Part shown: one piece after another, positions 1 to 64,000 of the stretch
How positions within the stretch are numbered: position 1 is the stretch's first letter
Layout of the letters: each line of letters begins with the position of its first letter
Assembly (NCBI GenBank): GCA_013151745.1
Contig: JAADHS010000202.1
Location: 818 to 64,817 of the forward strand
Length of the DNA: 64,000 bases
From: Gammaproteobacteria bacterium
GTDB lineage: Bacteria; Pseudomonadota; Gammaproteobacteria; JAADHS01
Direction of reading: 5' to 3'
Notes under the pieces: model-generated
What the model saw: only the letters and a program-made list of their open reading frames with translations
Told to the model about the DNA's origin: nothing
Database searches by the model: none
Position numbers and translations under genes: made by a program

Positions 1-3000
1 TGCCGTTGCTTTTCCAATGATCAATGGCTGGGTTCATCTCCAGTACATCGCAGCGGCCTATCATGTCATCGATAGAACGAAACCCAAGCTGAGCCATAAT
101 CGAACGAGCTTCTTCGGCGACCAAAAAGAGGTAGTTGACCAGATGCTCCGGTTTGCCGGTAAACTTTTTGCGTAGCTCCGGATCTTGGGTTGCGATCCCG
201 ACAGGGCAGGTGTTCTGATGGCATTTTCGCATCATGATACATCCCAGGGTAATCAACGGTGCGGTGGCGAAACCAAATTCTTCGGCACCGAGTAATGCAC
301 CAATAATGACATCACGACCTGTTTTAAGTTGTCCATCCGTTTGAATGACCACTCGTGAGCGTAGATTGTTGAGTACCAGGGTTTGATGAGTCTCGGCCAG
401 CCCCAGTTCCCACGGTAGCCCAGCATGTTTGATTGAGGTCAGCGGTGAAGCACCGGTCCCCCCGTCATGACCGGAAATCAGAATGTGATCCGCTATGGCT
501 TTGGCGACCCCGGTAGCAATGGTGCCAACGCCGACCTCGGCAACCAGTTTGACGCTAATGCGGGCGCTGGGGTTGCTGTTTTTAAGGTCGTGAATCAACT
601 GCGCCATATCTTCAATCGAATAAATATCGTGATGAGGAGGAGGGCTGATCAGACCCACACCCGGTGTTGAATGGCGCGTTGCGGCAATCGTTTCATCAAC
701 TTTGGAGCCGGGCAGCTCGCCCCCTTCCCCAGGTTTTGCCCCTTGAGATATTTTGATCTGAATTTCATCGGCATTAGCCAGGTAATTAATGGTGACACCA
801 AAGCGACCGGAGGCGACTTGCTTGATGGCTGAACGTTTGCTGTCACCGTTACGTAACGGTATCCAGCGACGTGGGTCCTCACCGCCTTCACCAGTATTTG
901 ATTTGCCGCCGATACGATTCATTGCTATTGCCATCGTCTCATGGGATTCAGCAGAAATGGAACCATAACTGATTGCACCGGTGACAAAACGTTTAACAAT
1001 GTCACTGGCTGGCTCAACTTCATCAATCGGAATGGAACCACTGTTAACTCCGGTTTTAAAACTCATCAATCCTCGTAAGGTGCAACGACGGGTGGCTTCT
1101 TCATTCGTATGCTTGGCAAAACGCTCATATGCCTCTTTGCTGTTGGTGCGTGCGGCCAATTGCAAATCGGCAATGCTGGAAGGATCCCACATGTGTCGCT
1201 CACCTTCTGCACGCCAGTGATATTGGCCTGTATTTTCTAACTGATCGATTTTGCCAGTACGACGTAGTGGGTAACCTACCTCGTGACGACGCAATGCTTC
1301 TGTCGCCAGGACGGTAAAACCGACACCGCTGATGCGGCTGGCGGTACCGGTGAAACAGGTTTCCATCACCTCGTCAGCCAAACCGATGGCCTCAAAAATT
1401 TGTGCACCCTTATATGATTGCAATGTCGAAATGCCCATTTTAGCCATCACCTTGAGCATCCCCTTGGCCACCCCTTTTTGGTAGGCGGCAACAATCTTAT
1501 CATCACTGTTGTAAAATTCGCCTGGCAGTAGACCGTCGCGTTGTGCTTGCCATAACGCTTCAAAAGCAAGATAAGGGTTAATGGCATCTACCCCGAAGCC
1601 AAGCAGTAAGCAGTGATGATGGACTTCCGATGCTTCACCACTCTCAAGGACAAGACCCACACGAGTACGTTCATGGCGTTTCACCAAATATTGGTGAACT
1701 GCGCCGCAGGCGAGCAGACTGCTCACCGGAACTCGATCGGCTGCAATCGCGCGATCACTCAGGACAATCAGGCTATAGCCATCAGCAACGGCTTGAGCTG
1801 AGGCCGCACAAATACGTTCCAGGGCGGTGAGCAATCCGGTTTGACCTGCAGATTTTTCATAGGTAATGTCAATGGTTTGTGTTCGCCAGCCGCGATGATT
1901 AATGTGGTGTAATGCGGCCAGTTCCTCGTTGCGTAAAATCGGGTGAGGAATACTCAAGCGATGACAATGTTTATCCGTTGTTTCCAGCAGATTCGCTTCA
2001 GGGCCGATAAAACACTGTAGCGACATCACCACCTCTTCTCGGATCGAGTCAATCGCCGGGTTGGTGACTTGGGCAAAAAGCTGTTTAAAATAATCATAAA
2101 GTTGTCGTGGCTTGTCCGAAAGACAAGCCAGAGCGGCATCGTTACCCATTGAACCGACGGGATCGCGCAGTTCTTTGACCAAGGGTAACAGCATAAATTG
2201 CATCGATTCGGTGGTGTAACCAAAGGCGCGCATACGTTCGATCAGCGTTTTTTGATAGAATCCATGAGGTTCTTCAGCCGTTTTTAATTGGTGGAGATGG
2301 ATGCTTTGCTCATTAAGCCACTGTTGATATGGGCGCTGCGTGGCAAAATCATGTTTAAGCTCTTCGTCAGAGATCAGACGACCTTTTTTGAAGTCGATGA
2401 GAAACATGCGGCCAGGTTGCAGGCGTCCCTTCAATTTGATGTTTTCAGGGTCGATGGATAATACGCCGACCTCGGAGGCCATAATGACCCGATCATCATG
2501 GGTCAGATAAAAACGGCTTGGGCGCAGGCCATTTCTATCCAGCATGGCACCTACATAGTGGCCATCAGTAAAGGCGATGGAGGCCGGGCCATCCCATGGT
2601 TCCATCAGCGCTGAATGATAGTGGTAAAACGCCCGTTTTTCTGCAGACATGTTTTCATCTGCTTGCCATGCTTCAGGTACCATCATCATTATGGCTTCTT
2701 GTAGAGTACGGCCATTCATCATTAAAAATTCCAGTACGTTGTCAAAACTGCCAGAATCAGAGCAGTCGGGTTCAAGTACCGGAAATATATCCTTGAGCTG
2801 TTCACCAAAAAATGTGCTTTTAACCACACCTTCACGAGCGGTCATCGCATTCCAGTTGCCTTGGCGGGTATTGATTTCACCGTTATGGCTCATAAAGCGG
2901 CATGGTTGAGCTCGATCCCATGAAGGAAAGGTATTGGTGCTAAAGCGAGAGTGCACCATCGCCAGATGGGCTTTGTATTCAGGGTTGCGCAGATCTTTAT

Positions 3001-3684
3001 AATAGGGGAGCAGTTGGGCCGTTGTCAGCATACCCTTATAGACAATTGTTTTGGGTGAGAGGCTGCAAAAATAGAACATGCTACGCTGGCTCAGGTCTTC
3101 GTTGTTGCGGATTTGATGGGTACTTCGCTTGCGCAGTAAATAAACCTGGCGCTCAAATTCGGCTTTGTCTTGGCCTGATCTGGCGCTGATGAAAAGCTGT
3201 TCGATGCAGGGCTCAGCGGCTTTGGCGGTGGGTCCGATGCCCGCCGCATGACTGTCTACGGGCACGGTGCGCCAACCCAGCAAGTTGAGATCGTAGTGCG
3301 TTATCAGCGCTTCTACTGTTGCTCGGCAACGAACGCGTTCCGCTTCGATTACGGGCAAAAAAACATTGCCTGCTACGTAAAGCCCTTTTTCAGGTAGCTC
3401 TACCCCCAAGTCGGAGCGAGCGACTTTGCGCATAAATTCATCAGGTAGTGTGGTTAACATTCCAGCCCCGTCGCCACTCGTTTCTTCACAACCCCGACCA
3501 CCACGATGTTCCATTTGACAAAGAATATGACCTGCATCAACGATCATTTGATGGCTGGGCTTGCCCTTGAGGTGCGCAACAAACCCCACACCGCACGCAT
3601 CTTTTTCAAAAACGGGATCATAGAGCCCCTGTTTTAACGGTAGCGTCGTCATAGCCTGCTGTGAGTCTTGCGTTATCTTTTTCA
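1..3684 (-). CDS. gltB: glutamate synthase large subunit (partial; C-terminal ~280 aa lie beyond the window start)
   Basis: The minus-strand translation from the ATG at 3684 reads [63 protein letters not shown]..., which carries the GltB amidotransferase Cys (DACGVGF). The frame stays open to position 1. The window-edge residues align with the GltB FMN/Fe-S region (...[21 protein letters not shown]...). The ORF track omits it because it has no stop inside the window. Confidence 0.9.
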
Positions 3685-4002
3685 TAAACCGTAGCTTTTA
3701 CAATTAATTTATCCAGCCCCATTCAAGAGCAATCACCTCAAAAATACGAGGAAAAGGGCTAGGAATTATACTCGCGCCAGCGTTGACTTTCTAGTCCCTA
3801 CATTTGTGACAAAGAAAAATAGGTGCTTTACTCGTATAGAGAAGAAGGGTTTTTTTTAAGGTATTGTTATTGCTAAGGTTTTTGATTGGAGAAGAGGGGC
3901 TCCAATAAATGCCAAATTTCTGGCTTAGAGTTCAATTTTTAAAACGGGTATTGATTGGCATACTATTTTTCAAATCAAGCCATTGATATATTAAATAATT
4001 TC

Positions 4003-4455
4003 TTATGATTTTGACTTGCAATACGTCATAATTTCATCATTAGCACGCTGTTTTTTGTCCGAAAACTCGTCTGGAGTAAGATAGCGGCGCCCCTCTTTTC
4101 CTCTAATATAGACGCGCGAATTTTCCGTAAATATCTTTAATTTATTTCGTGCATCTTTACATTTTAGAGCCAGCGCTTTTTTTAACTGGCTTTCTTTTTC
4201 TTTTTTTACAGCATTTTTTTGTCTTTCGTCCTGGCGCGCATTTAAGTATTTTTTTTGCTGTTGTAAGTGTTTTAAATACGCCGGGTCTGCATCTTTGAAA
4301 ATGGGTATTTTTATTTGTTCAACAAATTTAGTTTGGTTGGGGTTGTCCCCAAACTGTACATTTCCATTTTCATCCGTCCAGCGGTACACTTCCGCAGCGG
4401 ATGCACCCGTGAAGACTAGACTACTTAGAATATAAAAAATAATATTGATGCGCAT
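4003..4455 (-). CDS. DUF4124-family secreted protein (signal peptide, Lys-rich C-terminus)
   Basis: 150-aa ORF with an N-terminal signal peptide (MRINIIFYILSSLVFTGASAAEVYRWTDENGNVQFGDNP), the motif typical of DUF4124, followed by a K/E-rich tail. Confidence 0.6.
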   Translation of the reverse strand: MRINIIFYILSSLVFTGASAAEVYRWTDENGNVQFGDNPNQTKFVEQIKIPIFKDADPAYLKHLQQQKKYLNARQDERQKNAVKKEKESQLKKALALKCKDARNKLKIFTENSRVYIRGKEGRRYLTPDEFSDKKQRANDEIMTYCKSKS

Positions 4456-4558
4456 AAGCTTGTTGGAGTTTTCTATAGTTTTGATTAGTTAACAACTCTT
4501 TATCGGTCAGTGAAGCTTAACCGTTACCCTGCTGGGTCTATTCCGAGTAAAACTTTAT

Positions 4559-4722
4559 ATATACCCGTAGCGATTAAGATTTAGGTGTGATTGCACGCCC
4601 TATTCATTCCATGGCGGCGTTGAAATTCCTCGCAATAGCCCGCTACACCTCGTCATTTCGCCTTGCCAGGAAATGAATAGGACGCACACTCAACACTTAA
4701 ATCTCAAACGCTACGGGTATAG
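4559..4722. repeat. Large imperfect palindromic element (~48-bp inverted arms around a ~63-bp centre), possibly TA-flanked; MITE-like or structured RNA
   Basis: The left arm atacccgtagcgattaagatttaggtgtgattgcacgccctattcatt (4561-4608) is the reverse complement of the right arm aatgaataggacgcacactcaacacttaaatctcaaacgctacgggtat (4672-4720), with a few mismatches. Flanks are tataTA|tacccg...cgggta|TAgag. Confidence 0.5.
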
Positions 4723-4844
4723 AGCCCTATTTTATTCGGTTTTTTCATGAAGCGGGAATTGTTGTCATAACTTCATATTTTAGAAAAGCTGGCCATTTAG
4801 CTTCTTCACATTGCATGCTATACTGCGCGACCCAACAAATACAA

Positions 4845-4921
4845 GGCTATGTAGCTCAGCTGGTTAGAGCACATCACTCATAATGATGGGGTCGCAGGTT
4901 CGAATCCCGCCATAGCCACCA
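4845..4921 (+). tRNA. tRNA-Met (elongator, anticodon CAU) with encoded CCA
   Basis: ggctatgtagctcagctggttagagcacatcactCATaatgatggggtcgcaggttcgaatcccgccatagccacca. It has a cloverleaf, the T-loop GGTTCGAATCC, and is near-identical to enterobacterial tRNA-Met(CAU) elongator. Confidence 0.9.
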
Positions 4922-5556
4922 TAAAATCAATATAAGTTACTTTTTTTGTCGAAATAATTCGGCTCACCCACCCTTGCCTTCAAACACAAAGTAGAGTCAT
5001 GATATGTCCATTATTTAATGAAGGCGTTCACGGTAAGAACTAAAGATATAACCAGACTAGGATAATGGCCGAAAAGGAGTCAAGGGTGTGTGTCAAATAT
5101 AGACATTAGATGAACTTTTGGCGCATGAGGATGAAAGAGACCTCTCAAATAGAGATTGAGAAGTCCATTTTAGAGCAGGGTATCGATTTATTCGACTTGT
5201 AGATTACAAATCTATGATTTCTATATACCAAAAAAAAGTGGTAATGCAACAAAAAGTACTAAAACAAGCCCAATTATAAGTGCTGGACCGACCATAATAA
5301 ACCCTCCTCAAAGTCAATAATGAACAAGAAGAAGTGACTATACCCTGCTAAATACGACATTACAATAGCCTTCATGTAACGACAGCAGCTCCCGTGAACC
5401 TGCGAAATGAGGTAGAACTTTTCCATTGCCATAGGTTTTTTGGGGTCAAGGTACTTCGAAACACCATCCAGCTTCTTGGTTTTATTCAGGCTTGGTGGGA
5501 CAGGGTAATATGATTATTTTCTCAATATTGACCTCGCAACCCCTTAATCATGAACC

Positions 5557-6021
5557 TCACTCTCCCTGCACTTCAATGCGACGACAAAAACCATCTCTCA
5601 AAACAGGTAAACTAATCGTTAATACACCATGCAAATAATTCGCTGCGGCTTGAGATTCATCAACGGGCTTAAGCAAAGGAACAGATCGCTCAAATTCGCC
5701 ATAGGCGCGCTCAGAAAACATGCACGTTCCCGTCTCTTCCCCGGTCAAGGGCTTTTTCGAACCGGAAATGACCAAATTATTGCCAAAAACCGTAATATCG
5801 AAATCGCTTACGTCCATTCCCGGCACTTCCATATGTAGCACCAGCAGTTCATCTGACTCATAAAGATCCACCGGCAAATAAGACCAATGTTCGGTATCTC
5901 GTTGCAATGGGTCATTAAAACGAACAACAGCGTGACTTGCTCTTGCCTGTAAATGACGCCAGCCTTCCGTTAATTCTTCTAATGCGGGGTTCAGCGAAGT
6001 CTTTACTTCAATTTTAGTCAC
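5557..6021 (-). CDS. Hsp20/alpha-crystallin family small heat-shock protein
   Basis: 154-aa ORF with a GTG start preceded by AGAGGAG. The alpha-crystallin domain signature reads ...LVLHMEVPGMDVSDFDITVFGNNLVISG...GVLTISLP. Confidence 0.8.
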   Translation of the reverse strand: MTKIEVKTSLNPALEELTEGWRHLQARASHAVVRFNDPLQRDTEHWSYLPVDLYESDELLVLHMEVPGMDVSDFDITVFGNNLVISGSKKPLTGEETGTCMFSERAYGEFERSVPLLKPVDESQAAANYLHGVLTISLPVLRDGFCRRIEVQGE

Positions 6022-6203
6022 TAAATAATTCTCCTCTAAAAATGATTACTCTATAATTTTCTATTATCGCATGTTTGCTCATAGGTTCAATTACCTACAT
6101 CCAAGCCGTAACAAACAGAGGCATAAAGTACCCTGTTTCATCTAATATGCAAGGGTATTAAACAAGTTGACAACCCTGTATATTGGGCTAATATTCAACG
6201 CAA

Positions 6204-6219
6204 GCACAACATGTTGTGC
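6204..6219. promoter_or_regulatory. Candidate NrdR box (perfect 16-bp palindrome) upstream of nrdJ
   Basis: gcacaacatgttgtgc is a perfect palindrome matching 12/16 positions of the published NrdR-box consensus acaCwAtATaTwGtgt. It lies ~80 bp upstream of the nrdJa start. Confidence 0.4.
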
Positions 6220-6297
6220 TTTTGCTAAATTGTCGGCACAAGCCGGATCTGTCTTTTGTGCTCTATGTACAACGCCAACACAGAGGATGTGTACTCT

Positions 6298-8445
6298 ATG
6301 AAAATTGCGCCTTTGCATTCTATCTCTGTCAACAAAAAAACTATACCGATGCAAGATGCCTCGATGGATATATGGGATAAGAAATATCGCCTGAGAGAGA
6401 AAAATGGGGTCGCGGTTGACCAAAATATAGATGAAACCTATGCGCGCGTTGCCCGTGCATTGGCTGATGTAGAAACAACCCCAGAAAAAAAAGAACGCTG
6501 GTTTGAGCAATTTCTCTGGGCTTTGCGCCATGGTGCTATTCCTGCGGGGCGCATTATCTCTAATGCCGGCGCACAACAATACAAACCTGCCACCTCAACG
6601 ATTAATTGCACCGTCTCTGGCATTGTTGAAGACTCCATGGACAATATCCTCCATAAAGTGCATGAAGCGGGTCTAACTTTAAAAGCAGGCTGTGGTATTG
6701 GCTACGAATTTTCGACCTTACGCCCTAAAGGTGCTTACGTCTCTGGCGCGGGTGCCTATACCTCGGGGCCGCTGTCATTCATGGATATTTACGATAAAAT
6801 GTGCTTCACCGTCTCCTCTGCGGGTGGTCGGCGTGGCGCCCAAATGGCCACGTTTGACATTGGTCACCCTGATACGGTCGACTTCATTCGTGCCAAACGT
6901 GAAGATGGCCGCTTACGTCAATTCAACTTATCGCTACTCATTACTCAGGACTTCATGGAAGCAGTGAAACAAGATGAAGATTGGCCACTCTCTTTTCCTG
7001 TTACTGAAGACGAAAGCAAAGACCTTGACTTGCAAGATAAGACACAGGTTATTTGGCGCGAATGGCCCATCACCGCAGGCTATGTCAGCAATAATGAAGG
7101 CCTGGTCGCCTGTAAGGTCTATAAAAGCATTCGTGCACGCCGTTTGTGGGATACCATTATGTCATCCACTTATGACTATGCTGAACCCGGCTTTATTCTC
7201 ATCGATAAAGTCAACGAAATGAACAATAATTGGTTTTGCGAAAACATTCGTGCTACGAATCCTTGTGGCGAACAACCTTTGCCAGCCTACGGTTCCTGCT
7301 TGCTGGGTTCCATCAATTTAACCCGGTTTGTCCGTGATCCCTTCACCGCCAATGCCCGCTTTGACTGGGACGAATACCGTAAAACCGTCAGTATTTTCAC
7401 CCGAATGTTAGACAACGTGGTAGAAATTAACGGTCTGCCCCTGATGGAACAACGTCACGAAATCATGAGCAAACGTCGTCACGGGATGGGTTACCTTGGC
7501 TTGGGATCAACCCTGACCATGTTAAAGATGCAGTATGGTTCAGCCGCGTCGCTCACTTTCACTGAAGAAGTCACTAAAGAAATGGCTCTTGTTGGTTGGC
7601 GCGTTGGCCTGGAGTTGGCCAAAGAAAAAGGTGCTGCGCCTATCCTTGAAGAAATGTTCACAGTGACAGCCGCAATGCTACGCAAACGCCCGGAAATAGC
7701 AAAAGATGGTGTTAAAACAGGTGACACACTCTCCGGCAAAGTGCTCTTTAGTAAATACAGTCGCTATATGCAACAAATAGCTGCAGAAGACCCCATGCTC
7801 ATCGAGGGCCTGGCTCGGTATGGTTCACGTTTTACGCACCACAGCAGTATTGCGCCGACAGGTACCATTTCGCTGTCGCTATCGAACAATGCAAGCAATG
7901 GCATTGAGCCCAGTTTTGCTCATCACTATTCTCGAAATATTATTCGTGAAGGTAAAAAAACGAAAGAAAAAGTAGAAGTATTTTCTTATGAGTTGCTGGC
8001 CTATCGTGAATACATCAATCCCAAAGCGATGCCCTTTTCTGAAAAAGAAGATGAAAAACTTCCTGAATATTTCATTTCAGCTGATGATATTACGCCTAAA
8101 GCACATGTTGATGTCCAGGCTGCCGCTCAAATATGGATAGACTCTTCTATCTCAAAAACGGCAAACGTGCCCACTGATTATGCTTACAATGAATTCAAAG
8201 ACATCTACCTCTACGCCTACGACAAGGGTCTTAAGGGTTGTACTACCTTTCGCTTTAACCCGGAAGTATTTCAGGGCGTCTTGGTCAAAGAAAAAGACTT
8301 GGAAAACACAACCTATAGTTTTACCCTGGACGACGGTTCAACCGTTGAGCTAAAAGGTAATGATAACGTTGAATACGATGGTGAAATGCACACCGCAGCG
8401 AATTTGTATGATGCCTTGAAAGAAGGCTATTACGGAAAATTTTAA
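6298..8445 (+). CDS. nrdJ: Adenosylcobalamin-dependent (class II) ribonucleotide reductase, large N-terminal polypeptide of a split enzyme
   Basis: Ribonucleotide-reductase catalytic-core motifs are present: NPCGEQPL, SCLLGSINL and SSIAPTGTISLSLSNNASNGIEPSFA. The tracked ORF begins at an upstream TTG, whereas the ATG at 6298 has an AGAGGA Shine-Dalgarno. The length and the following small Cys-rich ORF match the split NrdJa/NrdJb arrangement described in Pseudomonas. Confidence 0.8.
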   Translation: MKIAPLHSISVNKKTIPMQDASMDIWDKKYRLREKNGVAVDQNIDETYARVARALADVETTPEKKERWFEQFLWALRHGAIPAGRIISNAGAQQYKPATSTINCTVSGIVEDSMDNILHKVHEAGLTLKAGCGIGYEFSTLRPKGAYVSGAGAYTSGPLSFMDIYDKMCFTVSSAGGRRGAQMATFDIGHPDTVDFIRAKREDGRLRQFNLSLLITQDFMEAVKQDEDWPLSFPVTEDESKDLDLQDKTQVIWREWPITAGYVSNNEGLVACKVYKSIRARRLWDTIMSSTYDYAEPGFILIDKVNEMNNNWFCENIRATNPCGEQPLPAYGSCLLGSINLTRFVRDPFTANARFDWDEYRKTVSIFTRMLDNVVEINGLPLMEQRHEIMSKRRHGMGYLGLGSTLTMLKMQYGSAASLTFTEEVTKEMALVGWRVGLELAKEKGAAPILEEMFTVTAAMLRKRPEIAKDGVKTGDTLSGKVLFSKYSRYMQQIAAEDPMLIEGLARYGSRFTHHSSIAPTGTISLSLSNNASNGIEPSFAHHYSRNIIREGKKTKEKVEVFSYELLAYREYINPKAMPFSEKEDEKLPEYFISADDITPKAHVDVQAAAQIWIDSSISKTANVPTDYAYNEFKDIYLYAYDKGLKGCTTFRFNPEVFQGVLVKEKDLENTTYSFTLDDGSTVELKGNDNVEYDGEMHTAANLYDALKEGYYGKF

Positions 8446-8489
8446 CCTCAAAATCAAACCAAAAAACGGATTGCACAAGGAGCACCACC

Positions 8490-9203
8490 ATGACTATAAA
8501 AATCGACAAAAAAATTGTCGGCTACAGCGTGGTTGATAAAGAAGAGCAACAAAATTTAAAACAACAAACGACCGAAGTTAAAGAAAAAAGCTCACTTTCC
8601 AATGTTGTTCAAATGCACGAAAAGGTCGCACGTCCAGAAATGTTGGTGGGGTCTACCTATAAAATAAAAACACCGTTATCGGAACACTCACTGTACGTCA
8701 CTATTAACGATATTATTCTTAACCAAGACACGGAACACGAACTGCGTCGTCCGTTTGAAATTTTCATTAACTCAAAAAACATGGATCACTTTCAATGGAT
8801 TGTTGCACTAACACGAATTATTTCTGCGGTCTTTAGAAAAGGCGGTGACGTCACTTTCTTGGTTGATGAGCTGAGATCTGTTTTTGATCCTCGTGGTGGT
8901 TATTTTAAGCGTGGCGGCAAATTCATGCCCTCGTTAGTGGCTGAAATAGGTGAAGCCATTGATACGCATTTACGTTTTATCGGTCTACTCAAAGACGACG
9001 ACCCCGATGAGCATCAGCAAAAGCTCATCGATGCCAAGCGTAAAGAATTAGCAGAAAAAAACAAACCGATCACGGTCTCAGCAGAAAATACCAGCGACTT
9101 TCCAGAAAGCGCCCAGCTTTGTATGAAATGCAGCACTAAGGCTATGATTAAAATGGATGGTTGCATGACTTGCTTAAATTGTGGTGACTCTAAGTGTGGC
9201 TAA
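8490..9203 (+). CDS. nrdJ: Class II ribonucleotide reductase C-terminal polypeptide (NrdJb-like, with a C-terminal Cys-rich zinc-ribbon tail)
   Basis: 237-aa ORF 45 bp downstream of nrdJa with an AAGGAG Shine-Dalgarno. The C-terminus reads CMKCSTKAMIKMDGCMTCLNCGDSKCG, the redox-active Cys tail typical of RNR C-termini. Confidence 0.65.
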   Translation: MTIKIDKKIVGYSVVDKEEQQNLKQQTTEVKEKSSLSNVVQMHEKVARPEMLVGSTYKIKTPLSEHSLYVTINDIILNQDTEHELRRPFEIFINSKNMDHFQWIVALTRIISAVFRKGGDVTFLVDELRSVFDPRGGYFKRGGKFMPSLVAEIGEAIDTHLRFIGLLKDDDPDEHQQKLIDAKRKELAEKNKPITVSAENTSDFPESAQLCMKCSTKAMIKMDGCMTCLNCGDSKCG

Positions 9204-9449
9204 ACATCTTAATTCGTAACTGATGTTACGCACCGGCCCCCAAAACAGTTATCATATACACTGAAAAGCGATTCGGCTAGCTTTTGAGGAATTACATACT
9301 CTTAAAGATGCCGCTGCGTAACATCAGTAACTTATGCAAGTGGCACACAAATTTGTGTTTCATTTCTAAAGTCTATTACATTATTTTCATATTACGAAAA
9401 GGAGGGGCTTTATAGAAACACACCTCCATCCAACCTTCCTCTAATTACC

Positions 9450-9830
9450 CTACTTAGATTGAGCCGGACTAATTGTTGCTTCTTCCATAATGAGCGGGTA
9501 AGAATAACCAAAACCAAATTCACGATCTAAAATAATTTTACCAGTAATAACAACTTCGTCATCGACGTTCGCCGTTTGTTGGCTGGTGATGGTTAAATCA
9601 TTCGTACCTTCAGCACCACTGCCATCTTGCAGGTGTAAAAAATTGCGCTTCATGACGCCATTGTTAACTTTTACAATTTTACCTTCGATGGTAACCCACT
9701 GTCCATTGAGCTCTGCTTTTTCAGCATGTATGGCTTCCACGGTTTTTGTTATGGCCTCATCGGCAATTGCACTTTGAGTGAGTATGGTACCAGCGAGTAC
9801 AGCAGCCAAAGCATATTGAATTCTACGCAT
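9450..9830 (-). CDS. Secreted OB-fold protein (BOF/YgiW-like)
   Basis: 126-aa ORF with a signal peptide (MRRIQYALAAVLAGTILTQSAIA). The segment WVTIEGKIVKV...FLHLQDGSGAEGTNDLTIT resembles the YgiW/BOF motif (V.L.G.I....F.L.D.TG.I.V). Confidence 0.45.
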   Translation of the reverse strand: MRRIQYALAAVLAGTILTQSAIADEAITKTVEAIHAEKAELNGQWVTIEGKIVKVNNGVMKRNFLHLQDGSGAEGTNDLTITSQQTANVDDEVVITGKIILDREFGFGYSYPLIMEEATISPAQSK

Positions 9831-9939
9831 AATAATCTCTCTTAAATAATATTGTTGTTTTCTGCATTTTCTAGGTTTTAGAATACTCTAAACTGCGTGG
9901 TTTTTCCAAAAAATACTTCGGAGACGTATACTCGAAGCG

Positions 9940-10668
9940 TTATAAATGTAATCCACACTCCGTTTTAGGGCTATTATTCCAACGTCCACCGCGGTCTTCG
10001 CCTGGTTCTGTGCAATGACTACAACCAATTGAGCTATATCCCTGAGCGACCAAAGGATGAAACGGAAGACCGTGATCTTTGATGTAGGCTTCTCGCTCTT
10101 CTTTGCTAACATCAAGTAAGGGATAAAATTTTATAATACCGCTACGTTCCTCGAAAATGTCTAAGGATGCGCGATGGCTTGATTGCCAACGCATAAGTCC
10201 CGACACCCAAATATCATAGTCTTTTTTTATTTCATAAAGCGGCTCTACTTTATTCACTGAGCAGCAAAAATCAGGGTCAGATTGCCAGGTTTTATCTTTG
10301 CTGGTGAAGTCATGTTTCCAGGTTTCGGCACGGATATCAACCACCTTTAATTGATATAAATCGGTCAGCTTTTGTTTATATTCCAGTGTTTGTGGAAAGT
10401 GGTAGCCCGTATCAATAAAAAAAACTTTTTGCTCAGGTGCTAGGCGCGAAAAGATATGCAATAACAGGGCGGAGGTCGCAGCAAAGGAAGAGGTGAGCAT
10501 AACTTGTTCTGGGCTAAAATCCCGATAAAGTTGTGTCAACCGCTCCTCTATAGTCAAAGCATTATACTTAGCATTAAGCTCTAAGATTGAGGCGGCATCC
10601 AGTCCTGCGCTATTGGATACCGTTGAAATATTGTCAGTTGAATTTTTGGAATGGGATGGTGCTTGCAT
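9940..10668 (-). CDS. cysH: Adenylyl-sulfate (APS) / PAPS reductase, CysH family with the Fe-S type C-terminus
   Basis: PAPS-reductase fold (KVFFIDTGYHFPQTLEY), a CC pair (DPDFCCSVNK) and a C-terminal CxxC plus ECGLH(L) motif (IGCSHCTEPGEDRGGRWNNSPKTECGLHL), which is diagnostic of 4Fe-4S APS reductases. Confidence 0.8.
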   Translation of the reverse strand: MQAPSHSKNSTDNISTVSNSAGLDAASILELNAKYNALTIEERLTQLYRDFSPEQVMLTSSFAATSALLLHIFSRLAPEQKVFFIDTGYHFPQTLEYKQKLTDLYQLKVVDIRAETWKHDFTSKDKTWQSDPDFCCSVNKVEPLYEIKKDYDIWVSGLMRWQSSHRASLDIFEERSGIIKFYPLLDVSKEEREAYIKDHGLPFHPLVAQGYSSIGCSHCTEPGEDRGGRWNNSPKTECGLHL

Positions 10669-10912
10669 CGCGTAACGACCTCAGGTGATGTGTTAAAAAT
10701 CTGCACTAATGATCACAAAAAATAATATAGAGCTCATCTCTTATAATTTTTAATTATATACTGAGCGACTTTATCACGTCAAAATGTTTGTTTTTTTGTT
10801 TACCTGGTCTCGTAGACCCATTAGACTCAATATCGACAAGATGAAGGGGGGAGGTTCAGCCCCAATATTCACTAACTACAATATGAAAATAAACCTGGAA
10901 AGAGGAAATAAG

Positions 10913-11044
10913 ATGGCTATGGCAGAGAAAAAAAACCCTACGGATTATAGTTATGTGTCCGATATTATACAGATGTTAATCGTGCTATCTATTGTGATTG
11001 TGGTTGCTCTGTTGGCAGTTGATGCGATTACAGCACATAGTTAA
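10913..11044 (+). CDS. Small single-TM membrane protein (43 aa), unannotated
   Basis: AGAGGAAATAAG-ATG Shine-Dalgarno. Sequence is MAMAEKKNPTDYSYVSDIIQMLIVLSIVIVVALLAVDAITAHS. The longer 86-aa tracked ORF has no Shine-Dalgarno. Confidence 0.4.
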   Translation: MAMAEKKNPTDYSYVSDIIQMLIVLSIVIVVALLAVDAITAHS

Positions 11045-11213
11045 AAAAGGAGAGGGACTGAAAAAACTTGCGTTTTGTAAACAAGCCGATTACCCTAAAA
11101 AATCATTGTAGTTTGTCTCGCTATGTTGGCGATAAAGAACGACATAATCATGGGTATAAGCCGTTAGTGTGACTTAAGTTATTGATTTTATCATCTTGAG
11201 GGAGAGATTGAGA

Positions 11214-11354
11214 ATGAAAAAGAAAAATGCAGCTATGGGTCTTATCGCGTTGTTTTTTGGTATTATTGCTATGCCAGTGGCCGCTTTTGGCAGCTGGATT
11301 GTTGGTTGCCTATTGATGTTTGTTCCTATGTATTTGGTATACAAAGCAGATTAG
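11214..11354 (+). CDS. Small two-helix hydrophobic membrane protein (46 aa); not in the ORF track
   Basis: GAGGGAGAGATTGAGA-ATG Shine-Dalgarno. Sequence is MKKKNAAMGLIALFFGIIAMPVAAFGSWIVGCLLMFVPMYLVYKAD. A strong terminator hairpin follows immediately. Confidence 0.45.
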   Translation: MKKKNAAMGLIALFFGIIAMPVAAFGSWIVGCLLMFVPMYLVYKAD

Positions 11355-11365
11355 TAAGGGTTTAT

Positions 11366-11398
11366 AAGGGTTTACACGACGTAAACCCTTTTGTTTAT
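11366..11398 (+). terminator. Rho-independent terminator between convergent genes
   Basis: aagggtttac-acgac-gtaaaccctt is a 10-bp perfect stem followed by TTGTTTATT. Confidence 0.6.
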
Positions 11399-11913
11399 TG
11401 AATAGGGCCAGCAATAGCCATATTTATTGCGGTTCCCGATCCTGCCAAGCTGAATTTTGCTGTTTTCTTTTGTTGCTTTGAATCGATGTATTCTATCGTA
11501 ATTTGGTTTCCTGTTATCCACGGGTTAAGTGCATCTTGAGAGGTGAGTTGGGTATCTGTTGATTGCCAGATTCTCCATACGGCTTGTCCACTCTCAATGA
11601 AGGCCCAGCGTCGCCCCAGGTTATCTCCTGCCCGCTTTATTACATTAGCATCTTCTAATTTCCCATTATCAATTTGGTATTTAGGCAGTTTATCCGCAAA
11701 TTTGGCGTTGCCTGAAAGATTGAACTCAGCGTAAGCTTCATAGCCAGCGCGAGCAATTTTACGCCAGACATTTAAAGTTTCGCCATTCGCATTACTGACC
11801 GTTGCTATCCATTTAGAGCCTGGCGTCGATGTTTTATCCGAAAATGTCCATTGCTCAGCGAAAGCACTAGACGAAATTAAAATTATAAAAATTAAAGCGG
11901 CTATACGTAACAT
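11395..11913 (-). CDS. Secreted hypothetical protein (signal peptide, Trp-rich), no family recognised
   Basis: 172-aa ORF beginning MLRIAALIFIILISSSAFAEQ..., with no overlap to neighbouring genes. Confidence 0.5.
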   Translation of the reverse strand: MLRIAALIFIILISSSAFAEQWTFSDKTSTPGSKWIATVSNANGETLNVWRKIARAGYEAYAEFNLSGNAKFADKLPKYQIDNGKLEDANVIKRAGDNLGRRWAFIESGQAVWRIWQSTDTQLTSQDALNPWITGNQITIEYIDSKQQKKTAKFSLAGSGTAINMAIAGPIQ

Positions 11914-12021
11914 GAAGACCCTCCTGCCGACGCTGATAAGTTATATACAATCTACATGTATACCCATGATGCGGATATAGTATACGTGATTTTATCAAGG
12001 TGCGTCATCACCACTATGCGG

Positions 12022-12804
12022 TCATCCCCTCTGTCTGACACGCTCAAATAAGCAGATTGCTGCTGTAGCAGCAACGTTAAGTGATTCTATTTTTTCATGC
12101 ATTGGGATTTTAATGTTATGTGTTGCTTGGGATGCTAGAGAGCGACTTAAACCACTGCCTTCGTTGCCAAAAAGAAAGGCTGTACGGTCACTGCTGAGGT
12201 CTAGATCGTAAAGTGAGTTTCTGGCATCAAGTTGTGTTGCAATACTTAAGGGAAAGTCAAAACATATTCGTGCGAGGTCTTGTTGTTCTTCGATCGCCAA
12301 AATAAAATGTGCGCCCATCGCAGCTCGCAGTACTTTGGGAGACCAGGCTTCGGCGCATCCTTTTGAGAGGTAAATAGTATCAACACCTGCCGCAGCAGCA
12401 GTACGAAAAATAGCGCCTAAGTTACCGGGGTCTTGAATGTTTTCCAGTAAGACAGCACAATTGTTTTGTTCTGGCCTAGAAGTTTTGATTTTATATAAGG
12501 CCAAAATGCCTGTCGGTGTTTCAACGGGAGAAACAGCGGTGAACAGTGCGGAGCTGAAAATTAGGATGGGAGTGCGTGGAAAACGGTTCAGGCAGCTTTT
12601 TATTTCAGGTAAATTTTCTTCGTTCTGGCATAAGATAATGAGTTCTATATTACCGTTGGTATCGGCAAGCGCATTAAGCAAATGAATGCCGTCGAGTAAC
12701 GTTATTTTTTGTTTGCGTCTTTCGCGTGCAGAGTGCGCTAGTTTTTTAATTTTTTTATATTGGTTATTATCTACAGAGCGAATGATTTTGTAACTGGGTA
12801 TCAT
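12022..12804 (-). CDS. SpoU/TrmH-family RNA 2'-O-methyltransferase (RlmB-like)
   Basis: SPOUT motifs are present: LENIQDPGNLGAIFRTAAAAGVD, FLFGNEGSGLS and IPMHEKIESLNVAATAAICLFE. Its 4-bp overlap with the upstream gene indicates translational coupling. Confidence 0.75.
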   Translation of the reverse strand: MIPSYKIIRSVDNNQYKKIKKLAHSARERRKQKITLLDGIHLLNALADTNGNIELIILCQNEENLPEIKSCLNRFPRTPILIFSSALFTAVSPVETPTGILALYKIKTSRPEQNNCAVLLENIQDPGNLGAIFRTAAAAGVDTIYLSKGCAEAWSPKVLRAAMGAHFILAIEEQQDLARICFDFPLSIATQLDARNSLYDLDLSSDRTAFLFGNEGSGLSRSLASQATHNIKIPMHEKIESLNVAATAAICLFERVRQRG

Positions 12805-14432
12805 GGTTTTTGGTCATCAGATACGATATCAAGCGCGATTGCTTCAGCGACCGCAATACCATCTATTGCCGCAGAGAGAATACCACCAGCATAACCGGCA
12901 CCTTCTCCCGCAGGATAGAGACCTTGAACATTAATACTTTGGAAACTTTTTTTGTCTCGTTTGATGCGTACCGGAGAGGACGTGCGTGTTTCAACAGCCG
13001 TGAGCAGGGCGTCATGCATGGCAAATCCTTTTATTTTTTTATCGAAAACGGGCAGCGCTTCGCGAATGGCCTCCGTTGCATAGCCGGGTAACAAGCTGCT
13101 GAGATCAGTGAGGTGAATGCCCGGTGTGTAAGAAGGGTGTACCGACCCAAGTTTTGTAGAGACTTTGCCCTGGAGGAAATCCCCCAATAATTGACAGGGA
13201 GCGGCATAGCTTTTCCCGCCTAATTCAAAAGCATGTTGCTCCAGTTGTCGCTGCAAATCAATGCCTGCCAGCGGTTGCTGACTGGGGAAATCTTCGGGCG
13301 TAATGCCGACAACAATACCACTGTTGGCATTTTGTTCGTTGCGAGAATATTGACTCATACCGTTCGTGACGACACACCCTTTTTCAGAGGTCGCAGCAAC
13401 AACCGTACCGCCTGGACACATGCAAAAACTATAAACACTACGACCATTTGTACAATGGTGTATTAATTTATAGTCAGCAGAACCCAAATCAGGGTGTCCG
13501 GCGAATTTGCCAAAGCGACATTGATCAATGAGGGATTGCGGGTGCTCAATACGCAGGCCGATAGAGAAAGGCTTTGCTTCCATATAGACACCCCTGTCAT
13601 GAAGGCGTTGAAAGGTATCGCGAGCACTATGCCCGATAGCCAGGACAACATAATCACTCAAGAGGCGCTCACCATTTTCAAATACAATTCCTGTTATGCG
13701 TTCCTGTTGAATAGAGAAATCTGAAACACGATTTGCAAAACGAAATTCACCGCCAAGCCGTTCTATTTCATCACGAATTTTTTCTAACATACCAACAAGG
13801 CGAAACGTACCGATGTGCGGTTTGCTGATATAGAGAATTTCTTTTGGCGCACCGGCTTTGACAAATTCGTTCAGTACCTTACGGCCCAGGTGTCTGGGGT
13901 CTTTGACTTGGCTGTACAATTTTCCATCCGAAAAGGTGCCGGCTCCTCCTTCACCAAATTGGACGTTGGACTCGGGATGTAGTTGCCCTCGACGCCATAA
14001 AGCCCAAGTATCCTTAGTTCTCTCTCGTACTTTTTTCCCTCGTTCAACCATGATGGGCTTAAAGCCCATTTGTGCAAGAACCAGCCCCGCCATAATACCG
14101 CAGGGACCTGTACCAATAATGATAGGTCGGGTTTCAAGCTTTGCAGGGGCTTGGGCAACGAAATAATAATCACGGTCAGGCGCGACTCGGAGTTGTTTAT
14201 TATTGAAAAATTTTTCTAGTATTTCGTTTTCATTTTTGATGCAGATATCCACAGCATAAATAAATAAAATGTTATTTTTCTTGCGTGCATCAATACTGCG
14301 CTTAACAATCATAAAAGTCGACAACGCACTTTCGTCAAGTTCAAGACGCTCAAGTATCGCTTTTTTGAGAGCGTCAGTTGAGTGTTCAAAAGGGAGTTGA
14401 ATTTCAGTTAATCGCAGCATAGTTATGTTCAA
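12801..14432 (-). CDS. NAD(P)/FAD-dependent oxidoreductase (uncharacterised FAD dehydrogenase, COG2509-like)
   Basis: 543-aa ORF with a Rossmann GxGxxG (IIIGTGPCGIMAG) and the C-terminal domain typical of COG2509 FAD-dependent proteins. Confidence 0.55.
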   Translation of the reverse strand: MNITMLRLTEIQLPFEHSTDALKKAILERLELDESALSTFMIVKRSIDARKKNNILFIYAVDICIKNENEILEKFFNNKQLRVAPDRDYYFVAQAPAKLETRPIIIGTGPCGIMAGLVLAQMGFKPIMVERGKKVRERTKDTWALWRRGQLHPESNVQFGEGGAGTFSDGKLYSQVKDPRHLGRKVLNEFVKAGAPKEILYISKPHIGTFRLVGMLEKIRDEIERLGGEFRFANRVSDFSIQQERITGIVFENGERLLSDYVVLAIGHSARDTFQRLHDRGVYMEAKPFSIGLRIEHPQSLIDQCRFGKFAGHPDLGSADYKLIHHCTNGRSVYSFCMCPGGTVVAATSEKGCVVTNGMSQYSRNEQNANSGIVVGITPEDFPSQQPLAGIDLQRQLEQHAFELGGKSYAAPCQLLGDFLQGKVSTKLGSVHPSYTPGIHLTDLSSLLPGYATEAIREALPVFDKKIKGFAMHDALLTAVETRTSSPVRIKRDKKSFQSINVQGLYPAGEGAGYAGGILSAAIDGIAVAEAIALDIVSDDQKP

Positions 14433-14571
14433 TGGAATGTAGGAGAAAAAAGGTGCAAACGCGATAAACGATCAGAATATCGCTATTTATCATAGGCTGA
14501 AAAGGGTTTGTCGAACGGTGGTTTACTCACCTTGCATGCTATGAAAATATGAATGAGTGATTTCTATTTTT

Positions 14572-15105
14572 TCATCTCTCATCCAGGTATACATTTTTTA
14601 GTTCTATATAATGTTGAGCTGAAAACTCAAGGTATTCCAGTTCTTTCTTTGTTAGGCGGCGTACTTTTTTTGCGGGCTGCCCCATCCAAAGATAGCCCGC
14701 TTCAAGCTCTTTGCCAGGGCTGACGACGCTGCCGGCGGCGATGAGATTTTTTTCATGAATAATCGCACCATCGAGAATCACTGCACCCATGCCAATCAAG
14801 CAATAATCTCTAACAGTGCAAGCGTGGAGCACGGCACGATGTCCAACCGTAACATTATTACCGATATTCAGCTCAAACCCACCGGGATTAAAATGATTAT
14901 CAGCGGTCACGTGTAATACAGAACCATCTTGAATATTGGTGCGAGCGCCAATCGTAATTTTTTGCACGTCACCTCGTGCAACGACAAAAGGCCAGAAGGA
15001 ACTGTCATTACCAATGGTCACATCGCCAATGAGTATAGCCTGATCATCGACATAGACATGATGCCCCAGCGTGGGTGTTAATCCTTTAAACGCACGAGTA
15101 GCCAT
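14572..15105 (-). CDS. Gamma-carbonic-anhydrase-like hexapeptide-repeat protein (YrdA/PaaY family)
   Basis: Left-handed beta-helix repeats with the gamma-CA-like His ligands (HACTV, HVTADN); length 177 aa. Confidence 0.75.
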   Translation of the reverse strand: MATRAFKGLTPTLGHHVYVDDQAILIGDVTIGNDSSFWPFVVARGDVQKITIGARTNIQDGSVLHVTADNHFNPGGFELNIGNNVTVGHRAVLHACTVRDYCLIGMGAVILDGAIIHEKNLIAAGSVVSPGKELEAGYLWMGQPAKKVRRLTKKELEYLEFSAQHYIELKNVYLDER

Positions 15106-15114
15106 GAAATTTCC

Positions 15115-16461
15115 TTATTTTAATGTCACCAGTTCTTCAGAGTTAGTTGGATGAATGGCTACGGTGTTATCAAAGTCCGCTTTTGTTGCACCCATTTTGA
15201 TGGCAACAGCAAAACCTTGCAGCATTTCATCAGCGCCCTCACCCAAAATATGGCAGCCTACAATTTTTTCTTGAGTACCGACCGTGATTAATTTCATCGC
15301 TGTTTTTTGCTTGTGTTCAGAAAGCGCACAAGACATGGGGGTAAAACGAGTTTGATAGATCCGAACCGATTCTCCGTGTATTGTCCGCGCCTCGTCTTCT
15401 GTGAGTCCGATTGTTGCTATTGCGGGATGACTAAACACGACAGTAGGAATGTGATTGTAGTCCAGGCGTGCATTTGTTTTTCCATCAAATAAACGATCCG
15501 CAAGATGACGACCCGCCGCAATGGCAACGGGAGTCAGTGCAGCACGTCCGGTCACATCACCGATCGCATATATTTCGCTTTGATTGGTATTTTGAAATTC
15601 ATCGCAGGTGATAAAACCAAAATTATCGGTATCGATACCTGCCACGGCAAGGTTCAAGGTCTCCGTGTTGGGCGAACGACCTATGGCCCATATTAAACAA
15701 TCGACGTCATAGAGTTGATCTTGCTGAGTACTGTGTAAAGTCAGTTGTTGTTCTTTTTTTGTAAGGCGTGATAGTTGCGTATCAAAAAATATATTGATGC
15801 CATTATTTAACATTGCTTCGGTTAAACCTGTACTCAGTACAGCATCAAAATAAGATAATATTCTGGAACCACGCACAAATAATGTAACATCGCTACCCAA
15901 TGAGCGGAGTAAGCACGCTAATTCAACCGCGATATAACCTGAGCCAATAATAGCGACATTTTTCGGTTGTGCTCGAAGTTCGAAAAAACCATCGGAGGTG
16001 ATTCCGTGCTCAGTACCCGGCATGTCGGGTCTCTGTGGTTTGCCACCCGTCGCAATTATAATATGATCCGCAGTATAGGTTTGTTGATTCACCTTAATCG
16101 TTTTTGGCGAAACAAAGGTAGCGCTGCCCTGAATATGGGTAATCTTCGCATCAGCTAATGAACTACGATATATTTCATTCAATCTTTCAATATAACGTTG
16201 TCTATGGGTGTAGAGAATAGACCAATCAAAGGCGGTATTGCTGAAGCTAAAGCCGTAATCACCTGCATGGTTAAGCATGTGTCCCGTTTGAGCGGCATGC
16301 CACATCACTTTTTTGGGTACGCAACCTACATTAACGCAGGTGCCGCCTAATTTATTATTTTCGATAACCGCACAATGGGCGCCGTACTGTGCAGCGCGCC
16401 GTGCCGCAGCGAGTCCGCCACTGCCACCGCCGATACAGATTAGGTTGTAATGATTTGTCAT
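15115..16461 (-). CDS. gor: Glutathione-disulfide reductase
   Basis: [45 protein letters not shown] is the redox-active disulfide, and the C-terminal HPT motif ([10 protein letters not shown]) is also present. The tracked ORF starts at a TTG 13 codons upstream; the only in-frame ATG gives a ~449-aa protein. Confidence 0.85.
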
Positions 16462-16505
16462 TATACGCTTGATTATGGCATCTGAGCCGTTACTGATCAA
16501 TTCAA

Positions 16506-17486
16506 TTAGTCGAGCTTAGAATGCTGACTCTCTAATAGCTGAATTTGCTCTGCCCAATATTGAGGCTCTGCAAACCAAGGGAAGTGCATGGGAAAAGCGG
16601 GATCCTGCCAGCGTCTGGCCAACCAGGTAGAGTAGTGGATGAATCTTAATGATCGTAGTGGTTCTATCAGCTTCAGTTGGCGATAATCGAAAGGGTGAAA
16701 TTCTTCATAGCCTTCAATAATGAGGTTAAGTGCCATTTGCGGCGTGTCCAAGCCCGTTGTATCTGCGAGCATCCACAGATCTTGTATTACCGGCCCATTA
16801 CGGCAATCATCAAAATCGACAAAATGAGGTCCGTGATCATCCGTCCACAAAATATTTCCAGCGTGACAATCACCGTGCAGGCGAATCCATTCTTTTTGTT
16901 CTGAAAACAAAACAAAAAAAGGTGCCATTTTGTCTAACAATGATTGCGCTGTATCAAGATAATGGCTACGGTATTCCAGAGGGATAACATCATCATTAGA
17001 GAGGTAATCCAGGTTGCGCTGGCCAAAAGTATCCACGTTAATGGTTTCTCTGTGCTTAAATTGCGTTATCGCACCAAGAGCATGAATGCGACCGATAAAT
17101 CGACCGATCCATAATAGATTATCTTCCGTATCCAAACTCGGCCATCGACCGCCCCGTCGAGGGTATAATGCAAAACGAAAATTTTGATATTCAAAAAGAG
17201 TCTGCCCTTTTTCATTTTTCAAAGGCGCAACAACGGGAATATCTATTTCGGCGAGCGCGCAGGTAAAAACGTGCTCTTCCAGGATGGCGTCATCAGACCA
17301 GCGACCAGGGCGATAAAATTTAGCGATGACAGGAGAGGTGTCCTCAATGCCAATTTGGTATACCCTGTTTTCATAACTATTGAGCGCCAGAATTCGACCA
17401 TCACTATGATACCCTGCATTTTCTATTGCCTGTAGCAAGGTGTCCGGGGTCAATCTATCGTAAGGGTGTGCTGTATTCTTGTCCAT
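16506..17486 (-). CDS. srkA: Stress-response serine/threonine kinase SrkA (YihE/RdoA family)
   Basis: The sequence ...[29 protein letters not shown]...[24 protein letters not shown] closely matches E. coli YihE. The start was chosen at MDKNTAHPY (AAGG upstream); the track start 13 codons upstream lacks a Shine-Dalgarno. Confidence 0.75.
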
Positions 17487-17554
17487 TTGCCTTATGGTGC
17501 TTATTGAAAGAAAGCAGTCTATCATTAATTACTGGATAACTTAGGATCACACCA

Positions 17555-19636
17555 ATGGAAAACCCTACTTTAAATACGGCTGGCTTGCCCGTATTCAGTC
17601 AACTTTTGCCAGAACAGGCAGAGCCTGCCATTACCACTTTACTGGATGACAACAGAAAAAAACTAGATTCATTGCTAAGAGAGAATAAAGTCTATACTTG
17701 GTCTAATTTATTGGCCCCTTTGGAGGCGATGGAAGATAGGTTAAGCCGTGCCTGGTCGCCAATCAGTCATATGAATTCCGTCGTCAATTCCGAGGCGCTA
17801 CGAGAGGCCTATAATGCCTGCCTGCCTAAGCTCAGTGCTTACGCAACGGAAATGGGACAAAACGAAGCCTTGTGTCAAGCATTTAAGTCAATAGCAGCCA
17901 GTGCGGATTATGCTGATTATAGCCGTACCCAGAAAAAAATCATTGAAAATGGCTTGAGAGATTTTCGTCTATCCGGTATTGATTTGCCGGAAACGGATAA
18001 AAAAAAGTATAAAAAAATAGTACAAGAACTGTCAGCCCTGAACAGCAAGTTCAGCGAAAATGTTTTGGATGCCACTGAGGCTTGGGAAAAATGGATCGTT
18101 GATAAAGAAAATCTGGCTGGTTTACCTGAGACGGCACTAACAATCGCCAAGCAACATGCTGCAGAGAAAAATTCAGGTTCAAACGCTCAATCCAGAGATC
18201 CCGCCTGGTTACTGACACTGGATTATCCCTGTTACTTTGCTGTTATGAGCTATGCCGATAACCGAAAGTTAAGAGAGGAAATGTATCGCGCTTTTGTTAC
18301 CCGAGCTTCCGACGAAGGGGATCGTCGTTGGGATAATACGCCTGTTATGGAAAAAATTGTTGCACTACGTTACCAACTGGCCGTCTTATTGGGATATGAA
18401 AATTATGCAGAGTATTCACTAGCGACAAAAATGGCAGCATCAACTGAGCAGGTTTTGGCCTTTTTAACCGACTTGGCGCAACGCTCCAAACCGTTAGCAA
18501 AAAAAGAACTTGATGAGTTGCGACGTTATGCTGAAACACAACATAATCTGCAAGAAGTGGAAGCTTGGGACATGCTGTATTACAGCGAAAAGCTGCGTCA
18601 GGATCACTATGCAATCAGCCAAGAAGAACTCAAACCTTATTTCCCTGCTGATAAAGTGCTTAATGGTATGTTTGCTTTACTCAAGCGTTTATATGATCTT
18701 ACTGTCGTTGAGCTTCAGGGTATCGACGTATGGCACAAAGACGTTCGTTTTTTTGAAATCAGAGAACGAGATGGCGATGTTCGAGGGCAATTTTATTTAG
18801 ACCTCTATGCGCGCTCACAAAAACGAGGGGGCGCCTGGATGGACGATTGTATCGCACGACGTAAAGTCGGTGAGCATGTGCAGCTACCCGTGGCTTATTT
18901 AGTATGTAATTTTTCACCACCAGCAGGCCAGGATCCGGCGCTGTTTACTCACGATGAAGTCTTAACTCTATTTCATGAGTTTGGCCATGGCTTACATCAT
19001 ATGTTAACCCAGGTCGATGAGTTCAGTGTTTCAGGTATCAGCGGTGTCCCCTGGGACGCAGTCGAGCTGCCCAGTCAGTTTATGGAAAATTGGTGCTGGG
19101 AAAAAGAAGTCATAAAAGAAATTTCTGGTCATTACAAGACAGGGGAACCCTTACCCGATGATTTATACCAAAAACTTCTGTCAGTCAAAAATTTTCAGTC
19201 TGGTATGCAAATGTTAAGGCAGCTTGAGTTTTCATTATTTGATTTTCGTATGCACATGAGCTTGATGCCTGGACAAGACATTGCAATCTATGACGTGTTG
19301 GAATCCGTGCGTCAGGATGTGTCTGTCATTCGCCCCCCTTCGTTTAATCGATTTCCTCATAGTTTTTCCCATATTTTTGCAGGCGGGTATGCTGCGGGTT
19401 ATTACAGCTATAAATGGGCAGAAGTTTTGTCAGCAGACGTTTTTTCACAATTTGAAGAAAATGGAATTTTTGATAAAGAGACCGGTCTGCGGTTTTTATC
19501 GACCTTGCTTGAGCAGGGCGGCTCACGAGACCCCATGGAGTTATTTGTAGAATTTCGTGGCAGGGAACCACAAATAGATGCATTATTACGCCATAGTGGT
19601 GTTGTCTCTGGAGACTCAACATCGGCCTGTGGATAA
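17555..19636 (+). CDS. prlC: Oligopeptidase A (M3 family zinc metallopeptidase)
   Basis: 693-aa ORF with the HEFGHGLHHMLT zinc motif. The N-terminus MENPTLNTAGLPVFS resembles E. coli OpdA MTNPLLTPFELPPFS. Confidence 0.9.
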   Translation: MENPTLNTAGLPVFSQLLPEQAEPAITTLLDDNRKKLDSLLRENKVYTWSNLLAPLEAMEDRLSRAWSPISHMNSVVNSEALREAYNACLPKLSAYATEMGQNEALCQAFKSIAASADYADYSRTQKKIIENGLRDFRLSGIDLPETDKKKYKKIVQELSALNSKFSENVLDATEAWEKWIVDKENLAGLPETALTIAKQHAAEKNSGSNAQSRDPAWLLTLDYPCYFAVMSYADNRKLREEMYRAFVTRASDEGDRRWDNTPVMEKIVALRYQLAVLLGYENYAEYSLATKMAASTEQVLAFLTDLAQRSKPLAKKELDELRRYAETQHNLQEVEAWDMLYYSEKLRQDHYAISQEELKPYFPADKVLNGMFALLKRLYDLTVVELQGIDVWHKDVRFFEIRERDGDVRGQFYLDLYARSQKRGGAWMDDCIARRKVGEHVQLPVAYLVCNFSPPAGQDPALFTHDEVLTLFHEFGHGLHHMLTQVDEFSVSGISGVPWDAVELPSQFMENWCWEKEVIKEISGHYKTGEPLPDDLYQKLLSVKNFQSGMQMLRQLEFSLFDFRMHMSLMPGQDIAIYDVLESVRQDVSVIRPPSFNRFPHSFSHIFAGGYAAGYYSYKWAEVLSADVFSQFEENGIFDKETGLRFLSTLLEQGGSRDPMELFVEFRGREPQIDALLRHSGVVSGDSTSACG

Positions 19637-19873
19637 CTTTGTGGATTAAAAGCTATGAAAATAATGTCGCTTTTTGCTGACATTACACAGGCCCGTCGCT
19701 TTGAATGTTAAAATTCATTAATAAACAATCATTTATGGTAGAAACCTTTCTAAGTTTTTACGATTGTTTTCTAAGGCTCTGCATTCCAGAGCAAACCGCT
19801 TGGTTGTGCATAACTATTCGTTTTGTCAATTGTTAAAAACATTTTTTAGCTCTATTGAAGAGGGTATAAGCTT

Positions 19874-21349
19874 GTGAAATATCGAGATCTTCGAGATTTT
19901 GTCTCTGGCTTGGAAACACGAGGGGAATTAAAACGAATTAACAAAGAAATAGATCCCAACCTGGAAATGACCGAAATTTGCGACCGGGTATTGCGCCGTG
20001 GCGGCCCTGCTTTGTTGTTCCAAAATGTGAAAGGAAGCCCGTTTCCTGTATTAGCTAATTTATTTGGTACACCCGCTCGAGTTGCGTTGGGGATGGGTCA
20101 GGAATCGGTATCGGCATTAAGAGAGGTAGGGCGATTACTGGCTTTTCTCAAAGAGCCCGAGCCCCCTCGTGGAATGAAAGATGCTTGGGAAAAACTTCCC
20201 ATATTTAAGCAAGTATTAAATATGGCACCCAAAACAGTTCATTCTGCCCCCTGTCATGAGCATATTCTTCAGGGCGAGCAAGTTGATCTGTCACAGCTAC
20301 CTATTCAAACCTGCTGGCCGGGCGATGCAGGGCCGCTTATAACTTGGGGGCTGGTTGTTACCAAGGGTCCACTTAAAGAGCGCCAGAATATTGGAATTTA
20401 TCGCCAACAAGTGATTGCTCGTAACAAGGTTATTATGCGATGGTTATCTCATCGTGGCGGCGCTTTGGATTACCTGGAGTGGCAACAAGCGCATCCGGAC
20501 GAACCCTTTCCAATCTCTGTGACTTTAGGCGCTGATCCGGCCACTATTCTAGCCGCCGTGACGCCCGTACCGGATACTTTATCTGAGTATGCTTTTGCTG
20601 GCTTGTTAAGAGGATCCAAAACAGAACTGGTAAAATGTCGTTCAAACGACTTGTTGGTACCCGCGAGCGCAGAATTTGTTTTGGAAGGTTATTTACAACC
20701 GGGAGAGGAAGCGTTAGAAGGACCTTTCGGTGATCATACAGGCTATTACAATGAAGTTGAAAAATTTCCTGTTTTTACCATTACCACCATAACGCATCGC
20801 AGCGATCCTATTTATCATAGTACTTACACCGGTAGACCACCCGATGAACCCGCGATATTGGGTGTGGCCTTAAATGAAGTGTTTGTCCCTATTTTACAAA
20901 AACAGTATCCTGAAATTATCGATTTTTATTTACCACCAGAAGGTTGTTCTTATCGCCTTGCGATTGTCAGTATTAAAAAACAGTACCCGGGTCACGCTAA
21001 AAGAGTCATGATGGGGGTCTGGTCTTTTTTGCGCCAATTTATGTATACCAAATTTGTGATCGTGACCGATGATGATATCAACGTCCGCGACTGGAAGGAT
21101 GTCATCTGGGCGATGACAACCAGAATGGATCCCGTTCGTGATACGACAACAATTGAAAACACCCCAATAGATTATTTAGATTTTGCTTCGCCTGTTTCTA
21201 ACCTGGGCTCAAAGATGGGCTGGGATGCGACAAACAAATGGCCGGGTGAAACCTCACGAGAGTGGGGTCGGCCTATCGCTATGGATCAAAGTGTTAAAGA
21301 AAGAGTTGATGAAATATGGCCTGAACTGGGGCTGGATGATGAGCCCTAG
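19874..21349 (+). CDS. ubiD: UbiD-family decarboxylase (4-hydroxy-3-polyprenylbenzoate decarboxylase)
   Basis: GTG start with an AGAGGG Shine-Dalgarno. The sequence [65 protein letters not shown] is conserved along the UbiD family. The stop TAG lies inside the terminal inverted repeat of the adjacent MITE. Confidence 0.9.
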
Positions 21350-21495
21350 GAGCCTGTCGGACTTGGGGTGAATCTGCTGTGCGGAAAAGCCATTTTTTCA
21401 GATTTTTATGCTCTTTTTACGGGTGCAAAATGGCTTTCACCCGCAGAGGGGGTACCGAGCCTCGCGACGATCACCTAAATCCGACAGGCTCCTAG
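21346..21495. mobile_element. MITE copy 1 (150 bp) of a CTAG-terminated family; perfect 15-bp terminal inverted repeats
   Basis: ctaggagcctgtcgg ... ccgacaggctcctag, with an internal inverted repeat gaaaagccatttt/aaaatggctttc and no ORF. The flanks cTA|...|TAg fit a TA duplication inside a CTAG target. Confidence 0.7.
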
Positions 21496-21695
21496 TACAC
21501 CGTCACGGCCATTTTGACGGTGTACTAGTTCAAATCCTATGCCACGAAAATAATACTTTAGCTGAAAAGCAGTTAAACCTAGATTAAAGTGCACCTTAAA
21601 CAGGACGATAACTCTGGTAAGCATTATTTTTTCATTATTGATCGCCTTTTCTTTCGAAAGGACGATCAGCTTTTAGCGGATTACCGAGGTTTTGC

Positions 21696-23081
21696 ATGAA
21701 TGTCGTAGCTACAGTGATTCGTTATCTTGATCAGCAACAGGTTGAATATAAAGTACATAAGCTTGAAACCTTTGAATCGAGTTATGAAGCGGCGCAGCAA
21801 ATGGACATATCGCCTGAAGTTGTGTTTAGAGCCATCCCCCTAGTCGATCAATTTGGCCTCATGTTAGCGATTACAGCTTCACACATGAGTTTAAATGCAC
21901 AGCGTTTATCTCAACTCCTGGGACGAGACGTTGCTCTGGCCACTAAAAAACAACTGACCGCTATCCTTTCTGATGGTGATCTGGCGTTTGTACCCCCACT
22001 AGGCGAGGCGTTTGGCTTGCGTACCATCATGAATGATAAGCTGATTAGTGCCGATATAATTTATTTGCTCGGTGGTGATAAAAGCTTATTAATCAGCCTT
22101 GCTTATCGTGATTTCCTACAGTTTCAACGCCATGCCTCACTGGTATCGGGGTTCCCGGAACCCTTACCTCAAGAAGATGTAAATATTGAAGAAACGCCAA
22201 TAACAAAGACTGCGCAGGTCAGTGATTTACGAGACTTGGTCAAAGACTTGAATCAGCTTCCTCCTATGCCAGAATTAGCACAAAAAATTTTTCAACTATC
22301 TTCCGACGAAAGTGCTGGTATATCAGAATTAGCAACGATCGTAGAAATTGATCCTAGCTTGTCTGCACAAATATTACGCTATGCTCGTTCTCCTCTTTTC
22401 AATTATCAAGGTACAATTGATAGTATACACACCGCCATTTCTCGGGTGCTGGGCTTCGGTATGGTCATGAATCTTTCGCTCGGTCTAGCGACAGCGAAAT
22501 CTTTTAAGGTTCAACAGTTGGGGCCGCTTGGTTTAGGTAATCATTGGCGACATGCGATATATAGTGCTGCTCTGGCTCAGAACTTGGCCAGCGAAGCAAA
22601 AGAAAGCCATCAATTTAATCACGGCTTAGTTTATTTGTCAGGTTTATTACATAATTTTGGTCATTTACTAATGGGTTACTTATTTAAACATGAATTCACT
22701 TTGCTAAATGAATTGGTATTAGCTAATCCAGCAACACCTGTTAGCGAGCTAGAGATGCAAGTCTTTAATATAACGCACACAGAAGTCGGTGCACTGCTGA
22801 TGGAAAAATGGCGCTTACCGGAAGAAATAATAGTCGCAACGCGACAGCACCATGCCCCTGATTATGATGGTGAGCATGCTGCCTACGCACAAATAATAAC
22901 GCTTGCTGATCATATATTGAAAGGCCACAACATGGGTGATATGCACTGTTCAGATATACCGGAAGCATTATTAACTCAATTGGGCTTAACAGAAATACAA
23001 ACTTTGATGGCAATGAATCGCTTGCTTGAGGATTGTGAAGGCTTTAATGAAATGGCAAAGCAAATGGCGAAAGCGGCATAA
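21696..23081 (+). CDS. Fusion protein: N-terminal YbaK/ProX-like aminoacyl-tRNA deacylase-like domain plus C-terminal HDOD domain
   Basis: Residues 1-150 (...AIPLVDQFGLMLAITASHMSLNAQRLSQLLG...ISADIIYLLGGDK...) resemble YbaK/ProX editing domains. Residues ~180-420 carry HDOD hallmarks (LPPMPELAQKIFQL...IVEIDPSLSAQILRYARSPLFN...HNFGHLLMGYL...). GAGG Shine-Dalgarno. Confidence 0.6.
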   Translation: MNVVATVIRYLDQQQVEYKVHKLETFESSYEAAQQMDISPEVVFRAIPLVDQFGLMLAITASHMSLNAQRLSQLLGRDVALATKKQLTAILSDGDLAFVPPLGEAFGLRTIMNDKLISADIIYLLGGDKSLLISLAYRDFLQFQRHASLVSGFPEPLPQEDVNIEETPITKTAQVSDLRDLVKDLNQLPPMPELAQKIFQLSSDESAGISELATIVEIDPSLSAQILRYARSPLFNYQGTIDSIHTAISRVLGFGMVMNLSLGLATAKSFKVQQLGPLGLGNHWRHAIYSAALAQNLASEAKESHQFNHGLVYLSGLLHNFGHLLMGYLFKHEFTLLNELVLANPATPVSELEMQVFNITHTEVGALLMEKWRLPEEIIVATRQHHAPDYDGEHAAYAQIITLADHILKGHNMGDMHCSDIPEALLTQLGLTEIQTLMAMNRLLEDCEGFNEMAKQMAKAA

Positions 23082-23083
23082 CC

Positions 23084-23227
23084 CTAGGAGCTTGTCCGAA
23101 AATGAAAAGTCTATTTGAGCCCATTTTCTTGATCATTTTCGTTAAATATGCTTAATGTTTGCCTAAAATGATCAAAAAAAATGGCTTTTTCTCGTGACGA
23201 TTTTCATTCTCGGGTAGGCTCCCCTAG
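23084..23227. mobile_element. MITE copy 2 (144 bp) of the CTAG family
   Basis: ctaggagcttgtccgaaaatgaaaag ... cttttcattctcgggtaggctcccctag. The inverted repeat shares ctaggagNctgYccgaRaat with copy 3. Flanks are cTA/TAg. The right end overlaps the last 8 codons and stop of comM. Confidence 0.7.
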
Positions 23228-24757
23228 CCCCACGCCACGATCCAGTTGGCGATAACTTATTGCTTCTGTAAGATGTATTCTTAGTATTTTTTCTTGGTTA
23301 TCCAAATCGGCCAGGGTTCTGGCTACCTTTAATATACGCTGAAATGCGCGTCCTGAAAGCTGCAATTTTTCAATTGCAGTTTCCAACAAGTGGTGATCTT
23401 CTTGCTGTAGTTGGCAATGAGCAATAAGATCTTGAGTTGTGAGCCGGCTATTAAGATAACGAGTGCGTTCGATTTGCTTTGCTCTTGCAGCGATGACCCG
23501 TTGCCGAATACTGGCGCTACTTTCTTCCTTTTTGATTTTACACGGATCAGTGATTGACAGTAAAGAAGCCGTATTTCTCTGTACCTCAATATGCAAATCA
23601 ATACGGTCAAGCAGGGGGCCGGAGACGCGGTTACGATATTTTTTAATTTGCTCTGCCGTACAATGACAGCGTTCGCTGTGATCATTCAAATAACCACAAG
23701 GACAAGGATTCATTGCTGCAACGAGTTGAAATTGAGCCGGAAACTCAGCTTGACCTTGCGCCCGGGAAATCACAATACGACCGGCTTCAAGGGGCTCACG
23801 TAGTACATTGAGAACATGTCGATTAAATTCTGTAAACTCATCCAGAAATAACACCCCATTGTGTGCAAGAGAAACTTCACCCGGTTGCGGAATAGAGCCA
23901 CCCCCCACAAGCGCGGCCGCTGAACTGGTGTGATGCGGTGCACGAAAAGGGGGATTACGCCACTGACTCGGATGAAACCCTAAAGAAGCAACGGAATGAA
24001 TCACGGCGGTTTCAAGTGCTTCATCCACAGTAAGCTGAGGCTGAATAGAGGGTAGACGACTGGCTAACATCGTTTTTCCTGTTCCTGGAGGACCAATCAT
24101 AATCAGGTTATGTCCGCCGGCTGCCGCAATTTCCAGTGCTCTTCTGGCATGCGATTGGCCAATCACCTCAGACATATCAGGTTGCTGTGTTGTTGTACTT
24201 GTCGCCGATATTTTGGGTTCACTATGCGGAAGTAGCGACAGGCGTTGCTGATGGTGCAGATGCGCGCATAATTCAAGTAAGTGACCACACGCGATCGTTT
24301 TTACATTAGGCACCAATGTCGCTTCTGCTGCATTTTCTTGCTGTAGGACGATGATTCGGCCACTGATTTTTGCTTGTGCAGCGATTGCCAATGCACCGGT
24401 AACGGGGCGAAGCACACCATTGAGCGCAAGTTCACTAATAAATTCATATTGATTTAGTTCTTTATTCGGAATTTGCCCTGATGCGGCCAATAACCCAATG
24501 GCAATAGCCAGGTCGAAACGGCTTCCTTCTTTACGTATATCAGCAGGCGCAAGATTGACTGTGATACGTTGTCTTGGAAATTTAAAGTGGCTATTTAACA
24601 AGGCAGCCCGAACACGGTCTTTGCTTTCTTTTACCGCAGTTTCTGGCAACCCAACTATGGAAAAAGAAGGCAAACCATTAGCCAGGTGAACCTCAACCGT
24701 AACTAATGGCGCAGAGGCACCAACAAGGGCGCGACAATAAGCAATGGCAAAATTCAT
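23204..24757 (-). CDS. comM: YifB/ComM-family Mg-chelatase-like AAA+ ATPase
   Basis: MNFAIAYCRALVGASAPLVTVEVHLANGLPSFSIVGLPETAVKESKDRVRAAL matches E. coli YifB, with Walker A GPPGTGKT. The C-terminal 8 codons are encoded inside the MITE inverted repeat. Confidence 0.85.
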   Translation of the reverse strand: MNFAIAYCRALVGASAPLVTVEVHLANGLPSFSIVGLPETAVKESKDRVRAALLNSHFKFPRQRITVNLAPADIRKEGSRFDLAIAIGLLAASGQIPNKELNQYEFISELALNGVLRPVTGALAIAAQAKISGRIIVLQQENAAEATLVPNVKTIACGHLLELCAHLHHQQRLSLLPHSEPKISATSTTTQQPDMSEVIGQSHARRALEIAAAGGHNLIMIGPPGTGKTMLASRLPSIQPQLTVDEALETAVIHSVASLGFHPSQWRNPPFRAPHHTSSAAALVGGGSIPQPGEVSLAHNGVLFLDEFTEFNRHVLNVLREPLEAGRIVISRAQGQAEFPAQFQLVAAMNPCPCGYLNDHSERCHCTAEQIKKYRNRVSGPLLDRIDLHIEVQRNTASLLSITDPCKIKKEESSASIRQRVIAARAKQIERTRYLNSRLTTQDLIAHCQLQQEDHHLLETAIEKLQLSGRAFQRILKVARTLADLDNQEKILRIHLTEAISYRQLDRGVGLGEPTRE

Positions 24758-24803
24758 ACCCTCTATTATGTCTAAGGGAATGAGCTCAGTCTGTCAGGAA
24801 AAG

Positions 24804-25052
24804 TTATTTTTTATTGTAAGCTTTTTCCAATTCGCTTATTTTCTCTTCTAACCAAATGACTTGCTGTTGAGTATTGGCGAGCACCTTTTGCTGAACATTA
24901 AATTCGTCGCGTGTAACCAGGTTAAGGTCGCTAAGTTTTGCTTGTAGTAGGGCGCGCATGTTTTTTTCAATATCTTTAGTGATCTCTGTTACGCCGCCAG
25001 GCACAAGTTCAACAAGCCGGTTAGCGAGATCGTCCAGTATTTTAGGGTTCAT
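24804..25052 (-). CDS. ubiK: Ubiquinone biosynthesis accessory factor UbiK (YqiC/BMFP family)
   Basis: 82-aa coiled-coil protein beginning MNPKILDDLANRLVELVPGG... and continuing LVTRDEFNVQQKVLANTQQQVIWLEEKISELE. Confidence 0.7.
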   Translation of the reverse strand: MNPKILDDLANRLVELVPGGVTEITKDIEKNMRALLQAKLSDLNLVTRDEFNVQQKVLANTQQQVIWLEEKISELEKAYNKK

Positions 25053-25347
25053 TTTTTGTTCCTTTTTCTATGTTTACCCAGTTTAGTTGATTTTCCAGAA
25101 TTATACTCGCCCTAAGACAAGGTACACTTTATGCGCTAAAATAAAGCGGTCTGCTTAGAGAAAAGTAACTTTTTCGGCGCATGCAAGCAGATATTATGGA
25201 GGCAAAACTAATAAACTGTTGTTTTTAAAAGACAACATTTATGATATGGTTAATGCGTTACTTAAGCTGGGCATTTTAATTCATGTTGATTCATTCTGTA
25301 AAAACTATATTACAGTGAAATTAAAACACGATTCGTTATTTAAATAG

Positions 25348-25707
<360 letters not shown>

Positions 25708-25752
25708 AAAAAACTAAAAGCTTACTTAATTATTTGATTTGGAGATAGAAAA

Positions 25753-26997
25753 GTGGAAGCAATATTAGAAGTAAAATATGCGCTTGATACATTCTACTTT
25801 CTCGTGTGTGGTGCACTTGTAATGTGGATGGCAGCAGGCTTTACCATGCTTGAAGCCGGATTAGTCAGAGCGAAAAATACAACAGAAATTCTAACCAAAA
25901 ATATCGCCTTGTATGCTATCGCCTGTACCATGTATTTGATATGTGGGTATAACATTATGTACGGTGATCCGATCAGCTCATTCATCCCGGGGTTTAGTGT
26001 CTTTGGTCTCACCGATCATACTGCAGAACTAGTGACAGCAGGAGGCGATGACGCACCGTACTATTCTAAGCTATCTGATTTTTTCTTCCAGGTTGTCTTT
26101 GTTGCGACAGCCATGTCTATCGTCTCTGGTGCCGTAGCAGAGCGAATGAAACTTTGGGCTTTTTTAACTTTCTGCGTTGTCTTAACTGGCTTCATTTATC
26201 CCGTGCAGGGTTTCTGGAAATGGGGTGGTGGTTTTCTCAACGAACTGGGCTTTCTTGATTTTGCGGGTTCGGGTGTTGTTCATATGACTGGTGCTGTTGC
26301 AGCATTAGCAGGGGTACTGCTTTTAGGGGCTCGTAAAGGAAAATATGGAAAAGATGGCCGTATTAATCCGATTCCAGGTGCCAACTTACCTTTAGCGACA
26401 TTAGGAACTTTTATTCTTTGGCTGGGGTGGTTTGGCTTTAATGGCGGCTCAGAACTGAAACTATCCGATGTTGGTGAAGCCAATGCCGTTGCCCTGATTT
26501 TTGTGAATACTAATGCAGCAGCAGCAGGGGGGGTTATCGCCGCTTTGATCACAGCGAGGTTAATGTTCGGTAAAGCGGATTTAACAATGACGCTCAATGG
26601 TGCATTAGCCGGTTTGGTTGCCATTACCGCAGAACCCCTGACGCCGAGTCCACAACTTGCATTGTTAATTGGTGCCGTGGGTGGCATGATCGTCGTTTTC
26701 TCTATAATCGCGCTTGATAAAATTAAAATTGATGATCCAGTCGGTGCGATTTCCGTACATGGCAGTGTCGGCATTTGGGGATTGTTTGCCGTATTACTCT
26801 CCAATCCCGATGCGACATTGGTTGCCCAGCTTACCGGTATTGGAGTCATTTTTGCTTGGGTTTTTGTGACTAGCTTGATTGTCTGGGGTATCATCAAACT
26901 GGTTATGGGTCTTCGCGTCAGCGAAGAGGAAGAGGAAGAAGGTATGGACTTCGTTGATTGTGGAATGGAGGCCTATCCAGAGTTTACTTCTAAATAA
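25753..26997 (+). CDS. amtB: Ammonium transporter AmtB
   Basis: GTG start with a GGAGA Shine-Dalgarno and 11 predicted TM segments. Amt signature motifs are present (DFAGSGVVHMTGAVAALAG, GTFILWLGWFGFNGGS), and the gene is paired with glnK. Confidence 0.9.
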   Translation: MEAILEVKYALDTFYFLVCGALVMWMAAGFTMLEAGLVRAKNTTEILTKNIALYAIACTMYLICGYNIMYGDPISSFIPGFSVFGLTDHTAELVTAGGDDAPYYSKLSDFFFQVVFVATAMSIVSGAVAERMKLWAFLTFCVVLTGFIYPVQGFWKWGGGFLNELGFLDFAGSGVVHMTGAVAALAGVLLLGARKGKYGKDGRINPIPGANLPLATLGTFILWLGWFGFNGGSELKLSDVGEANAVALIFVNTNAAAAGGVIAALITARLMFGKADLTMTLNGALAGLVAITAEPLTPSPQLALLIGAVGGMIVVFSIIALDKIKIDDPVGAISVHGSVGIWGLFAVLLSNPDATLVAQLTGIGVIFAWVFVTSLIVWGIIKLVMGLRVSEEEEEEGMDFVDCGMEAYPEFTSK

Positions 26998-27215
26998 TCC
27001 TAGAAAACGCAGTTGGACGCGAATGTACCCCAAGGGCACTTCTTCCAGGGTGTATAGTGCAAGATATTGATTCGAATAACGTAGCGGGAAAAATCGTAGT
27101 CACCTTGATGGTGATGAGATTTTTTCCCGCATAGTTAGGTGGATCAAGAGCTTGTGCTATACATCGTGGATCAACTGCGTTTTTTAGGATAATGGTTGAG
27201 GCCATTTGCAAGCTA

Positions 27216-27246
27216 AGCCGGAGCCATAATGCTCCGGCTTTTTTTG
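27216..27246 (+). terminator. Rho-independent terminator (glnK-amtB side; may act bidirectionally)
   Basis: agccggagc-cataat-gctccggct is a 9-bp GC-rich stem followed by TTTTTTT. It abuts the stop of the convergent CDGSH gene. Confidence 0.6.
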
Positions 27247-27483
27247 TTAAATTTGATTGTGGCTACCGTCACAAAAAGGAGGTTTTTTCGCATGCTTACA
27301 GCCACACAATGAGACAACTTGATTTTTTTCCAGGCTAAACTTTATCGGCGAAAAATCTAAACCTTGGTGAGAACCATCGCAAAAAGGCTGTTTAGAGCTT
27401 TTGCCACAACTACACCAGTAATAATCTCCGGCATCAAGTTTAGCAATATAAGGTGCTTTTTGTGGTATTTCTGGATCCGACAT
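27247..27483 (-). CDS. CDGSH iron-sulfur domain protein (two CDGSH motifs)
   Basis: AAGGAG Shine-Dalgarno. Two copies of C-x-C-x(7-9)-P-x-CDGSH are present (CSCGKSSKQPFCDGSH and CGCKHAKKPPFCDGSH). Confidence 0.85.
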   Translation of the reverse strand: MSDPEIPQKAPYIAKLDAGDYYWCSCGKSSKQPFCDGSHQGLDFSPIKFSLEKNQVVSLCGCKHAKKPPFCDGSHNQI

Positions 27484-27717
27484 TCTTTTTCTCCTTCTCT
27501 CTTATAACTTGAATTTTAAGTATAAAGCGATTCCTGACAAAAATATAAAGTTTTAGATGTGCACTACCCCGACGATATTAATCAGCTCGGCAGAATTAAC
27601 TAATTTTTAGGTTGATAACGGCCAAGTGCATTGGTTATCTGAATTAGTCTCGACCTTATCTGTGACATGTCGTGTTGGCAGGGAGGTCAAAACGTTATTA
27701 CGAGGCACGCTTGCTTT

Positions 27718-28809
27718 TTAGATGTTAAAGCGAAAATGGATGACATCACCATCAGCAACAATATAATCTTTACCTTCTGAGCGCCATTTTCCGGCTTCTT
27801 TGGCGCCAGCTTCACCCTGATATTGAACAAAATCTTTGTATGCTATAGTTTCTGCGCGAATAAAGCCTTTCTCAAAATCGGTGTGGATGACGCCCGCTGA
27901 TTGAGGGGCTGTGGCGCCTTTTTTGATTGTCCAGGCACGTACTTCTTTAACGCCGGCGGTGAAATAGGTTTGCAAGTTAAGTAGTTCATAGCCAGCACGA
28001 ATCACTCGATTGAGTCCCGGTTCTTCTAAACCTAAATCGGCTAAAAATTCCGCTTTATCTTCGTCGGCAAGCTCGACAATGTCTGCTTCTATCGCCGCAC
28101 AAACTGGCACAACGGAGGCACCTTGTTTTGCCGCATGTTCGCGTACTTTATCCAGCCAGGGGTTATCGGTAAAGCCATCATCAGCAACGTTGGCGACAAA
28201 CATAGTGGGTTTGTCAGTGAGCAGGCATAAGTCGCTCAATATTAAACGTTGATCCGCATTCAGTGTCATGGAACGAACCGATAGCGCTTCGTTCAGGTGT
28301 GCCTGTACTTGCTCCAGCAAGGCCAGACGAATTTTTGTATCCTTGTCACCACTTTTTGCTAATTTTGCAGTACGTAGAATATTTTTTTCTACCGAGTCCA
28401 AGTCGGCCAGAGCCAGTTCAGTGTCAATGATTTCGATATCCCGTAAGGGATCAATACTGCCAGAAACATGCGTGATATCGTCATCGATAAAACAACGTAC
28501 CACATGGGCTATGGCATGGGTTTCGCGGATGGTGGCTAAAAACTGGTTGCCTAAGCCTTCGCCCTTGGATGCACCTTCGACTAGTCCGGCAATATCAACA
28601 AACTCCATTACCGCAGAAATGATTTTTTGCGGTTTGACTATTTTTGATAAGGCTTGCATTCTGGAGTCAGGTACAGAAACCATGCCAACATTGGGTTCAA
28701 TGGTGCAAAATGGATAGTTTGCGGCCTCGATGCCGGACTCTGTCAGGGCATTAAACAGCGTTGACTTTCCTACGTTCGGCAAACCTACAATGCCACATTT
28801 AAAACCCAT
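27718..28809 (-). CDS. ychF: Redox-regulated ribosome-binding ATPase YchF
   Basis: [23 protein letters not shown], with a TGS C-terminal domain; 363 aa. It sits downstream of pth, as is typical. Confidence 0.9.
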
Positions 28810-28818
28810 AGCAATCCC

Positions 28819-29394
28819 TTATTTACTGTGCAACTGATTCATTAATTTTTGGTGTTCACCTTGTGCGGCTAAGGGTAGTACGTCAATAGCATCGGCGATA
28901 GCGACATCAAGTTCTTGTTTATCAAGTTTGCTCGCTTCATGCAAGACATAGCGCGAAACTTCTGAGCTTTGGCCGGGGTGGCCTATGCCTATTCTCAAGC
29001 GGGCAAAATCATTGCCACCGAGGGCGGCGATCAGGCTACGTAAGCCATTGTGACCACCATGCCCTCCCGCCTGCTTAAACCGCACGGTGCCGGGTAACAA
29101 ATCCAGCTCATCGTGAACAACTAATATATTTTGCCGAGGAATTTTGTAATACGCTGCCAGAGCAGCAACAGCTTGGCCGCTACGATTCATAAAGGTCTGT
29201 GGTTTAAGCAGCCAGCATTCTTTTTCTTGCAGGCTGATTTTGCAGGCTTCACCGGAAAATTTATTTTCTTTGCGAAATGTTTGGCTGTGTTGACTGGCTA
29301 AGGCGTCAAGCAGCCAAAAACCAGCGTTATGACGCGTTTTTTCATATTCATTACCTGGATTACCAAGGCCAACAATGAGTTGTATTTCTGTCAA
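28819..29394 (-). CDS. pth: Peptidyl-tRNA hydrolase
   Basis: IQLIVGLGNPGNEYEKTRHNAGFW; 191 aa. Confidence 0.9.
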   Translation of the reverse strand: MTEIQLIVGLGNPGNEYEKTRHNAGFWLLDALASQHSQTFRKENKFSGEACKISLQEKECWLLKPQTFMNRSGQAVAALAAYYKIPRQNILVVHDELDLLPGTVRFKQAGGHGGHNGLRSLIAALGGNDFARLRIGIGHPGQSSEVSRYVLHEASKLDKQELDVAIADAIDVLPLAAQGEHQKLMNQLHSK

Positions 29395-29403
29395 AAAAAC
29401 AAT

Positions 29404-30054
29404 TTACTCGCTTGGGTTGGGCTCGGATGGCTCTGTTGCTTCGGCTTCAGAGGCATCATCTTCATCTACGACGCCACGAGGTTTGTTTATTATTGCCACA
29501 GTTAAGTCGTGATCGTCACCTTGTTGCAATGCGAGTAACTCGACACCTTCAGGTAACTTGAGATCGGTTAAATGCAGTGCCTCGCCCAGTTCCAGAGCAG
29601 ACACGTCAGCTTCGATGAATTCAGGCAGGTCTTTAGCTAAACACAGTATGTCAACGTGATTGGCTGAATGAGCAATGATACCACCTGATTTTTTAACGCC
29701 TGGCGCAATGTCTTCGCCAATAAAATGAAGAGGGATATGCATTCGTATTTTGGTTGTGTCTGAAATTCTTTGAAAGTCCATGTGTAGAATAATTGCTTTG
29801 CTAGGGTGACGTTGCAGGTCTTTCAATACGACTTTTTCACTTTGACCGTCACATGTGACATCAAGAATTTGAGTAAAAAAGGACTCATGCTCAATATTAG
29901 CCAAGATCAAATGATGTTCTAAAGTAATATTCATCGGGGCTTTGCCTGCGCCATAGACGATGGCTGGTACCTTACCCGCGTGCCGGATGCGACGTGCATC
30001 AGCTGTTCCGGTAGTTTCACGGTGCGTTGCACTTAATTTAAAAGTCAGACTCAT
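29404..30054 (-). CDS. rplY: 50S ribosomal protein L25 (general stress protein Ctc form)
   Basis: MSLTFKLSATHRETTGTADARRIRHAGKVPAIVYGAG.... A GGAGAA Shine-Dalgarno lies 5 nt upstream of this ATG; the tracked ORF begins 15 codons further upstream without a Shine-Dalgarno. The acidic C-terminal extension is typical of Ctc-type L25. Confidence 0.8.
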   Translation of the reverse strand: MSLTFKLSATHRETTGTADARRIRHAGKVPAIVYGAGKAPMNITLEHHLILANIEHESFFTQILDVTCDGQSEKVVLKDLQRHPSKAIILHMDFQRISDTTKIRMHIPLHFIGEDIAPGVKKSGGIIAHSANHVDILCLAKDLPEFIEADVSALELGEALHLTDLKLPEGVELLALQQGDDHDLTVAIINKPRGVVDEDDASEAEATEPSEPNPSE

Positions 30055-30206
30055 AATAGGTTCTCCAAATAACGTCAAAAATTTTAGCTGGCACTTCAAC
30101 CTAGCACTTATAATATTTCTATATTTGTAAGGACGACGTGAGCGAGAGGAGGCTTACACTTACTTAACACCCTCTCTTGCGTAACTATTCTCGTGTACGC
30201 CTCTAT

Positions 30207-31160
30207 TTAATCCATATACATTGAACTTACGGATTCTTCGTCACTAATTCTTCGCATTGTTTCTGCCAGCATGCTAGCAACACTGAGCTGGCGAATACGT
30301 GAACAGGCTTTGGCTTCATCACTTAATGGAATGGTGTCGGTTACGAACAATTCATCTAATTGTGATTGTTCAATATTTTTAACCGCTGACCCTGATAGTA
30401 CGGCATGAGTAATATAGGCCAGCACGCGCTCTGCCCCTTTTTCTTTCAATGCGCGAGCAGCTTCACACAATGTTCCTGCTGTATCAACGAGATCATCGAT
30501 CAGGATACAAGATCGACCCTTGACATCGCCTATAATATTCATCACTTTTGACTCATTAGGTCGTGGGCGTCGCTTGTCTATAATAGCCAAATCGGCGTCA
30601 TCAAGCTGTTTTGCTAACGCTCGTGCTCTAACTACACCGCCTACATCAGGTGAGACCACCATGACATTGTGGTAGTTGCGACGCCATATATCACCAAGTA
30701 AAATAGGGGATGCATAGACGTTGTCTACTGGTACATCAAAAAACCCCTGGATTTGATCGGCATGCAAATCAACTGTCAATACCCGGTTCGCTCCCACGCT
30801 GGTTAACATATTGGCAACGACTTTTGCTGTAATGGGGACACGGGCTGATCGTGTTCGTCGATCCTGTCGCGAATAACCAAAGTAAGGCAGTACCGTGGTC
30901 ACGCGGAATGCTGAGGCACGACACATTGCATCGACCATAACCAACAGCTCCATCAAATTATCGTTAGCCGGTGAGCAGGTCGGTTGTACAATGAAAACGT
31001 CTCTACCACGGACGTTGTCTTCGATTTCAACCATCACTTCGCCATCGCTAAACTTACCGACAACCGCTTTACCCAGTGGCATATTCAAATGATTGGCAAT
31101 GGCATCCGCCAACGGTTTATTCGCGTTGCCGCTAAAAACCATCATTTTATTATCGGACAC
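30207..31160 (-). CDS. prs: Ribose-phosphate pyrophosphokinase
   Basis: ...[19 protein letters not shown]...[44 protein letters not shown]..., with a GTG start as in E. coli prs. An alternative start at the tandem ATGs lies 5 codons downstream. Confidence 0.9.
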
Positions 31161-31205
31161 GACTATACACCTTACACGCCTGGAGAATCATTTTGTCTCA
31201 AAATA

Positions 31206-31280
31206 TGGCTGGGGCGCCAGGATTCGAACCTGGGTATGCAGGGATCAAAACCCTGTGCCTTACCGCTTGGCGACGCCCCA
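31206..31280 (-). tRNA. tRNA-Gln (anticodon UUG), CCA encoded
   Basis: Reverse complement: tggggcgtcgccaagcggtaaggcacagggttTTGatccctgcatacccaggttcgaatcctggcgccccagcca. It is near-identical in architecture to E. coli tRNA-Gln (U1-A72, G73) and sits between prs and ispE, as in many gammaproteobacteria. Confidence 0.9.
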
Positions 31281-31360
31281 AAAACTCTACTATACACAGA
31301 GCTGGCTTTTAGGTGATTGTTGTCAATCCCCCTTCTTCAGCCCTGTGAAAACCTCCGTCA

Positions 31361-32212
31361 TTATAACGTCTTAGCCTGAGCCAATCTATTCATTAATGGC
31401 GAAATATTCTTACCTTTTACGATAAACCCATGCCACTCATCAGGTAATTCAGTTAAAACAGCCTCGGCTGCTTTACGTTGCTCAAATTCGGCAAATACAC
31501 TGCAACCTGTGCCGCTCATTCTGGCTGAAGCATGACGCCCCAACCAAGCCAAGGCCTTACCGACCAGGGGATACGCTTGTTTTACTACCGCTGCACAGGA
31601 ATTTTCAGTATCTCCTGAAAGAAAGCTGCGTATTCTGATCGGAACTGCGTCCCGTGTCAAATCTTCGTGCAAAAAAACGGCCGATGTTTCAACGTGACAG
31701 GGCACTATAACCACTAAAAACCAGGGTTCGGGTAAAATAAGAGGGGTCAAAATCTCTCCTACACCTTCAGCCCAAGCCGCTTCGCCACGCACAAAAACCG
31801 GCACGTCCGCACCCAATTGCAAGCCAAGTGTGGCTAAATCATCTTTTGTCAATCCCAGCTTCCATAAGTGATTAAGCGCCACCAAAACAGTTGCAGCATC
31901 AGAGCTGCCTCCACCCAGGCCAGCACCCATAGGGAGCACTTTATTTATGGAAATATCCACGCCATGCGGTGTGCCGCTCATTTGTCGCAGTAGTTGCGCC
32001 GCACGAATGCTTAAATCTTGCTCTTCAGAGACGCCTTGAACCGGGTTTATTCGTCGCACAATGCCATCATCCCGGAGAAAAAAAGATAAGCTGTCGGCAT
32101 AATCTATAAACTGAAAAACCGTTTGTAGTTCATGGTATCCATCATCTCTACGGCCGGTAATCCGTAACATCAAATTCAATTTTGCCGGTGCAGGCCAGTT
32201 TTTTGAATACAT
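31361..32212 (-). CDS. ispE: 4-diphosphocytidyl-2-C-methyl-D-erythritol kinase
   Basis: WPAPAKLNLMLRITGRRDDGYHEL and the GHMP kinase motif PMGAGLGGGSSDAA. Confidence 0.9.
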   Translation of the reverse strand: MYSKNWPAPAKLNLMLRITGRRDDGYHELQTVFQFIDYADSLSFFLRDDGIVRRINPVQGVSEEQDLSIRAAQLLRQMSGTPHGVDISINKVLPMGAGLGGGSSDAATVLVALNHLWKLGLTKDDLATLGLQLGADVPVFVRGEAAWAEGVGEILTPLILPEPWFLVVIVPCHVETSAVFLHEDLTRDAVPIRIRSFLSGDTENSCAAVVKQAYPLVGKALAWLGRHASARMSGTGCSVFAEFEQRKAAEAVLTELPDEWHGFIVKGKNISPLMNRLAQAKTL

Positions 32213-32832
32213 TAACCTTGCTCATCATCCATGTATTGCCACTCATTAATAATCAATTTAATTTGCCACGGTGCTTTTTTTAAATACACTTTTCGAGGTA
32301 ATGCCACGTTATGATCCGGTAAAGTTGTGTAAGCTTTATAACGAATCGACCATTGTGATTGGCCTAGCTCGGAGATACGCCCGGAACGATCAAGGATTGT
32401 GGTGTGTTCGCGCGTTGGCTCCGGTAACCCGCGTACCCAATAAGTCAATTGCTCGAAAGGAAGAGGCCAACCCAAACGTTGATCAAGTAACTCAGATACA
32501 CTTTTCCCAGACAGTATGGTGCCATCTGAAGCTTTCAATACGACGCCACGATGATTCCCTTTTATCAGAACAGCGCCTTGACCCAGGGGGCCGCTAAAGT
32601 GCAATTCAAAATCATCTTTATTTTGCTGCGACCAGCGCAGAGTTCCGCTCCAGTTTTCCTCAGCATTGCGTATTGACATCCGCCCGTTTAAAACCCAACT
32701 GGATATTTTTTTAACTTGTTCGATATGGTCTGGATACTGTTGTTCGGGATTAAGTGTAGCCTGCTTTACTGCTGTAGTGCATCCACCTATAAGCAGCGAT
32801 AAGCTGATAGCAACATATAGGTGGATTTTCAT
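32212..32832 (-). CDS. lolB: Outer-membrane lipoprotein LolB
   Basis: Lipobox LLIGGC; 206 aa. Conserved lolB-ispE-prs synteny, with a 1-bp ATGA overlap with ispE. Confidence 0.8.
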   Translation of the reverse strand: MKIHLYVAISLSLLIGGCTTAVKQATLNPEQQYPDHIEQVKKISSWVLNGRMSIRNAEENWSGTLRWSQQNKDDFELHFSGPLGQGAVLIKGNHRGVVLKASDGTILSGKSVSELLDQRLGWPLPFEQLTYWVRGLPEPTREHTTILDRSGRISELGQSQWSIRYKAYTTLPDHNVALPRKVYLKKAPWQIKLIINEWQYMDDEQG

Positions 32833-32899
32833 GAGGCGTAATAAAATATCAAGTAAAAAATTTAGGATAATACAAAATTACAGTGAAATGACTTTTCAG

Positions 32900-34675
32900 C
32901 TATTTATCCAGGCGTTCCATCAATTCTGTAATAATATTTTTTTTAGCGGTTGGGCCTGTTTGTTTTAAAGCTCGCGCCCACACTTTTCGTGCAGCGTCCT
33001 GCTCACCGGATACCCAGAGTACTTCACCCAAGTGGGCGGCAACCTCTACATCCATTTTTAACTCAAGAGCCCGGCTAAGATATTTTTTAGCTTCATCGTA
33101 ATGACCCATGCGATAATGCACCCAGCCCATGCTGTCTACAATATGGAAATCATTGGGGCGCAGTTCCAGGGCACGTGAGATCAGTTCCAATGCCTCTTCA
33201 TAGCGTTCGGTACGATCAGCCAGAGTATAACCCAAGGCATTTAATACCTCCGAATTGTTTGGGTCACGTGTCAGAATGGCTCGTAGATCCTTTTCCATTA
33301 TGTCTAGTCTGTTTGTCTTGTCGGCGACCATAGAGCGCGCATAGAGCAAATCTGCATTATCGGGAAACTCTTTTAATGCCTCGTTATAAACAGAAAAAGC
33401 GGTTTCATAATCTTCAACGTCGATCAATACTTCGCCTTCAACGAGGCTCAAACGAAGTGTTTGTGAGGGTCGCTGTGCTTTAATGGCATTAATTAACGCC
33501 CTGGCGTTATCGATATCGCCTTCACGTGCAGTGATGACAATAATTCGAATTTGCGCATTGATATAATGTTCGCCCTCCGAAATAGCCGAATACCGTTTTT
33601 TCGCTTGCGCATTATTGCCTCGCTCTTCTTCAAGTCGGCCAAGATAATAATCCACCTCGAAAATTCGATTACCGCTATTTTTGAGTTGCAAAAAATAAGA
33701 TTCCGCATCATCAATATGCCCCAGTTGCAGTGCGATATAGCCGATAGCAAATATCACTTCTTCCGTATCCGGTTGAAGCTTGTCAATTTTTTTAAATTGC
33801 AGCAGGGCATCAGGCATACGACCGTCATCGGCCAATTGACGCGCATAAAACAATCGATAATCAATGACATCGGGAGAACGTTTGATCTGTTTTTCGAGAA
33901 AAGACAAAGTGGCGTTATTTTGGCCTAAGGCAGTTAAAACCCGGGCTTTTTGCAGTACGGCAGGGATCCAGTCTTTCTTCAAGAGCAAAACCTGATCAAT
34001 GGCTTTGGAAGCGGTTTTATTTTCCTCCAGACGCAGAGCTAAATGGCTTAAAGCAAATAAGGCATCGGAATTATCTTCATGTCGATCAACAAGGCGCTGC
34101 ATTAAATCCAAAGCTGCACGCTTGTCCCTTTCACGGCTTAACAGCCCTGCCACAATCATAAAGCCGCCATCCGCTTCTGACTCGTTACTATCCAATACGC
34201 GTTCCATGTGCTCTAATGCAGCATCAACGTCACCCGTGCGGATATACAGTGCGATCAATAATTGACGAGCTTCATCATTTTTAGGGTCTAGCTCCACCCA
34301 CAGTTGAGCTGCGCTCAATGCAGACTCATTATCTCGTGCATAAACAGCAACGCGACTTGCTCTTTCTGCGAGACGTGCATCCCGGGTAGATTGAGCCAGT
34401 TTGCTATACAGACGAACAGCAACATCCAGATGCGCTCTACGCGCGGCAATATCGGCCAACAGCAAATCGTAAAGCTGATCTGCCGTTAATGCAGAGTCAG
34501 GTATGACAGCTGAAGTTTGAGTGCGGGTCACTTCTTTTTTGGTTTGTGTTTGTTGCTCTGCTTGTTCCGTGATTTTTTTTGTCGATGAGTTTGTCACCAA
34601 TGGCGGTGTAGAAGCACAGCCTGCTAAAATCATGAGTGATAAAAATACTGGAACGGTTATAGACATCAACCTCAT
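32900..34675 (-). CDS. TPR-repeat lipoprotein (conserved neighbour of lolB, divergent from hemA)
   Basis: Lipobox MILAGCAS, followed by many tetratricopeptide repeats; 591 aa. Confidence 0.75.
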   Translation of the reverse strand: MRLMSITVPVFLSLMILAGCASTPPLVTNSSTKKITEQAEQQTQTKKEVTRTQTSAVIPDSALTADQLYDLLLADIAARRAHLDVAVRLYSKLAQSTRDARLAERASRVAVYARDNESALSAAQLWVELDPKNDEARQLLIALYIRTGDVDAALEHMERVLDSNESEADGGFMIVAGLLSRERDKRAALDLMQRLVDRHEDNSDALFALSHLALRLEENKTASKAIDQVLLLKKDWIPAVLQKARVLTALGQNNATLSFLEKQIKRSPDVIDYRLFYARQLADDGRMPDALLQFKKIDKLQPDTEEVIFAIGYIALQLGHIDDAESYFLQLKNSGNRIFEVDYYLGRLEEERGNNAQAKKRYSAISEGEHYINAQIRIIVITAREGDIDNARALINAIKAQRPSQTLRLSLVEGEVLIDVEDYETAFSVYNEALKEFPDNADLLYARSMVADKTNRLDIMEKDLRAILTRDPNNSEVLNALGYTLADRTERYEEALELISRALELRPNDFHIVDSMGWVHYRMGHYDEAKKYLSRALELKMDVEVAAHLGEVLWVSGEQDAARKVWARALKQTGPTAKKNIITELMERLDK

Positions 34676-34972
34676 CGAAATCTCCTCAATTGGGACTTAG
34701 TTTTAAAGATCAGTACCAATTCTATTCAAAAACAGCGAATAAATAACTTGACTCTTAACGATAGACCGCTAAATCAGTTATTAGTTACTACGGTCTTATG
34801 CTTCATTTTCTAAAGGGAAAGGGTTTCTCTCGCAAAACCTGTATTGCCTGCTGGCCTTACTATATAATGCTTGAGGGTTAAGGCAAGAGCCGTAGTCAAT
34901 ACTCAATAGAGCACATTTTAAAGATAGCGTTTTTGCAGAAAGAAAACAAGAACTTAAACCACAATTAAAGTC

Positions 34973-36247
34973 ATGCCAATTATTGCGTTAGGAATAAACC
35001 ACAAGACTGCTCCGGTTGAAATAAGGGAGAAAGTCTCTTTTTCCCAGGAAAAGCTGGAGGAAGCGCTACGTGACCTCACCTCACAATCCAATATTAATGA
35101 GGCGGCTATTTTATCAACATGTAATCGCACCGAGCTGGTTTGTCATACTGAAAATAACGAAGACAGCGCAACGATTATCGACTGGTTCCGCCATTACCAC
35201 AAACTAAGCGGGGAAGAAGTAGACCCCTATATTTACACTCACCCCGAGCAGCAAGCCGTGCAGCACATGCTTCGTGTTGCATGTGGCCTGGATTCATTAA
35301 TCCTGGGTGAACCGCAAATTCTGGGACAAATAAAAACGGCTTATCGCCAAGCCGTAGACGCGGGTACCGTCGGTACCTTGCTCGGCAAGCTTTTTCAATA
35401 TACTTTTTCCGTTGCTAAACAAATTCGCTCTGATACGGCTATTGGTTCCAGTTCCGTATCCGTTGCTTTTGCTGCAGTCAGCCTGGCTAAACAAATATTC
35501 AGCGACTTTGCTTCGCATACCGCATTACTGATTGGTGCGGGAGAAACCATCGAACTGACGGCTCGCCATTTACACGAAAATGGCATTGGTCGCATTATCA
35601 TTGCCAATCGTACGGTTGAAAAGGCTCATGCGCTAGCAAAAGAATTTAATGGTTACGCTATTGTTTTGCAAGATATTCCAGGGCATCTTGCCGAAGCCGA
35701 CATCATCATTTCATCGACAGGCAGTCCCCTGCCTATACTGGGCAAAGGGGCGATTGAACGAGCGTTAAAAACACGTAAACATCAACCCATGTTGATGGTG
35801 GACATTGCGGTACCCCGAGATATTGAACCGGAAGCAGGCGAGCTGGATGATGTCTATTTATATACGGTAGATGACCTGCAAGAAATTATTGAAGAAGGTC
35901 TGCGTTCACGGCAGCAAGCCGCTAAGCAAGCTGAAGAAATTATTGACCATGAAGTGATTCAATTCATGGGCTGGCTGCGATCTTTGGAGGCGGTTGGCAC
36001 CATTCGGGAATATCGTAAAAAAGCAGAAGAAACCCGTGACAACGAACTCAGCAAAGCACAGCGTATGTTGGCTAAGGGCGAAGATCCAGAAAAAGTACTG
36101 GCTTGGCTTGCTCATGGTTTGACCAATAAAATAATACATACACCTTGTACGCAGATGAAACAAGCTGGATTTGATGACCGTTTTGAGGTCATTGAAACAG
36201 CCCGGCATATTTTTGGCCTAGAGCAATTAACAAATAAGATTAAATAA
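34973..36247 (+). CDS. hemA: Glutamyl-tRNA reductase
   Basis: [23 protein letters not shown]...LSTCNRTEL...; 424 aa. Confidence 0.95.
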
Positions 36248-36252
36248 ATAAC

Positions 36253-37338
36253 GTGAAACCCTCCATTAGAAGTAAGCTGGAAAATATCTCAGAGCGTTTG
36301 CAAGAGCTGAGTGCCTTATTGTCAGAGTCCGACATCATTAGCGATCAAAACAAATTCCGCGAACTATCTAAGGAATATGCGCAAATTGCCCCCCTCGTTA
36401 AGTGTTTTGATCGATATAATGGCACCTTGGCCGATTTGCAAGCGGCTAACGAGATGCTTAAGGATGAGGATCTCGACGTCAGAGATATGGCCAAAGAAGA
36501 AATAAACGAAGCGACAGAGCAAAAAAACAATTTAGAACAAGAGCTGCAAATATTGCTTCTGCCAACAGATCCTCACGATCAAAGCAATACCTTTCTGGAA
36601 ATTCGAGCGGGTACGGGTGGCGATGAAGCGGCTATTTTTGCGGGTGATCTGTTTCGTATGTACCTGCGTTATGCGGAACTCAACAACTGGCAAGTTGAAG
36701 TTCTCAGTGAAAATCTGGGAGAGCATGGGGGTTATAGAGAGGTTATTTCACGCATCATTGGCCAGAACGCTTACTCGAAACTAAAATTCGAATCGGGTGC
36801 GCATCGTGTACAGCGTGTGCCTGAAACAGAGTCGCAGGGGCGAGTGCATACTTCGGCCTGTACGGTTGCGGTGATGCCTGAAGTGGATGAGGTCGAAGCC
36901 ATAGAAATTAATTCCGCTGATCTTAAAGTTGATACTTACCGTGCTTCAGGCGCGGGAGGGCAGCATGTCAATAAAACAGATTCCGCCATTCGTCTTACTC
37001 ATTTACCCACCGGCGTGGTTGTGGAATGCCAGGATGAACGCTCGCAACATAAAAACCGAGCGCGAGCCATGTCTTTGTTGCAGGCGAGGTTGCTGGCTGC
37101 TGAACAAGAAAAACAACAACTTGAGCAAGCCAGTGAACGTAAGAAACTGGTAGGCAGTGGTGACCGCTCTGAACGCATCAGAACATACAATTATCCACAG
37201 GGGCGGGTTACCGATCATAGAATCAATCTGACGCTATATAAGCTGGAAGAAGTGGTTACCGGCAATCTTGGTCTTGTTATTGACCCTCTTATCCACGAGC
37301 ACCAGGCCGAGTTACTTGCGGAAATGACAGAAACCTGA
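36253..37338 (+). CDS. prfA: Peptide chain release factor 1
   Basis: The GGQ motif ([16 protein letters not shown]) and the PxT context are present; 361 aa. Confidence 0.95.
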
Positions 37339-37350
37339 GCTTGCTTTGCT

Positions 37351-38193
37351 ATGACGACCTGCGTCTCTCAACTCCTCACGCAAGCTTCATTACGCTTAAA
37401 CTCGCAAGCTGAACCTCGTTTAGAGGCTGAAATTTTGCTGGCCTATTGCTTGAAAAAACCTCGTGTTTTTCTTTATGCTTGGCCGGATCACTCCGTTAAA
37501 ATTGAGCAGAAAGTTTTTTTTGAACAGCTTGTTGCTCGCCGAAGCACAGGTGAACCCGTCGCTTATATCTTGGGTTATCAGGAGTTTTGGTCGCTCACTT
37601 TGCAGGTAACCCCGGCAACATTAATACCTCGCTCAGAAACAGAATTACTCGTTGAGCGCGCCTTAAGCTTTATATCTGAAAATAAAAACTTGTCCATTCT
37701 TGATTTAGGTACGGGCAGTGGTGCTATTGCGCTTGCGATTGCAAGAGAGCGACCTGCTTGTAAAATCACGGCCACGGATCGCTGCGTGAACGCTCTGGCC
37801 GTAGCTCAAAATAATACAAAAAAAAATCATATTACTAATGTGCATCTGATGCAAAGCCACTGGTTTAGCGCATTAAATTCAGGTGTTTTTGATATCATCG
37901 TGTCCAATCCGCCTTATATTTCCGAAAATGATCCGCATCTGTATCAGGGCGATTTGCCCTATGAGCCAGATATCGCATTAACCAGTCGAGATGACGGTTT
38001 GGCTGACATTAAAAAAATTATTGGCGAGGCCTCCCGATATTTAAAAACAAACGGTTGGTTGTTGTTGGAGCATGGATACCATCAGGCTGAAAAAGTGAGA
38101 GCATTGTTTGGAGAGCAGGGCTATCAATCCATCCATACTGAACTGGACTATGCAGGACATCCCCGTGTGACGTTGGCACAAAAAATGGTTTAA
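37351..38193 (+). CDS. prmC: Release-factor glutamine N5-methyltransferase PrmC (HemK)
   Basis: NPPY motif (VSNPPYIS) and SAM-binding LDLGTGSGAIA. Conserved hemA-prfA-prmC order. Confidence 0.9.
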   Translation: MTTCVSQLLTQASLRLNSQAEPRLEAEILLAYCLKKPRVFLYAWPDHSVKIEQKVFFEQLVARRSTGEPVAYILGYQEFWSLTLQVTPATLIPRSETELLVERALSFISENKNLSILDLGTGSGAIALAIARERPACKITATDRCVNALAVAQNNTKKNHITNVHLMQSHWFSALNSGVFDIIVSNPPYISENDPHLYQGDLPYEPDIALTSRDDGLADIKKIIGEASRYLKTNGWLLLEHGYHQAEKVRALFGEQGYQSIHTELDYAGHPRVTLAQKMV

Positions 38194-38325
38194 TTTCGAG
38201 TCTTTAATCTTTAGAAAAAAACTCAGAAATAGGTATGATCCTATGCGACATGGGGGGTAAAACCTGAATTTCAAACGCTATGAGTATATGATATGAACGG
38301 GATGTGATCTGAAATACAAAAGGCA

Positions 38326-38706
38326 ATGCATGTGATGGATAAAAATAAACTGGATCAGGTGGTGGCCAATGCTCAAAAAAATAAATTGAAGCGTGAGGCC
38401 GGTTATAGAGAAAAAGCGCTTAAATTATATTCATGGATATGTGGTCGTTGCTCACGAGAGTTTACGCGAGCGAATCTTCAGGAGTTGACCGTGCACCACC
38501 GTAATCATGATCACGATTATAATCCAGAAGATGGTAGTAATTGGGAATTGTTATGCGTCTATTGTCACGATAACGAACATCAACGTTTATTAGACGGCGA
38601 GGGTACCAACAATACCGATGGGGCAGGGCAGGCAGCCACACATAATCCCTTTGCTGGACTGTCTGATATGCTGGAACCGAAAAATAAAGATCGTCGTAAA
38701 AAATGA
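38326..38706 (+). CDS. yajD: HNH nuclease YajD
   Basis: GYREKALKLYSWICGRCSREFTRANLQELTVHHRNHDHDYNPEDGSNWELLCVYCHDNEH is near-colinear with E. coli YajD. Confidence 0.85.
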   Translation: MHVMDKNKLDQVVANAQKNKLKREAGYREKALKLYSWICGRCSREFTRANLQELTVHHRNHDHDYNPEDGSNWELLCVYCHDNEHQRLLDGEGTNNTDGAGQAATHNPFAGLSDMLEPKNKDRRKK

Positions 38707-38941
38707 ATGGGCGTAAAATACATTCATTATTCCTGGGTTTATAGTTTTTCGGTTTTGTTTCCTGGGTCGTACTGGTATTGATGTTCCTGTAGATAATCAG
38801 AACGAATTCGTACAATACAATCTGACTTCCAAGCAGGGAAGTTCCCTGTGTTTATTCCTTGATCATGCCTTTTTAAGGTATAATGTCGCGCTTTTCGGTT
38901 GGCCTCTTGCTTCATGAAATACTTCAATCTAGGAATGTTAT

Positions 38942-40534
38942 ATGTTATCCACTGCCAATATTACGATGCAGTTTGGGGCTAAGCCCTTGTTTGAAAATGT
39001 CTCTGTTAAATTCGGTCAGGGTAACAGCTATGGCCTGATTGGCGCTAATGGCTGTGGTAAGTCCACGTTTATGAAGATTTTGGGAGGGGATCTGGAGTCC
39101 AGCGCCGGGACGGTAAGCAAAGACCCTGATGAGCGTATTGGCAAGTTACGACAGGATCAATTTGCCTTTGAAGATTTCTCCGTTATAGATACTGTTATTA
39201 TGGGTCATGCCGAATTATGGGCCATCAAAAAAGAACGGGATCGTATTTACTCGCTGCCTGAAATGAGTGAAGAAGAGGGTATGAAGGTAGCCGAACTAGA
39301 GACTGAATTTGGCGAAATGGATGGCTATACTGCTGAATCGCGTGCGGGCGAATTATTGCTGGGTCTGGAAATTCCAACTGAACAACACGATGGTCCCATG
39401 AGCGCTATCGCCCCTGGCTGGAAGTTACGTGTTTTGCTCGCCCAGGCTTTATTTGCTGATCCTGATATCATGTTGCTTGATGAGCCCACCAATAATCTGG
39501 ACATCAATACCATTCGCTGGTTAGAAGAAATATTAAATCAACGTCACTGTACCATGATCATTATTTCGCATGACCGGCATTTTTTAAACAGTGTTTGCAC
39601 CCATATGGCTGATTTGGATTATGGTGAGTTACGTATTTACCCAGGCAATTACGATGAGTATATGCTGGCATCTACCCAGGCGCGCGAACGTCAATATGCT
39701 GATAATGCCAAGAAAAAATCTCAAATTTCTGAGCTTCAAGCGTTTGTCGCGCGCTTTTCAGCAAACGCATCCAAGGCAAAACAAGCCACCTCACGCGCTA
39801 GACGAATGGAAAAAATTCAGCTTGATGAGATCAAGCCCTCTAGTCGGGTCAATCCCTTTTTGCGTTTTGATCAGGATAAAAAATTACATCGCCAGGCTTT
39901 AGAGATTAAAAGCATCAGCAAAGGCTTTGCTGATGAACCTGTATTTAACAATTTAAAGCTGGCGCTTGAGGTGGGTGAACGATTAGCAATTATTGGTCCC
40001 AACGGTATTGGTAAATCGACCTTGCTTAAAATTTTGATCGGTGAACTTGAGCCAGACTCAGGTGTTATTAAATGGTCTGAAAATGCGAATATCGGCTATT
40101 GCGCGCAAGATCATGCCGAAGATTTTGAGCAAGATATCAATCTTTTCGATTGGATGAGTCAGTGGGGGCAGCCCGGCGACGATGAACAGGTTATTCGCGG
40201 TACGCTGGGTCGCTTGCTCTTTTCTCGAGATGACATTAACAAATCGGTCAAAGTTATTTCTGGAGGCGAGCAAGGCCGCATGTTATTCGGTAAGTTAATG
40301 TTGCAAAAAGCCAATATCTTGGTGATGGACGAACCCACTAATCATCTGGATATGGAGTCTATAGAATCACTCAACATGGCATTAGAAAACTACCCGGGTA
40401 CTTTGATTTTTGTCAGTCACGACCGTGAGTTTGTATCATCACTGGCGACTCGCATCATCGAACTCACGCCAAGTGGTGTCGTTGATTTCATGGGTAGCTA
40501 TGATGAGTATTTACACAAACAAGGTGTAGAATAA
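38942..40534 (+). CDS. ABC-F family ATPase (YbiT-like; two ABC cassettes, no TMD)
   Basis: Two Walker A motifs ([18 protein letters not shown]) and two ABC signature motifs (ISGGEQ...; ...LSGGWK-like); 530 aa, the size of YbiT. Confidence 0.8.
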
Positions 40535-40568
40535 ATAGGAGTCAGCGCGCAATAAGGTGCCTGTTTTC

Positions 40569-41714
40569 TTATCTGGGTTTGGGTCTTTCTCCAACGATGG
40601 CTTTGATTGTGGTTGTTTCACGATTGCGAATGAGTTTGAGCTGAATTTCTGTTTCAGGTGGGACGCTGGTAATTGCGTTGATCAAGTTGCTGGCTTTGTG
40701 AATTTCTTTGTTGTCAATGTGGGTAATAATGTCGCCTGGTAGCAGTCCAGCCAAGTGAGCAGGGCCATTTTTTAAAACGCCTGCGACTAAAACGCCTGTT
40801 TTTTCCGGTAGACCAAAAGAATCAGCAAGTGCTGTTGTTATGTTTTGCACTTCTATTCCCAGCCAGCCGCGTATAGCGTGTCCATATTCAAGAATTTGTT
40901 GCATTACATTTTTGGCCAGATGGATAGGAATAGCAAAGCCGACGCCCTGGGAGCCGCCGGATCGTGAAAATATGGCGGTGTTAATGCCTACGAGTTCGCC
41001 ACGGGCATTGATTAATGCTCCCCCCGAATTTCCGGGGTTGATGGCGGCATCAGTTTGTATAAAGTTTTCAAAAGTACTGATGCCCAGTTCGCTACGTCCG
41101 GTGGCGCTGACGATACCCATGGTGACGGTTTGTCCTATGCCAAAGGGGTTGCCTATGGCGAGAACAACGTCGCCTATGCGCAGCTCGTCTGAATGGCCTA
41201 ATGTAATAGCGGGTAAGTTTTCCGCGGGGATGCGGAGGACGGCGATATCGGTCTCAGGATCGCTGCCGACAACCACAGCCTTTGAGCTGCCGCCATCACG
41301 AAAGGCTACCAGAATTTCATCGGCTTCGGCAATGACATGATTGTTTGTCAGGATATAACCGTTTTTGCTAATAATGACCCCGGATCCCAAGCTGTTTTCG
41401 ATCTTTTTCTTGGGCCCGAGTTGGTCGCCGAAAAAGCGGCGAAACGCCGGGTCGTCAAAAAGAGGATGTAAGCGGCGTGTCGTTACTTTCGCGGTGAAAA
41501 TATTGACCACTGCTGGTGCCGCATTTTCAACGGCGATGCTATAAGAAGCGGGTGAATTTGATCTTGTGGTATCACGGGACGGTGCTTCTGTAATCTCTAC
41601 AGAGGGGCGCAAATCAACTTCACCTGGGCGGAATATAACGATCAAAAGAAAGCCTGCCAAGACGCCAACGGCCAGACCTTGAACTAGGTAGGGAGCTATT
41701 TTTCGTAAATCCAT
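40569..41714 (-). CDS. DegS/AlgW-type periplasmic serine endoprotease (S1C, single PDZ, N-terminal TM anchor)
   Basis: Catalytic triad contexts are present (TNNHV, D, GNSGGAL), and a PDZ domain closes the C-terminus; 381 aa. It precedes nif3/ybgI, as algW/degS typically does. Confidence 0.8.
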   Translation of the reverse strand: MDLRKIAPYLVQGLAVGVLAGFLLIVIFRPGEVDLRPSVEITEAPSRDTTRSNSPASYSIAVENAAPAVVNIFTAKVTTRRLHPLFDDPAFRRFFGDQLGPKKKIENSLGSGVIISKNGYILTNNHVIAEADEILVAFRDGGSSKAVVVGSDPETDIAVLRIPAENLPAITLGHSDELRIGDVVLAIGNPFGIGQTVTMGIVSATGRSELGISTFENFIQTDAAINPGNSGGALINARGELVGINTAIFSRSGGSQGVGFAIPIHLAKNVMQQILEYGHAIRGWLGIEVQNITTALADSFGLPEKTGVLVAGVLKNGPAHLAGLLPGDIITHIDNKEIHKASNLINAITSVPPETEIQLKLIRNRETTTIKAIVGERPKPR

Positions 41715-41762
41715 TTTTCGAAAGCGGCTTATTTATAAGTCTAGTCAGTTTGAATGGCGAAG

Positions 41763-42083
41763 CTAGGAGGCTGTCCGAGAATAGAGAGCCGACTGCGGAA
41801 AATCCATTTAGGCCATATTTTCCGATCAATTTCGTTAAAGATGCTCATATAGTAAGTACCCCGCCATAATTTTTTAATATTCATTGGTCTTTGTTTACGT
41901 GACTCTGCGTTACAGCTCCTGTCACAATAGCTCACTTCGCTGTGCCTTGACTCACGCGAAAAGTCCTGCATAAATTGAGTTAAAATAATTATGGCGGGGT
42001 ACTTATTCGCCTCGTTTGGTCGAAAAATCTGACCCAAAACGACTTCCCCTCGCTACGATTTCTATTCTCGGGCAGTCTCCTAG
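41763..42083. mobile_element. MITE copy 3 (321 bp) of the CTAG family, carrying a nested second inverted-repeat element (41851-42008)
   Basis: Outer inverted repeat: ctaggaggctgtccgagaatagaga ... tctattctcgggcagtctcctag, with flanks cTA/TAg. Inner element: (a)gtaagtaccccgccataatt ... aattatggcggggtacttatt, a 20/21-bp inverted repeat 157 bp apart. Confidence 0.7.
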
Positions 42084-42218
42084 TGTATTATTTTGCACTC
42101 TAACATAATTTTCTTCTGTGTATGTTGAGTTTGACGTGATAAGGGTGGCTTGTAATGTTCTATCCTCCCCGTTAAAAATGAGGAAATTTATTTTCATTGA
42201 ATTTTTAAGGTGTAGGGC

Positions 42219-42977
42219 ATGGTGGCGTTGATAGATTTGGTTCAGTACAGCAATGAAGCGCTTGAAGTGGATAAATTTCAAGATTATGCTCCAAATGGTC
42301 TTCAGGTTGAGGGCGCGCGCGATGTCGAGTTGCTTGTAACCGGAGTTACGGCAAATTTAGCTTTATTGGAAGCGGCAGTTGAAGTCGGAGCGCAGGCGGT
42401 GATGGTGCATCACGGTTATTTTTGGAAGTCGGAGGCGGCGCCCGTTGTCGGAATGAAACGCAATAGGCTAAAAGTGCTTCTGGAAAATAATATTTCTTTG
42501 CTGGCGTACCACCTTCCTCTGGATGCCCATAACGTTTGGGGGAATAATGCTCAATTAGCTTATCGTAACGACTGGATTATTCGAGGGAGGTTGGGCGCAG
42601 GAAAAACACCATTAGGATTCTATGGAGAATTATCTCAGAGCATTGGCGTATTGCAGTTTTGTCAAAACGTTGAGCGGACGTTAGGGCGATCTGTGCAGCT
42701 AATAGATAGTGGTGTACACTCTGAGGTGAAGCGGTTAGCATGGTGTAGCGGTGCAGCGCAGTCTTATATTGAGGATGCGGCAAGCCTGGGAGTGGATCTG
42801 TTTTTAAGTGGTGAAATATCTGAGCAAACGGTTCATATTGCCAAGGAAATGGGCATTCATTATGTCGCCGCAGGTCATCATGCAACAGAGCGGTATGGGG
42901 TGTCCTGTTTTGGTGAGCATTTGACTGAAAAGTTTAAAATTCGCCATCAGTTTATTGATATTGATTGTCCGGTTTAA
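42219..42977 (+). CDS. Nif3-family dinuclear-metal-centre protein (YbgI/GTP cyclohydrolase 1 type 2 homologue)
   Basis: DYAPNGLQVEG...LVTGVTANLALLEAAVEVGAQAVMVHHGYFWK is highly similar to E. coli YbgI. Confidence 0.85.
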   Translation: MVALIDLVQYSNEALEVDKFQDYAPNGLQVEGARDVELLVTGVTANLALLEAAVEVGAQAVMVHHGYFWKSEAAPVVGMKRNRLKVLLENNISLLAYHLPLDAHNVWGNNAQLAYRNDWIIRGRLGAGKTPLGFYGELSQSIGVLQFCQNVERTLGRSVQLIDSGVHSEVKRLAWCSGAAQSYIEDAASLGVDLFLSGEISEQTVHIAKEMGIHYVAAGHHATERYGVSCFGEHLTEKFKIRHQFIDIDCPV

Positions 42978-43433
42978 TTTTTTAGATTGCGATCAGTGCG
43001 AGCGTTCAGCTTAAAGACTTTTGCTATGTATTTGTGCAGGGCGAGCTATTTTGTTGAGTGATTTCCTGTGGATTAATGGTAAAAGCATTGACAGCAGGAT
43101 TGTGTTTAGTCTAGGATTCAGTTCCTTTGTCGCTGAATGATAATAAAAAGCATTTAGACAATGCAAGTTCAAGCCATTGGTGATTAACAAAGTGTAGTAT
43201 GTGCATTTAAAAACGGGCAAACATCCCGTCACCTGTTTAGATATCGGGGGATTTAAACAGTATAAATATTTAGTTTCGCGAGAGCCATCATTCTGACGTT
43301 GCGCATATATTGTGTTGTCGTTTTTGTGTCTGCGTGATGCTATTTATTTCCCTGCCAGGCAGAAATAAACCGATTTTTTAGGGTGAAATGCCGATTTGTA
43401 ATTTGGACGAAAGTTGGAAGGACGTTTTTGCAA

Positions 43434-44036
43434 ATGAATAAATATACTTATTGTTTGTACAATGGTAAGAGGCCGGTATCGTGGGTCTCTGCCATTTTGT
43501 TGGTTCTAGCGCTGGTATTTTCAGGAGCAGGGTTAGCAGAGGTGCCCAATGCAGTGCCACCAGAAGGGGAGCACAAAGGAGATGATGTTCCCCAGCCTAT
43601 ACATTTCCCTCATGATACGCATGCAAAAATCAACGAAATCAATTGTATGTATTGCCATACTTATGCACGTCGCAGCAAGGTTGCGGGTATTCCGCCAACA
43701 AGTAAATGCATGGGCTGTCATTCAGTCATCGCGACAGATAGTGATCGTATCAAAAAGCTGACAGAATATTGGGAAAAGAATGAGTCACCACCATGGAAAA
43801 AAGTCCATGATGTGCCCGATTATGTTCATTTTACTCATGAAAAACATATGAAGCGTTTCTTGTTTGACAACGAGGACATGGAAGTTGAGCGTGTATCAGA
43901 GGTGTGTGCTTTTTGTCACGGCGAGGTTAAAGATATGGAAGTGGCAAACAAGGTTAAACCGCTGAATATGGGGTTTTGTCAGCGTTGCCATGAGGCGAAT
44001 GGCGGGCCCTCAGACTGTTGGGCGTGTCATAAATAA
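43434..44036 (+). CDS. actA: Alternative complex III subunit ActA (pentahaem cytochrome c, N-terminal membrane anchor)
   Basis: Five CxxCH motifs (CMYCH, CMGCH, CAFCH, CQRCH, CWACH) and one N-terminal hydrophobic helix. The tracked ORF starts at an upstream GTG; the ATG at 43434 is the more likely start. Confidence 0.75.
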   Translation: MNKYTYCLYNGKRPVSWVSAILLVLALVFSGAGLAEVPNAVPPEGEHKGDDVPQPIHFPHDTHAKINEINCMYCHTYARRSKVAGIPPTSKCMGCHSVIATDSDRIKKLTEYWEKNESPPWKKVHDVPDYVHFTHEKHMKRFLFDNEDMEVERVSEVCAFCHGEVKDMEVANKVKPLNMGFCQRCHEANGGPSDCWACHK

Positions 44037-44103
44037 ATGCGGCTAGTACAGTTAGGCTGTATCTGGCAATAATGGAAACTAATTAGCGAACAGGTGATTT
44101 GAT

Positions 44104-46323
44104 ATGAGTGGTAACGATATCAACCGCAGAAAATTTTTAAAAGTGATGGGCTGGGGCGGCGCTGGGGCAGCACTGGCTGGCTGCGATATGCCAACAACAG
44201 TCACTTTGGAAGAAGGTAAAGAAACTGTTGTTTCGTATTTAATGCCTGAAGAGTATGTTATTCCAGGGCAAGGTGTTTATTTTGCTTCCACTTGCCAACA
44301 ATGTCCGGCGGGATGCGGTGTACATGGCCGAGTGCGAGAAGGTCGTGTGCTCAAACTTGAAGGTAATGCCGTTTCACCCATTAATGAGGGTGGGCTTTGT
44401 CAAATGGGTCAGGCAGGTGTACAAACTCATTACAATCCGGATCGCTTAACCAAACCGTTATTGCGTAAAGGGGGTTCATTAAGCGAGGTGACATGGGAAG
44501 AGGCTCTGGCTGCGCTGGATGAAAAAATAGGTGCAAATTCGAGTGTTGAAGGTGGCAAGGTTGCTTGGATGACTGGCACGGTAAGTGGCCATCAATCAGT
44601 GTTGTTAGAAGGGTTGTTAGAGTCTTTAGGGGGCGCTAAACATTACGTCTATGATTTGATCAATAATCATGTTGCTGCACAAGTGAATGAGGCAATGTAT
44701 GGCACAACCCGCCCGACTTATCATCTGACGAAGGCTAAAGCGGTTTTGTCGTTTGGTGCAGATCTAGTCGGTGTTTCTCAATCCCCCGTACACTTTGCTG
44801 CTGAATATGCAAAATTCCGAGAAGCACCACGCGGTGTGCTCATACAAGTTGAACCTAATATGTCTCTGACAGGCGGTAATGCTGACTTGTGGGTGCCTGC
44901 TAAGCCCGGTACGGAAGGCGCACTGGCTATGGGTATTGCCCATGAGTTGATTAATAATCATGGGAAAGATGCCAGCGCGTTGCCCTCTGGTTTAAATGGA
45001 AAAATAAAAGCTTATGATCTGGCCAAAGTTGAAACTCTGACTGGGGTTCCTACGGATAAAGTGAAGTCTATCGCAAAAATTCTGGCAGAAAAAGCACCGA
45101 GCTTGATACTAACAGGGGCTTCAATTGAGTCCTCAGAGAATGGTTATGCTGCGACGGCAGCCGCGGCCATGTTAAATGTTTTATTAGGCAATGTGGGCGA
45201 AACCATTACTTCTTCTGGTGGTTTCCCGTTTCCACAGCTGGATGCCAAAACGGGTTCGGGTGCCGATTTACTACAGTTTGCTGATGCCGCAGGCAAAGGT
45301 GCAATTGATGTTGTATTTTTTCATGGTGTGAACCCAGTTTTTACTGCACCAGGCTATTTAGATTTGGAAGCGGGATTAGGGAAAATTCCTTTTAAAGTTT
45401 CGTTGTCTTTGTTTGCGGATGAAACAACAAACCAGGCCGATCTGGTACTTCCTTTAGCTTCAGCGTTGGAAGATTGGGGCACTCATGTTCCCGCTTATCA
45501 GCCTGAACAATCCGTCATCGCTATGCAGCAACCCTTAATGGAAAAACTATATCCTGCAACGAAAGGCTTTGGTGATATTTTGCTCGATATGCTGAAGTTA
45601 CGTAAAGTTGAAGGCTATACAGATTTTTCTGATTATTATGCCTTTTTACAAGATGCGTTTGCGGCACTGCCTGCAGAGTTCAAAAATGGTGTTGACAATG
45701 CGTCATTCTGGAATCAAACATTAGCCTCTGGTTTTATTTCTATTCCAAAACAAAATGCCAGCATTACAGCCAATGCCTTAGATATTGCCGTCACCTTGCC
45801 AGGTGAAAATATAAACTATGGCTTGAGCTTGCTTCCTGCAATACGCTTGGGTATGTGGGATGGGCGGCATGCGAATATACCTTGGTTACAAGAGGCGCCC
45901 GACCAAATTACCAAAGCTGTTTGGGGTTCCTGGGCTGAGATTCATCCAAAAACTGCATCGCGTTTAGGTTTGGCGACTGGAGATTTTATTAAAGTTGAAT
46001 CTGTAAAAGGTGATGTGGAAGTCCCCGTCTATGTCTATCGTGGTGTGTTTCCTGATTCAGTTGCTGTCTCAGTTGGCCAAGGACATCAGGCTTATGGTCG
46101 TTATGCGGAAGGTCGTGGTGTTAATCCTTTAACTATATTGGATAGCGCCACGGATGGAAAGACGGGTGAGCCTGCCCTTTATGGTACGCGGGTTAAAGTC
46201 TCAAAAGTAGCTGTAAATAAAGATGAAATATTAGTTCAGTTTGGGGGTAGCGAATCTCAGGTTGGGCGTAAACTTGCAGCTACAATCACTGCAGAAGTGT
46301 TTAATCGCACTGAGGGAGCGTAA
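44104..46323 (+). CDS. actB: Alternative complex III subunit ActB1 (Tat-exported molybdopterin-oxidoreductase-like domain)
   Basis: Tat signal NRRKFLKVMGWGGAGAALAGC, N-terminal Cys cluster CQQCPAGCGVHG and the complex-iron-sulfur-molybdoenzyme fold; 739 aa. It is followed directly by a separate Fe-S subunit, so ActB is split. Confidence 0.75.
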   Translation: MSGNDINRRKFLKVMGWGGAGAALAGCDMPTTVTLEEGKETVVSYLMPEEYVIPGQGVYFASTCQQCPAGCGVHGRVREGRVLKLEGNAVSPINEGGLCQMGQAGVQTHYNPDRLTKPLLRKGGSLSEVTWEEALAALDEKIGANSSVEGGKVAWMTGTVSGHQSVLLEGLLESLGGAKHYVYDLINNHVAAQVNEAMYGTTRPTYHLTKAKAVLSFGADLVGVSQSPVHFAAEYAKFREAPRGVLIQVEPNMSLTGGNADLWVPAKPGTEGALAMGIAHELINNHGKDASALPSGLNGKIKAYDLAKVETLTGVPTDKVKSIAKILAEKAPSLILTGASIESSENGYAATAAAAMLNVLLGNVGETITSSGGFPFPQLDAKTGSGADLLQFADAAGKGAIDVVFFHGVNPVFTAPGYLDLEAGLGKIPFKVSLSLFADETTNQADLVLPLASALEDWGTHVPAYQPEQSVIAMQQPLMEKLYPATKGFGDILLDMLKLRKVEGYTDFSDYYAFLQDAFAALPAEFKNGVDNASFWNQTLASGFISIPKQNASITANALDIAVTLPGENINYGLSLLPAIRLGMWDGRHANIPWLQEAPDQITKAVWGSWAEIHPKTASRLGLATGDFIKVESVKGDVEVPVYVYRGVFPDSVAVSVGQGHQAYGRYAEGRGVNPLTILDSATDGKTGEPALYGTRVKVSKVAVNKDEILVQFGGSESQVGRKLAATITAEVFNRTEGA

Positions 46324-46325
46324 AA

Positions 46326-47174
46326 ATGTCATTGCAGAATGTTCTTACTAACTGGTCTCAATATCGTAAAACTCATGAAGATGGTGGGTTTTATGACTAT
46401 GAGCATATGTGGGGGATGTCCGTAGACTTGAATAAGTGTACGGGTTGTAACGCCTGTTCTGTTGCGTGTTATGCAGAAAACAATTTGGCGGTTGTCGGCA
46501 AAGAAAAGTTCGATAAAGGCCAGGGTATGCACTGGATGCGTGTTGAACGATATTGGGATGAACCTGACTTGGCAGCAGGCGAAAGCACGGAATTTTCAGA
46601 GCATGGTGGCAGTTTTTTGCCGATGATGTGTCAGCAATGTAATGCGGCGACTTGTGAGCCTGTTTGCCCGGTTGCCGCAACATACCATACACCTGATGGC
46701 TTAAATGCACAGGTTTATAATCGCTGTATCGGATCACGGTATTGCTCAAATAATTGCCCTTATCGTTTACGATATTTTAACTTTTACTCTTATTACGAAT
46801 CTTCATGGCCTGAACCTTTAAACATGCAGTTAAATCCTGATTTGTCTGTGCGTGACAAGGGCGTTATGGAAAAATGTACTTTTTGTGTTCAGCGGATACG
46901 TGTGGCTAAAGATACAGCAAGCCGGGAAAATCAAGCCCTTGTCGACGGAGATATTACGCCAGCTTGTGTTCAAACATGTCCAACTAAAGCCTTGGTTTTT
47001 GGTGATCTGATCAATACGGAAAGCAAGCTTTCTAAACTTTGGGCCTCTCACGAAGTTGAATTGGGTAAAACAGAGCAGCATAAGAAAAATAAAGAAAAGC
47101 GGGGTTACCGTGTATTTGAAGAACTCAATACGGATCCCTGTGTTATGTACTTGGAAAGAGTGAAAGAAGTATAA
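46326..47174 (+). CDS. actB: Alternative complex III subunit ActB2 (four-cluster ferredoxin, PsrB/NrfC-like)
   Basis: Four Cys motifs (CTGCNACSVAC; CQQCNAATCEPVCP; CIGSRYCSNNCPY; CTFC...CVQTCP); 282 aa. Confidence 0.75.
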   Translation: MSLQNVLTNWSQYRKTHEDGGFYDYEHMWGMSVDLNKCTGCNACSVACYAENNLAVVGKEKFDKGQGMHWMRVERYWDEPDLAAGESTEFSEHGGSFLPMMCQQCNAATCEPVCPVAATYHTPDGLNAQVYNRCIGSRYCSNNCPYRLRYFNFYSYYESSWPEPLNMQLNPDLSVRDKGVMEKCTFCVQRIRVAKDTASRENQALVDGDITPACVQTCPTKALVFGDLINTESKLSKLWASHEVELGKTEQHKKNKEKRGYRVFEELNTDPCVMYLERVKEV

Positions 47175-47248
47175 GTGTTTTGCACTACGAGAGTTGCTAA
47201 TTTAGTTGGCGTAAATGGACGAAAAAGCCTAACGTTTCGAGGGGCAGT

Positions 47249-48697
47249 ATGAAAGACATTAACGAAGATATAAAGTGGGCACAGATTAATAAAGATGTGC
47301 TCCGGAGTATGGAAAATCCCAGAAGGGGGTATTGGATTGCACTTATTGCGTGTGTCGCAATGATTGCCTGTGCGGTTGCGGCTGAAATATATCAGTACCA
47401 ATATGGAATGGGTACGGCGAACCTAAACTGGCCCCATATGTGGGATTTATACATTGCGACCTTCATTTTCTGGATTGGTATGAGTCATTCAGGAACCTTA
47501 TTGTCAGCAATTTTACATATTATTCATGCGGACTGGCGTAAGCCGATTTATCGTTTTGCTGAAGCCATGACCACCTTCTCATTGATGACAGCTGGGCTAT
47601 TTCCTATGATCCACTTAGGACGTGTCTGGAATTTATACTGGGTACTCCCTTATGTGACTGATCGTGGAATATGGCCGAACTTTCGTTCTCCCTTGGTTTG
47701 GGATGCTTTTGCAATTTCTACCTATTTAACTTCATCTGCGATTTTCTTATTTATAGGTATGATTCCAGATTTGGCTATTTGTCGTGACAATGCTCGTGGC
47801 TGGCGGAAAAAATTATATACCGCACTCTCTCTAGGTTGGAGAGGTGATGACAGGCAGTGGCGTAACTTCCGTCGTACCTATTTGGTTATGGCGTGTTTCT
47901 TGATCCCTCTTGCGGTATCCGTTCATTCGATCGTATCGTCTGATTTTGCAATGTCAATTATGCCGGGTTGGCACATCACTACCTTTCCACCTTACTTTGT
48001 GGCGGGTGCCTTGTACTCTGGTTGCGCCGCAATCATTACCTTGTTTGTCTTGTTACGTTACTTCTTCCGTTTTGAAGAGTACATGACCATATCCGTTCTT
48101 GAAAAGACCTGTAAGCTGACGTTCGCCATCGCGATGGTGTGGACTTACCTGAACCTGATCGAGTTTGCTTCTGTATGGTACGGTCACGATGTTCCAAGTA
48201 AAGAAGTCTTAATGGATAAGTTTGTAGGGCCTTATGCACCTTACTTTTGGGTGATGATCTTTTGTGGTTCGGTGATGCCCTTTGCCTTTGCTTTCCGTAA
48301 GCTGCGTCGACATATCCCCAGTATGTTTGTATTGTCAATTATCCTTAACCTCGGTATGTGGCTGGAACGCTGGATGATTGTTACACCCACGCTGAGTCTT
48401 GGTTATCATCCCATTGCGTTCGATACGATGTGGCCGAGTATGATCCAATGGGCTATTGTATTTGGTAGTTTTGGCTGGTTTGGCATGTTATTCCTGGTTT
48501 TTGTGAAAGTCTTTCCATCTGTATCGATGTATGAAGTTAAAGAGATGGTTTATCACCGTCGTGGATTGGCAGGCAAGGATCCTGATGCAGTGTTACATTC
48601 ACGCACAGGGAGCGATGATAGGCCGTCTTCCTCATCATCAGGCGGTGGTGGATCTCCGGGTGGTGGAACACCCGCGCCGGGCTTAGAAGGAGCTTAA
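47249..48697 (+). CDS. actC: Alternative complex III subunit ActC (NrfD/PsrC-like polytopic quinol-binding membrane subunit)
   Basis: 482-aa ORF with ~10 TM helices and a Gly/Ser-rich C-terminal tail; third position in the act operon. Confidence 0.7.
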   Translation: MKDINEDIKWAQINKDVLRSMENPRRGYWIALIACVAMIACAVAAEIYQYQYGMGTANLNWPHMWDLYIATFIFWIGMSHSGTLLSAILHIIHADWRKPIYRFAEAMTTFSLMTAGLFPMIHLGRVWNLYWVLPYVTDRGIWPNFRSPLVWDAFAISTYLTSSAIFLFIGMIPDLAICRDNARGWRKKLYTALSLGWRGDDRQWRNFRRTYLVMACFLIPLAVSVHSIVSSDFAMSIMPGWHITTFPPYFVAGALYSGCAAIITLFVLLRYFFRFEEYMTISVLEKTCKLTFAIAMVWTYLNLIEFASVWYGHDVPSKEVLMDKFVGPYAPYFWVMIFCGSVMPFAFAFRKLRRHIPSMFVLSIILNLGMWLERWMIVTPTLSLGYHPIAFDTMWPSMIQWAIVFGSFGWFGMLFLVFVKVFPSVSMYEVKEMVYHRRGLAGKDPDAVLHSRTGSDDRPSSSSSGGGGSPGGGTPAPGLEGA

Positions 48698-48699
48698 TA

Positions 48700-49227
48700 A
48701 TGAAAAAATATAAAATCATGGGCTTGTTTGCCAACTTTGGTGAGGCTTTTAATGTGATTAAGGATGTTGGCGAAGGTAAGCTTAAGGGAGCGAGTATTGA
48801 CGATATCACGACTAAGTCTCCTATTGAGCATCCTGAAATCGACGAGGTTCTCGGGCCTAGAAAATCTCACGTGCCCAAATTCACTCTCTGTGGTGCGATA
48901 TTTGGCATAACGTTTGGCTTCTTATTTCTTGCTGCTGCACAAGCCAATTTTCTGGTACAGCCGCAAGGTGGAAAAGCAGTCATTCCTATTCCGTCAAATA
49001 TAGTATTAACCTATGAAATGATGATTTTGTTTGCAGTGCTAAGTACGGTTGCAGGTTTTATGATCACAGCAAGAATGTTTACTAAACGCAGCCCACTATA
49101 TAGTGAAAAGGTTGGTGTCGATCAAATAGGTATTATCATTGATCTTGATGACTCTAATCTGGAAGCGGCTAAAGAGTTGTTGAAATCTCATCAGGTGCTT
49201 GAGATACGTGAAGAGGTAGTGAAATGA
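48700..49227 (+). CDS. actD: Alternative complex III subunit ActD
   Basis: 175-aa ORF with two central TM helices, translationally coupled to both neighbours (it overlaps actE by 4 bp). Confidence 0.6.
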   Translation: MKKYKIMGLFANFGEAFNVIKDVGEGKLKGASIDDITTKSPIEHPEIDEVLGPRKSHVPKFTLCGAIFGITFGFLFLAAAQANFLVQPQGGKAVIPIPSNIVLTYEMMILFAVLSTVAGFMITARMFTKRSPLYSEKVGVDQIGIIIDLDDSNLEAAKELLKSHQVLEIREEVVK

Positions 49228-49781
49228 GACGAATGGGTTTAGCTACTGCGGCATGTTTGTTGCCGTCAATAGTATTTGCATGGCCTTGGTCGACAGATAT
49301 GATGAATCAGCCAAGTATAAAGCCTCAAGAATTAGGGAATGGGACGACAGAAATGGCCGCATTTCCTGTTCGTTCAGTGCCTGTTCAAGGGCTTGCTACC
49401 AAAGTGAAAAATCGCGAGGAGGCAAAAACATTAACGAACCCGATTCCAGCGACGGCAGAATCATTAAAGACAGGTCGTACCTTGTTTCGTATCTATTGTT
49501 CAGCCTGTCATGGTTTGACTGGAAGGGGTGAATCGCCCGTAACGAATAAAATAGGTGCAATTGCCTTAAATGATGACTATGTTCAAAAAACACTAACCGA
49601 AGGTTGGATTTATGGAACTATTACTTTTGGTAGTTTTGTGATGCCAGCATATGGTGTGCCGGGGGGTAATGCTGAGCGACGAGGTTCCAATGACTTGGAT
49701 GTAGAAGAACGATGGCATGTTGTCAATTATGTACGCAATGGTTTAGTTAACGAGCCCGCCGTGAAAACGGCCTCTAAATAA
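49224..49781 (+). CDS. actE: Alternative complex III subunit ActE (monohaem cytochrome c)
   Basis: Signal/anchor sequence and a single CSACHG haem motif; 185 aa. Confidence 0.7.
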   Translation: MRRMGLATAACLLPSIVFAWPWSTDMMNQPSIKPQELGNGTTEMAAFPVRSVPVQGLATKVKNREEAKTLTNPIPATAESLKTGRTLFRIYCSACHGLTGRGESPVTNKIGAIALNDDYVQKTLTEGWIYGTITFGSFVMPAYGVPGGNAERRGSNDLDVEERWHVVNYVRNGLVNEPAVKTASK

Positions 49782-49828
49782 CTAATTATGTTTAAACTAT
49801 TTAATATTATGAGGCCAGAGGGTTAGCT

Positions 49829-50905
49829 ATGGAGAACTTTGGTAGTTGGTCGGTATTAACGACAAATTTTTTAATTGTGCTGTATCTTGCGCTTAATGGC
49901 GTAACACTTGCGGCGGTTTTGCATCTCGTTAATGGGAAGTGGCGTTTTAAGGTTCGCAATATTGCGGTCTCAATGGCGGCCTTGTTTCCCTTGGCATTTG
50001 TGTTATTGATATTGGTGTTGGCAAATGGTGAACATACGTTTACATGGGTGGCTGCGGCTGCACATGGCGGCGGGCATGGAGATGCAGAACATCATTTGTC
50101 TGGGTGGTTAAATTATGACTTTTTGGTTGCCAGGCAAGTAATAGGCTTCTTTATTATGGCGGGGCTCTATACGTTGTTTATCAAGTGGCAGCATGAAAGT
50201 GATGTTGATAGTTCTTATGCCGCGCAAAGGCGGTTTCGTAACATTGCTTTGCTGATTCCATTTTTCTACTTTGTCTATGGAACCATGGTTGCGTGGGATT
50301 TTGAGATGACGCAAGATCCTTTGTGGCATAGTGCGAGTTATGGTGTTTACCATTTTCAAAGTAATTTCCACATGTATTTAGCTTTCTTAACGGTCTTGCT
50401 GTTCTTCCTGAATCGTTCTGGAAGCCTAGAAGAAGAAATTGAGCCGAAAATATTCAATTATATGGCGCAGTTTATGCTCGCAATGACAATATTGTGGACC
50501 TATTTTTATTTCACTCAGTATCTGATTATGTGGTACGGGCGTCTGCCAATGGAGATGGGGCGTTTCGATGCCATGATGTATAATGGTTTTGCACCGCTGT
50601 GGTGGACTTTCTTGACCTTGAAATTTATTATTCCACTGGCTACTTTAGTCATCAATCCGAATCGACATAATCCTCCGGTGATTGTCGCTGTAGCATGTTG
50701 TATTTTGTTAGGTAGCTGGATTGAGCGTTATACGTGGATTGCAGGATCTGTTGACCCTGCTGACTACCATATGCCTATGAGTTCGTTTGTTGATATTGCT
50801 TTAACAGCTTTGGTTATCGGTGCAGGCTATTACTCAGTAAGATTTGCAATGCTTCGTTATGGTATTATCAGGCGGAAAACAGACGTAGAAGTAAAAGTAG
50901 AATAA
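49829..50905 (+). CDS. actF: Alternative complex III subunit ActF (second NrfD-like membrane subunit)
   Basis: 358-aa polytopic membrane protein, the last gene of the operon, followed by a strong terminator. Confidence 0.65.
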   Translation: MENFGSWSVLTTNFLIVLYLALNGVTLAAVLHLVNGKWRFKVRNIAVSMAALFPLAFVLLILVLANGEHTFTWVAAAAHGGGHGDAEHHLSGWLNYDFLVARQVIGFFIMAGLYTLFIKWQHESDVDSSYAAQRRFRNIALLIPFFYFVYGTMVAWDFEMTQDPLWHSASYGVYHFQSNFHMYLAFLTVLLFFLNRSGSLEEEIEPKIFNYMAQFMLAMTILWTYFYFTQYLIMWYGRLPMEMGRFDAMMYNGFAPLWWTFLTLKFIIPLATLVINPNRHNPPVIVAVACCILLGSWIERYTWIAGSVDPADYHMPMSSFVDIALTALVIGAGYYSVRFAMLRYGIIRRKTDVEVKVE

Positions 50906-50933
50906 CTCCTAATTTTAGAGTTTTACTACAGAG

Positions 50934-50965
50934 AAAAGGCGTGTTTTTACACGCCTTTTTTTATG
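50934..50965 (+). terminator. Rho-independent terminator of the act operon
   Basis: aaggcgtgt-tttta-acacgcctt followed by TTTTTT. Confidence 0.75.
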
Positions 50966-51220
50966 CTTGTTCTATGAGGAAAATTTTGGTTGAGGTAGGT
51001 CTGACGGAGAAAAACGAGCGAAGTTTGAGTGATTTTATATATCGTCGTGACGGACGCAGCAGTGCGGTGTTGGGGGAAAAGGAATGGGTTGTCAGTAAGC
51101 AAGGCGATTCTGGCAGGGGTGCTATAAAATCAATGCCGAGGTAGCGAGACTATTGGTTTTTTAAGATTAAATTATTGAGTCGTTTGCTCTCACTTCCTTC
51201 TTTCGAAGGAGGGTGGCTAT

Positions 51221-51892
51221 CTATCGCTGCGCATCGTGAAGCATGCTTAGATATTTGCGCCGACTGTCGATGCTTTTCATTAGCATGACAAGATGCTTGT
51301 AGACGGTGCCAATTTCTCGTCTTGCCTTTCCTCGGGGTTGAAATTCATGAACCGTTTGACCGCAAAAAGCAGCGTCACTAAAAGATAAGCGATAGCCCAC
51401 TGTGTAGGGGCAGATAAGTACATTGAAGTTATTAATGACTTTAATGGCATCATGGTAGCGACTGCGACGAAGAGGTACGTTGTTCATAACAACCAAGGCT
51501 TTAGCCAGGCCCAGGTTTTGCAGTGTCAGAGGAATGCTTTCAAAGTCATAAACTTGAGGCCTGCAAGGAATGATGGCCCAAGACGCAGCTTTAGCTGCAG
51601 CAGAGGTTGCTGGATGAGCACCTGCTGGGGTATCTATAACAACAAAATCTACATCGTTTTGCTTTGCTTTAGCCAAAGCGTTGGGCAAGTCTGAAGCGGT
51701 GCTTTCAATTATTGCAGGGCAGTCGTTATTTCGACGAGCGCTCCAATTTAAAGCAGATGTTTGTGGGTCAAGATCAACAACCAGAGTGTTGTGTCCTGCG
51801 AGTTGGGCTTCGACGGCCAGCGATAAGGCCAGTGTCGTTTTCCCCGTGCCACCTTTGTGGGCTATAACAGCGATGATATCCATATGCTCCAT
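51221..51892 (-). CDS. Orphan ParA/MinD-family P-loop ATPase (small ParA, deviant Walker A KGGTGKTT)
   Basis: MDIIAVIAHKGGTGKTTLALSLAVEAQLAGHNTLVVDLDPQ.... It is 223 aa, and no ParB or centromere-like partner ORF is adjacent. Confidence 0.8.
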   Translation of the reverse strand: MEHMDIIAVIAHKGGTGKTTLALSLAVEAQLAGHNTLVVDLDPQTSALNWSARRNNDCPAIIESTASDLPNALAKAKQNDVDFVVIDTPAGAHPATSAAAKAASWAIIPCRPQVYDFESIPLTLQNLGLAKALVVMNNVPLRRSRYHDAIKVINNFNVLICPYTVGYRLSFSDAAFCGQTVHEFQPRGKARREIGTVYKHLVMLMKSIDSRRKYLSMLHDAQR

Positions 51893-52205
51893 AAAATACT
51901 ATAATTTGAGCAAGTCTTCCAGTGTTTATGCAAGGATTTAGTTGTTCTCGGTCGAGTATGAATTAAACCTAGAAAACGCAGCAAAAAGGTGAAAAATATT
52001 CTTGTTTGCGGTAAAGTTAGAGGTTCACTTTTCAGGTTTTAGTGTATATATATCCTCTAATAATTTTGGGTAATTCTCGAAAATAGAGACCATAGCGAGC
52101 CCAATACCCGTATTACAGTTGCCGAAAGCTTAACCTGTTTTTGGGTAGCCTTTCAGAGGCGGTATATTACTAAAGCAATTCAAAAATATTTTAAGGTAAA
52201 GAATA

Positions 52206-52874
52206 ATGACAGATTTTAAAATTGCCCCTTCCATTCTTTCGGCGGATTTTGCTCGTTTGGGAGAAGAAGTAGACCATGTTCTAAGTTCCGGTGCAGATAT
52301 TGTTCATTTTGATGTTATGGATAACCATTATGTACCCAATTTAACGATCGGCCCCTTGGTATGTGAAGCTTTAAGAAAACATGGTGTCACCGCGGATATT
52401 GATGTGCATTTAATGGTCAAGCCCGTTGACCGTATCATCCCTGATTTTGCAAAAGCCGGTGCGACCTACATTACGTTTCATCCCGAAGCGTCGCTGCATG
52501 TCGATCGTACTTTGCAGTTGATTCGAGAGCAGGGATGTAAGTCGGGTTTAGTTTTCAATCCAGCCGCTTCTCTGGATGCATTGCAGTATGTGATGGATAA
52601 GGTTGATATGATTTTGCTGATGTCGGTGAATCCCGGTTTTGGTGGGCAGAAATTTATTCCTTCTACTCTGGATAAACTCCGTCAAGCTCGGAAATTGATT
52701 GACGACAGTGGCCTGGATATTCGTTTGGAGGTGGATGGAGGGGTCAAGGTCGATAACATTCGTGACATTGCCGCCGCCGGTGCGGATACGTTTGTTGCAG
52801 GTTCAGCTATTTTTAATACCGATGACTATAAAGCGACGATTGATGCCATGCGTGCGGAACTAGCAAAAGCCTGA
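52206..52874 (+). CDS. rpe: Ribulose-phosphate 3-epimerase
   Basis: [17 protein letters not shown]...[18 protein letters not shown]; 222 aa. Confidence 0.95.
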
Positions 52875-52896
52875 AGCTTTGATTGGAGATAAGGCC

Positions 52897-53577
52897 ATGT
52901 TAGATTCCAAGCCGGAATTAATTTTAATTGATCTCGACGGTACTCTCATCGACAGTGTTCCTGATTTAGCCTATTGCGTTAATGTTACGATGAGAGCCTT
53001 AGGCCGGGCAAGTTGGCCAGAAACTAAAGTCAGAGGGTGGGTCGGTAATGGTGTCGAACGTTTGGTTAAGCGTAGCTTGCTGGGCCAGCTCGATGGCGAG
53101 CCGGAAGATGCTATTTTTAAAACAGCAATCGATGTCTTTATGGCAACCTATGCGGATAATGTGAGTGGTCGTAGTGGTCTCTACCCGGGTGTCATCGAGG
53201 GCCTGGATGGTTTGGTGAAAATGGGGTATCGCTTGGCTTGTGTGACCAATAAAGCGGCGCGTTTTACGGAACCCTTGCTTGCTGATATGGGTATTTTTGA
53301 TCGGTTTGAATTGATTGTCAGTGGTGACACCACTGCGAAGAAAAAACCCGATCCATTACCCCTGTTGTATGCAGCAGAAAAAACAGGTGTCTTGCCAGCC
53401 GCCGCGTTGATGGTGGGTGATTCAGTTAATGATGTTACCGCAGCACGCAGTGCCGGGTTTCAAGTCGTCTGTGTTCCTTATGGCTATAATCATGGTAATG
53501 ATATTCGTGACGCTAAGCCGGATGCCGTCATTGATGATTTATCGCAATTGCCGGATTTATTAAGCAAGCTGGGTTAG
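52897..53577 (+). CDS. gph: Phosphoglycolate phosphatase (HAD family)
   Basis: HAD motif I LILIDLDGTLIDS and motif IV MVGDSVNDV. GGAGATAAGGCC-ATG start; the track's upstream TTG start was rejected. Conserved rpe-gph-trpE order. Confidence 0.85.
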   Translation: MLDSKPELILIDLDGTLIDSVPDLAYCVNVTMRALGRASWPETKVRGWVGNGVERLVKRSLLGQLDGEPEDAIFKTAIDVFMATYADNVSGRSGLYPGVIEGLDGLVKMGYRLACVTNKAARFTEPLLADMGIFDRFELIVSGDTTAKKKPDPLPLLYAAEKTGVLPAAALMVGDSVNDVTAARSAGFQVVCVPYGYNHGNDIRDAKPDAVIDDLSQLPDLLSKLG

Positions 53578-53583
53578 TAAGGC

Positions 53584-55092
53584 ATGGCAATCAAGATCAG
53601 CAGTCAAGAGTTTGCAACATTCAAAGCTCAGGGTTACAACCGTATCCCTATTGTGTTGGAAGTCTTGGCGGATTTAGAAACGCCGCTGAGCACTTTTATG
53701 AAGCTGGCTACGGGGCGACCATACAGTTATTTATTTGAGTCTGTTCAAGGCGGTGAAAAATGGGGGCGTTACTCGATTATCGGTTTGCCCTGTCGCACAG
53801 CCATCCGAGTGCATGCACAACATATTACAGTAGAGACGGACGGTCAAATTATTGAGCAAGTTGTAGCAAGCGATCCTTTGGACTGGGTGGAACAGTATGC
53901 GGCTCAATTCAGGGTTCCAGACGTGGTAAATCTGCCTCGCTTTGCCGGAGGCTTGGTCGGTTACTTTGGCTATGACACGGTACGATATATCGAGCCACGA
54001 CTCGGGGTTTGCCCTAATCCTGACCCCTTAGGCGCACCCGATATATTCCTGCTGGTTTCTGAAGAGCTGGTTATTTTCGATAACCTGGGGGGGAAGCTGC
54101 ATATTGTTGTGAATGTTGACCCGGCTATTGACCAAGCCTATGAGCAAGGTATTGTTCGATTGCATCAACTCAGCAGTGAACTGCGTCATCATGTGCTTGC
54201 GTATCCTGATAATACAAATGTTTCGCAAAAAATTAACGAAGAAGATTTTGTTTCTGGTTTTACTCAGGAACGTTATGAAGTGGCTGTTGAAAAGATTAAA
54301 GACTACATTCTTGCTGGGGATGCGATGCAGGTGGTGTTGTCACAACGGCTGACGATTCCTTACCAGGCACCCCCTCTTAGTTTGTATCGCGCGCTGCGTT
54401 GTTTAAACCCATCCCCTTATATGTTTTTCATGGACTTTGGCGAGTTTCAAGTTGTAGGTTCATCACCTGAAATTTTAGTACGACTGGAAAATGGTGACGT
54501 GTCAGTCAGGCCGCTAGCCGGTACACGACGCCGAGGTCAAACTGAAGAGGAAGATTTAGCTCTGGAAAAAGAACTGCTGGCAGATCCAAAAGAATTGGCA
54601 GAGCATTTGATGTTAATTGATTTAGGTCGCAATGATGCCGGGCGAGTGAGTGAAACGGGTTCCGTAATATTAACGGAAAAAATGGCAGTGGAGCGCTACT
54701 CCCACGTCATGCACATTGTCTCCAATGTGCAAGGTCGCCTCAAAAATGACATGAGTGCGATGGATGTTTTGCGTGCTACTTTTCCGGCAGGGACGGTATC
54801 CGGTGCACCTAAAGTTCGTGCTATGGAGATTATTGACGAGCTTGAGCCCGTAAAGCGAGGGGTGTATTCCGGAGCGGTGGGTTATCTGGGCTGGGGTGGC
54901 AATATGGATACCGCGATCGCCATACGGACTGCGGTGATCAAAAAAAATAAATTACATATCCAGGCGGGTGCGGGTATTGTTGCTGATTCTGTACCGCGTA
55001 ACGAATGGGACGAAACCATGAATAAAGCTCGTGCTATTTTTCGAGCAGTAGCGATGGCCGAGGCTGGCTTATCAACTGAAACTAAAGTGTAA
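53584..55092 (+). CDS. trpE: Anthranilate synthase component I
   Basis: [26 protein letters not shown] and the chorismate-binding fold; 502 aa. Confidence 0.95.
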
Positions 55093-55098
55093 TTTGTC

Positions 55099-55686
55099 AT
55101 GTTGTTAATGATCGATAATTATGACTCTTTTACGTACAACCTGGTTCAGTATTTTGGTGAACTGGGTGCGGATGTTAGAGTCTATCGCAATGACCAGATT
55201 ACTGTGAATGAAATTGTACAATTGAATCCCGAGCAAATTGTGATTTCTCCTGGTCCTTGCACACCTGATGAGGCGGGTATTTCTGTTGCGACGATCCAGC
55301 ATTTTGCGGGCAAGTTGCCTATCCTCGGTGTTTGCTTAGGGCACCAGAGCATTGCTCAAGCTTTTGGAGCGCGTATTGTTCGGGCAAAACAAGTGATGCA
55401 TGGCAAAACCTCAGCCATTTTTCATAAAAATGGTGGTGTGTTTACCGATATCCCCAGTCCTTATGACGCGACACGCTACCACTCCCTGGTGATCGATGTC
55501 AGCAGCGTGCCTGATTCTTTGGAAATAACAGCATGGACTGAAAAAGAGGATGGGCAGAGGGATGAAATTATGGGGGTTAGACATAAAGAACTTGATATTG
55601 AGGGTGTGCAATTTCATCCTGAATCCATATTAACGGAACATGGACACCTTTTATTGAAAAACTTTTTATTGATGACGCGAGGATAA
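55099..55686 (+). CDS. trpG: Anthranilate synthase component II (glutamine amidotransferase)
   Basis: [19 protein letters not shown]...GVCLGHQS.. is a class-I GATase triad. Confidence 0.95.
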
Positions 55687-55688
55687 CA

Positions 55689-56705
55689 ATGGAACTGTCG
55701 GCGGCAATAAGCAGGGTGATGGCGCACCAAGACTTAAGCGCTGCCGAGATGCAATCGGTGATGAGAACGATCATGAACGGGCAAGCAACCCCCGCTCAAA
55801 TCGGTGGTTTTTTGATTGGCTTGCGTATGAAAGGTGAGACGGTCGATGAAATTGCGGCCGCTGCTCAAGTCATGCGTGATCTGGCGGCACAGGTTAAAAT
55901 TGCCGCAACACCTTTACTTGATACCTGTGGAACCGGTGGGGATGCATCAGGATCATTCAATATTTCAACGGCCAGTGCCTTTGTTGTTGCTGCTGCCGGT
56001 GCGAAGGTTGCCAAACATGGCAATCGTTCTATATCGAGCAAATCAGGCAGTGCTGATGTACTTGAAGCGGCAGGGGTTAAGTTGGATTTGACGCCCGAAC
56101 AAGTGGCTGCTTGTGTTGAGCAATTGGGCGTGGGCTTCATGTTTGCACCGTTGCATCATAGCGCGATGAAACATGCCATCGGCCCACGCAAAGAAATGGG
56201 GGTGAGAACGCTGTTTAATGTGTTAGGCCCATTGACTAATCCGGCGGGTGCCCGCTGTCAGGTATTAGGTGTCTTTGCTAAAGAATGGTTGGAACCCTTA
56301 GCTGAAGTATTGGGTCAGTTAGGCAGTCAGCATGTTTTGGTTGTGCATTCAGAAGACGGTATGGATGAAATCAGTATTAATGCCGCAACGGATGTTGCAG
56401 AACTAAAAAATGGTGCTGTGATCACTTATAAAATAACACCCGAGCAATTTGGTATGCAGCGTGGCAGTCAGTCTGATCTTGCCGCGAGTGGTGCGCAAGA
56501 AAGTTTAGCTATTATCAATTCGGTTTTTGACAATAAAGCGGGTTCGGCTCGAGATATTGTGGCTTTGAATGCGGGTGCGGCGATCTATGTCGCGGGATTA
56601 GCGGAGACGATTGAACAGGGGGTGGAACAAGCTTTGGCGGTGCTGGCTGTGGGCGGTGCCAAGGGCAAGCTGCAAGCACTAATTGATTACACACAGAAAA
56701 TTTAA
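55689..56705 (+). CDS. trpD: Anthranilate phosphoribosyltransferase
   Basis: [38 protein letters not shown]; 338 aa. Confidence 0.95.
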
Positions 56706-56726
56706 GTCAGAAGAAGAGCAGTAATA

Positions 56727-57521
56727 ATGTCTACACCTGATATTTTAATAAAAATTCTGACTAGAAAAAAAGAAGAAATTAAGCAAAGACGGGCTGAATG
56801 CTCCGTCAACACGTTACTGGCGCAGTGTAATGGTATGGATCACCCTCGAGGCTTTGTTCAGGCAATAAAAGCACGTATTGAAAAAAAACAGTCGGCAGTA
56901 ATTGCCGAGATTAAAAAAGCATCCCCGAGTAAAGGGGTGTTGCGAGCAGACTTTCAACCTGCTGCGATTGCACGCCGCTATGAGCAAGCCGGGGCAGCTT
57001 GTTTATCAGTGTTAACCGACGCTGATTTTTTCCAGGGTTGCGAAGATGACTTGAAAGCAGCCAGAGCCGCCTGTAGTTTACCGGTACTGCGTAAAGATTT
57101 TATTATTGATGACTATCAAGTTCATGAGGCTCGTGCTATTGGTGCCGATTGCATTTTGTTGATCGTCGCCGCACTTTCTGATGAACAGCTCTACTCCTTA
57201 TCTCAAACGGCACGACAACATGACTTGGATGTTTTGGTGGAAGTACATGATCGTGACGAATTGTTACGGGCATTAGCGTTAGAGCAGCCGTTAATCGGAA
57301 TTAATAATCGTAATCTGAGAACCTTTGATGTTTCTTTGCAAACTACGTTGGATATGTTAGTTGACATTCCAGATGAGACTCTCGTTGTGACAGAAAGTGG
57401 CATTTTTGCTGCCGCGGATGTCGCCTTGATGCATGAGCATGGGGTTCATGCCTTTCTCGTTGGCGAAGCCTTCATGAGAGTGCCCGATCCAGGTTTGGAA
57501 TTGCAGGCTTTATTCTTCTAA
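56727..57521 (+). CDS. trpC: Indole-3-glycerol-phosphate synthase
   Basis: [20 protein letters not shown]...[26 protein letters not shown]; 264 aa. Confidence 0.95.
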
Positions 57522-57522
57522 A

Positions 57523-57553
57523 ACCGCTTTTAAAACAAAACGGTGATTTTTTC
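57523..57553 (+). terminator. Probable intrinsic terminator after trpC
   Basis: accgctttt-aaaac-aaaacggt is an imperfect stem followed by GATTTTTT. Confidence 0.4.
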
Positions 57554-57611
57554 CTGTCAAGTTGTAGGGTTATTATGTGTTGGCTCGTGGGGGTTAGCTG
57601 CGTTTTTTAGG

Positions 57612-58331
57612 TTAATTCGAATGAACCTGTATCCATTGTGCAATGGCTCGCATCTTTTCTGGATATTTTACCGGCATGATGTGTGCTGCCGGGGTGTTTA
57701 AGCATTTAGCTGACTGGAAAGCCTGTGATAGTTTATGCCCTCTTTTTTTCATAAAATCGATTTCTTTTTCTCCCAGGATATGTAGCGAGGGAAGAGACAA
57801 GCTATCTTTATAATAAGACTGAAACCGAACGTCTCTAGGTAAAAAACCGCCGCCTAACACGGCCCAGTTAAATTGAAAGTTCGATTTTCTTGCGGATAAC
57901 ATTTGACCAATTAATACTGTAGCCATCACCGCTCCCTGGCTCCAACCGATAATCCCGTCAACATGTCCCAATGATTCATCAAGTAAAGAAAGTTGCTCTA
58001 TACTCTGTTCAATATCCCGATACAGGGGAGGGGTGCTGTCCGTGCTTCTATACCAGCACCAATTCTCATTTTCGCCAATGCGTTCAGATGGTATTAAGTT
58101 GCCAAAACGTTGCGTTAATTTTTTGATGTCGCGACGAGTTACGACGATTGGAGCCTGAGGGTAGATGAACTCGATTTCCCCAGATAATTGCTGCTGAATA
58201 GGGTTTAGCCATTCCCGCAACCACTGAGGATTCATAGCATAGCCATGAAGGCAGAGCACATATTTAGGATTATTCACGTCATAAAAATACTGTAATTGTA
58301 GTTTACATTGATGAGCTACCAATCCCACCAT
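57612..58331 (-). CDS. Alpha/beta-fold serine hydrolase (FSH1/OVCA2-like family)
   Basis: Nucleophile elbow GWSQGA, and the N-terminal VLCLHGYAMN is typical of FSH1-type esterases; 239 aa. Confidence 0.5.
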   Translation of the reverse strand: MVGLVAHQCKLQLQYFYDVNNPKYVLCLHGYAMNPQWLREWLNPIQQQLSGEIEFIYPQAPIVVTRRDIKKLTQRFGNLIPSERIGENENWCWYRSTDSTPPLYRDIEQSIEQLSLLDESLGHVDGIIGWSQGAVMATVLIGQMLSARKSNFQFNWAVLGGGFLPRDVRFQSYYKDSLSLPSLHILGEKEIDFMKKRGHKLSQAFQSAKCLNTPAAHIMPVKYPEKMRAIAQWIQVHSN

Positions 58332-58494
58332 TGTCGTATTATTGAAGTTGGTGTTTCTGCAGTGAAAAGAAGGCGAATGATGGATTATTTAACGGAAAAA
58401 CAACGTTTCCGTACCCTTAAATTGTACTGCATGACCTTTGTCATCCCGCTTGGAAAATAAGCGGTGGTTTTCAGCTATATGGGTATGCTTAGGT

Positions 58495-58712
58495 ATGGGC
58501 ACGTAATAACTTTCCGTTTTGAAATTTCATCTTCAGCTCGTCTTTGTCTGTTCTTCAATTTCAAAACCTCGAAATAAGAGCGATCATTTCTGCACTTTGC
58601 TCAAAGCTTCCACGTCCTGCTCACGCATCTTACCTACATCCCTGTAGGCAATCAGAACGAACAAATACATGTTAAATCTGAACCCTAAAACGGGAAGTTA
58701 TTACGTGCCCAT
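58495..58712. mobile_element. Second MITE-like element (218 bp), 26-bp terminal inverted repeats with one mismatch
   Basis: atgggcacgtaataactttccgtttt ... aaaacgggaagttattacgtgcccat. It has no ORF and fills the intergenic space between the hydrolase gene start and the DUF533 gene stop. Confidence 0.6.
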
Positions 58713-58715
58713 TCC

Positions 58716-59405
58716 TTAATTATACAATTGTAGAGCACCCAGCTTTTCATGAATTTGGTTGCTGACTTGGGGTGAAATATTCAAGCCTTTGGCTAATTGA
58801 TCCAAATATTGCGCTTCTTCTTTAGAATCCAGATTAATCACAAGTAATGACATCAAATAAGCTTGTTCTTCCATGCCTTTAGGAATGCTCTTGATCAATC
58901 CTTGTGTATCCAGCGGTGCTTGTAGTTCCTGACGAACGAAATTGGCTTCCTCTTCAGAAATATCGTCAAGGTGCTCCGTAATTTTACGTTTTTCTTCATC
59001 GTCAAGGTGACCATCCGCTTTTGCTGCATGAATCATGGCGCGAAGTATAATCTCTGCCTTTTTTTCATCGTCCTCAGAAGCTTGAGCTTCTTTACCTTGT
59101 AGCGCATCGTTAAACAAGTTGCCAAAGTCGTTTTTGGAGCGACTTTCATTGTTTGCATTATTGTTATTTTGTGTATCGCCACTAAATGAATTCAGTATGC
59201 TACCTAGGCCACCTCCCCCTCCTTTTCCAGATAAGCCTTTTAATAAATTGCCTATGCCGCCACTGTTGGAATTATTGCCGCCCATCAAGCCGCTGATCAA
59301 TCCACCCAGGCCGCTTCCACCACGGCGTCTGCCTGTTATTTTTTCTACACCTTTAGCAACAATAATACCCATTGCAACTTTTCCTAATGTCCTCACCAAG
59401 CTCAT
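58716..59405 (-). CDS. DUF533/TerB-like domain protein (YebE family), Gly-rich N-terminal half
   Basis: LRAMIHAAKADGHLDDEEKRKITEHL...ELQAPLD closely resembles the conserved core of E. coli YebE. The N-terminus is G/S/N low-complexity. Confidence 0.55.
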   Translation of the reverse strand: MSLVRTLGKVAMGIIVAKGVEKITGRRRGGSGLGGLISGLMGGNNSNSGGIGNLLKGLSGKGGGGGLGSILNSFSGDTQNNNNANNESRSKNDFGNLFNDALQGKEAQASEDDEKKAEIILRAMIHAAKADGHLDDEEKRKITEHLDDISEEEANFVRQELQAPLDTQGLIKSIPKGMEEQAYLMSLLVINLDSKEEAQYLDQLAKGLNISPQVSNQIHEKLGALQLYN

Positions 59406-59746
59406 CTAATTTACTCCTTTACATCTAAATTTAAGTCACCACAGGCACACAAGCATATACTAAGCTTTATGTTATCTTATATGGCAATATATGGATAGAG
59501 TATTAAATTTGAGAAATCGTCATCGACAATAGCTCACGCTCATTAATTGAGTCGGTTATTAACGGCGGTCAAAAACCTATCACAAAGCTATGATATTATT
59601 GTTTGTTAGGTTTCTTGATCGTAGTGTCCGCTAGGTGCGAAGATATAAATGTTAAGTGCCATCAAGTTTTTAAATAGTATCAGCCCAATCATAAGCGGTT
59701 CAAAAATTTTTCAACAACCAGTATCAGGTAAAAACAGGTAGGAAAC

Positions 59747-61570
59747 ATGAAAAAATCTGCGCTCATCAGCATTATAGGCATTATTATTTTTGCGGCTGTG
59801 GCCGGCAATTATTACCTCAATCAAAAAAAACCGACCATGGCTGAACAACCGGGAACACCTTTAATTCCAGAGCAAAAACAATTGCCTATGCCAAGTAGTC
59901 TGAGCTACGTACCGCAAGACACCTTTGCTTTTGCTGGCGGACTTGAGCTTTATAGTGTCGATGATCTGGTGACGATGCTAAAGTCGCAACAAAGCAATAT
60001 GTCCGACCTCACCTACGAAAAACTTCAAAAAGAAATACTTAACGATGAAGACACTCCTGTTGGATTCAAAATGCCCATGTTTACCCTGTTTGAATTAAGC
60101 TCCAGCGTAGAAAAGGATCCAAAAGCATTAGTAACACGGCTTGGGCTCTCTGATAAAGTAGACAGTGCAATTTATACCGTAGGCATGCTACCTGTTTTTC
60201 GCTTGAAAATTGAAAACACCGATAATTTCAACGCATTCATACAAGATATCGAAAAGAAAAATAATATTTTGGGTGTTGAGAAGAGCTTCGAAAAAGTGAG
60301 CTACCGCAGCTATACCTTCGACATTCCAGGTACAAAAAAACCAAGCGAAATAAGTTTCATCATCGCCGTACACGATAATTATGCTATTTTTTCAATAGAA
60401 ACACCGTTTGAGCGTGAGCATTACCTCTCTCTCGTTCTCGGTATAGACAAACCAAAAAAAGCTCTGTCAGATTCGTCATTGTTGAGCAACATCAGTACCC
60501 AATACAAACTGCACCCAGCCTATCTCGCTTTTTTTAATCACGTCGTGCTCACTAAGGCCGTGACCAACAGCTCACAGAATGATTTCGGAAAAATGTTGAA
60601 TGAGTTCATCGACCAGGACGGGGAGCACTTTCAAAATAAAGGCTTTGCGAATATTCGTACACCGGCTTGTCAAAAAGAACTGGTAGACATGGCGAAAAAT
60701 TGGCCTAGAACAGTGATGGGGTATACGAAAATTAGTCTGGATACTACCCCTCTACAAATGGATTCCCGAGTCCTTTTCGAAAGCAACAATAAAGACATGT
60801 TGGAACAATTACGCAGTTTACGTGGTTTCATTCCTGTGGTTTTGAATGACGCCCCATCAAGAGCACTACTAAGCCTGGCTCTAGGTTTGAATGTTGATGC
60901 GTTGCTTCCCTTTATTAAAAAAATCACCGCAGATATCACGGCAACTCCTTACTCTTGTGAACCGCTTAAAAAAATGCAATTGGCCATCTCTGAAAACCCG
61001 CAAAGTCCAGCTATTGCCATGGCCTCAATGATGCTTTCGGGCGTTAAAGGCTTGTCAATTTCATTGCTCGACATCGATTTTACCGCAAATGACACAGGCG
61101 AAAAGCCCGAGATAAAGTCGCTTGATGCCTTGATCACCTTGTCCACGAATGACCCATCTGGATTATTAGATAAAGCATTGGCCATGGCGCCAGCGCCATA
61201 TGATACGCTACAAGTGGCTGCCGATGGTCAAGCTATAGATTTTCCTATACCGATGCAACTTCCTTCCGAGCTGCAAACTAAAATCGCCATCAAAGGTCAA
61301 CATATTGTCATTTACATAGGGGGGGACGGAGAAAAAGCAGCAAACCAACTGTCCACAGAAGCCTTATCTGAAAATGGACTGTTTGCATTCAATATAGGCT
61401 ATGAAAAATACAGCCGAATCCTTAAAAAGGCAATGAACATACTAGAAGACATGGACGAAGAAAAAGCGGAAATATTTCAGTCTATGGATAGTTTTAATGC
61501 GGATATGAATTTTTTGATTGACGTAAACCAGTATGGGCTGGTTATTGATACTCAGCTAACTATTCATTAA
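59747..61570 (+). CDS. Hypothetical membrane-anchored or secreted protein (607 aa), no family recognised
   Basis: The N-terminal helix MKKSALISIIGIIIFAAVAGNYY is followed by a Pro-rich linker; the rest is hydrophilic. Codon usage is consistent, and it lies divergent to the DUF533 gene. Confidence 0.5.
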   Translation: MKKSALISIIGIIIFAAVAGNYYLNQKKPTMAEQPGTPLIPEQKQLPMPSSLSYVPQDTFAFAGGLELYSVDDLVTMLKSQQSNMSDLTYEKLQKEILNDEDTPVGFKMPMFTLFELSSSVEKDPKALVTRLGLSDKVDSAIYTVGMLPVFRLKIENTDNFNAFIQDIEKKNNILGVEKSFEKVSYRSYTFDIPGTKKPSEISFIIAVHDNYAIFSIETPFEREHYLSLVLGIDKPKKALSDSSLLSNISTQYKLHPAYLAFFNHVVLTKAVTNSSQNDFGKMLNEFIDQDGEHFQNKGFANIRTPACQKELVDMAKNWPRTVMGYTKISLDTTPLQMDSRVLFESNNKDMLEQLRSLRGFIPVVLNDAPSRALLSLALGLNVDALLPFIKKITADITATPYSCEPLKKMQLAISENPQSPAIAMASMMLSGVKGLSISLLDIDFTANDTGEKPEIKSLDALITLSTNDPSGLLDKALAMAPAPYDTLQVAADGQAIDFPIPMQLPSELQTKIAIKGQHIVIYIGGDGEKAANQLSTEALSENGLFAFNIGYEKYSRILKKAMNILEDMDEEKAEIFQSMDSFNADMNFLIDVNQYGLVIDTQLTIH

Positions 61571-61785
61571 AATCGATTTAAAAAATCGTCAGTTGTTCAA
61601 GTACGTGACGATCATAAGCAACCGGTCATCCGAAAATGTTGATCTGAAATAGAACAACCGGAGAAGGCGCCCAAGCCCTCTCCGTTTAACTGACGTCGTA
61701 CTTCAATCCAACAGGGGGGCGGTTCGCTTTAGCATAAGCTTGTATATGCACCGGATGAGTCATCATTCTTTTTCAGAAATGCGCT

Positions 61786-63045
61786 CTACTCAATATCGGC
61801 ATCGGGTAGACACTGCTCAAGAGCAAATAAATCCGTGACCGTTTCACGTTGCCGGATTTCATAGACCTGCTTACCGTCAACCAGAACCTCAGCGGCACGG
61901 GGTCGTGTGTTGTAATTTGAGCTCATCGTAAACCCATAGGCACCCGAAGAACGAATCGCCAAATAATCACCTTGTACTACGGCCAAATTTCTCTGTTTAC
62001 CAAGAAAATCACCTGTTTCACATACCGGCCCAACAACATCATACGTTTCCATTGCGATATCACGCCGTTGTAAAGGCACTATCTCCTGCCACGCTGAGTA
62101 TAAGGCGGGTCGTAATAAATCATTCATCGCGGCATCAACAATCGCAAATTTTCTGTCCTGGCCTGTTTTCAGGTATTCTATTTTAGTTAGTAGCACCCCT
62201 GCATTGCCAACGATCGCTCGCCCAGGTTCGATCAATAATTTATATTTACGGTCTCCTAAAATTCGATCAATCGCACGACTATAGTCTTGTGGTTGCGGTG
62301 GAGATTCATCCTGGTAACGAATACCTAAACCGCCTCCGAGATCAACATGATTTAAACTGATTCCCCGCAACTCTAATTCATCCAGCAAGGTCAACAATCG
62401 CTCTAATGCGGCTACAAAAGGCGCCGTATCGGTCAGCTGAGAACCAATATGACAGTCTACACCGAGGACTTCTATATGGGGCAAATTTGCCGCATGCTCG
62501 TATACTTCAATCGCATGATTAATATCAATGCCAAATTTATTTTCTTTCAAGCCCGTGGCAATATAAGGATGTGTTTTTGCATCGACATCGGGGTTAACAC
62601 GCAATGAAACCGGCGCACTCACTCCCAGCTCTTTAGCAACATCATTAACGACTTCAAGTTCTCCGTCAGACTCTACGTTAAAGCAGTAGATGTTTAATTC
62701 CAGAGCGCGCTTGATTTCATCACGTCGCTTACCTACACCGGAAAAAACTACCTTGGCCGGGTCCCCCCCCGCTGCTAGCACTCTTTCTAATTCACCAACA
62801 GAAACAATATCAAAACCGGAACCCAGGCGCGCTAATAAGTTTAGTATGGCAATGTTCGAATTTGCTTTTACTGCGTAGCATACCAAATGGTCTCGACCTG
62901 CCAAGGCATCATTAAAAGCATGCCAATGCCGTTCTAATGTCGCGCGCGAATAAACATAGGTGGGTGTGCCATACTTTTTGACTATTGTCGCCAGGTCAAT
63001 TTCTTCCGCAAACAAATGACCATTATGATATAAAAAGTGATCCAT
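61786..63045 (-). CDS. lysA: Diaminopimelate decarboxylase
   Basis: YGTPTYVYSRATLERHWHAF...CYAVKANSNIAILNLLARLGSGFDIVSVGEL... is a PLP fold-III decarboxylase; 419 aa. Confidence 0.95.
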   Translation of the reverse strand: MDHFLYHNGHLFAEEIDLATIVKKYGTPTYVYSRATLERHWHAFNDALAGRDHLVCYAVKANSNIAILNLLARLGSGFDIVSVGELERVLAAGGDPAKVVFSGVGKRRDEIKRALELNIYCFNVESDGELEVVNDVAKELGVSAPVSLRVNPDVDAKTHPYIATGLKENKFGIDINHAIEVYEHAANLPHIEVLGVDCHIGSQLTDTAPFVAALERLLTLLDELELRGISLNHVDLGGGLGIRYQDESPPQPQDYSRAIDRILGDRKYKLLIEPGRAIVGNAGVLLTKIEYLKTGQDRKFAIVDAAMNDLLRPALYSAWQEIVPLQRRDIAMETYDVVGPVCETGDFLGKQRNLAVVQGDYLAIRSSGAYGFTMSSNYNTRPRAAEVLVDGKQVYEIRQRETVTDLFALEQCLPDADIE

Positions 63046-63065
63046 ATTATTCCAAGTTTTATATA

Positions 63066-63209
63066 TTATATAGTGACTTGATTTTCAGTAATACTTTGCT
63101 CTTCATCATCTTCAGGCAAGTACAAAGGGCCTTTTTGACCGCAGGCTTGCAGAGATAAAACCAGAATCAGCATACCGATAAATCCAGGTTTAGATTGTGT
63201 TAGTAACAT
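63066..63209 (-). CDS. lptM: LPS-assembly lipoprotein LptM (YifL); not in the ORF track
   Basis: MLLTQSKPGFIGMLILVLSLQACGQKGPLYLPEDDEEQSITENQVTI. The lipobox LQAC plus the conserved GQKGPLYLP motif match LptM, and lptM immediately upstream of lysA is conserved synteny. Confidence 0.75.
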   Translation of the reverse strand: MLLTQSKPGFIGMLILVLSLQACGQKGPLYLPEDDEEQSITENQVTI

Positions 63210-63431
63210 GAGTTGTTATCACTTAAAAACGTGAACGGAATCACTTTTGCGTTGCTTATTTCATCAATTGAAACGGAAGTGATCCCCTCCCTTTAAATTT
63301 AAAATTATCAACAAATCTTCGTTTATTTTACCATGAAGAAACAGCAGGATGATATTGCTGGATTATACAAAAATAAATGGAAAATTGACCTTAGTTCCTC
63401 TACACTCTGTAAGGGTTGGGTAAGAGGGCGT

Positions 63432-63686
63432 ATCATGATGCCAAGCAAAGACGAGATCAACGCGGCTCTTGACCGCATCATCGACCCAGAACTGGGGCGT
63501 GGATTAGTACAACTGGGACTTGTCCATAGCGTCGAAATCGACGATAACATAGTGTATGTTGATCTACAACTTACCAGTTCGGCGTGCCCATTTTAAAAAC
63601 AGTTTATTGCTCAGGTTAAACGCCATGTAGGCTTACTTTCTGGTGTTGATAATGTTGAAGTTGAACTGGTATGGCCACGTCTCTGA
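63432..63686 (+). pseudogene. DUF59/MIP18-family (SufT-like) Fe-S cluster assembly protein interrupted by an in-frame TAA (63594-63596)
   Basis: AAGAGGG Shine-Dalgarno. The N-terminal part reads MMPSKDEINAALDRIIDPELGRGLVQLGLVHSVEIDDNIVYVDLQLTSSACPF, then the TAA, then the same frame continues KQFIAQVKRHVGLLSGVDNVEVELVWPRL* (63597-63686). Both parts are colinear with DUF59 (...LT.P.CPxxxxIxxxVxxxL...V.V.LVW.P). Confidence 0.6.
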
Positions 63687-64000
63687 CATCGACTATAAAT
63701 TCCTAAGTTACAGGCTATTTATTGAAATATTTTGATCATACTCTTTGGCTTTTCAGGCTTATTTTATAGTTAAAAAAGAGGCTTGATTGTAGATATCGAC
63801 TATTAGCGTTATTATGACTTAGGGATGGTACACAATAACTTGTACATATGGCACCCGGATTTAGTTTGCGTTGGCTCGTCCTGACTGAGAAAAAGTGCAG
63901 GAATAGTCGTTCTTATTTCGAGCTTTTGTGAAGAAAGAACGTGACAACGCGGGCTGCAAGATGTATAAATTATTGTGTGCCATCCCTTAAACTTACCGCC

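Follow-up and report, generated by a model that had tools for sequence, protein, structure and literature searches.

Decayed CTAG-bounded MITEs in a gammaproteobacterial contig belong to a widespread family with the terminal repeats of IS1182 elements

Three short repeats in the window, that is, the whole 64,000-nt stretch of gammaproteobacterial DNA analysed here, are decayed copies of a small non-coding transposon. The repeats are an ordinary kind of mobile DNA, but the family to which they belong is very widespread. It is very likely that this family was derived from, and is mobilised in trans by, DDE transposases of the IS1182 family, which is related to IS5; the parent family named in a preliminary description of this DNA is corrected here from IS630 to IS1182. 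MITEs derived from IS1182 have so far been reported only from single species (Paracoccus yeei and Methanosarcina acetivorans). Here a single sequence family, with a conserved hairpin, occurs across many environmental phyla.

All three window copies lie on the minus strand, and CTAG stands at the start or finish of each of their six ends. Copy 1 (21346-21495, minus strand, 150 bp with its two CTAGs) is of the GGAYTTAGG end subfamily and has perfect 16-nt inverted repeats, CTAGGAGCCTGTCGGA. It aligns to positions 1-168 of the family profile (nhmmer, E 2.9e-17) with internal gaps, the apical part of the hairpin being deleted relative to the 168-position profile. Copy 2 (23084-23227, minus strand, 144 bp; nhmmer E 1.4e-14) is of the CCGAGAAT subfamily and has suffered two internal deletions and a 1-nt insertion at its right end, which is imperfect (CTAGGGGAGCCTACCCGA). 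Copy 3 (41763-42083, minus strand, 321 bp), also of the CCGAGAAT subfamily, is long because a separate 149-bp element has been inserted in its apical loop. It is otherwise full-length: nhmmer places profile positions 1-80 at 42083-42004 (E 1e-13) and positions 89-168 at 41840-41763 (E 1.5e-12). The nested element (41855-42003, no strand assigned) has 17-nt perfect inverted ends, AGTACCCCGCCATAATT, and TA on both sides (41853-41854 and 42004-42005). It is unrelated to the MITE family, and neither the window nor the fetched loci yielded a further copy of it.

The profile HMM was built from 75 copies from other organisms, none from the window, and its only matches in the window were these three copies, at the coordinates already given for them in the preliminary description (E 3e-17 and 1.4e-14, and 1e-13 and 1.5e-12 for the halves of copy 3). 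The extended end pattern likewise occurs at three places in the window, exactly these copies, against a chance expectation of 0.00. The copies had been regarded as one three-copy family with common inverted ends; the profile supports a single family, but the ends divide into two subfamilies, GGAYTTAGG in copy 1 and CCGAGAAT in copies 2 and 3. Their description as non-autonomous MITE-type elements in CTAG sites stands, as they are small, bounded by CTAG and without a transposase gene. The earlier statement that the window lacks a transposase also agrees with our tblastn search, in which IS1182 queries found no IS1182 transposase encoded within it. With no intact copy among the three and no IS1182 transposase in the window, they are probably immobile relics.

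The canonical family element is about 162 bp long (GGAG..CTCC) and contains no ORF. Genome matches gave at least 122 genuine copies, all 122 of the matches listed being genuine, and the hosts among the matches listed were Gamma-, Beta- and Zetaproteobacteria, Nitrospirota, Nitrospinota, Binatia and Thermodesulfobacteriota. In most of the matches listed the partner end lies at 161-163 bp, the mode of the family, and several genomes hold 3-8 loci each among these matches, found by exact matching. Nitrosomonas halophila Nm1 and Halomonas spp. are cultured hosts in which copies are numerous. Ends without a partner were examined as possible full-length parents and were ruled out, all of them being truncated or degenerate MITE copies. 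A blastn search of plasmids with a whole canonical copy gave one match, which is unannotated, and a full-text literature search with the end sequences returned unrelated primers only. The elements also interrupt assemblies, and many copies lie at contig ends.

The family termini, CTAG followed by GAGNCTGTCSGA.., are identical in ISKpn6, ISMno38 and other plasmid-borne IS1182 elements: ISKpn6 has CTAGGAGCCTGCGCGG.., ISMno38 CTAGGAGCCCGTCCGAGTAA, a Bradyrhizobium IS1182 element CTAGGAGCTTGTCTGG, and those of Mesorhizobium and Komagataeibacter CTAGCAGCCTGTCGG.. In metagenomes, at least 120 full-length elements of 1.53-1.66 kb are identical to the MITE ends over 20-26 nt. Of these, 68 begin with CTAGGAG, and the right end, which was left unconstrained, is CTAG in 72 of 73. 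Both end subfamilies of the MITE are matched by IS lineages (L177 and L241 with CTAGGAGTCTGTCGGACTTAGGC; L153, L167 and L181 with CTAGGAGYCTGTCCGAGAAATAG). All six transposases tested belong to the IS1182 family by the NCBIfam model NF033551 (cutoff 270 bits), one scoring 352.9 bits and the other five 342-393 bits. The Pfam domains DUF772 and DDE_Tnp_1_6 are present in the matching transposase, and the GenBank annotation agrees with IS1182. At the level of sequence, family membership and the identity of the ends with those of IS1182 elements are established, and an IS1182 transposase would mobilise the MITE in trans.

Homology between MITE and IS is confined to the terminal 27-42 nt. None of the 120 genomic loci carrying copies encodes an IS1182 transposase, and the two kinds of element were found in one genome only on plasmid pMPC6-328K. 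Clustering of all ORFs of 120 aa or more at these loci revealed no recurrent neighbouring transposase. The recurrent neighbours were ubiquitous families: ABC ATPases, histidine kinases, GGDEF/EAL proteins, AmtB/GlnK, response regulators and MnmE.

We propose that a transposase encoded elsewhere would bind the ends of the MITE, whose terminal 20-26 nt are IS1182-family terminal inverted repeats, and would insert the element into the rare tetranucleotide CTAG. CTAG would then stand on both sides, through duplication of either the 4 bp or the central TA. Three observations support transposition: one filled/empty pair, non-canonical flanks that match each other, and neighbouring elements that abut on a single common CTAG. 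In the filled/empty pair (L038 versus L081) the duplication is imperfect, with CAAG on one side and CTAG on the other. The matched flanks are CGAG..CGAG in L075 and L116 and CTGG..CTGG in L057; together with the filled/empty pair they establish that the tetranucleotide, or its centre, is duplicated. On a Pseudomonas plasmid the MITE abuts a truncated IS1182 end, one CTAG being common to both. Elements pile up side by side because each insertion regenerates CTAG on both sides. Since CTAG contains TAG, copies sit on stop codons, and many lie exactly at gene ends because C-TAG often holds an amber stop; across the family, an ORF of 100 or more codons takes its TAG stop from the flanking CTAG at 22 of 168 element ends.

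As the site is palindromic, duplication of TA (2 bp) and of CTAG (4 bp) would leave identical sequences, and flanks that read C-TA..TA-G are equally CTAG..CTAG. No direct repeats outside the CTAGs were evident when the printed flanks were read by eye. Conservation of the flank falls from C (99%, 74 of 75) through T (96%) and A (88%) to G (87%), the C being as conserved as the end repeat. This gradient suits an element that includes that C, with TA duplicated, a little better than it suits a neutral repeat of 4 bp. In publications, members of the IS1182 family and MITEs derived from them are given direct repeats of 4 bp (PMC3281130, PMC3852290, PMC11578231), as is the captured element ISPse1 (PMC3281130); the literature found does not state a target duplication for ISKpn6.

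The body of the element forms one long imperfect hairpin with strong covariation. Paired cells amount to 94.2%, compared with 74.4% in shuffles and at most 50% in slid controls; double-change cells number 791 against 244 in shuffles, and compensatory changes occur in 39 of the 58 pairs, in all parts of the stem. G.U cells outnumber A.C cells by 360 to 64, with 34 pair columns favouring G.U and 9 favouring A.C. The G.U excess lies partly in three high-frequency columns that are possibly founder features (217 to 62 without them), and pairs were counted on the same strand that was used for structure prediction. The sense strand is the more stable in 74 of 75 copies (-93.9 versus -78.3 kcal/mol with RNA parameters; -49.3 versus -42.7 kcal/mol with DNA parameters), an asymmetry not seen in window copies 1 and 2. 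Unpaired motifs are also conserved, namely GATC-GTAGCGAG opposite CGCAGTA-GATC, and GAGGCGAATAG..CTATTTAACGAAAA at the apex. The constancy of length, the covariation along the whole hairpin and the strand asymmetry exceed the needs of simple binding of a transposase to the ends.

It is possible, though we advance it tentatively, that the hairpin of this mobile element is also selected in single-stranded form, as RNA or ssDNA, which would add to the MITE explanation rather than replace it. The hairpin would be kept by compensatory changes and be more stable on one strand. Selection on one particular strand is proposed because of the G.U excess, the greater stability, by some 15 kcal/mol, of the sense strand in 74 of 75 copies, the conserved asymmetric internal loops and a length held within 1 bp (161-163 bp) across phyla. 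The excess of pairing, double changes and compensatory pairs over controls and the conserved unpaired motifs argue in the same direction. Against this, the orientation of copies relative to neighbouring genes shows no significant bias (36 versus 28, p 0.38; 18 versus 8 in co-directional contexts), and Rfam holds no matching family: at the gathering score its only matches in the window were two tRNAs, and there were none in eight loci with canonical copies. The three possible founder columns, the choice of strand for counting and the lack of asymmetry in copies 1 and 2 weigh on the same side. Any role of the hairpin is one that we infer from these patterns; candidates are a transcript-end or stability element, a small RNA, or a single-stranded intermediate of transposition or replication. 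That the roughly 160-bp MITE might be a structured element kept across phyla, with its hairpin selected on one strand, is in our judgement a possibility with the odds against it. If it is true, IS1182-family transposition, the mechanism of which is, to our knowledge, uncharacterised, might pass through single-stranded DNA or RNA, or a host-level RNA function might favour retention of copies.

The preliminary description had instead taken the copies for MITEs of an IS630/Tc1-mariner-type transposase that duplicates the central TA of CTAG. In favour of this view, IS630 itself has a preference for CTAG and a TA duplication, the boundaries can be read as C-TA/GGAG..CTCC/TA-G, and the base next to the end repeat is as conserved as that repeat, which fits a 2-bp duplication. 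The suggested check for an autonomous IS630/Tc1 parent with matching ends was run and gave IS1182-family elements: all the autonomous elements recovered with these ends code for transposases of the IS1182 family, none of these proteins matched an IS630 model at E <=1e-10, and an IS630-like gene was seen beside none of about 120 genomic copies. We consider an IS630 parent very improbable. Equally improbable is a REP/REPIN-like palindromic repeat moved by a single-copy HUH transposase (RAYT, IS200/IS605-like) acting on DNA hairpins. In its favour, the hairpin spans the whole element, both arms hold conserved GTAG-containing motifs and the strand asymmetry would suit a single-stranded substrate. 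Against it, the ends are exactly those of DDE-type IS1182 elements, the tetranucleotide at the flanks is duplicated and no recurrent Y1-transposase gene lies near the copies.

The TAG stop of ubiD (21347-21349, plus strand; ORF 19874-21349; NF008175, 939.8 bits versus a cutoff of 788) lies inside the left CTAG of copy 1, and copy 1 carries the ubiD stop codon. A 37-bp palindrome, CTAGTACACCGTCA..TGACGGTGTACTAG (21492-21528, no strand assigned), abuts copy 1 and shares its right CTAG; we infer that it is probably the original 3' hairpin of ubiD, and that the first CTAG there was the insertion site of copy 1. No empty site for copy 1 was found among relatives, which have no ubiD upstream of the HDOD gene.

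Copy 2 begins 2 nt past the TAA of the HDOD gene and contains the 3' end of yifB, its last 7-8 codons and stop (23204-23227, minus strand; ORF 23204-24757; TIGR00368, 647 bits). The YifB tail is now GLGEPTRE, made up of seven codons in copy 2 and one flanking codon; alignment with proteins of relatives gives ITRPSRSARPSH as the ancestral tail. Copy 2 is missing at the orthologous site in four relatives, where HDOD and yifB overlap by 38 bp. With a junction that has diverged and an identity of only about 75%, the proposed comparison with empty CTAG sites confirmed the absence of the element in these four relatives without yielding a clean CTAG site or the exact target. The insertion pushed two overlapping convergent genes apart and gave YifB a new 8-residue tail. 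For the annotation this means that the YifB C-terminus was rewritten by a single insertion, which also parted two genes that in relatives overlap.

The claim that all copies directly follow stop codons holds for copies 1 and 2 but not for copy 3, which is upstream of two genes, 48 nt from the start of one for a DegS-like protease (minus strand, ATG at 41714) and 135 nt from a Nif3-like gene. These genes are divergent, and the site of copy 3 is their divergent promoter region; a MITE insertion sits in the promoter region of the envelope-stress protease gene. An exact-protein look-up of the Nif3-like protein gave no match.

There are precedents for MITEs derived from IS1182 elements, with lengths of 159-169 bp and direct repeats of 4 bp (PMC11578231, PMC3852290). 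MITEPye1 of P. yeei resembles the present family in its size (159 bp), its lack of an ORF, its position between genes, its IS1182-like ends starting GAGGCTGT.., its palindromic 4-bp flanking repeat and its predicted long stem-loop (PMC11578231). However, its sequence (Table S7) is unrelated past about 8 terminal nt, its flanking repeat is GGCC rather than CTAG, and its 1-3 copies are confined to one species, whereas the present family spans several phyla (PMC11578231). The ISMac2-derived MITEs of M. acetivorans likewise have a putative IS1182-family parent, with lengths of 160 and 169 bp, inverted repeats of 25-26 nt and a 4-bp direct repeat, but their host is an archaeon, and they were compared by description only (PMC3852290, Table 4). 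MITEPsy1 of Pseudomonas syringae, the transposition of which has been demonstrated experimentally with a trap plasmid, is also small and non-autonomous, and its insertion into CTAG or YTAA produces a 4-nt duplication; it differs in its length of 100 nt, its ends (GGAAGGTCTGAAAAAGCC) and its IS5-group parent (PMC3189936). IS630-family MITEs have boundaries compatible with TA flanks inside CTAG, but the ends of our family match IS1182 and an association with IS630 was not found. Palindromic MITEs of the ERIC and Correia types are intergenic, 100-170 bp long, fold into whole-length hairpins and are often co-transcribed with their neighbours; their sequences are unrelated to the present family, and they have other host ranges and a narrow distribution. 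ISKpn6, ISMno38 and other IS1182 elements share the CTAG boundaries and the terminal signature, CTAG followed by (G/C)AGCCNGTC..; they differ in being autonomous, 1.45-1.66 kb long and provided with a transposase gene (product 436-463 aa), and what they have in common with the MITE is limited to the terminal 11-26 nt. Its occurrence in many phyla with a conserved hairpin makes the MITE family a convenient handle on the recognition of ends and of the CTAG target by IS1182 transposases.

Three related repeats lie in the window at 21346-21495 (copy 1), 23084-23227 (copy 2) and 41763-42083 (copy 3), as the preliminary description had it; all are on the minus strand. Its proposal that they are miniature non-autonomous transposons (MITEs) also holds, and they form a real repeat family. 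The inverted ends of copy 1 are perfect over 16 nt (CTAGGAGCCTGTCGGA); the right end of copy 2 is imperfect, and copy 3 is 321 bp long with good ends. The end motif, searched in the window with up to three mismatches, gave five true ends and one chance match, while an extended right-end pattern matched only the three copies (0.00 expected by chance). In the window, a profile HMM based on 75 copies from other organisms matched copies 1-3 and nothing further. In this alignment, copy 1 lacks the apex, copy 2 carries two deletions, and copy 3 is complete but has its apical loop split by an insert (HMM 1-80 and 89-168). A second element of 149 bp, unrelated to the MITE family, is nested in this loop at 41855-42003. 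It has perfect 17-nt inverted ends (AGTACCCCGCCATAATT) and TA on either side, the signature previously ascribed to its host family; no further copies were found in the window or the fetched loci.

Three other intergenic elements occur once each in the window: a 162-bp element palindromic over its whole length (4560-4721, arms of 29 nt) just upstream of the tRNA at 4845-4918, a 116-bp element also palindromic throughout (9216-9331, arms of 22 nt), and a 226-bp inverted-repeat element (58491-58716, arms of 30 nt). These single-copy elements indicate that the genome carries several MITE-like families.

All three copies had been placed immediately after stop codons. This is correct for copy 1, whose left CTAG contains the TAG stop of ubiD, and for copy 2, which starts 2 nt past the TAA of the HDOD gene, but copy 3 sits upstream of two genes, 48 nt from the start of one for a Do-family (DegS-like) protease and 135 nt from a Nif3-like gene. 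A 37-bp palindrome with a perfect stem (CTAGTACACCGTCA..TGACGGTGTACTAG, 21492-21528) adjoins copy 1 and has a CTAG in common with it; it may be the original 3' hairpin of ubiD, its first CTAG being the insertion site. In four relatives with an HDOD protein 73-75% identical, the HDOD and yifB genes converge with a 38-bp overlap and no element (L128, 5349-5386; also L130 and L131). In the window the two genes are 122 bp apart (23081-23204) because of copy 2; yifB, on the opposite strand, has its last codons and its stop inside this copy. The length of YifB is unchanged (517 aa); its 8-residue tail, ..QLDRGITRPSRSARPSH in the relatives, is ..QLDRGVGLGEPTRE in the window, with 7 residues encoded within copy 2. 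The junction in the four relatives is too diverged for the exact target to be read. The three window copies are probably relics, and they affect three genes locally.

Searching one genome per prokaryotic species for the right-end pattern gave at least 122 matches at no fewer than 120 loci. Among the matches listed, conservation extends well past the search pattern, so all are genuine. Their hosts include many Gammaproteobacteria (Halomonas, Marinobacter, Methylococcales, Thiotrichaceae and others), Nitrosomonas and other Betaproteobacteria, Zetaproteobacteria, Nitrospirota, Nitrospinota, Binatia, Thermodesulfobacteriota, and single MAGs labelled Verrucomicrobia and Gemmatimonadales. For the large majority of these listed copies the partner end is found at 161-163 bp, and the three flanking bases are mostly CTA and TAG, the next base outward being random. 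Many of them are located at the ends of contigs, as is to be expected for a repeat.

No recurrent transposase was found among the neighbours of the 120 genomic loci listed, and no IS1182-type transposase is present within the 64-kb window. An IS630/Tc1-type parent had been proposed from the TA duplicated inside CTAG. However, the autonomous elements with matching ends, on plasmids and in metagenomes, carry IS1182-family transposases. In a blastn search against plasmids, the 35-nt MITE end matched a Mesorhizobium plasmid, where it bounds a 1.6-kb element (CTAG, CAGCCTGTCGGACTTAGCG .. CAGTCCGACAGGCTG, CTAG). The 457-aa protein of this element is an IS1182-family transposase (NF033551, 352.9 bits against a cutoff of 270; Pfam DUF772 and DDE_Tnp_1_6). 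Ends of the same type follow CTAG in ISKpn6 (GAGCCTGCGCGGCAGA) and ISMno38 (GAGCCCGTCCGAGTAA), both annotated as IS1182, and in IS1182 elements of Bradyrhizobium (GAGCTTGTCTGGATA) and Komagataeibacter (CAGCCTGTCGGGTTGGGG); the Halococcus IS1182 element ends in GAGCCTGTCCAAGAA (element sequence only, without the flanking 4 nt). On Pseudomonas sp. MPC6 plasmid pMPC6-328K (6001-6500 of the fetched locus), a canonical MITE directly adjoins the end of a truncated IS1182 (CAGCCTGTCGAACTTGAGC), the two having one CTAG in common. The truncated element retains about 60 C-terminal transposase codons on the opposite strand, and the plasmid record annotates neither.

A metagenome scan for the MITE end together with the conserved N-terminal transposase motif LLPP....WLP gave at least 120 elements. 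Among the matches listed, 68 start with CTAGGAG and 52 with CTAGCAG; both ends are present in 73, of which 71 are 1.53-1.66 kb long and 72 have CTAG at the unconstrained far end. For each of the two MITE end subfamilies there are full-length elements with 20-26 nt of identical end sequence, and all five transposases tested belong to the IS1182 family (342-393 bits). Judged from the shared ends and the transposases, the parent family is IS1182, not IS630. MITE and IS sequences are no longer similar beyond 27-42 nt. The left end of one element (L172, 1641-1678) contains a sub-terminal motif, ATCTGCTGCG, that is similar to the other strand of the conserved MITE motif CGCAGTAGAT, a hint that the conserved internal loop of the MITE derives from IS sub-terminal sequence. 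Four others (L148, L152, L180 and L214) have the same GGAGAAAAA-type end but not the exact motif.

Since CTAG is palindromic, duplicating 4 bp or only TA would give the same sequence. The gradual fall in conservation at the unconstrained end (C 99%, T 96%, A 88%, G 87%) is compatible with either. The fetched loci include one clean filled and empty pair: GCGC-CAAG, GAG..CTC, CTAG-AGCTGG in L038 versus GCGC-CAAG-AGCTTG in L081. CGAG flanks both sides of two independent copies and CTGG both sides of one, and these matched flanks reflect real target duplication rather than decay. Adjoining family copies have one CTAG in common, and no direct repeats outside the CTAGs of full-length elements were evident by eye, uncounted, in the printed flanks. 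Four-bp repeats are listed for ISPse1, an IS1182-family element captured in a trap plasmid (PMC3281130), and for ISMac2-derived MITEs (PMC3852290); that of MITEPye1 is GGCC (PMC11578231). The target of the L038 copy (770-1120) is itself a repeat occurring at least twice in L081 (4725-5015). This repeat is probably another IS1182-type element, as its edge, AGCTTGCGCGGAC, resembles the end of ISKpn6. Near 4950 in L081, a degenerate MITE end (CAGGTCCTAAG) is followed by another copy of this repeat.

No palindromic tetranucleotide is rarer in the window than CTAG: it occurs at 65 sites, whereas base composition predicts 243 and a Markov estimate 98. MITE ends account for six of the 65. At 22 of 168 family ends, an ORF of at least 100 codons takes its TAG stop from the flanking CTAG, and another 20 ends follow a stop codon by no more than 30 nt. 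The stop-codon pattern thus follows from the target sequence.

All 75 full-length copies share one fold, a single long hairpin, with compensatory changes in 39 of 58 pairs. Paired cells amount to 94.2%; shuffles give 74.4% and slid controls no more than 50%. Double-change cells number 791 versus 244. Covariation near the ends partly just follows the two IS lineages, but it also reaches the middle and apex. Conservation extends to the unpaired motifs (GATC-GTAGCGAG opposite CGCAGTA-GATC; apex GAGGCGAATAG..CTATTTAACGAAAA). G.U cells outnumber A.C cells by 360 to 64 (217 to 62 without three high-frequency columns), and the sense strand is the more stable in 74 of 75 copies. Copies 1 and 2 in the window lack this asymmetry, in line with decay. 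Orientation bias relative to neighbouring genes was not significant, and Rfam gave no match. In a few shortened derivatives (68-94 bp) just the basal stem is left; these, L047, L119, L090, L001 and L032, have the terminal stem with the GTAGCGAG/CGCAGTAG internal loop but no upper hairpin.

The family sequence was not found in the literature searched. MITEs of the IS1182 type are a known kind, represented by MITEPye1 and the ISMac2-derived MITEs. The interior of MITEPye1 differs from that of the CTAG-flanked family. Only the cross-phylum spread and the strand-specific hairpin of the present family are unusual.

Follow-up and report, generated by a model that had tools for sequence, protein, structure and literature searches.

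A SadB-family protein with a YbaK-like and an HDOD domain and with histidines aligned to HDOD metal ligands

The 64,000-nt stretch of gammaproteobacterial DNA analysed here (the window) encodes what is likely to be a cytoplasmic, stand-alone member of the SadB/Maqu_0641 family, with a degenerate YbaK/ProX-like N-terminal domain, a flexible linker and an 'HN'-type HDOD domain of about 290-300 aa, which would act as a non-enzymatic adaptor; the grade applies to the identity of the protein and its mode of action taken together. The sole notable feature is that the histidines aligned with the metal ligands of the HDOD protein 3HC1 are kept here and lost in Pseudomonas SadB. Discovery value is otherwise small, since the domain fusion is already named, linked to a phenotype and represented by two crystal structures. 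The features referred to below are the following.

19874-21349, + strand: ubiD, upstream neighbour
21346-21495, no strand: MITE-like copy 1, 150 bp, with arms of 22 nt that are 91% complementary
21496-21528, no strand: inserted perfect hairpin of 33 bp, with flanking CTAG
21640-21667, + strand: hairpin from an imperfect inverted repeat, 28 nt before the ATG
21696-23081, + strand: SadB-family gene, a 461-aa ORF (YbaK/ProX-like N-terminal domain, linker, HDOD C-terminal domain)
21696-22145, + strand: segment encoding the YbaK-like N-terminal domain (R45; AFVPP, aa 97-101; PPLG)
22227-23078, + strand: segment encoding the HDOD domain (H286, H319-N320, H361, H385-H386, D405)
23084-23227, no strand: MITE-like copy 2, 144 bp, at CTAG between the convergent SadB-like gene and comM
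23204-24757, - strand: comM/yifB (Mg-chelatase-like AAA+), convergent neighbour

Architecture, family and gene context

The ORF lies exactly where the sequence-only reading had placed it, with a GAGG 6 nt 5' of the ATG (sequence inspection), and its product divides into an N-terminal domain (aa ~1-150), a disordered linker (aa 159-176) and a C-terminal domain (aa ~178-461). Assignment of the last of these to HDOD held up well: in the Pfam search PF08668 covers aa 188-388 with its full profile (1-196) at E=7.4e-47, and in Foldseek the HDOD part of the AlphaFold2 model of the protein (pLDDT 86.7, pTM 0.65) matches 3HC1 with a TMt of 0.72. The orientation of the two domains in the model is uncertain, because of that pTM and because the whole chain superposes on 9QZK with an rmsd of 18 A.

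The best match in a phmmer search of the PDB is 9QZK (E=6.4e-63, aa 44-457 against 35-455), identified as SadB of P. aeruginosa (PMC12075610), and 3MEM, which is Maqu_0641, is matched at E=9e-57. The same two structures head the Foldseek list (E=8e-29 and E=3e-26, respectively), the family profile scores 9QZK at 1.4e-106, and BLASTP aligns 396 aa with SadB at 32% identity (E=2e-69). The joining of a YbaK-like to an HDOD domain, which had been called unusual from the sequence, proved both widespread and already named: it is the SadB architecture, known since 2004 as far as the reference list of PMC12075610 goes, and it defines a large known family, with two crystal structures, and is not new. 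Of 8000 candidates that were scored, 693 are homologues, there are 417 clusters (50% identity) with E<=1e-30, and some members already carry the JGI name "HDOD protein/YbaK". The same fusion is present in relatives, nearly all of the 120 homologues listed being ~460 aa long with PF04073 plus PF08668. A literature search for fusions of HDOD with editing domains returned nothing beyond the SadB papers. The contig scan of genomes gave one relative (L001, a 93%-identical orthologue); the taxonomic breadth comes from protein databases, in which most of the family comes from uncultured Gammaproteobacteria, among them hydrothermal-vent samples and MAGs that bear the labels Chromatiaceae and Halothiobacillaceae.

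Sequence comparison places the window protein outside the SadB-proper clade (members at least 42% identical to SadB) and in the larger sister group. SadB itself (PA5346, 9QZK) resembles it in the two-domain architecture, in chain length (457 aa vs. 461), in being encoded by a stand-alone gene and in the HN variant of the HD dyad (LLHNFG), but has Q rather than R at the position of the YbaK lysine, and its ligand columns read Q/HN/R/QQ/N where those of the window protein read H/HN/H/HH/D. Maqu_0641 of Marinobacter aquaeolei has the same architecture and the same Arg at the lysine position, but its pocket is degenerate as in SadB (Q/HN/R/QK/R), and identity in the family alignment is 31%. The 3MEM entry comes from structural genomics and reads 'putative signal transduction protein'.

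Gene context, compared through relatives of the window protein, gave no conserved operon partner: ubiD does not stay next to the gene in relatives that are more distant, and the adjacency of comM is kept in L001 and in two 74%-identical relatives (L002 and L004). The SadB-like gene is monocistronic and stands in a housekeeping chromosomal context.

The YbaK-like N-terminal domain

The sequence-only reading of the N-terminal domain as YbaK/ProX-like was correct as regards the fold. The N-terminal domain of the AlphaFold2 model superposes on YbaK/ProX structures, including 1dbu, 2cx5, 1wdv and 3op6, with TMt values of 0.81-0.85 and rmsds of 2.2-3.1 A, and the NCBIfam profile TIGR00011 (YbaK_EbsC) aligns end to end (aa 7-143 on profile positions 3-143 of 152, E=7e-7). 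Pfam tRNA_edit (PF04073) gave no match to the window protein at E<=1; among 54 family members this protein is the sole miss, the other 53 being matched (best E 5.9e-23). With 29 bits for TIGR00011, far under the cut-off of 153, and 19.7 for PRK10670, where the threshold is 243, the protein lies below the Pfam and NCBIfam thresholds of the deacylase family. Among PDB chains of this fold, sequence matches were obtained to 3op6 (1.3e-7), 1dbu (3.6e-5) and 2dxa (5.7e-4); the nearest by sequence, the stand-alone lpg1207 (3OP6), reaches 1.5e-23 with the profile and has the PPLG motif in common with the window protein. The deacylases 1DBU, 2DXA and 2CX5, like lpg1207, share with it the N-terminal 150-aa fold and the PxG and GG motifs; the deacylases differ in their catalytic lysine, in the glycine of GXXXP and in the absence of a fused HDOD domain.

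A fold so well kept would suit a pocket that binds an aminoacyl-adenylate-like ligand, the 3' end of an aminoacyl-tRNA or an (oligo)nucleotide and signals to the HDOD domain, or else a trans-editing deacylase tethered to HDOD, and several details agree with such a role: the GG strand motif (G126-G127, of which G127 is invariant) is retained, as is the proline of GXXXP, 39% of close homologues have Lys at the column of the catalytic lysine, lpg1207 was deposited as an 'oligo-nucleotide binding protein', and the SadB of P. fluorescens has been reported to bind c-di-GMP (PMC6543031). What makes a sensor or deacylase of this kind rather unlikely, apart from the profile scores, is the state of the active site. 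The conserved lysine, which the sequence-only reading named as a pocket residue, is not retained, R45 being aligned with K46 of H. influenzae YbaK (1dbu), the critical lysine of that enzyme (PMC3532385); across the family the column varies among K, Q, R, Y and H, unlike a catalytic residue. In the GXXXP substrate-binding loop of YbaK/ProX deacylases (PMC9425024), AFVPP of the window protein aligns with GGISP, so that the proline is kept and the glycine is gone. Moreover, Biacore measurements gave no sign that P. aeruginosa SadB binds c-di-GMP, and 13 point mutations, most of them in its HDOD pocket, were without effect (PMC12075610); since the two papers disagree on c-di-GMP, the ligand status of the family prototype is disputed. 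With Arg at the K46 position and the GXXXP glycine missing, aminoacyl-tRNA deacylase activity appears unlikely, and the domain would probably serve as a binding or scaffold surface instead.

The histidine cluster of the HDOD domain and the proposed function

The stand-alone HDOD protein 3HC1 (GSU..., NP_953345.1) contains bound di-iron, the ligands of which are five histidines and one aspartate according to the paper cited for it. Its H, HD, H, HH and D motifs pair residue for residue with H286, H319(N320), H361, H385/H386 and D405 of the window protein, an assignment of ligands that comes from the motif alignment and not from the 3HC1 coordinates. The two share the HDOD fold; 3HC1 differs in having no YbaK-like domain, in having HD where the window protein has HN, and in sequence generally (~22% identity). 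None of the five histidines varies among the 118 close homologues, 113 of which also have D405, and of 125 representative clusters 72 keep all five. SadB has Q, H, R, Q and Q at the columns of H286, H319, H361, H385 and H386, so that one histidine of the five is kept; the structure paper likewise describes one His only facing the HDOD pocket of Pseudomonas SadB (PMC12075610), and the SadB-proper clade as a whole reads Q-HN-R-Q-x. The pocket of SadB is also occluded by residues 154-159. In these alignments the majority branch of the family, the window protein included, has kept the five histidines and the distal aspartate, and the Pseudomonas SadB branch has lost them.

In HD-domain enzymes the aspartate of the HD dyad bridges both metals. 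It is the one position of the HD / HD-GYP phosphohydrolase ligand set that is missing from the window protein, being replaced by asparagine (N320) here and in 96% of close homologues, while 22 of the 125 representative clusters retain HD rather than HN. The retained histidine cluster, together with a Pfam HD score above threshold (27.1 bits, gathering score 22), could point to a catalytic or metal-sensing role absent from SadB. Taken furthest, this would make the HDOD domain an active or metal-/redox-sensing binuclear HD-type metalloprotein, for example a (cyclic-di)nucleotide phosphohydrolase, with SadB as the degenerate offshoot of an enzymatic family; the invariance of the five histidines and the alignment of these and the distal aspartate with the 3HC1 motifs would fit, as would the clusters that have HD. 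We regard such a metalloprotein as quite doubtful in view of the substituted dyad, of the absence of a GYP motif after the HH pair (the residues there are HHAPDYDGEHAAY) and of the published account of the HDOD domain as catalytically inactive (PMC6543031).

Some limited credence may be given to a broader proposal drawn from the same columns, namely that most YbaK-like/HDOD proteins are metal-binding (possibly di-iron) sensors or enzymes in which H...HN...H...HH...D, and often the YbaK lysine, are functional, Pseudomonas SadB being a degenerate side branch. If this were true, the published 'no ligand' conclusion would not describe the YbaK-like/HDOD family, and a metal, redox or nucleotide signal could be tied to proteolytic regulator control.

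The reading that we prefer, by analogy with SadB, is that the window protein is most likely a regulatory adaptor that turns over no substrate. SadB is required for irreversible attachment and controls the motile-to-sessile switch; it binds the transcription factor AmrZ (C-terminus) and delivers it to Lon, and is thus an adaptor for AmrZ degradation, mainly by Lon, for which both of its domains are required (PMC12075610). Because the window protein is only ~32% identical to SadB and lies outside the SadB-proper clade, ascribing the adaptor function and the AmrZ target to it is an extrapolation. Since the aligned ligand positions are intact, a bound metal, or a small ligand at that metal, may gate the activity of the window protein, unlike that of P. 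aeruginosa SadB. The structure paper on P. aeruginosa SadB took the absence of these histidines as an argument against ligand binding (PMC12075610). They are present in the window protein and in the majority of its relatives, so that what has been concluded about function from Pseudomonas SadB may not hold for most of the family; annotation and SadB research alike should allow for this.

Mobile elements and the upstream hairpin

Copies 1 and 2 do flank the gene, as the sequence-only reading had it, but the bracketing is incidental. The terminal inverted repeat (TIR) of the two copies, CTAGGAGCYTGTCSGA, is matched 4 times in the window, where 0.05 matches would be expected (TIR pattern search); three MITE-like copies lie within the 64 kb, and at least six metagenome contigs (six aligned) carry inverted TIR pairs at a spacing of 130-190 bp. 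The elements were found by the TIR pattern search together with short-seed repeats; searching the whole window for repeats at default settings (seed 12, minimum 30 nt) missed them. The left CTAG of copy 1 contains the stop codon of ubiD. The empty site in L001 has a single CTAG and copy 2 is enclosed by two, a target-site duplication. The flanking elements are thus short and non-coding, have TIRs, duplicate their target site, are multicopy and can be compared at filled and empty sites, as befits MITEs. The 33-bp hairpin insertion next to copy 1 is absent at the same site in L001.

Because the 93%-identical L001 has an empty copy-2 site and the 74%-identical L002 and L004 lack both copies, the insertions beside the gene are recent and incidental. 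A composite transposon of the form MITE-gene-MITE was considered and is ruled out by the empty site in L001. The wider proposal of a mobile composite made up of the gene and both copies, with the palindrome as an operator acquired together with it, is extremely improbable: elements of the same family do stand on both sides of the gene, but their cores are weakly alike and they have little in common beyond their termini, the copy-2 site of L001 is cleanly empty, and the gene is convergent to comM in the MITE-free L002 and L004 just as in L001.

The palindrome itself was correctly located but is imperfect, with arms GATCGCCTTT and AAAGGaCGATC, a 1-nt bulge and a 7-nt spacer. Its 71-nt context has a folding energy of -17.5 kcal/mol (z=-1.9), which is equalled by 8 of 200 shuffled sequences. 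It is kept in L001, with a different loop, and is absent from L002 and L004; with no conservation beyond that closest relative, the operator role proposed for it is unsupported. A scan of the intergenic region (21497-21695) for sigma-70 promoters and terminators found none, and Rfam on 21300-23300 gave none but a sub-threshold snoRNA chance match. Neither the flanking MITEs nor the upstream hairpin is part of the SadB-like system. The final codons of comM and its stop come from copy 2, and in the comparison of filled with empty sites a family of elements that targets CTAG is seen to rewrite the 3' end of that gene.

Domain architecture and family membership

The protein encoded by the SadB-like gene (461 aa) almost certainly belongs to the SadB family. 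Its best matches among PDB sequences are 9QZK (E=6.4e-63, aa 44-457), the crystal structure of SadB (PA5346) of Pseudomonas aeruginosa, and 3MEM (E=9e-57), which is Maqu_0641 of Marinobacter aquaeolei and was used for molecular replacement in solving 9QZK (PMC12075610); the same two entries are its best PDB matches by fold and come first with a family profile (1.4e-106 and 3.8e-97, respectively). SadB and the window protein are 32% identical across 396 aa (BLASTP). Pseudomonas SadB itself consists of an N-terminal YbaK-like domain and a C-terminal HDOD domain (PMC6543031, PMC12075610).

The sequence-only reading had recognized a YbaK/ProX-like domain joined to an HDOD domain, and this was correct. 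With Pfam, the HDOD domain is complete (aa 188-388, E=7.4e-47) and an HD match lies slightly over threshold (27.1 vs 22 bits); for the N-terminal domain the tRNA_edit model gives nothing at E<=1. Three other lines show that the N-terminal domain is YbaK-like: an end-to-end alignment to TIGR00011 (YbaK_EbsC, NCBIfam; E=7e-7, with a score far under the cut-off); phmmer matches of aa 1-160 to the PDB sequences of lpg1207 (3op6, 1.3e-7), Haemophilus influenzae YbaK (1dbu, 3.6e-5) and the E. coli protein 2dxa (5.7e-4); and superposition of an AlphaFold2 model (54 input homologues, mean pLDDT 86.7, linker 159-176 disordered) on YbaK/ProX structures, with TM 0.81-0.85 and rmsd 2.2-3.1 A. The C-terminal domain of the model matches the stand-alone di-iron HDOD protein 3HC1 with TM 0.72. 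Among 54 aligned relatives, 53 match Pfam tRNA_edit, the strongest with E=5.9e-23; only the window protein goes undetected, although even its 74%-identical relatives are recognized. Its N-terminal domain is also closer in score to the stand-alone lpg1207 than to the corresponding domains of SadB and 3MEM (~4e-3).

The fusion, which had been thought unusual, is neither rare nor new. A word-indexed search scored 8000 candidates and found 693 homologues; among the 120 listed, nearly all are ~460 aa long with precomputed PF04073 and PF08668 hits, and several carry the JGI name [quoted passage not shown]. In an exhaustive search of 50%-identity representatives, 417 clusters reached E<=1e-30; 124 of the best 150 measure 420-520 aa, and the majority of those 124 align across both domains.

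The YbaK-like pocket and the HDOD histidines

The critical active-site lysine of H. influenzae YbaK is K46 (PMC3532385), to which R45 of the window protein aligns. The column holds K 46, Q 28, R 23 and Y 13 times among 118 close homologues, and R 69, K 13 and Q 12 times among 125 representative clusters, with Y outside the top seven residues listed. Trans-editing domains conserve a GXXXP loop (PMC9425024); in the window protein the corresponding residues are AFVPP, and the glycine is missing. The conserved Lys that was to be checked in the YbaK pocket is not retained; a catalytic role for so variable a residue appears unlikely, and deacylase function improbable. We regard it as doubtful that the domain serves in ligand sensing or editing, though some ligand may bind it.

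The iron ligands of 3HC1 are given as five His and one Asp in the SadB paper, whose case against ligand binding rests partly on there being only one His facing the SadB pocket (PMC12075610). The state of the aligned positions is quite different in the window protein.

Residues aligned with the H / HD / H / HH / D motifs of 3HC1 (C-domain alignment)
Window protein: H286, H319-N320, H361, H385-H386, D405
SadB: Q, HN, R, QQ, N
Maqu_0641: Q, HN, R, QK, R

Their designation as putative metal-ligand positions (H286, H319, H361, H385, H386 and D405) rests on this motif alignment. All five His are kept in 118/118 of the closest full-length homologues (position 320 Asn 113, Asp 5; position 405 Asp 113) and in 72/125 of the representative clusters of 420-520 aa (position 320 Asn 100, Asp 22; position 405 Asn 48, Asp 42); the H319, H361, H385 and H386 columns are each His in at least 90% of the latter. 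Full degeneration of the pattern occurs only in sequences at least 42% identical to SadB. The window protein, which keeps all five His, therefore belongs to the larger, "His-replete" part of the family, outside SadB sensu stricto. To our knowledge, the intact histidine positions of this sub-branch have not previously been discussed.

SadB is a non-enzymatic adaptor: it attaches to AmrZ at the C-terminal region and promotes breakdown of that protein, chiefly through Lon, a function requiring both domains (PMC12075610). In P. aeruginosa, SadB needs no pocket ligand and does not bind c-di-GMP (PMC12075610); c-di-GMP binding is reported for P. fluorescens SadB (PMC6543031). Family membership, folds, aligned ligand-position state and stand-alone context are established for the window protein. 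A similar adaptor role is, by homology, the model we tentatively take as the most likely, with the modification that activity may be gated by metal held at the conserved His/Asp positions. The same positions could instead form an HD-type metal centre that is active or redox-sensing; with Asn at 320 opposite the Asp of the HD motif, we think this unlikely.

Genomic setting

19874..21349, + strand, ubiD, upstream neighbour
21696..23081, + strand, SadB-like ORF (461 aa), the sole ORF of its region, with GAGG 6 nt 5' of the ATG
23204..24757, convergent to the SadB-like gene, comM/yifB-type Mg-chelatase-like AAA+ gene, downstream neighbour

The wider neighbourhood is of housekeeping type (oligopeptidase A, glnK-amtB, ychF, pth).

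Neighbours of the SadB-like gene in the window and in six loci of relatives (identity to the window protein)
Window: ubiD upstream; comM downstream, convergent
L001 (93%, MAG labelled Chromatiaceae): ubiD; comM, convergent
L002 and L003 (74%, one protein on two contigs): ThiF-rhodanese gene; comM, convergent
L004 (75%): cNMP-binding/rhodanese gene; comM, convergent
L005 (45%): ThiF-rhodanese gene; Hpt/REC gene
L006 (40%): weak DUF179 hit; small gene without a Pfam hit

Across these loci there is no conserved operon partner, and the behaviour is that of a chromosomal gene which stands alone and is inherited vertically. The 3' end of the SadB-like gene overlaps that of comM by 38 bp in the 74-75%-identical relatives L002 (7349-7386) and L004 (7346-7383), with no overlap in L001 or the window.

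Flanking elements and the upstream hairpin

21346-21495, MITE copy 1, ends CTAGGAGCYTGTCSGA, inverted-repeat arms 22 nt, 91% complementary
23084-23227, MITE copy 2, ends CTAGGAGCYTGTCSGA, inverted-repeat arms 22 nt, 82% complementary
41763-42083, third copy, CTAGGAGSCTGTCCGA ends, interrupted by a different, nested element
41853-42005, the nested element, 153 bp, perfect 19-bp terminal inverted repeats TAAGTACCCCGCCATAATT

The CTAGGAGCYTGTCSGA end pattern has four matches in the window vs 0.05 expected; the cores of copies 1 and 2 align poorly. The copy 2 site is empty in L001 (cataatCCTAGctcacacc) and filled in the window (cataacCCTAG[element]CCTAGccccacgcc), which shows that copy 2 inserted with CTAG duplication. 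Copy 1 is present in L001 in a shorter form, and both are absent from L002 and L004. The two elements said to bracket the gene are real, but their placement is incidental and the gene is older than the insertions at the locus.

More than 120 metagenome stretches carry the same termini; single matches to a 14-base pattern could be chance, and at least six contigs have the termini as inverted pairs 130-190 bp apart. In the six contigs that were aligned (L007, L018, L024, L034, L050 and L052), elements of 140-190 bp with unrelated cores are bounded by these ~20-bp termini and have CTAG at each end, so that the MITEs are a widespread, TIR-defined family; no parent transposase was identified for it. 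To judge by their names, the contigs come from many different metagenome projects.

The CTAG that the family targets or duplicates contains a stop codon in both orientations. The ubiD stop TAG lies within the left-end CTAG of copy 1 (21346-21349), as it does in L001. The 3' end of comM (23204-23227) lies inside copy 2, which supplies the last seven codons and stop and has rewritten the ComM C-terminus (...YRQLDRGVS* in L001 vs ...YRQLDRGVGLGEPTRE* in the window).

An imperfect hairpin upstream of the SadB-like gene (21640-21667; 10-bp stem, one bulge, 7-nt loop) had been proposed as a palindromic operator, which finds no support here. Its 71-nt context folds at -17.5 kcal/mol (z=-1.9), equalled by 8/200 shuffles. 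In L001 the flanks are near-identical and the hairpin is remodelled, with an 8-bp perfect stem, a GCGA loop and one paired C>T / G>A change, a weak hint, from these two sequences, of selection for the structure. L002 and L004 lack it and have, in the equivalent place, another short GC stem with a T-run after it. Because the loop varies in length and the hairpin is not conserved, an operator of fixed spacing is disfavoured; more probably the hairpin belongs to a transcript end or a 5'-UTR. The region yielded no assignable promoter, terminator or Rfam family.

Two other sets of repeats may be mobile. A 33-bp insertion at 21496-21528 (TACACCGTCACGGCCATTTTGACGGTGTACTAG), with CTAG on either side, forms with the preceding CTAG a perfect 14-bp-stem hairpin; it is missing at the identical L001 site, has no second copy in the window, and could represent either a minimal, palindromic mobile element or a footprint. 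A 30-nt inverted repeat at 58491-58716 (93% complementary, 166 nt apart) and a 49-nt inverted pair at 58550-58598 and 63892-63940 (80% complementary, 5.3 kb apart) may represent another MITE and IS or transposon ends.

Follow-up and report, generated by a model that had tools for sequence, protein, structure and literature searches.

Does the run of seven co-directional genes at 43434-50905 encode a complete alternative complex III (ACIII), is its ActB genuinely carried by two genes, and in which direction would such a complex move electrons? ACIIIs are respiratory enzymes that link membrane quinones to periplasmic cytochromes. We addressed these questions in a 64-kb stretch of DNA (64,000 nucleotides, here called the window) whose source proteins are the GenBank MAG entries NOY73216-NOY73225. 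The DNA comes from an uncultured gammaproteobacterium of hydrothermal vents, and an 85% relative was derived from a hydrothermal vent metagenome. GenBank labels for the encoded proteins are generic ("molybdopterin-dependent oxidoreductase", "4Fe-4S dicluster domain-containing protein", "polysulfide reductase NrfD" and "hypothetical protein"), while the analysis below allows the operon to be named. Its features are as follows.

43088..43117, plus strand: candidate promoter of the operon, a sigma-70-like match (TTGACA-18-TAGGAT) lying between nif3 and actA
43434..44036, plus strand: actA, membrane-anchored pentahaem cytochrome c, assigned by haem motifs and matches to ActA chains
44104..46323, plus strand: actB1, Tat-exported molybdopterin-oxidoreductase-like subunit with FS0 [4Fe-4S] motif, lipobox and Pfam domains
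46321..46328, plus strand: B1/B2 junction, with stop codon TAA (46321-46323), a 2-nt spacer (aa) and start codon ATG (46326) in a different frame
46326..47174, plus strand: actB2, ferredoxin-like subunit with predicted three [4Fe-4S] and one [3Fe-4S] clusters, without a signal peptide of its own
47249..48697, plus strand: actC, NrfD/PsrC-like membrane subunit (Pfam NrfD, 2e-25), with quinol site and proton path by homology
48700..49227, plus strand: actD, ACIII-specific two-helix membrane subunit (Pfam PF11821)
49224..49781, plus strand: actE, cytochrome c with one haem, sharing its first 4 nt with actD
49829..50905, plus strand: actF, the other NrfD-like membrane subunit, paralogous to ActC
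50931..50962, plus strand: intrinsic-terminator-like hairpin (14-bp stem with 5 G-C pairs, 4-nt loop, then a T-run), closing the operon
51221..51892, minus strand: orphan ParA-like ATPase of 223 aa, convergent to the operon

A search of solved structures returned the cognate ACIII chain as top match for five of the seven products, namely ActA, ActB1, ActB2, ActC and ActF. ActA, whose open reading frame opens at GTG 43383 with the ATG at 43434 as the likelier start, contains five CXXCH motifs and a single hydrophobic segment at its N-terminus, and its best matches were the ActA chains 6lod_A, 6f0k_A, 8k9e_A and 6btm_A (E 2e-25 to 7e-22). ActB2 aligned to residues 790-995 of Rhodothermus marinus ActB (6f0k_B, E 2e-69) with every cluster cysteine kept, and its 15 cluster cysteines, grouped 4+4+3+2+2, fit three [4Fe-4S] and one [3Fe-4S] cluster. 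The contribution of FeS2-4 to electron flow in the solved ACIIIs is unexplained. ActD matched Pfam PF11821 (ActD) over its full length (E 6e-30) and the solved chain 6lod_D weakly; E106 in its second helix aligns with a Glu of Roseiflexus ActD and would be the counterpart of R. marinus Glu122. ActE carries a single CXXCH at residue 92 together with the Pfam domains Cytochrome_CBB3 and Cytochrom_C, and its assignment is based on motif and Pfam evidence.

Both NrfD-like membrane subunits match their counterparts in the solved complexes. ActC matched solved ActC chains with E values of 1e-95 to 1e-103. In the alignment to 6f0k_C (R. marinus, E 1e-101), all nine residues of the quinol pocket (Trp82, Ile86, Phe89, Pro136, His139, Leu166, Asp169, Val250 and Asp253 in R. 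marinus) were identical, and 14/14 residues of the cytoplasmic and 4/6 of the periplasmic half-channel were kept, in addition to Ser245. ActF had no match in Pfam or NCBIfam. Its top structural matches were the ActF chains 6f0k_F (6e-23), 6btm_F, 8k9e_F and 6lod_F, it is paralogous to ActC (E 5e-14), and its Y225 falls in the alignment on Tyr284, a conserved residue of R. marinus ActF, while its N-terminus is about 56 residues shorter than that of the R. marinus protein.

Taken together, these matches make it very probable that 43434-50905 is one intact ACIII operon of the split-ActB type. The initial annotation had proposed a complete ACIII operon with ActB on two genes separated by 2 bp, membrane subunits that should match ActC and ActF, a terminator behind actF and no linked oxidase, and our data agree with it on each of these points. 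The hairpin is a strong one. The upstream promoter candidate is a consensus match only and weak evidence; sigma-70-like matches were no commoner in this region than in shuffled sequence. As for linkage, neither Pfam searches of scanned open reading frames of at least 150 aa nor tblastn with the pet and cco proteins of relatives revealed a cytochrome oxidase or bc1 gene in the 64-kb window.

For comparison we used 17 related loci from different assemblies, in which ActB1 identity ranged from 96% to 44% where actB1 was intact and was 28% in one locus with a frameshifted actB1 (L017). Genes following actF differ among them: petABC comes directly after actF in three gammaproteobacterial relatives (L003, L004 and L011), and a cbb3-like oxidase does so in four others (L012, L013, L015 and L017).

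For the split, FS0-bearing type of complex, the activity, the set of cofactors and the course of the electrons given here are inferences. By homology, quinol or quinone binds in the conserved ActC pocket. By analogy with the solved ACIII structures, electrons would be exchanged between this pocket and the ActB2 [3Fe-4S] cluster, and would run through the five ActA haems to the ActE haem, from where they would reach a periplasmic carrier or an oxidase. ActB2 would reach the periplasm with the help of the Tat signal of ActB1, as in other two-gene pairs of iron-sulfur proteins in the molybdoenzyme family. Net flow could be forward, from quinol to cytochrome c, or reverse, from cytochrome c to quinone at the expense of the proton-motive force.

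A mainly reverse-running complex, which would push electrons from periplasmic cytochromes uphill into the quinone pool on proton-motive force and leave forward flow to a separate bc1 complex, is a possibility that we take seriously but hold to be somewhat doubtful. It differs from the forward reading in direction only and not in the identity of the complex, and its electrons could come from an inorganic donor, be it Fe(II), a mineral surface or reduced sulfur, for example. Among relatives of the operon with a named host, the closest are the loci of Sideroxydans and Leptothrix ochracea (46-48% ActB1 identity), which belong to lithoautotrophs, and a reverse role has been proposed for lithoautotrophic relatives including Nitrotoga and Tenderiales (PMC4643136; 10.1101/317552; PMC5371394; 10.1101/2022.05.06.490989), although these proposals are hypotheses themselves. 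Because petABC directly follows actF in three relatives, ACIII and bc1 coexist there and are probably not redundant, which favors reverse flow, as does the lack of a linked oxidase next to the operon described here. On the other hand, the cbb3-like oxidase behind actF in four relatives fits forward flow, and the biochemically studied ACIIIs are all quinol oxidizers (PMC5928083). No gene in the window bears on the electron donor: we noticed no cyc2, sox or other lithotrophy genes in these 64 kb.

The second point at which an alternative has to be weighed is ActB1. The protein carries a twin-arginine motif (RRKFLK), an LAGC lipobox (C27) and three molybdopterin-oxidoreductase domains (PF04879, PF00384 and PF01568). 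Its FS0 motif CX2CX3CX27C is complete (C64, C67, C71 and C99), and these four cysteines together with C27 are invariant in 121/121 ActB1 sequences. ActB1 may thus hold a fifth Fe-S cluster at this FS0-type motif. In true molybdoenzymes the FS0 cluster connects the Mo centre with the ferredoxin subunit, and with all three domains kept and FS0 invariant, ActB1 might be read as a catalytically active Mo/W-bisPGD enzyme that links turnover of a substrate in the periplasm with the quinone pool in the manner of Psr or Arr; indeed ArrA and the PsrA-type thiosulfate/polysulfide reductase (2vpw_A) are its next-best structural relatives. We consider this very unlikely. ActB1 is matched best by the B1 domains of fused ActB chains (6lod_B, 8k9e_B, 6f0k_B and 6btm_B), which are cofactor-free in solved ACIIIs (PMC5928083), and ActB1 has just five cysteines in total. 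Further, the Mo-ligand cysteine of ArrA aligns to N187 of ActB1, a position occupied by Asn in 106 and Ser in 10 of the 121 sequences and never by Cys, as judged from one pairwise alignment whose register might be shifted by a few positions. Since a canonical Mo ligand is missing, ActB1 is probably a non-catalytic scaffold.

What a cluster in such a scaffold would do is a question general to the family, as is the running direction of FS0-bearing ACIIIs in lithoautotrophs that also possess bc1. The motif CX2CX3CX27C also occurs outside the split form, in 65/95 fused ActB representatives, and none of the four solved complexes is an FS0-bearing ACIII, split or fused. FS0 could act as a fifth cluster that extends the FeS2-4 wire to a second periplasmic entry or exit site on B1, with the complexes that carry it being functionally distinct, possibly a reverse-running or branched ACIII of vent and sediment lithoautotrophs; this proposal is speculative and, in our estimate, rather unlikely.

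That the operon encodes a Qrc-type menaquinone reductase (QrcABCD) instead of an ACIII is extremely improbable. The Qrc of sulfate reducers is a related four-subunit complex with a multihaem cytochrome, a molybdopterin-like subunit that has no catalytic Mo, a ferredoxin subunit likewise encoded separately and an NrfD-type membrane subunit, and the top NCBIfam models for ActA, ActB1 and ActB2 were QrcA (70 bits), QrcB (298 bits) and QrcC (220 bits). These scores are however far below the respective curated equivalog cut-offs of 180, 440 and 400, and no ACIII model was among the NCBIfam matches, so that the ranking may be uninformative. In addition, ActA has five CXXCH motifs while QrcA carries six haems, the operon encodes three extra subunits not found in Qrc (ActD, ActE and ActF), and the solved-structure search placed ACIII chains first for five subunits.

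Turning to the ActB split, the actB2 start codon is preceded by a GAGGGAG Shine-Dalgarno sequence and by an in-frame TGA five codons upstream in the B2 frame. In all 17 related loci the genes are ordered alike and a B1 stop is followed by a separate B2 start at frame offsets of 0, 1 or 2, GGAG-type Shine-Dalgarno sequences lie within the 3' end of B1, and the ActB2 N-terminus MS(L/I) is conserved. At least 120 B1 homologues, all of those among the matches listed, are stand-alone proteins that measure 724-771 aa and lack a ferredoxin domain. Identity between ActB2 and the B2 domains in fused ActB representatives is 47-64%. The close spacing of the two open reading frames in different frames, together with the fused ActB of the four solved ACIIIs, could suggest a single fused actB that was broken by a frameshift in sequencing or assembly or by a recent mutation turning it into a pseudogene, but this reading has practically no chance of being right given stop-then-start junctions in 17/17 loci with differing frame offsets and kept Shine-Dalgarno sequences, the conserved B2 N-terminus, the exclusively stand-alone B1 homologues listed and the description of the split form in the literature (PMC4643136). 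Re-inspection of positions 46323-46326, which the initial annotation had suggested, thus uncovered no frameshift. The B1/B2 split is ancient and typical of the clade.

The split is not new. The arrangement actAB1B2CDEF, including CX2CX3CX27C in ActB1, has been described for iron oxidizers (PMC4643136), is also named in work on Nitrotoga (10.1101/317552) and in PMC9386147, and served as a search term in the methods of the 2018 ACIII structure paper (PMC5928083). B1 and B2 modules on two polypeptides are a recognized variant (PMC4643136; PMC9386147), and ACIII clusters without an adjoining oxidase have been described as well (PMC4643136; PMC5928083; PMC9386147; 10.1101/317552). The unusualness implied by the earlier reading of this locus is therefore not upheld: the operon is an ordinary further example of an already described layout, one additional vent-derived gammaproteobacterial case of a known ACIII variant that carries little weight as a discovery.

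Among known systems, the ACIII-like clusters of neutrophilic iron oxidizers and their relatives (Ferriphaselus, Sideroxydans, Gallionella, Mariprofundus and Leptothrix ochracea) and of Nitrotoga are identical to the operon in gene order and share with it a split actB1 (CX2CX3CX27C) and actB2, seven genes and no actG (PMC4643136; 10.1101/317552). In contrast to the iron-oxidizer clusters, the host here is a vent gammaproteobacterium and no cyc2 or other iron-oxidation gene was noticed in the window. Among the matches listed, the host falls in a large gammaproteobacterial sub-group with 55-96% identity to its ActB1. Tenderiales and allied organisms such as Ca. Tenderia electrophaga are gammaproteobacterial hosts of lithoautotroph type from marine sediment and vents, and their ACIII coexists with bc1 and is proposed to deliver electrons into the pool of quinones (10.1101/2022.05.06.490989; PMC5371394), whereas no bc1 gene was found in the 64-kb window. 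The solved ACIIIs of R. marinus (6F0K), Flavobacterium johnsoniae (6BTM) and Roseiflexus castenholzii (6LOD) and the complex 8K9E have subunits A to F in common with the operon, and the Fe-S cysteines of the B2 domain, the cross-talk Tyr of R. marinus ActF and the Glu of Roseiflexus ActD are kept. Their ActB is however a single polypeptide of ~930-1040 aa whose B1 domain is without all four FS0 cysteines, while the operon has separate B1 and B2 proteins with FS0, a shorter ActF, no actG and no adjoining oxidase.

The convergent ParA-like gene, noted from the outset as an orphan beside the operon, was found as described at 51221-51892 on the minus strand, with no partner open reading frame adjoining it. 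Its product has the deviant Walker A motif KGGTGKT, is about 40% identical to small plasmid ParAs and scored 148 bits against the NCBIfam model ParA_partition (NF041546), whose cut-off is 180. The gene is a lineage-specific neighbor unrelated to the complex: among the related loci it is present only in the 96% relative (L001), and in L002 its slot is taken by CopD-like and DUF3530 genes.

Judged by homology, the act operon of the window encodes a complete alternative complex III (ACIII), with a predicted intact quinol site, Fe-S wire, six-haem wire and proton half-channels. ORF calls on the window gave the following arrangement:

43383-50905, plus strand: seven co-directional ORFs, actA-actB1-actB2-actC-actD-actE-actF
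50931-50962: terminator-like hairpin with a 14-bp stem and a T-run, directly past the act operon
beyond the hairpin, convergent: 223-aa ParA-like ORF

Intergenic spacing from actA to actF is 67, 2, 74, 2, -4 and 47 nt. Five CXXCH motifs were counted in ActA, which has a single N-terminal hydrophobic segment, and one in ActE. ActB1 has a twin-arginine motif (RRKFLK) at its start and the Pfam domains Molybdop_Fe4S4, Molybdopterin and Molydop_binding, and ActB2 contains Pfam ferredoxin domains with 15 cluster cysteines grouped as 4+4+3+2+2. Pfam further assigned ActC to NrfD and ActD to the ACIII-specific family PF11821 (6e-30). The initial annotation had described a seven-gene ACIII operon of this anatomy followed by a terminator and a convergent ParA-like ATPase gene; the ORFs, haem motifs, domains and structure matches bear out the former, and hairpin and ORF are both present. 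The GenBank proteins NOY73216-NOY73225 (locus tags GXP14_) are identical to window proteins and carry generic gene names only; an 85% relative originates from a hydrothermal vent metagenome.

Subunit identity was assessed by sequence searches against all solved structures, in which a cognate ACIII chain was the top match for five subunits. ActA matched the four solved ActA chains (E ~2e-25), ActB1 the molybdopterin-like (B1) part of 6lod_B, 8k9e_B, 6f0k_B and 6btm_B (E 7e-47 to 1e-35), ActB2 residues ~680-995 of the same four chains (E 2e-69 to 2e-57), ActC the ActC chains (E 1e-95 to 3e-103) and ActF the four ActF chains (E 6e-23 to 3e-11). Both membrane subunits thus find their cognate solved chains, a point on which the initial annotation could have failed. 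Based on residue lists from the Rhodothermus marinus structure paper (PMC5928083) and alignment to 6f0k_C, window ActC is identical to the R. marinus protein at 9/9 quinol-pocket residues, 14/14 residues of the cytoplasmic half-channel, four of the six residues of the periplasmic half-channel and Ser245. R. marinus ActF Tyr284 is aligned by Tyr225 of window ActF, and every B2 cluster cysteine of R. marinus ActB has an aligned cysteine in window ActB2. Glu106 of ActD aligns to a glutamate of Roseiflexus ActD, the sole solved ActD that was matched, and we take it as the likely counterpart of R. marinus Glu122. The C-terminus of ActC (48590-48697) is a low-complexity Ser/Gly/Pro tail, SSSSSGGGGSPGGGTPAPGLEGA, which stays unaligned even against the 96% relative, tblastn there spanning residues 1-450 only.

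A scan with one genome per species yielded 17 related act loci with ActB1 identities from 96% to 28%, including MAGs labelled Chromatiaceae, Gammaproteobacteria, Sideroxydans and Leptothrix ochracea. Gene order is A-B1-B2-C-D-E-F in all loci extending far enough, and the downstream context differs across the clade. In three gammaproteobacterial relatives with 54-55% ActB1 identity, petA-petB-petC, encoding Rieske protein, cytochrome b and cytochrome c1, lies directly past actF and co-directional with it (L003:16873-19513, L004:9092-11663, L011:14510-17192), so that ACIII and bc1 are encoded in tandem there. In a more distant relative, actF is followed by the genes of a cbb3-like oxidase, made up of a 476-aa COX1-family protein and a 313-aa FixO-domain protein (L013:16853-19251); three further distant relatives (L012, L015, L017) share this arrangement. 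Oxidase linkage therefore exists in the clade, though it is absent from the window: as had been noted from the sequence alone, no oxidase is linked to the act operon, and neither a cytochrome oxidase nor a bc1 gene was found anywhere in the 64-kb window by Pfam on scanned ORFs of at least 150 aa or by tblastn with the relatives' proteins. According to a passage of PMC9386147 that cites Refojo et al., ACIIIs whose acceptors are periplasmic are encoded apart from oxidase genes.

These contexts bear on the direction of electron flow. A mainly reverse role, with ACIII passing electrons into the quinone pool, is considered somewhat less likely than not for the window organism. Such flow has been proposed for lithoautotrophic carriers (PMC4643136; 10.1101/317552; PMC5371394; 10.1101/2022.05.06.490989), and the act-petABC tandem argues against redundancy of ACIII and bc1. 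Forward flow would fit the oxidase genes that adjoin act in the four distant relatives.

The separation of actB1 and actB2 by a 2-bp spacer, claimed in the initial annotation, stood up to reinspection of the junction. B1 ends in TAA (46321-46323), followed by 'aa' and the B2 ATG at 46326; a GAGGGAG Shine-Dalgarno sequence for B2 sits within the B1 3' end, and the B2 frame is closed upstream by a TGA five codons before the start. In 17/17 loci, a B1 stop is followed or overlapped by a separate B2 start, with relative frames of 0, 1 or 2 and conserved GGAG-type ribosome-binding sites. Further, the best 120 B1 homologues in a 5.8-billion-protein collection are all 724-771 aa long and have no ferredoxin domain. 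Because stop-then-start is conserved in 17 loci and these 120 homologues stand alone, the split is real and a frameshift artefact is excluded. Comparison of these sequences indicates that it is ancient and typical of the clade. Two long-read MAGs of the MFD series (L016:5710-7927, L017:10001-12244) have internal frameshifts or stops in ActB1 with the B1/B2 junction intact; long-read errors or pseudogenes could account for them. The split arrangement is already known: Kato et al. 2015 (PMC4643136) described actAB1B2CDEF for Ferriphaselus, Sideroxydans, Gallionella, Mariprofundus, Ferrovum and L. ochracea, the same name appears in a Nitrotoga preprint (10.1101/317552), "actABCDEF or actAB1B2CDEF" served as search target in an ACIII structure paper (PMC5928083), and in Nitrospirales clusters, too, actB is divided into actB1 and actB2 (PMC12342949).

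Window ActB1 contains a [4Fe-4S] motif, FS0, as C64-x2-C67-x3-C71-x27-C99 (window 44293-44400). In alignments, the four solved ActBs have non-cysteine residues at these positions, whereas ArrA has the cysteines, like window ActB1. It seems that no FS0-bearing ACIII has been characterised so far, all four solved complexes being devoid of the motif. The four FS0 cysteines and Cys27, the only cysteines of ActB1, are invariant in 121/121 ActB1 sequences (MAFFT, fast mode). A canonical LAGC lipobox containing Cys27 lies just past the twin-arginine motif (window 44104-44190). This lipobox and the invariance of Cys27 suggest that ActB1 is a Tat-exported lipoprotein. The Mo-ligand cysteine of ArrA (chain residue 153, which we take to be Cys193 of the full-length protein) aligns to ActB1 Asn187, a position occupied by Asn in 106/121 and Ser in 10/121 homologues; ActB1 thus has no canonical Mo ligand. 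In a complete ACIII of this type, ActB1 would be exported via Tat with ActB2 as passenger, might be lipid-anchored and might bind a fifth cluster.

Split and fused ActBs were compared by lengths and motif counts after B2 had been searched against 1.84 billion cluster representatives, the best 150 matches being sorted by length. Among these, 95 are full-length fused ActBs whose B2 domains are 47-64% identical to window B2, 44 are of intermediate length, probably mostly fragments, and 11 are short (at most 330 aa), only some of which resemble a complete stand-alone B2. CX2CX3CX27C is present in the B1 domain of 65/95 fused representatives (P0154-P0294); FS0 thus occurs widely and is not peculiar to split ActBs.

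ActF (49829-50905, 358 aa) matched no family in either the Pfam or the NCBIfam library. This lack of a family match is resolved by the solved-structure matches, in which ActF chains outrank ActC chains, and by its paralogy to ActC (E 5e-14). Its alignment begins at residue 71 of R. marinus ActF, and compared with that protein about 56 N-terminal residues are missing, possibly the first transmembrane helix. The shortening is read from the alignment; hydropathy counts are too crude for the number of ActF helices. The ORF cannot extend upstream, and the short form is common to relatives. Membership in the menaquinone reductase family Qrc was rejected because of NCBIfam scores under threshold and the extra subunits.

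The ParA-like protein has an intact deviant Walker A motif, is ~40% identical to small plasmid ParAs and scores under the NCBIfam equivalog cut-off. Among the 17 related loci, parA occurs only in the 96% relative; the 67% relative retains degS-nif3-act...rpe-gph-trpE with CopD-like and DUF3530 genes between actF and rpe and no parA. With no partner ORF adjacent and no integrase or tRNA beside it, a role as functional partner or mobile-element marker was dropped. The gene is an orphan, as described initially; it is specific to the lineage and shows no evident connection to ACIII.

The other genes examined in the 64-kb window are housekeeping or function-unassigned ones. Rfam and tRNA scans found two tRNAs, and Rfam no rRNA. 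The genes examined include:

gltB (runs off the left end), ribonucleotide reductase, ubiD, amtB
ychF-pth-rplY-prs-ispE-lolB; hemA-prfA-prmC
ABC-F ATPase, degS and nif3, followed by the act genes and parA
rpe-gph-trpEGDC, lysA
11395-11913, minus strand: 172-aa ORF, no Pfam family at E<=1e-6
59747-61570, plus strand: 607-aa ORF, no Pfam family at E<=1e-5

Between ~36 and ~58 kb the GC skew is strongly positive (0.10-0.21), and past 58 kb it is negative, a change that coincides with a switch in gene orientation at ~57.6 kb.

Follow-up and report, generated by a model that had tools for sequence, protein, structure and literature searches.

A probable recent nonsense allele in a short stand-alone DUF59 gene next to lptM-lysA

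The DUF59 gene and its surroundings

Towards the end of the window (the whole 64-kb stretch of DNA that was analysed) lies a short gene of the DUF59 family (PF01883), which occupies positions 63435-63686 on the forward strand and is transcribed divergently from lptM-lysA (61786-63209). Its complete frame has 83 codons and ends at a TGA (63684-63686), is colinear with the proteins of two related lineages (P0001 and P0162, see below), and is interrupted at codon 54 by an in-frame TAA (63594-63596, forward strand). The stop lies within CCATTTTAAAAACAG, where it is read in frame as TGC CCA TTT TAA AAA, and past it the translation stays open in the same frame for 29 codons up to the TGA. Once the stop is masked, the 83-residue product aligns to the entire PF01883 model (positions 1-73 of 73, 71.2 bits, E 9e-20), far above the gathering cut-off of 23.5 bits; the part before the stop alone aligns only to model positions 1-49, with 57.4 bits. 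Because of the TAA at codon 54, the domain as a whole has no uninterrupted frame in the window.

A first-pass annotation of this DNA had reported that a single TAA at 63594-63596 splits an otherwise colinear DUF59 protein, and both the translation and the full-length Pfam match bear this out. Two of its details needed correction. The stop had been placed directly after the conserved Cys-Pro, but it follows Cys51-Pro52-Phe53 and so comes one residue later, while the count of 29 in-frame codons up to the TGA was right; and the gene had been drawn from 63432, but its ATG is at 63435 (MMPSK...), with the end at 63686 correctly set.

This ATG lies 6 nt downstream of a Shine-Dalgarno-like AAGAGGG (63422-63428, forward strand; read from the sequence) that is conserved in the relative L001. 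The deposited protein NOY73235.1 (= P0002), an 87-residue 'iron-sulfur cluster assembly protein', covers window positions 63333-63596 and thus carries a 34-residue N-terminal extension; comparison of the lineages indicates that the extension is 5' leader (63333-63434, forward strand) miscalled as coding sequence. It is out of frame in L001, through a 3-nt and a 1-nt indel, and runs into an in-frame TAG in L024. Since the frame varies among lineages, the upstream ATG at 63333 was rejected both as the true start and as the start of a conserved upstream ORF. Judged from these alignments, NOY73235.1 is a gene-calling artefact, in which a nonsense-cut gene has been given a false N-terminus.

The leader itself (63270-63434) is more conserved across the three lineages than are the synonymous sites of the neighbouring genes. 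A short ATG-started ORF within it shifts its frame or its stop position among the lineages, and for this reason the conservation looks non-coding, as might be the case for a promoter, an operator or a leader RNA.

In the window the DUF59 gene is flanked on one side by lptM, lysA, a 607-residue ORF and a DUF533 gene; on its other side, a relative has a 40-residue ORF, a PAS/HisKA sensor kinase and a response regulator. The 607-residue ORF (59747-61570, forward strand) matched nothing in Pfam at E up to 0.1; a conserved counterpart of 610 residues in the relative (omega 0.135) makes it a real gene of unknown family. At the opposite end of the window, a frame of more than 1,230 codons (2-3697, reverse strand) runs off the window start, which is why the first 4 kb appear free of ORFs; its N-terminal sequence looks like that of the glutamate synthase large subunit, which we presume it to be.

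The window also holds two MITE-like hairpin insertions. Copy A (63822-63986) has terminal inverted repeats GGGATGGTACACAATAA and TTATTGTGTGCCATCCC, is flanked by TTA on both sides and, as RNA, has a folding energy of -61 kcal/mol (z = -5.7). Copy B (58492-58715, 224 bp), with terminal inverted repeats GGTATGGGCACGTAATAAC and GTTATTACGTGCCCATTCC, immediately adjoins the DUF533 stop codon. The copies are related, sharing a core around AAAGTGCAGRAAT..TCG.TCTTATTTCGAG with 78% identity over 73 nt, and neither is found at the corresponding sites of L001. They had no match in Rfam, and no third copy was found in the window.

Codon 54 in related lineages

A search of 5.8 billion protein clusters returned an intact 83-residue orthologue (P0001) that is 96% identical to the window product and has Ser at the position of the stop. 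The presence of such an orthologue in related genomes excludes a chance juxtaposition. P0001 is encoded on at least 8 contigs, including those of an NCBI MAG labelled uncultured Chromatiaceae (GCA_964421045.1; L001/L003), a Logan assembly (L002) and a metagenome contig (L017). A third lineage, represented by P0162 (L024), has the same gene arrangement and also reads TCA at codon 54. Together, the two lineages other than that of the window (L001/L002/L017 and L024), with DNA identity of about 90%, have TCA there on at least 9 contigs from NCBI, Logan and JGI, all of which share with the window the order lysA and lptM on the reverse strand followed by DUF59 on the forward strand; the more distant P0009 has Arg at this codon. 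In the DNA alignment, the window departs from its relatives at codon 54 by one C-to-A change at 63595, turning TCA into TAA, and the next codon shows a synonymous AAG-to-AAA change. The first-pass annotation had proposed a comparison with orthologues, and it is this comparison that finds Ser TCA and an intact 83-residue gene in the relatives.

The TAA allele was seen in a single assembly. A second copy was not found among the protein clusters, among JGI metagenome contigs (searched by pattern, with N at variable bases) or in exact-product look-ups for the 87-, 53- and 419-residue products, and only Ser alleles turned up overall. Over the region the window and L001 share only about 90-91% DNA identity, so they represent different species and not strains of one.

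Over this distance, 9 synonymous and 3 replacement differences have accumulated in the DUF59 gene (omega 0.09); among its neighbours, lysA has an omega of 0.05 and three others lie at 0.12-0.14. The 29 codons after the stop are no exception: 28 of their 29 residues are identical to the closest relative, and they differ by 5 synonymous changes and 1 replacement, where neutrality predicts about one synonymous change per three replacements. These counts point to purifying selection on the post-stop codons through almost the whole divergence, and their conservation means that the stop is either recent or not real. The first-pass annotation had named a lack of conservation downstream of the stop as the observation that would count against it, and these codons give no such sign.

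With the third lineage used for polarisation, four synonymous changes (codons 25, 29, 55 and 63) fall on the window branch, along with the replacements H41Y and P83L and the stop. At codon 49 the window has Ser, where at least 90% of a 59-sequence alignment has Pro; all three lineages differ there, so that the direction of P49S is tentative. The branch total is three replacement-type changes including the stop, plus P49S, against four synonymous ones. This excess, which would hint at relaxed constraint on the window branch, is not significant when compared with lysA (p = 0.13), and we do not propose relaxed constraint.

In P0162 of the third lineage (L024, 1684-1935), the family-invariant Glu19 is replaced by Asn, and Leu78 of the last strand by Arg. 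Since replacements are also frequent in lysA on this contig (15 of 33 changes), E19N and L78R are not gene-specific evidence; instead of decay of this gene in particular, the cause may be poor quality of the Logan contig or fast evolution of the lineage.

Explanations for the stop

What the stop removes can be seen from the predicted structure of the intact orthologue. An AlphaFold2 model of P0001 (from 59 sequences) has a mean pLDDT of 92.8 and consists of helices at residues 5-13 and 54-66 and strands at 30-36, 39-44 and 73-78. Its best Foldseek matches in the PDB are DUF59 proteins, with TM scores of 0.8-0.88 normalised to the query, and include TTHB138, B. anthracis DUF59, TM0487, Rv1466/SufT, the ApbC N-terminal domain and CIAO2B. 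Codon 54 corresponds to the first residue of helix 2. According to the translation, the PF01883 match, the alignment and the model, the 53 codons before the stop (63435-63593, forward strand) encode helix 1, strands 1-2 and the T-x-x-C-P motif with Cys51; according to the translation, the substitution counts and the model, the 29 codons after it (63597-63683, forward strand) encode helix 2 (residues 54-66) and the last strand (73-78). D17, P18, E19 and C51 are invariant in the 59-sequence alignment and are all present in the window sequence. The 53-residue product accordingly keeps Cys51 and the D-P-E motif, but of the two helices only one remains, and of the three long strands two. A fragment without helix 2 and the final beta-strand should be unable to form the DUF59 fold, and we infer from the model that it is non-functional and the allele a null.

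We propose that the window carries an ordinary recent nonsense allele, a young pseudogene of a small accessory DUF59 gene, and we put the probability of this reading at roughly 0.72. The gene would be a lineage-restricted, 83-residue stand-alone DUF59 (FeS_assembly_P) gene, divergently transcribed from lptM-lysA and probably encoding an accessory factor for iron-sulfur protein maturation. A single C-to-A transversion in the window genome would have changed codon 54 from TCA (Ser) to TAA, so that translation would end in a 53-residue fragment that retains the conserved Cys without helix 2 and the final beta-strand. The outcome would be a recent loss-of-function allele. As in nonsense pseudogenes generally, relatives have an intact orthologue with a sense codon, and the stop takes away required parts of the fold. 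The proposal entails a gene dispensable to the window organism and a correct base call.

That such a gene could be lost is plausible in light of what is known of the family. DUF59/SufT proteins have been reported to act as auxiliary factors in Fe-S protein maturation (PMC4982691, PMC8593673, PMC9045647). S. aureus without SufT shows defects only under high Fe-S demand (PMC4982691, PMC8593673), and it is this conditional phenotype that makes the loss of a DUF59 gene believable; in M. tuberculosis SufT is essential (PMC4982691, PMC8593673, PMC9045647). A six-frame HMM search for a compensating paralogue found no second DUF59 in the 64-kb window.

The chief competitor, considerably less probable yet deserving attention, is that the TAA is a consensus, assembly or sequencing artefact, or a minority allele in the MAG consensus, and that the real gene is intact with TCA. 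The TAA is present in one assembly only, and the fully constrained appearance of the downstream codons is what an error would also give. Moreover, the C-to-A change and the adjacent AAG-to-AAA change together turn TTTTCAAAG into the low-complexity run TTTTAAAAA, and an A-run in the 5' leader is one base different in length from its L001 counterpart. The length of that A-run, however, is shared with the third lineage L024, and it is therefore not an error of this assembly. None of the five compared neighbours has a frameshift or a stop; lysA, the 607-residue ORF, the DUF533 gene and FSH1 are intact and colinear with the relative, so that the local consensus quality looks good, and the coding density of the window is normal. 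Substitution errors in a consensus are rare, and errors of the homopolymer type are indels, not substitutions.

It is very improbable that the 53-residue peptide is functional, be it by itself or as one half of a split protein whose C-terminal piece is translated separately. The fragment does keep the only strictly conserved cysteine of the family (C51) and the D-P-E motif, but a helix and a long strand are missing from it, and among the matches listed from two database searches there was no relative with a natural length of about 53 residues. A separately translated C-terminal piece is also unlikely, since the 29 post-stop codons contain no in-frame ATG, GTG or TTG; nor does a ribosome-binding site follow the stop.

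TAA is the ordinary terminator in the window. Of the 49 ORFs with 150 residues or more, 34 end in TAA, and among terminator tetranucleotides TAA-A leads with 11 cases; TAA reassignment or leaky termination was rejected on these grounds. The only tRNAs in the 64-kb window are tRNA-Met and tRNA-Gln(UUG), neither of them a suppressor, and an Rfam search of 60000-64000, carried to E up to 1, detected no structured RNA element. Both release factors recognise UAA, and we know of no programmed UAA readthrough in bacteria. Programmed readthrough or recoding that yields the full 83-residue protein is thus the least credible explanation: the 29 downstream codons are in frame and well conserved, as it would need, but every orthologue has a sense codon in place of a conserved stop, the codon is UAA and not UGA or UAG, so that the selenocysteine and pyrrolysine mechanisms do not apply, and TAA, TAA-A especially, terminates normally here. 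The first-pass ranking, in which a nonsense mutation or a sequencing error was likely and readthrough least so, is in line with the Ser TCA of the relatives, the conserved downstream codons and the standard use of TAA.

Comparison with known systems

The stand-alone DUF59 proteins of known structure include Thermotoga TM0487 (1UWD), Thermus TTHB138 (2CU6/3CQ1), the Bacillus anthracis DUF59 protein (3LNO) and M. tuberculosis Rv1466/SufT (5IRD). Like these, the window gene has a full-length PF01883 domain, the invariant D-P-E and the T-x-P-x-C-P cysteine, and its predicted fold resembles theirs with TM scores, normalised to the query, of 0.67-0.88. Unlike them, it is 83 residues long instead of about 100-120, is only 31-37% identical in sequence, and is interrupted by a stop in the window. 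The short form ends in ...LVWPR(P/L) and does not have the C-terminal (D)PPW...MSEEA...LG tail of most relatives. After codon 83 the terminator is TGA in the window and L001 and TAA in L024, followed by about 135 bp of conserved non-coding sequence; as the frame ends at codon 83 in three lineages, an Mrp/ApbC N-terminal DUF59 fused to a P-loop NTPase was rejected.

An exhaustive HMMER search over 1.84 billion representatives found only one other short-form cluster, P0009 (83 residues, 56% identical, ending in VWPDA, with Arg at the stop position and a PF01883 score of 71.8 bits); matches weaker than P0009 were at most about 50% identical. P0157 was rejected as a further member of the short subfamily, having 90 residues, 49% identity to P0009 and an unrelated context.

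With SufT the gene shares the domain family and probably a general role in Fe-S protein maturation. Its scores, however, are far below the cut-offs of the NCBIfam SufT equivalogs (63.7 against 143.4 bits for TIGR02945, and 48.9 against 202.6 for TIGR03406), and it is not beside sufBC: it neighbours lptM-lysA and a sensor kinase or, in a distant relative, cyaA. The criterion applied to SufT in PMC4982691 is a position within about four ORFs of sufBC, and no suf genes were found near the DUF59 gene in the window or in the loci of its relatives. The first-pass label 'SufT-like' is consequently apt at the level of the DUF59 domain and does not extend to the SufT equivalogs or to a suf neighbourhood. 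PaaD, the phenylacetyl-CoA epoxidase subunit, was rejected on the same kind of evidence, with NCBIfam scores of 51.1 against 180 bits and 28.4 against 108 bits.

The position of the gene recalls that of another small protein. In E. coli K-12 (L022) the order is cyaA(+), cyaY(-), lptM(+), dapF(+), so that cyaY, encoding frataxin, is convergent with cyaA and divergent from lptM-dapF; in Pseudomonas aeruginosa we take the order to be cyaA ... cyaY beside lppL-lysA-dapF. The short DUF59 gene matches each of these flanks in a separate lineage: in that of the window it is divergent from lptM-lysA, and in the distant P0009 lineage (68% GC; L018, 5001-8114) it is convergent with a class I adenylate cyclase gene (cyaA), with argH nearby and soxYZ upstream. 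The uncharacterised ORFs beside cyaA in L018 had no Pfam match. CyaY and DUF59 proteins are both small accessory proteins of Fe-S biogenesis, but they show no kinship in sequence or fold: PF01883 is not frataxin, and frataxin is absent among the 50 fold matches listed for the DUF59 model. A tblastn search for cyaY or cyaA in the window or related loci gave nothing convincing, and neither the window nor the compared loci showed anything frataxin-like in sequence. It is conceivable, though doubtful, that the short DUF59 is an in-place replacement of CyaY in a small group of Gammaproteobacteria, in one of which soxYZ adjoins it, that between them the lineages have it in both halves of an ancestral cyaA -> <- cyaY | lptM-lysA/dapF order, and that the TAA allele is a natural knockout of it. 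We regard the likeness to the cyaY position as a lead and not as a finding. It is the sole point of wider interest here: a short DUF59 subfamily at the usual cyaY site would, if real, suggest a testable functional overlap between DUF59 and frataxin.

Otherwise the value of the case is mainly one of annotation hygiene, in that NOY73235.1 ought to be marked as a pseudogene or verified with reads. In biological terms, another dispensable accessory Fe-S factor would have been lost, and its loss in one lineage is unremarkable.

The window allele resembles ordinary nonsense pseudogenes of bacteria in each respect: a sense codon turned into a stop by a single base change, an intact orthologue in close relatives, and as yet no further lesion. 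Nothing in these features distinguishes it from them. The difference lies in the deposited annotation, which missed the lesion and called in its place an 87-residue protein with a false start.
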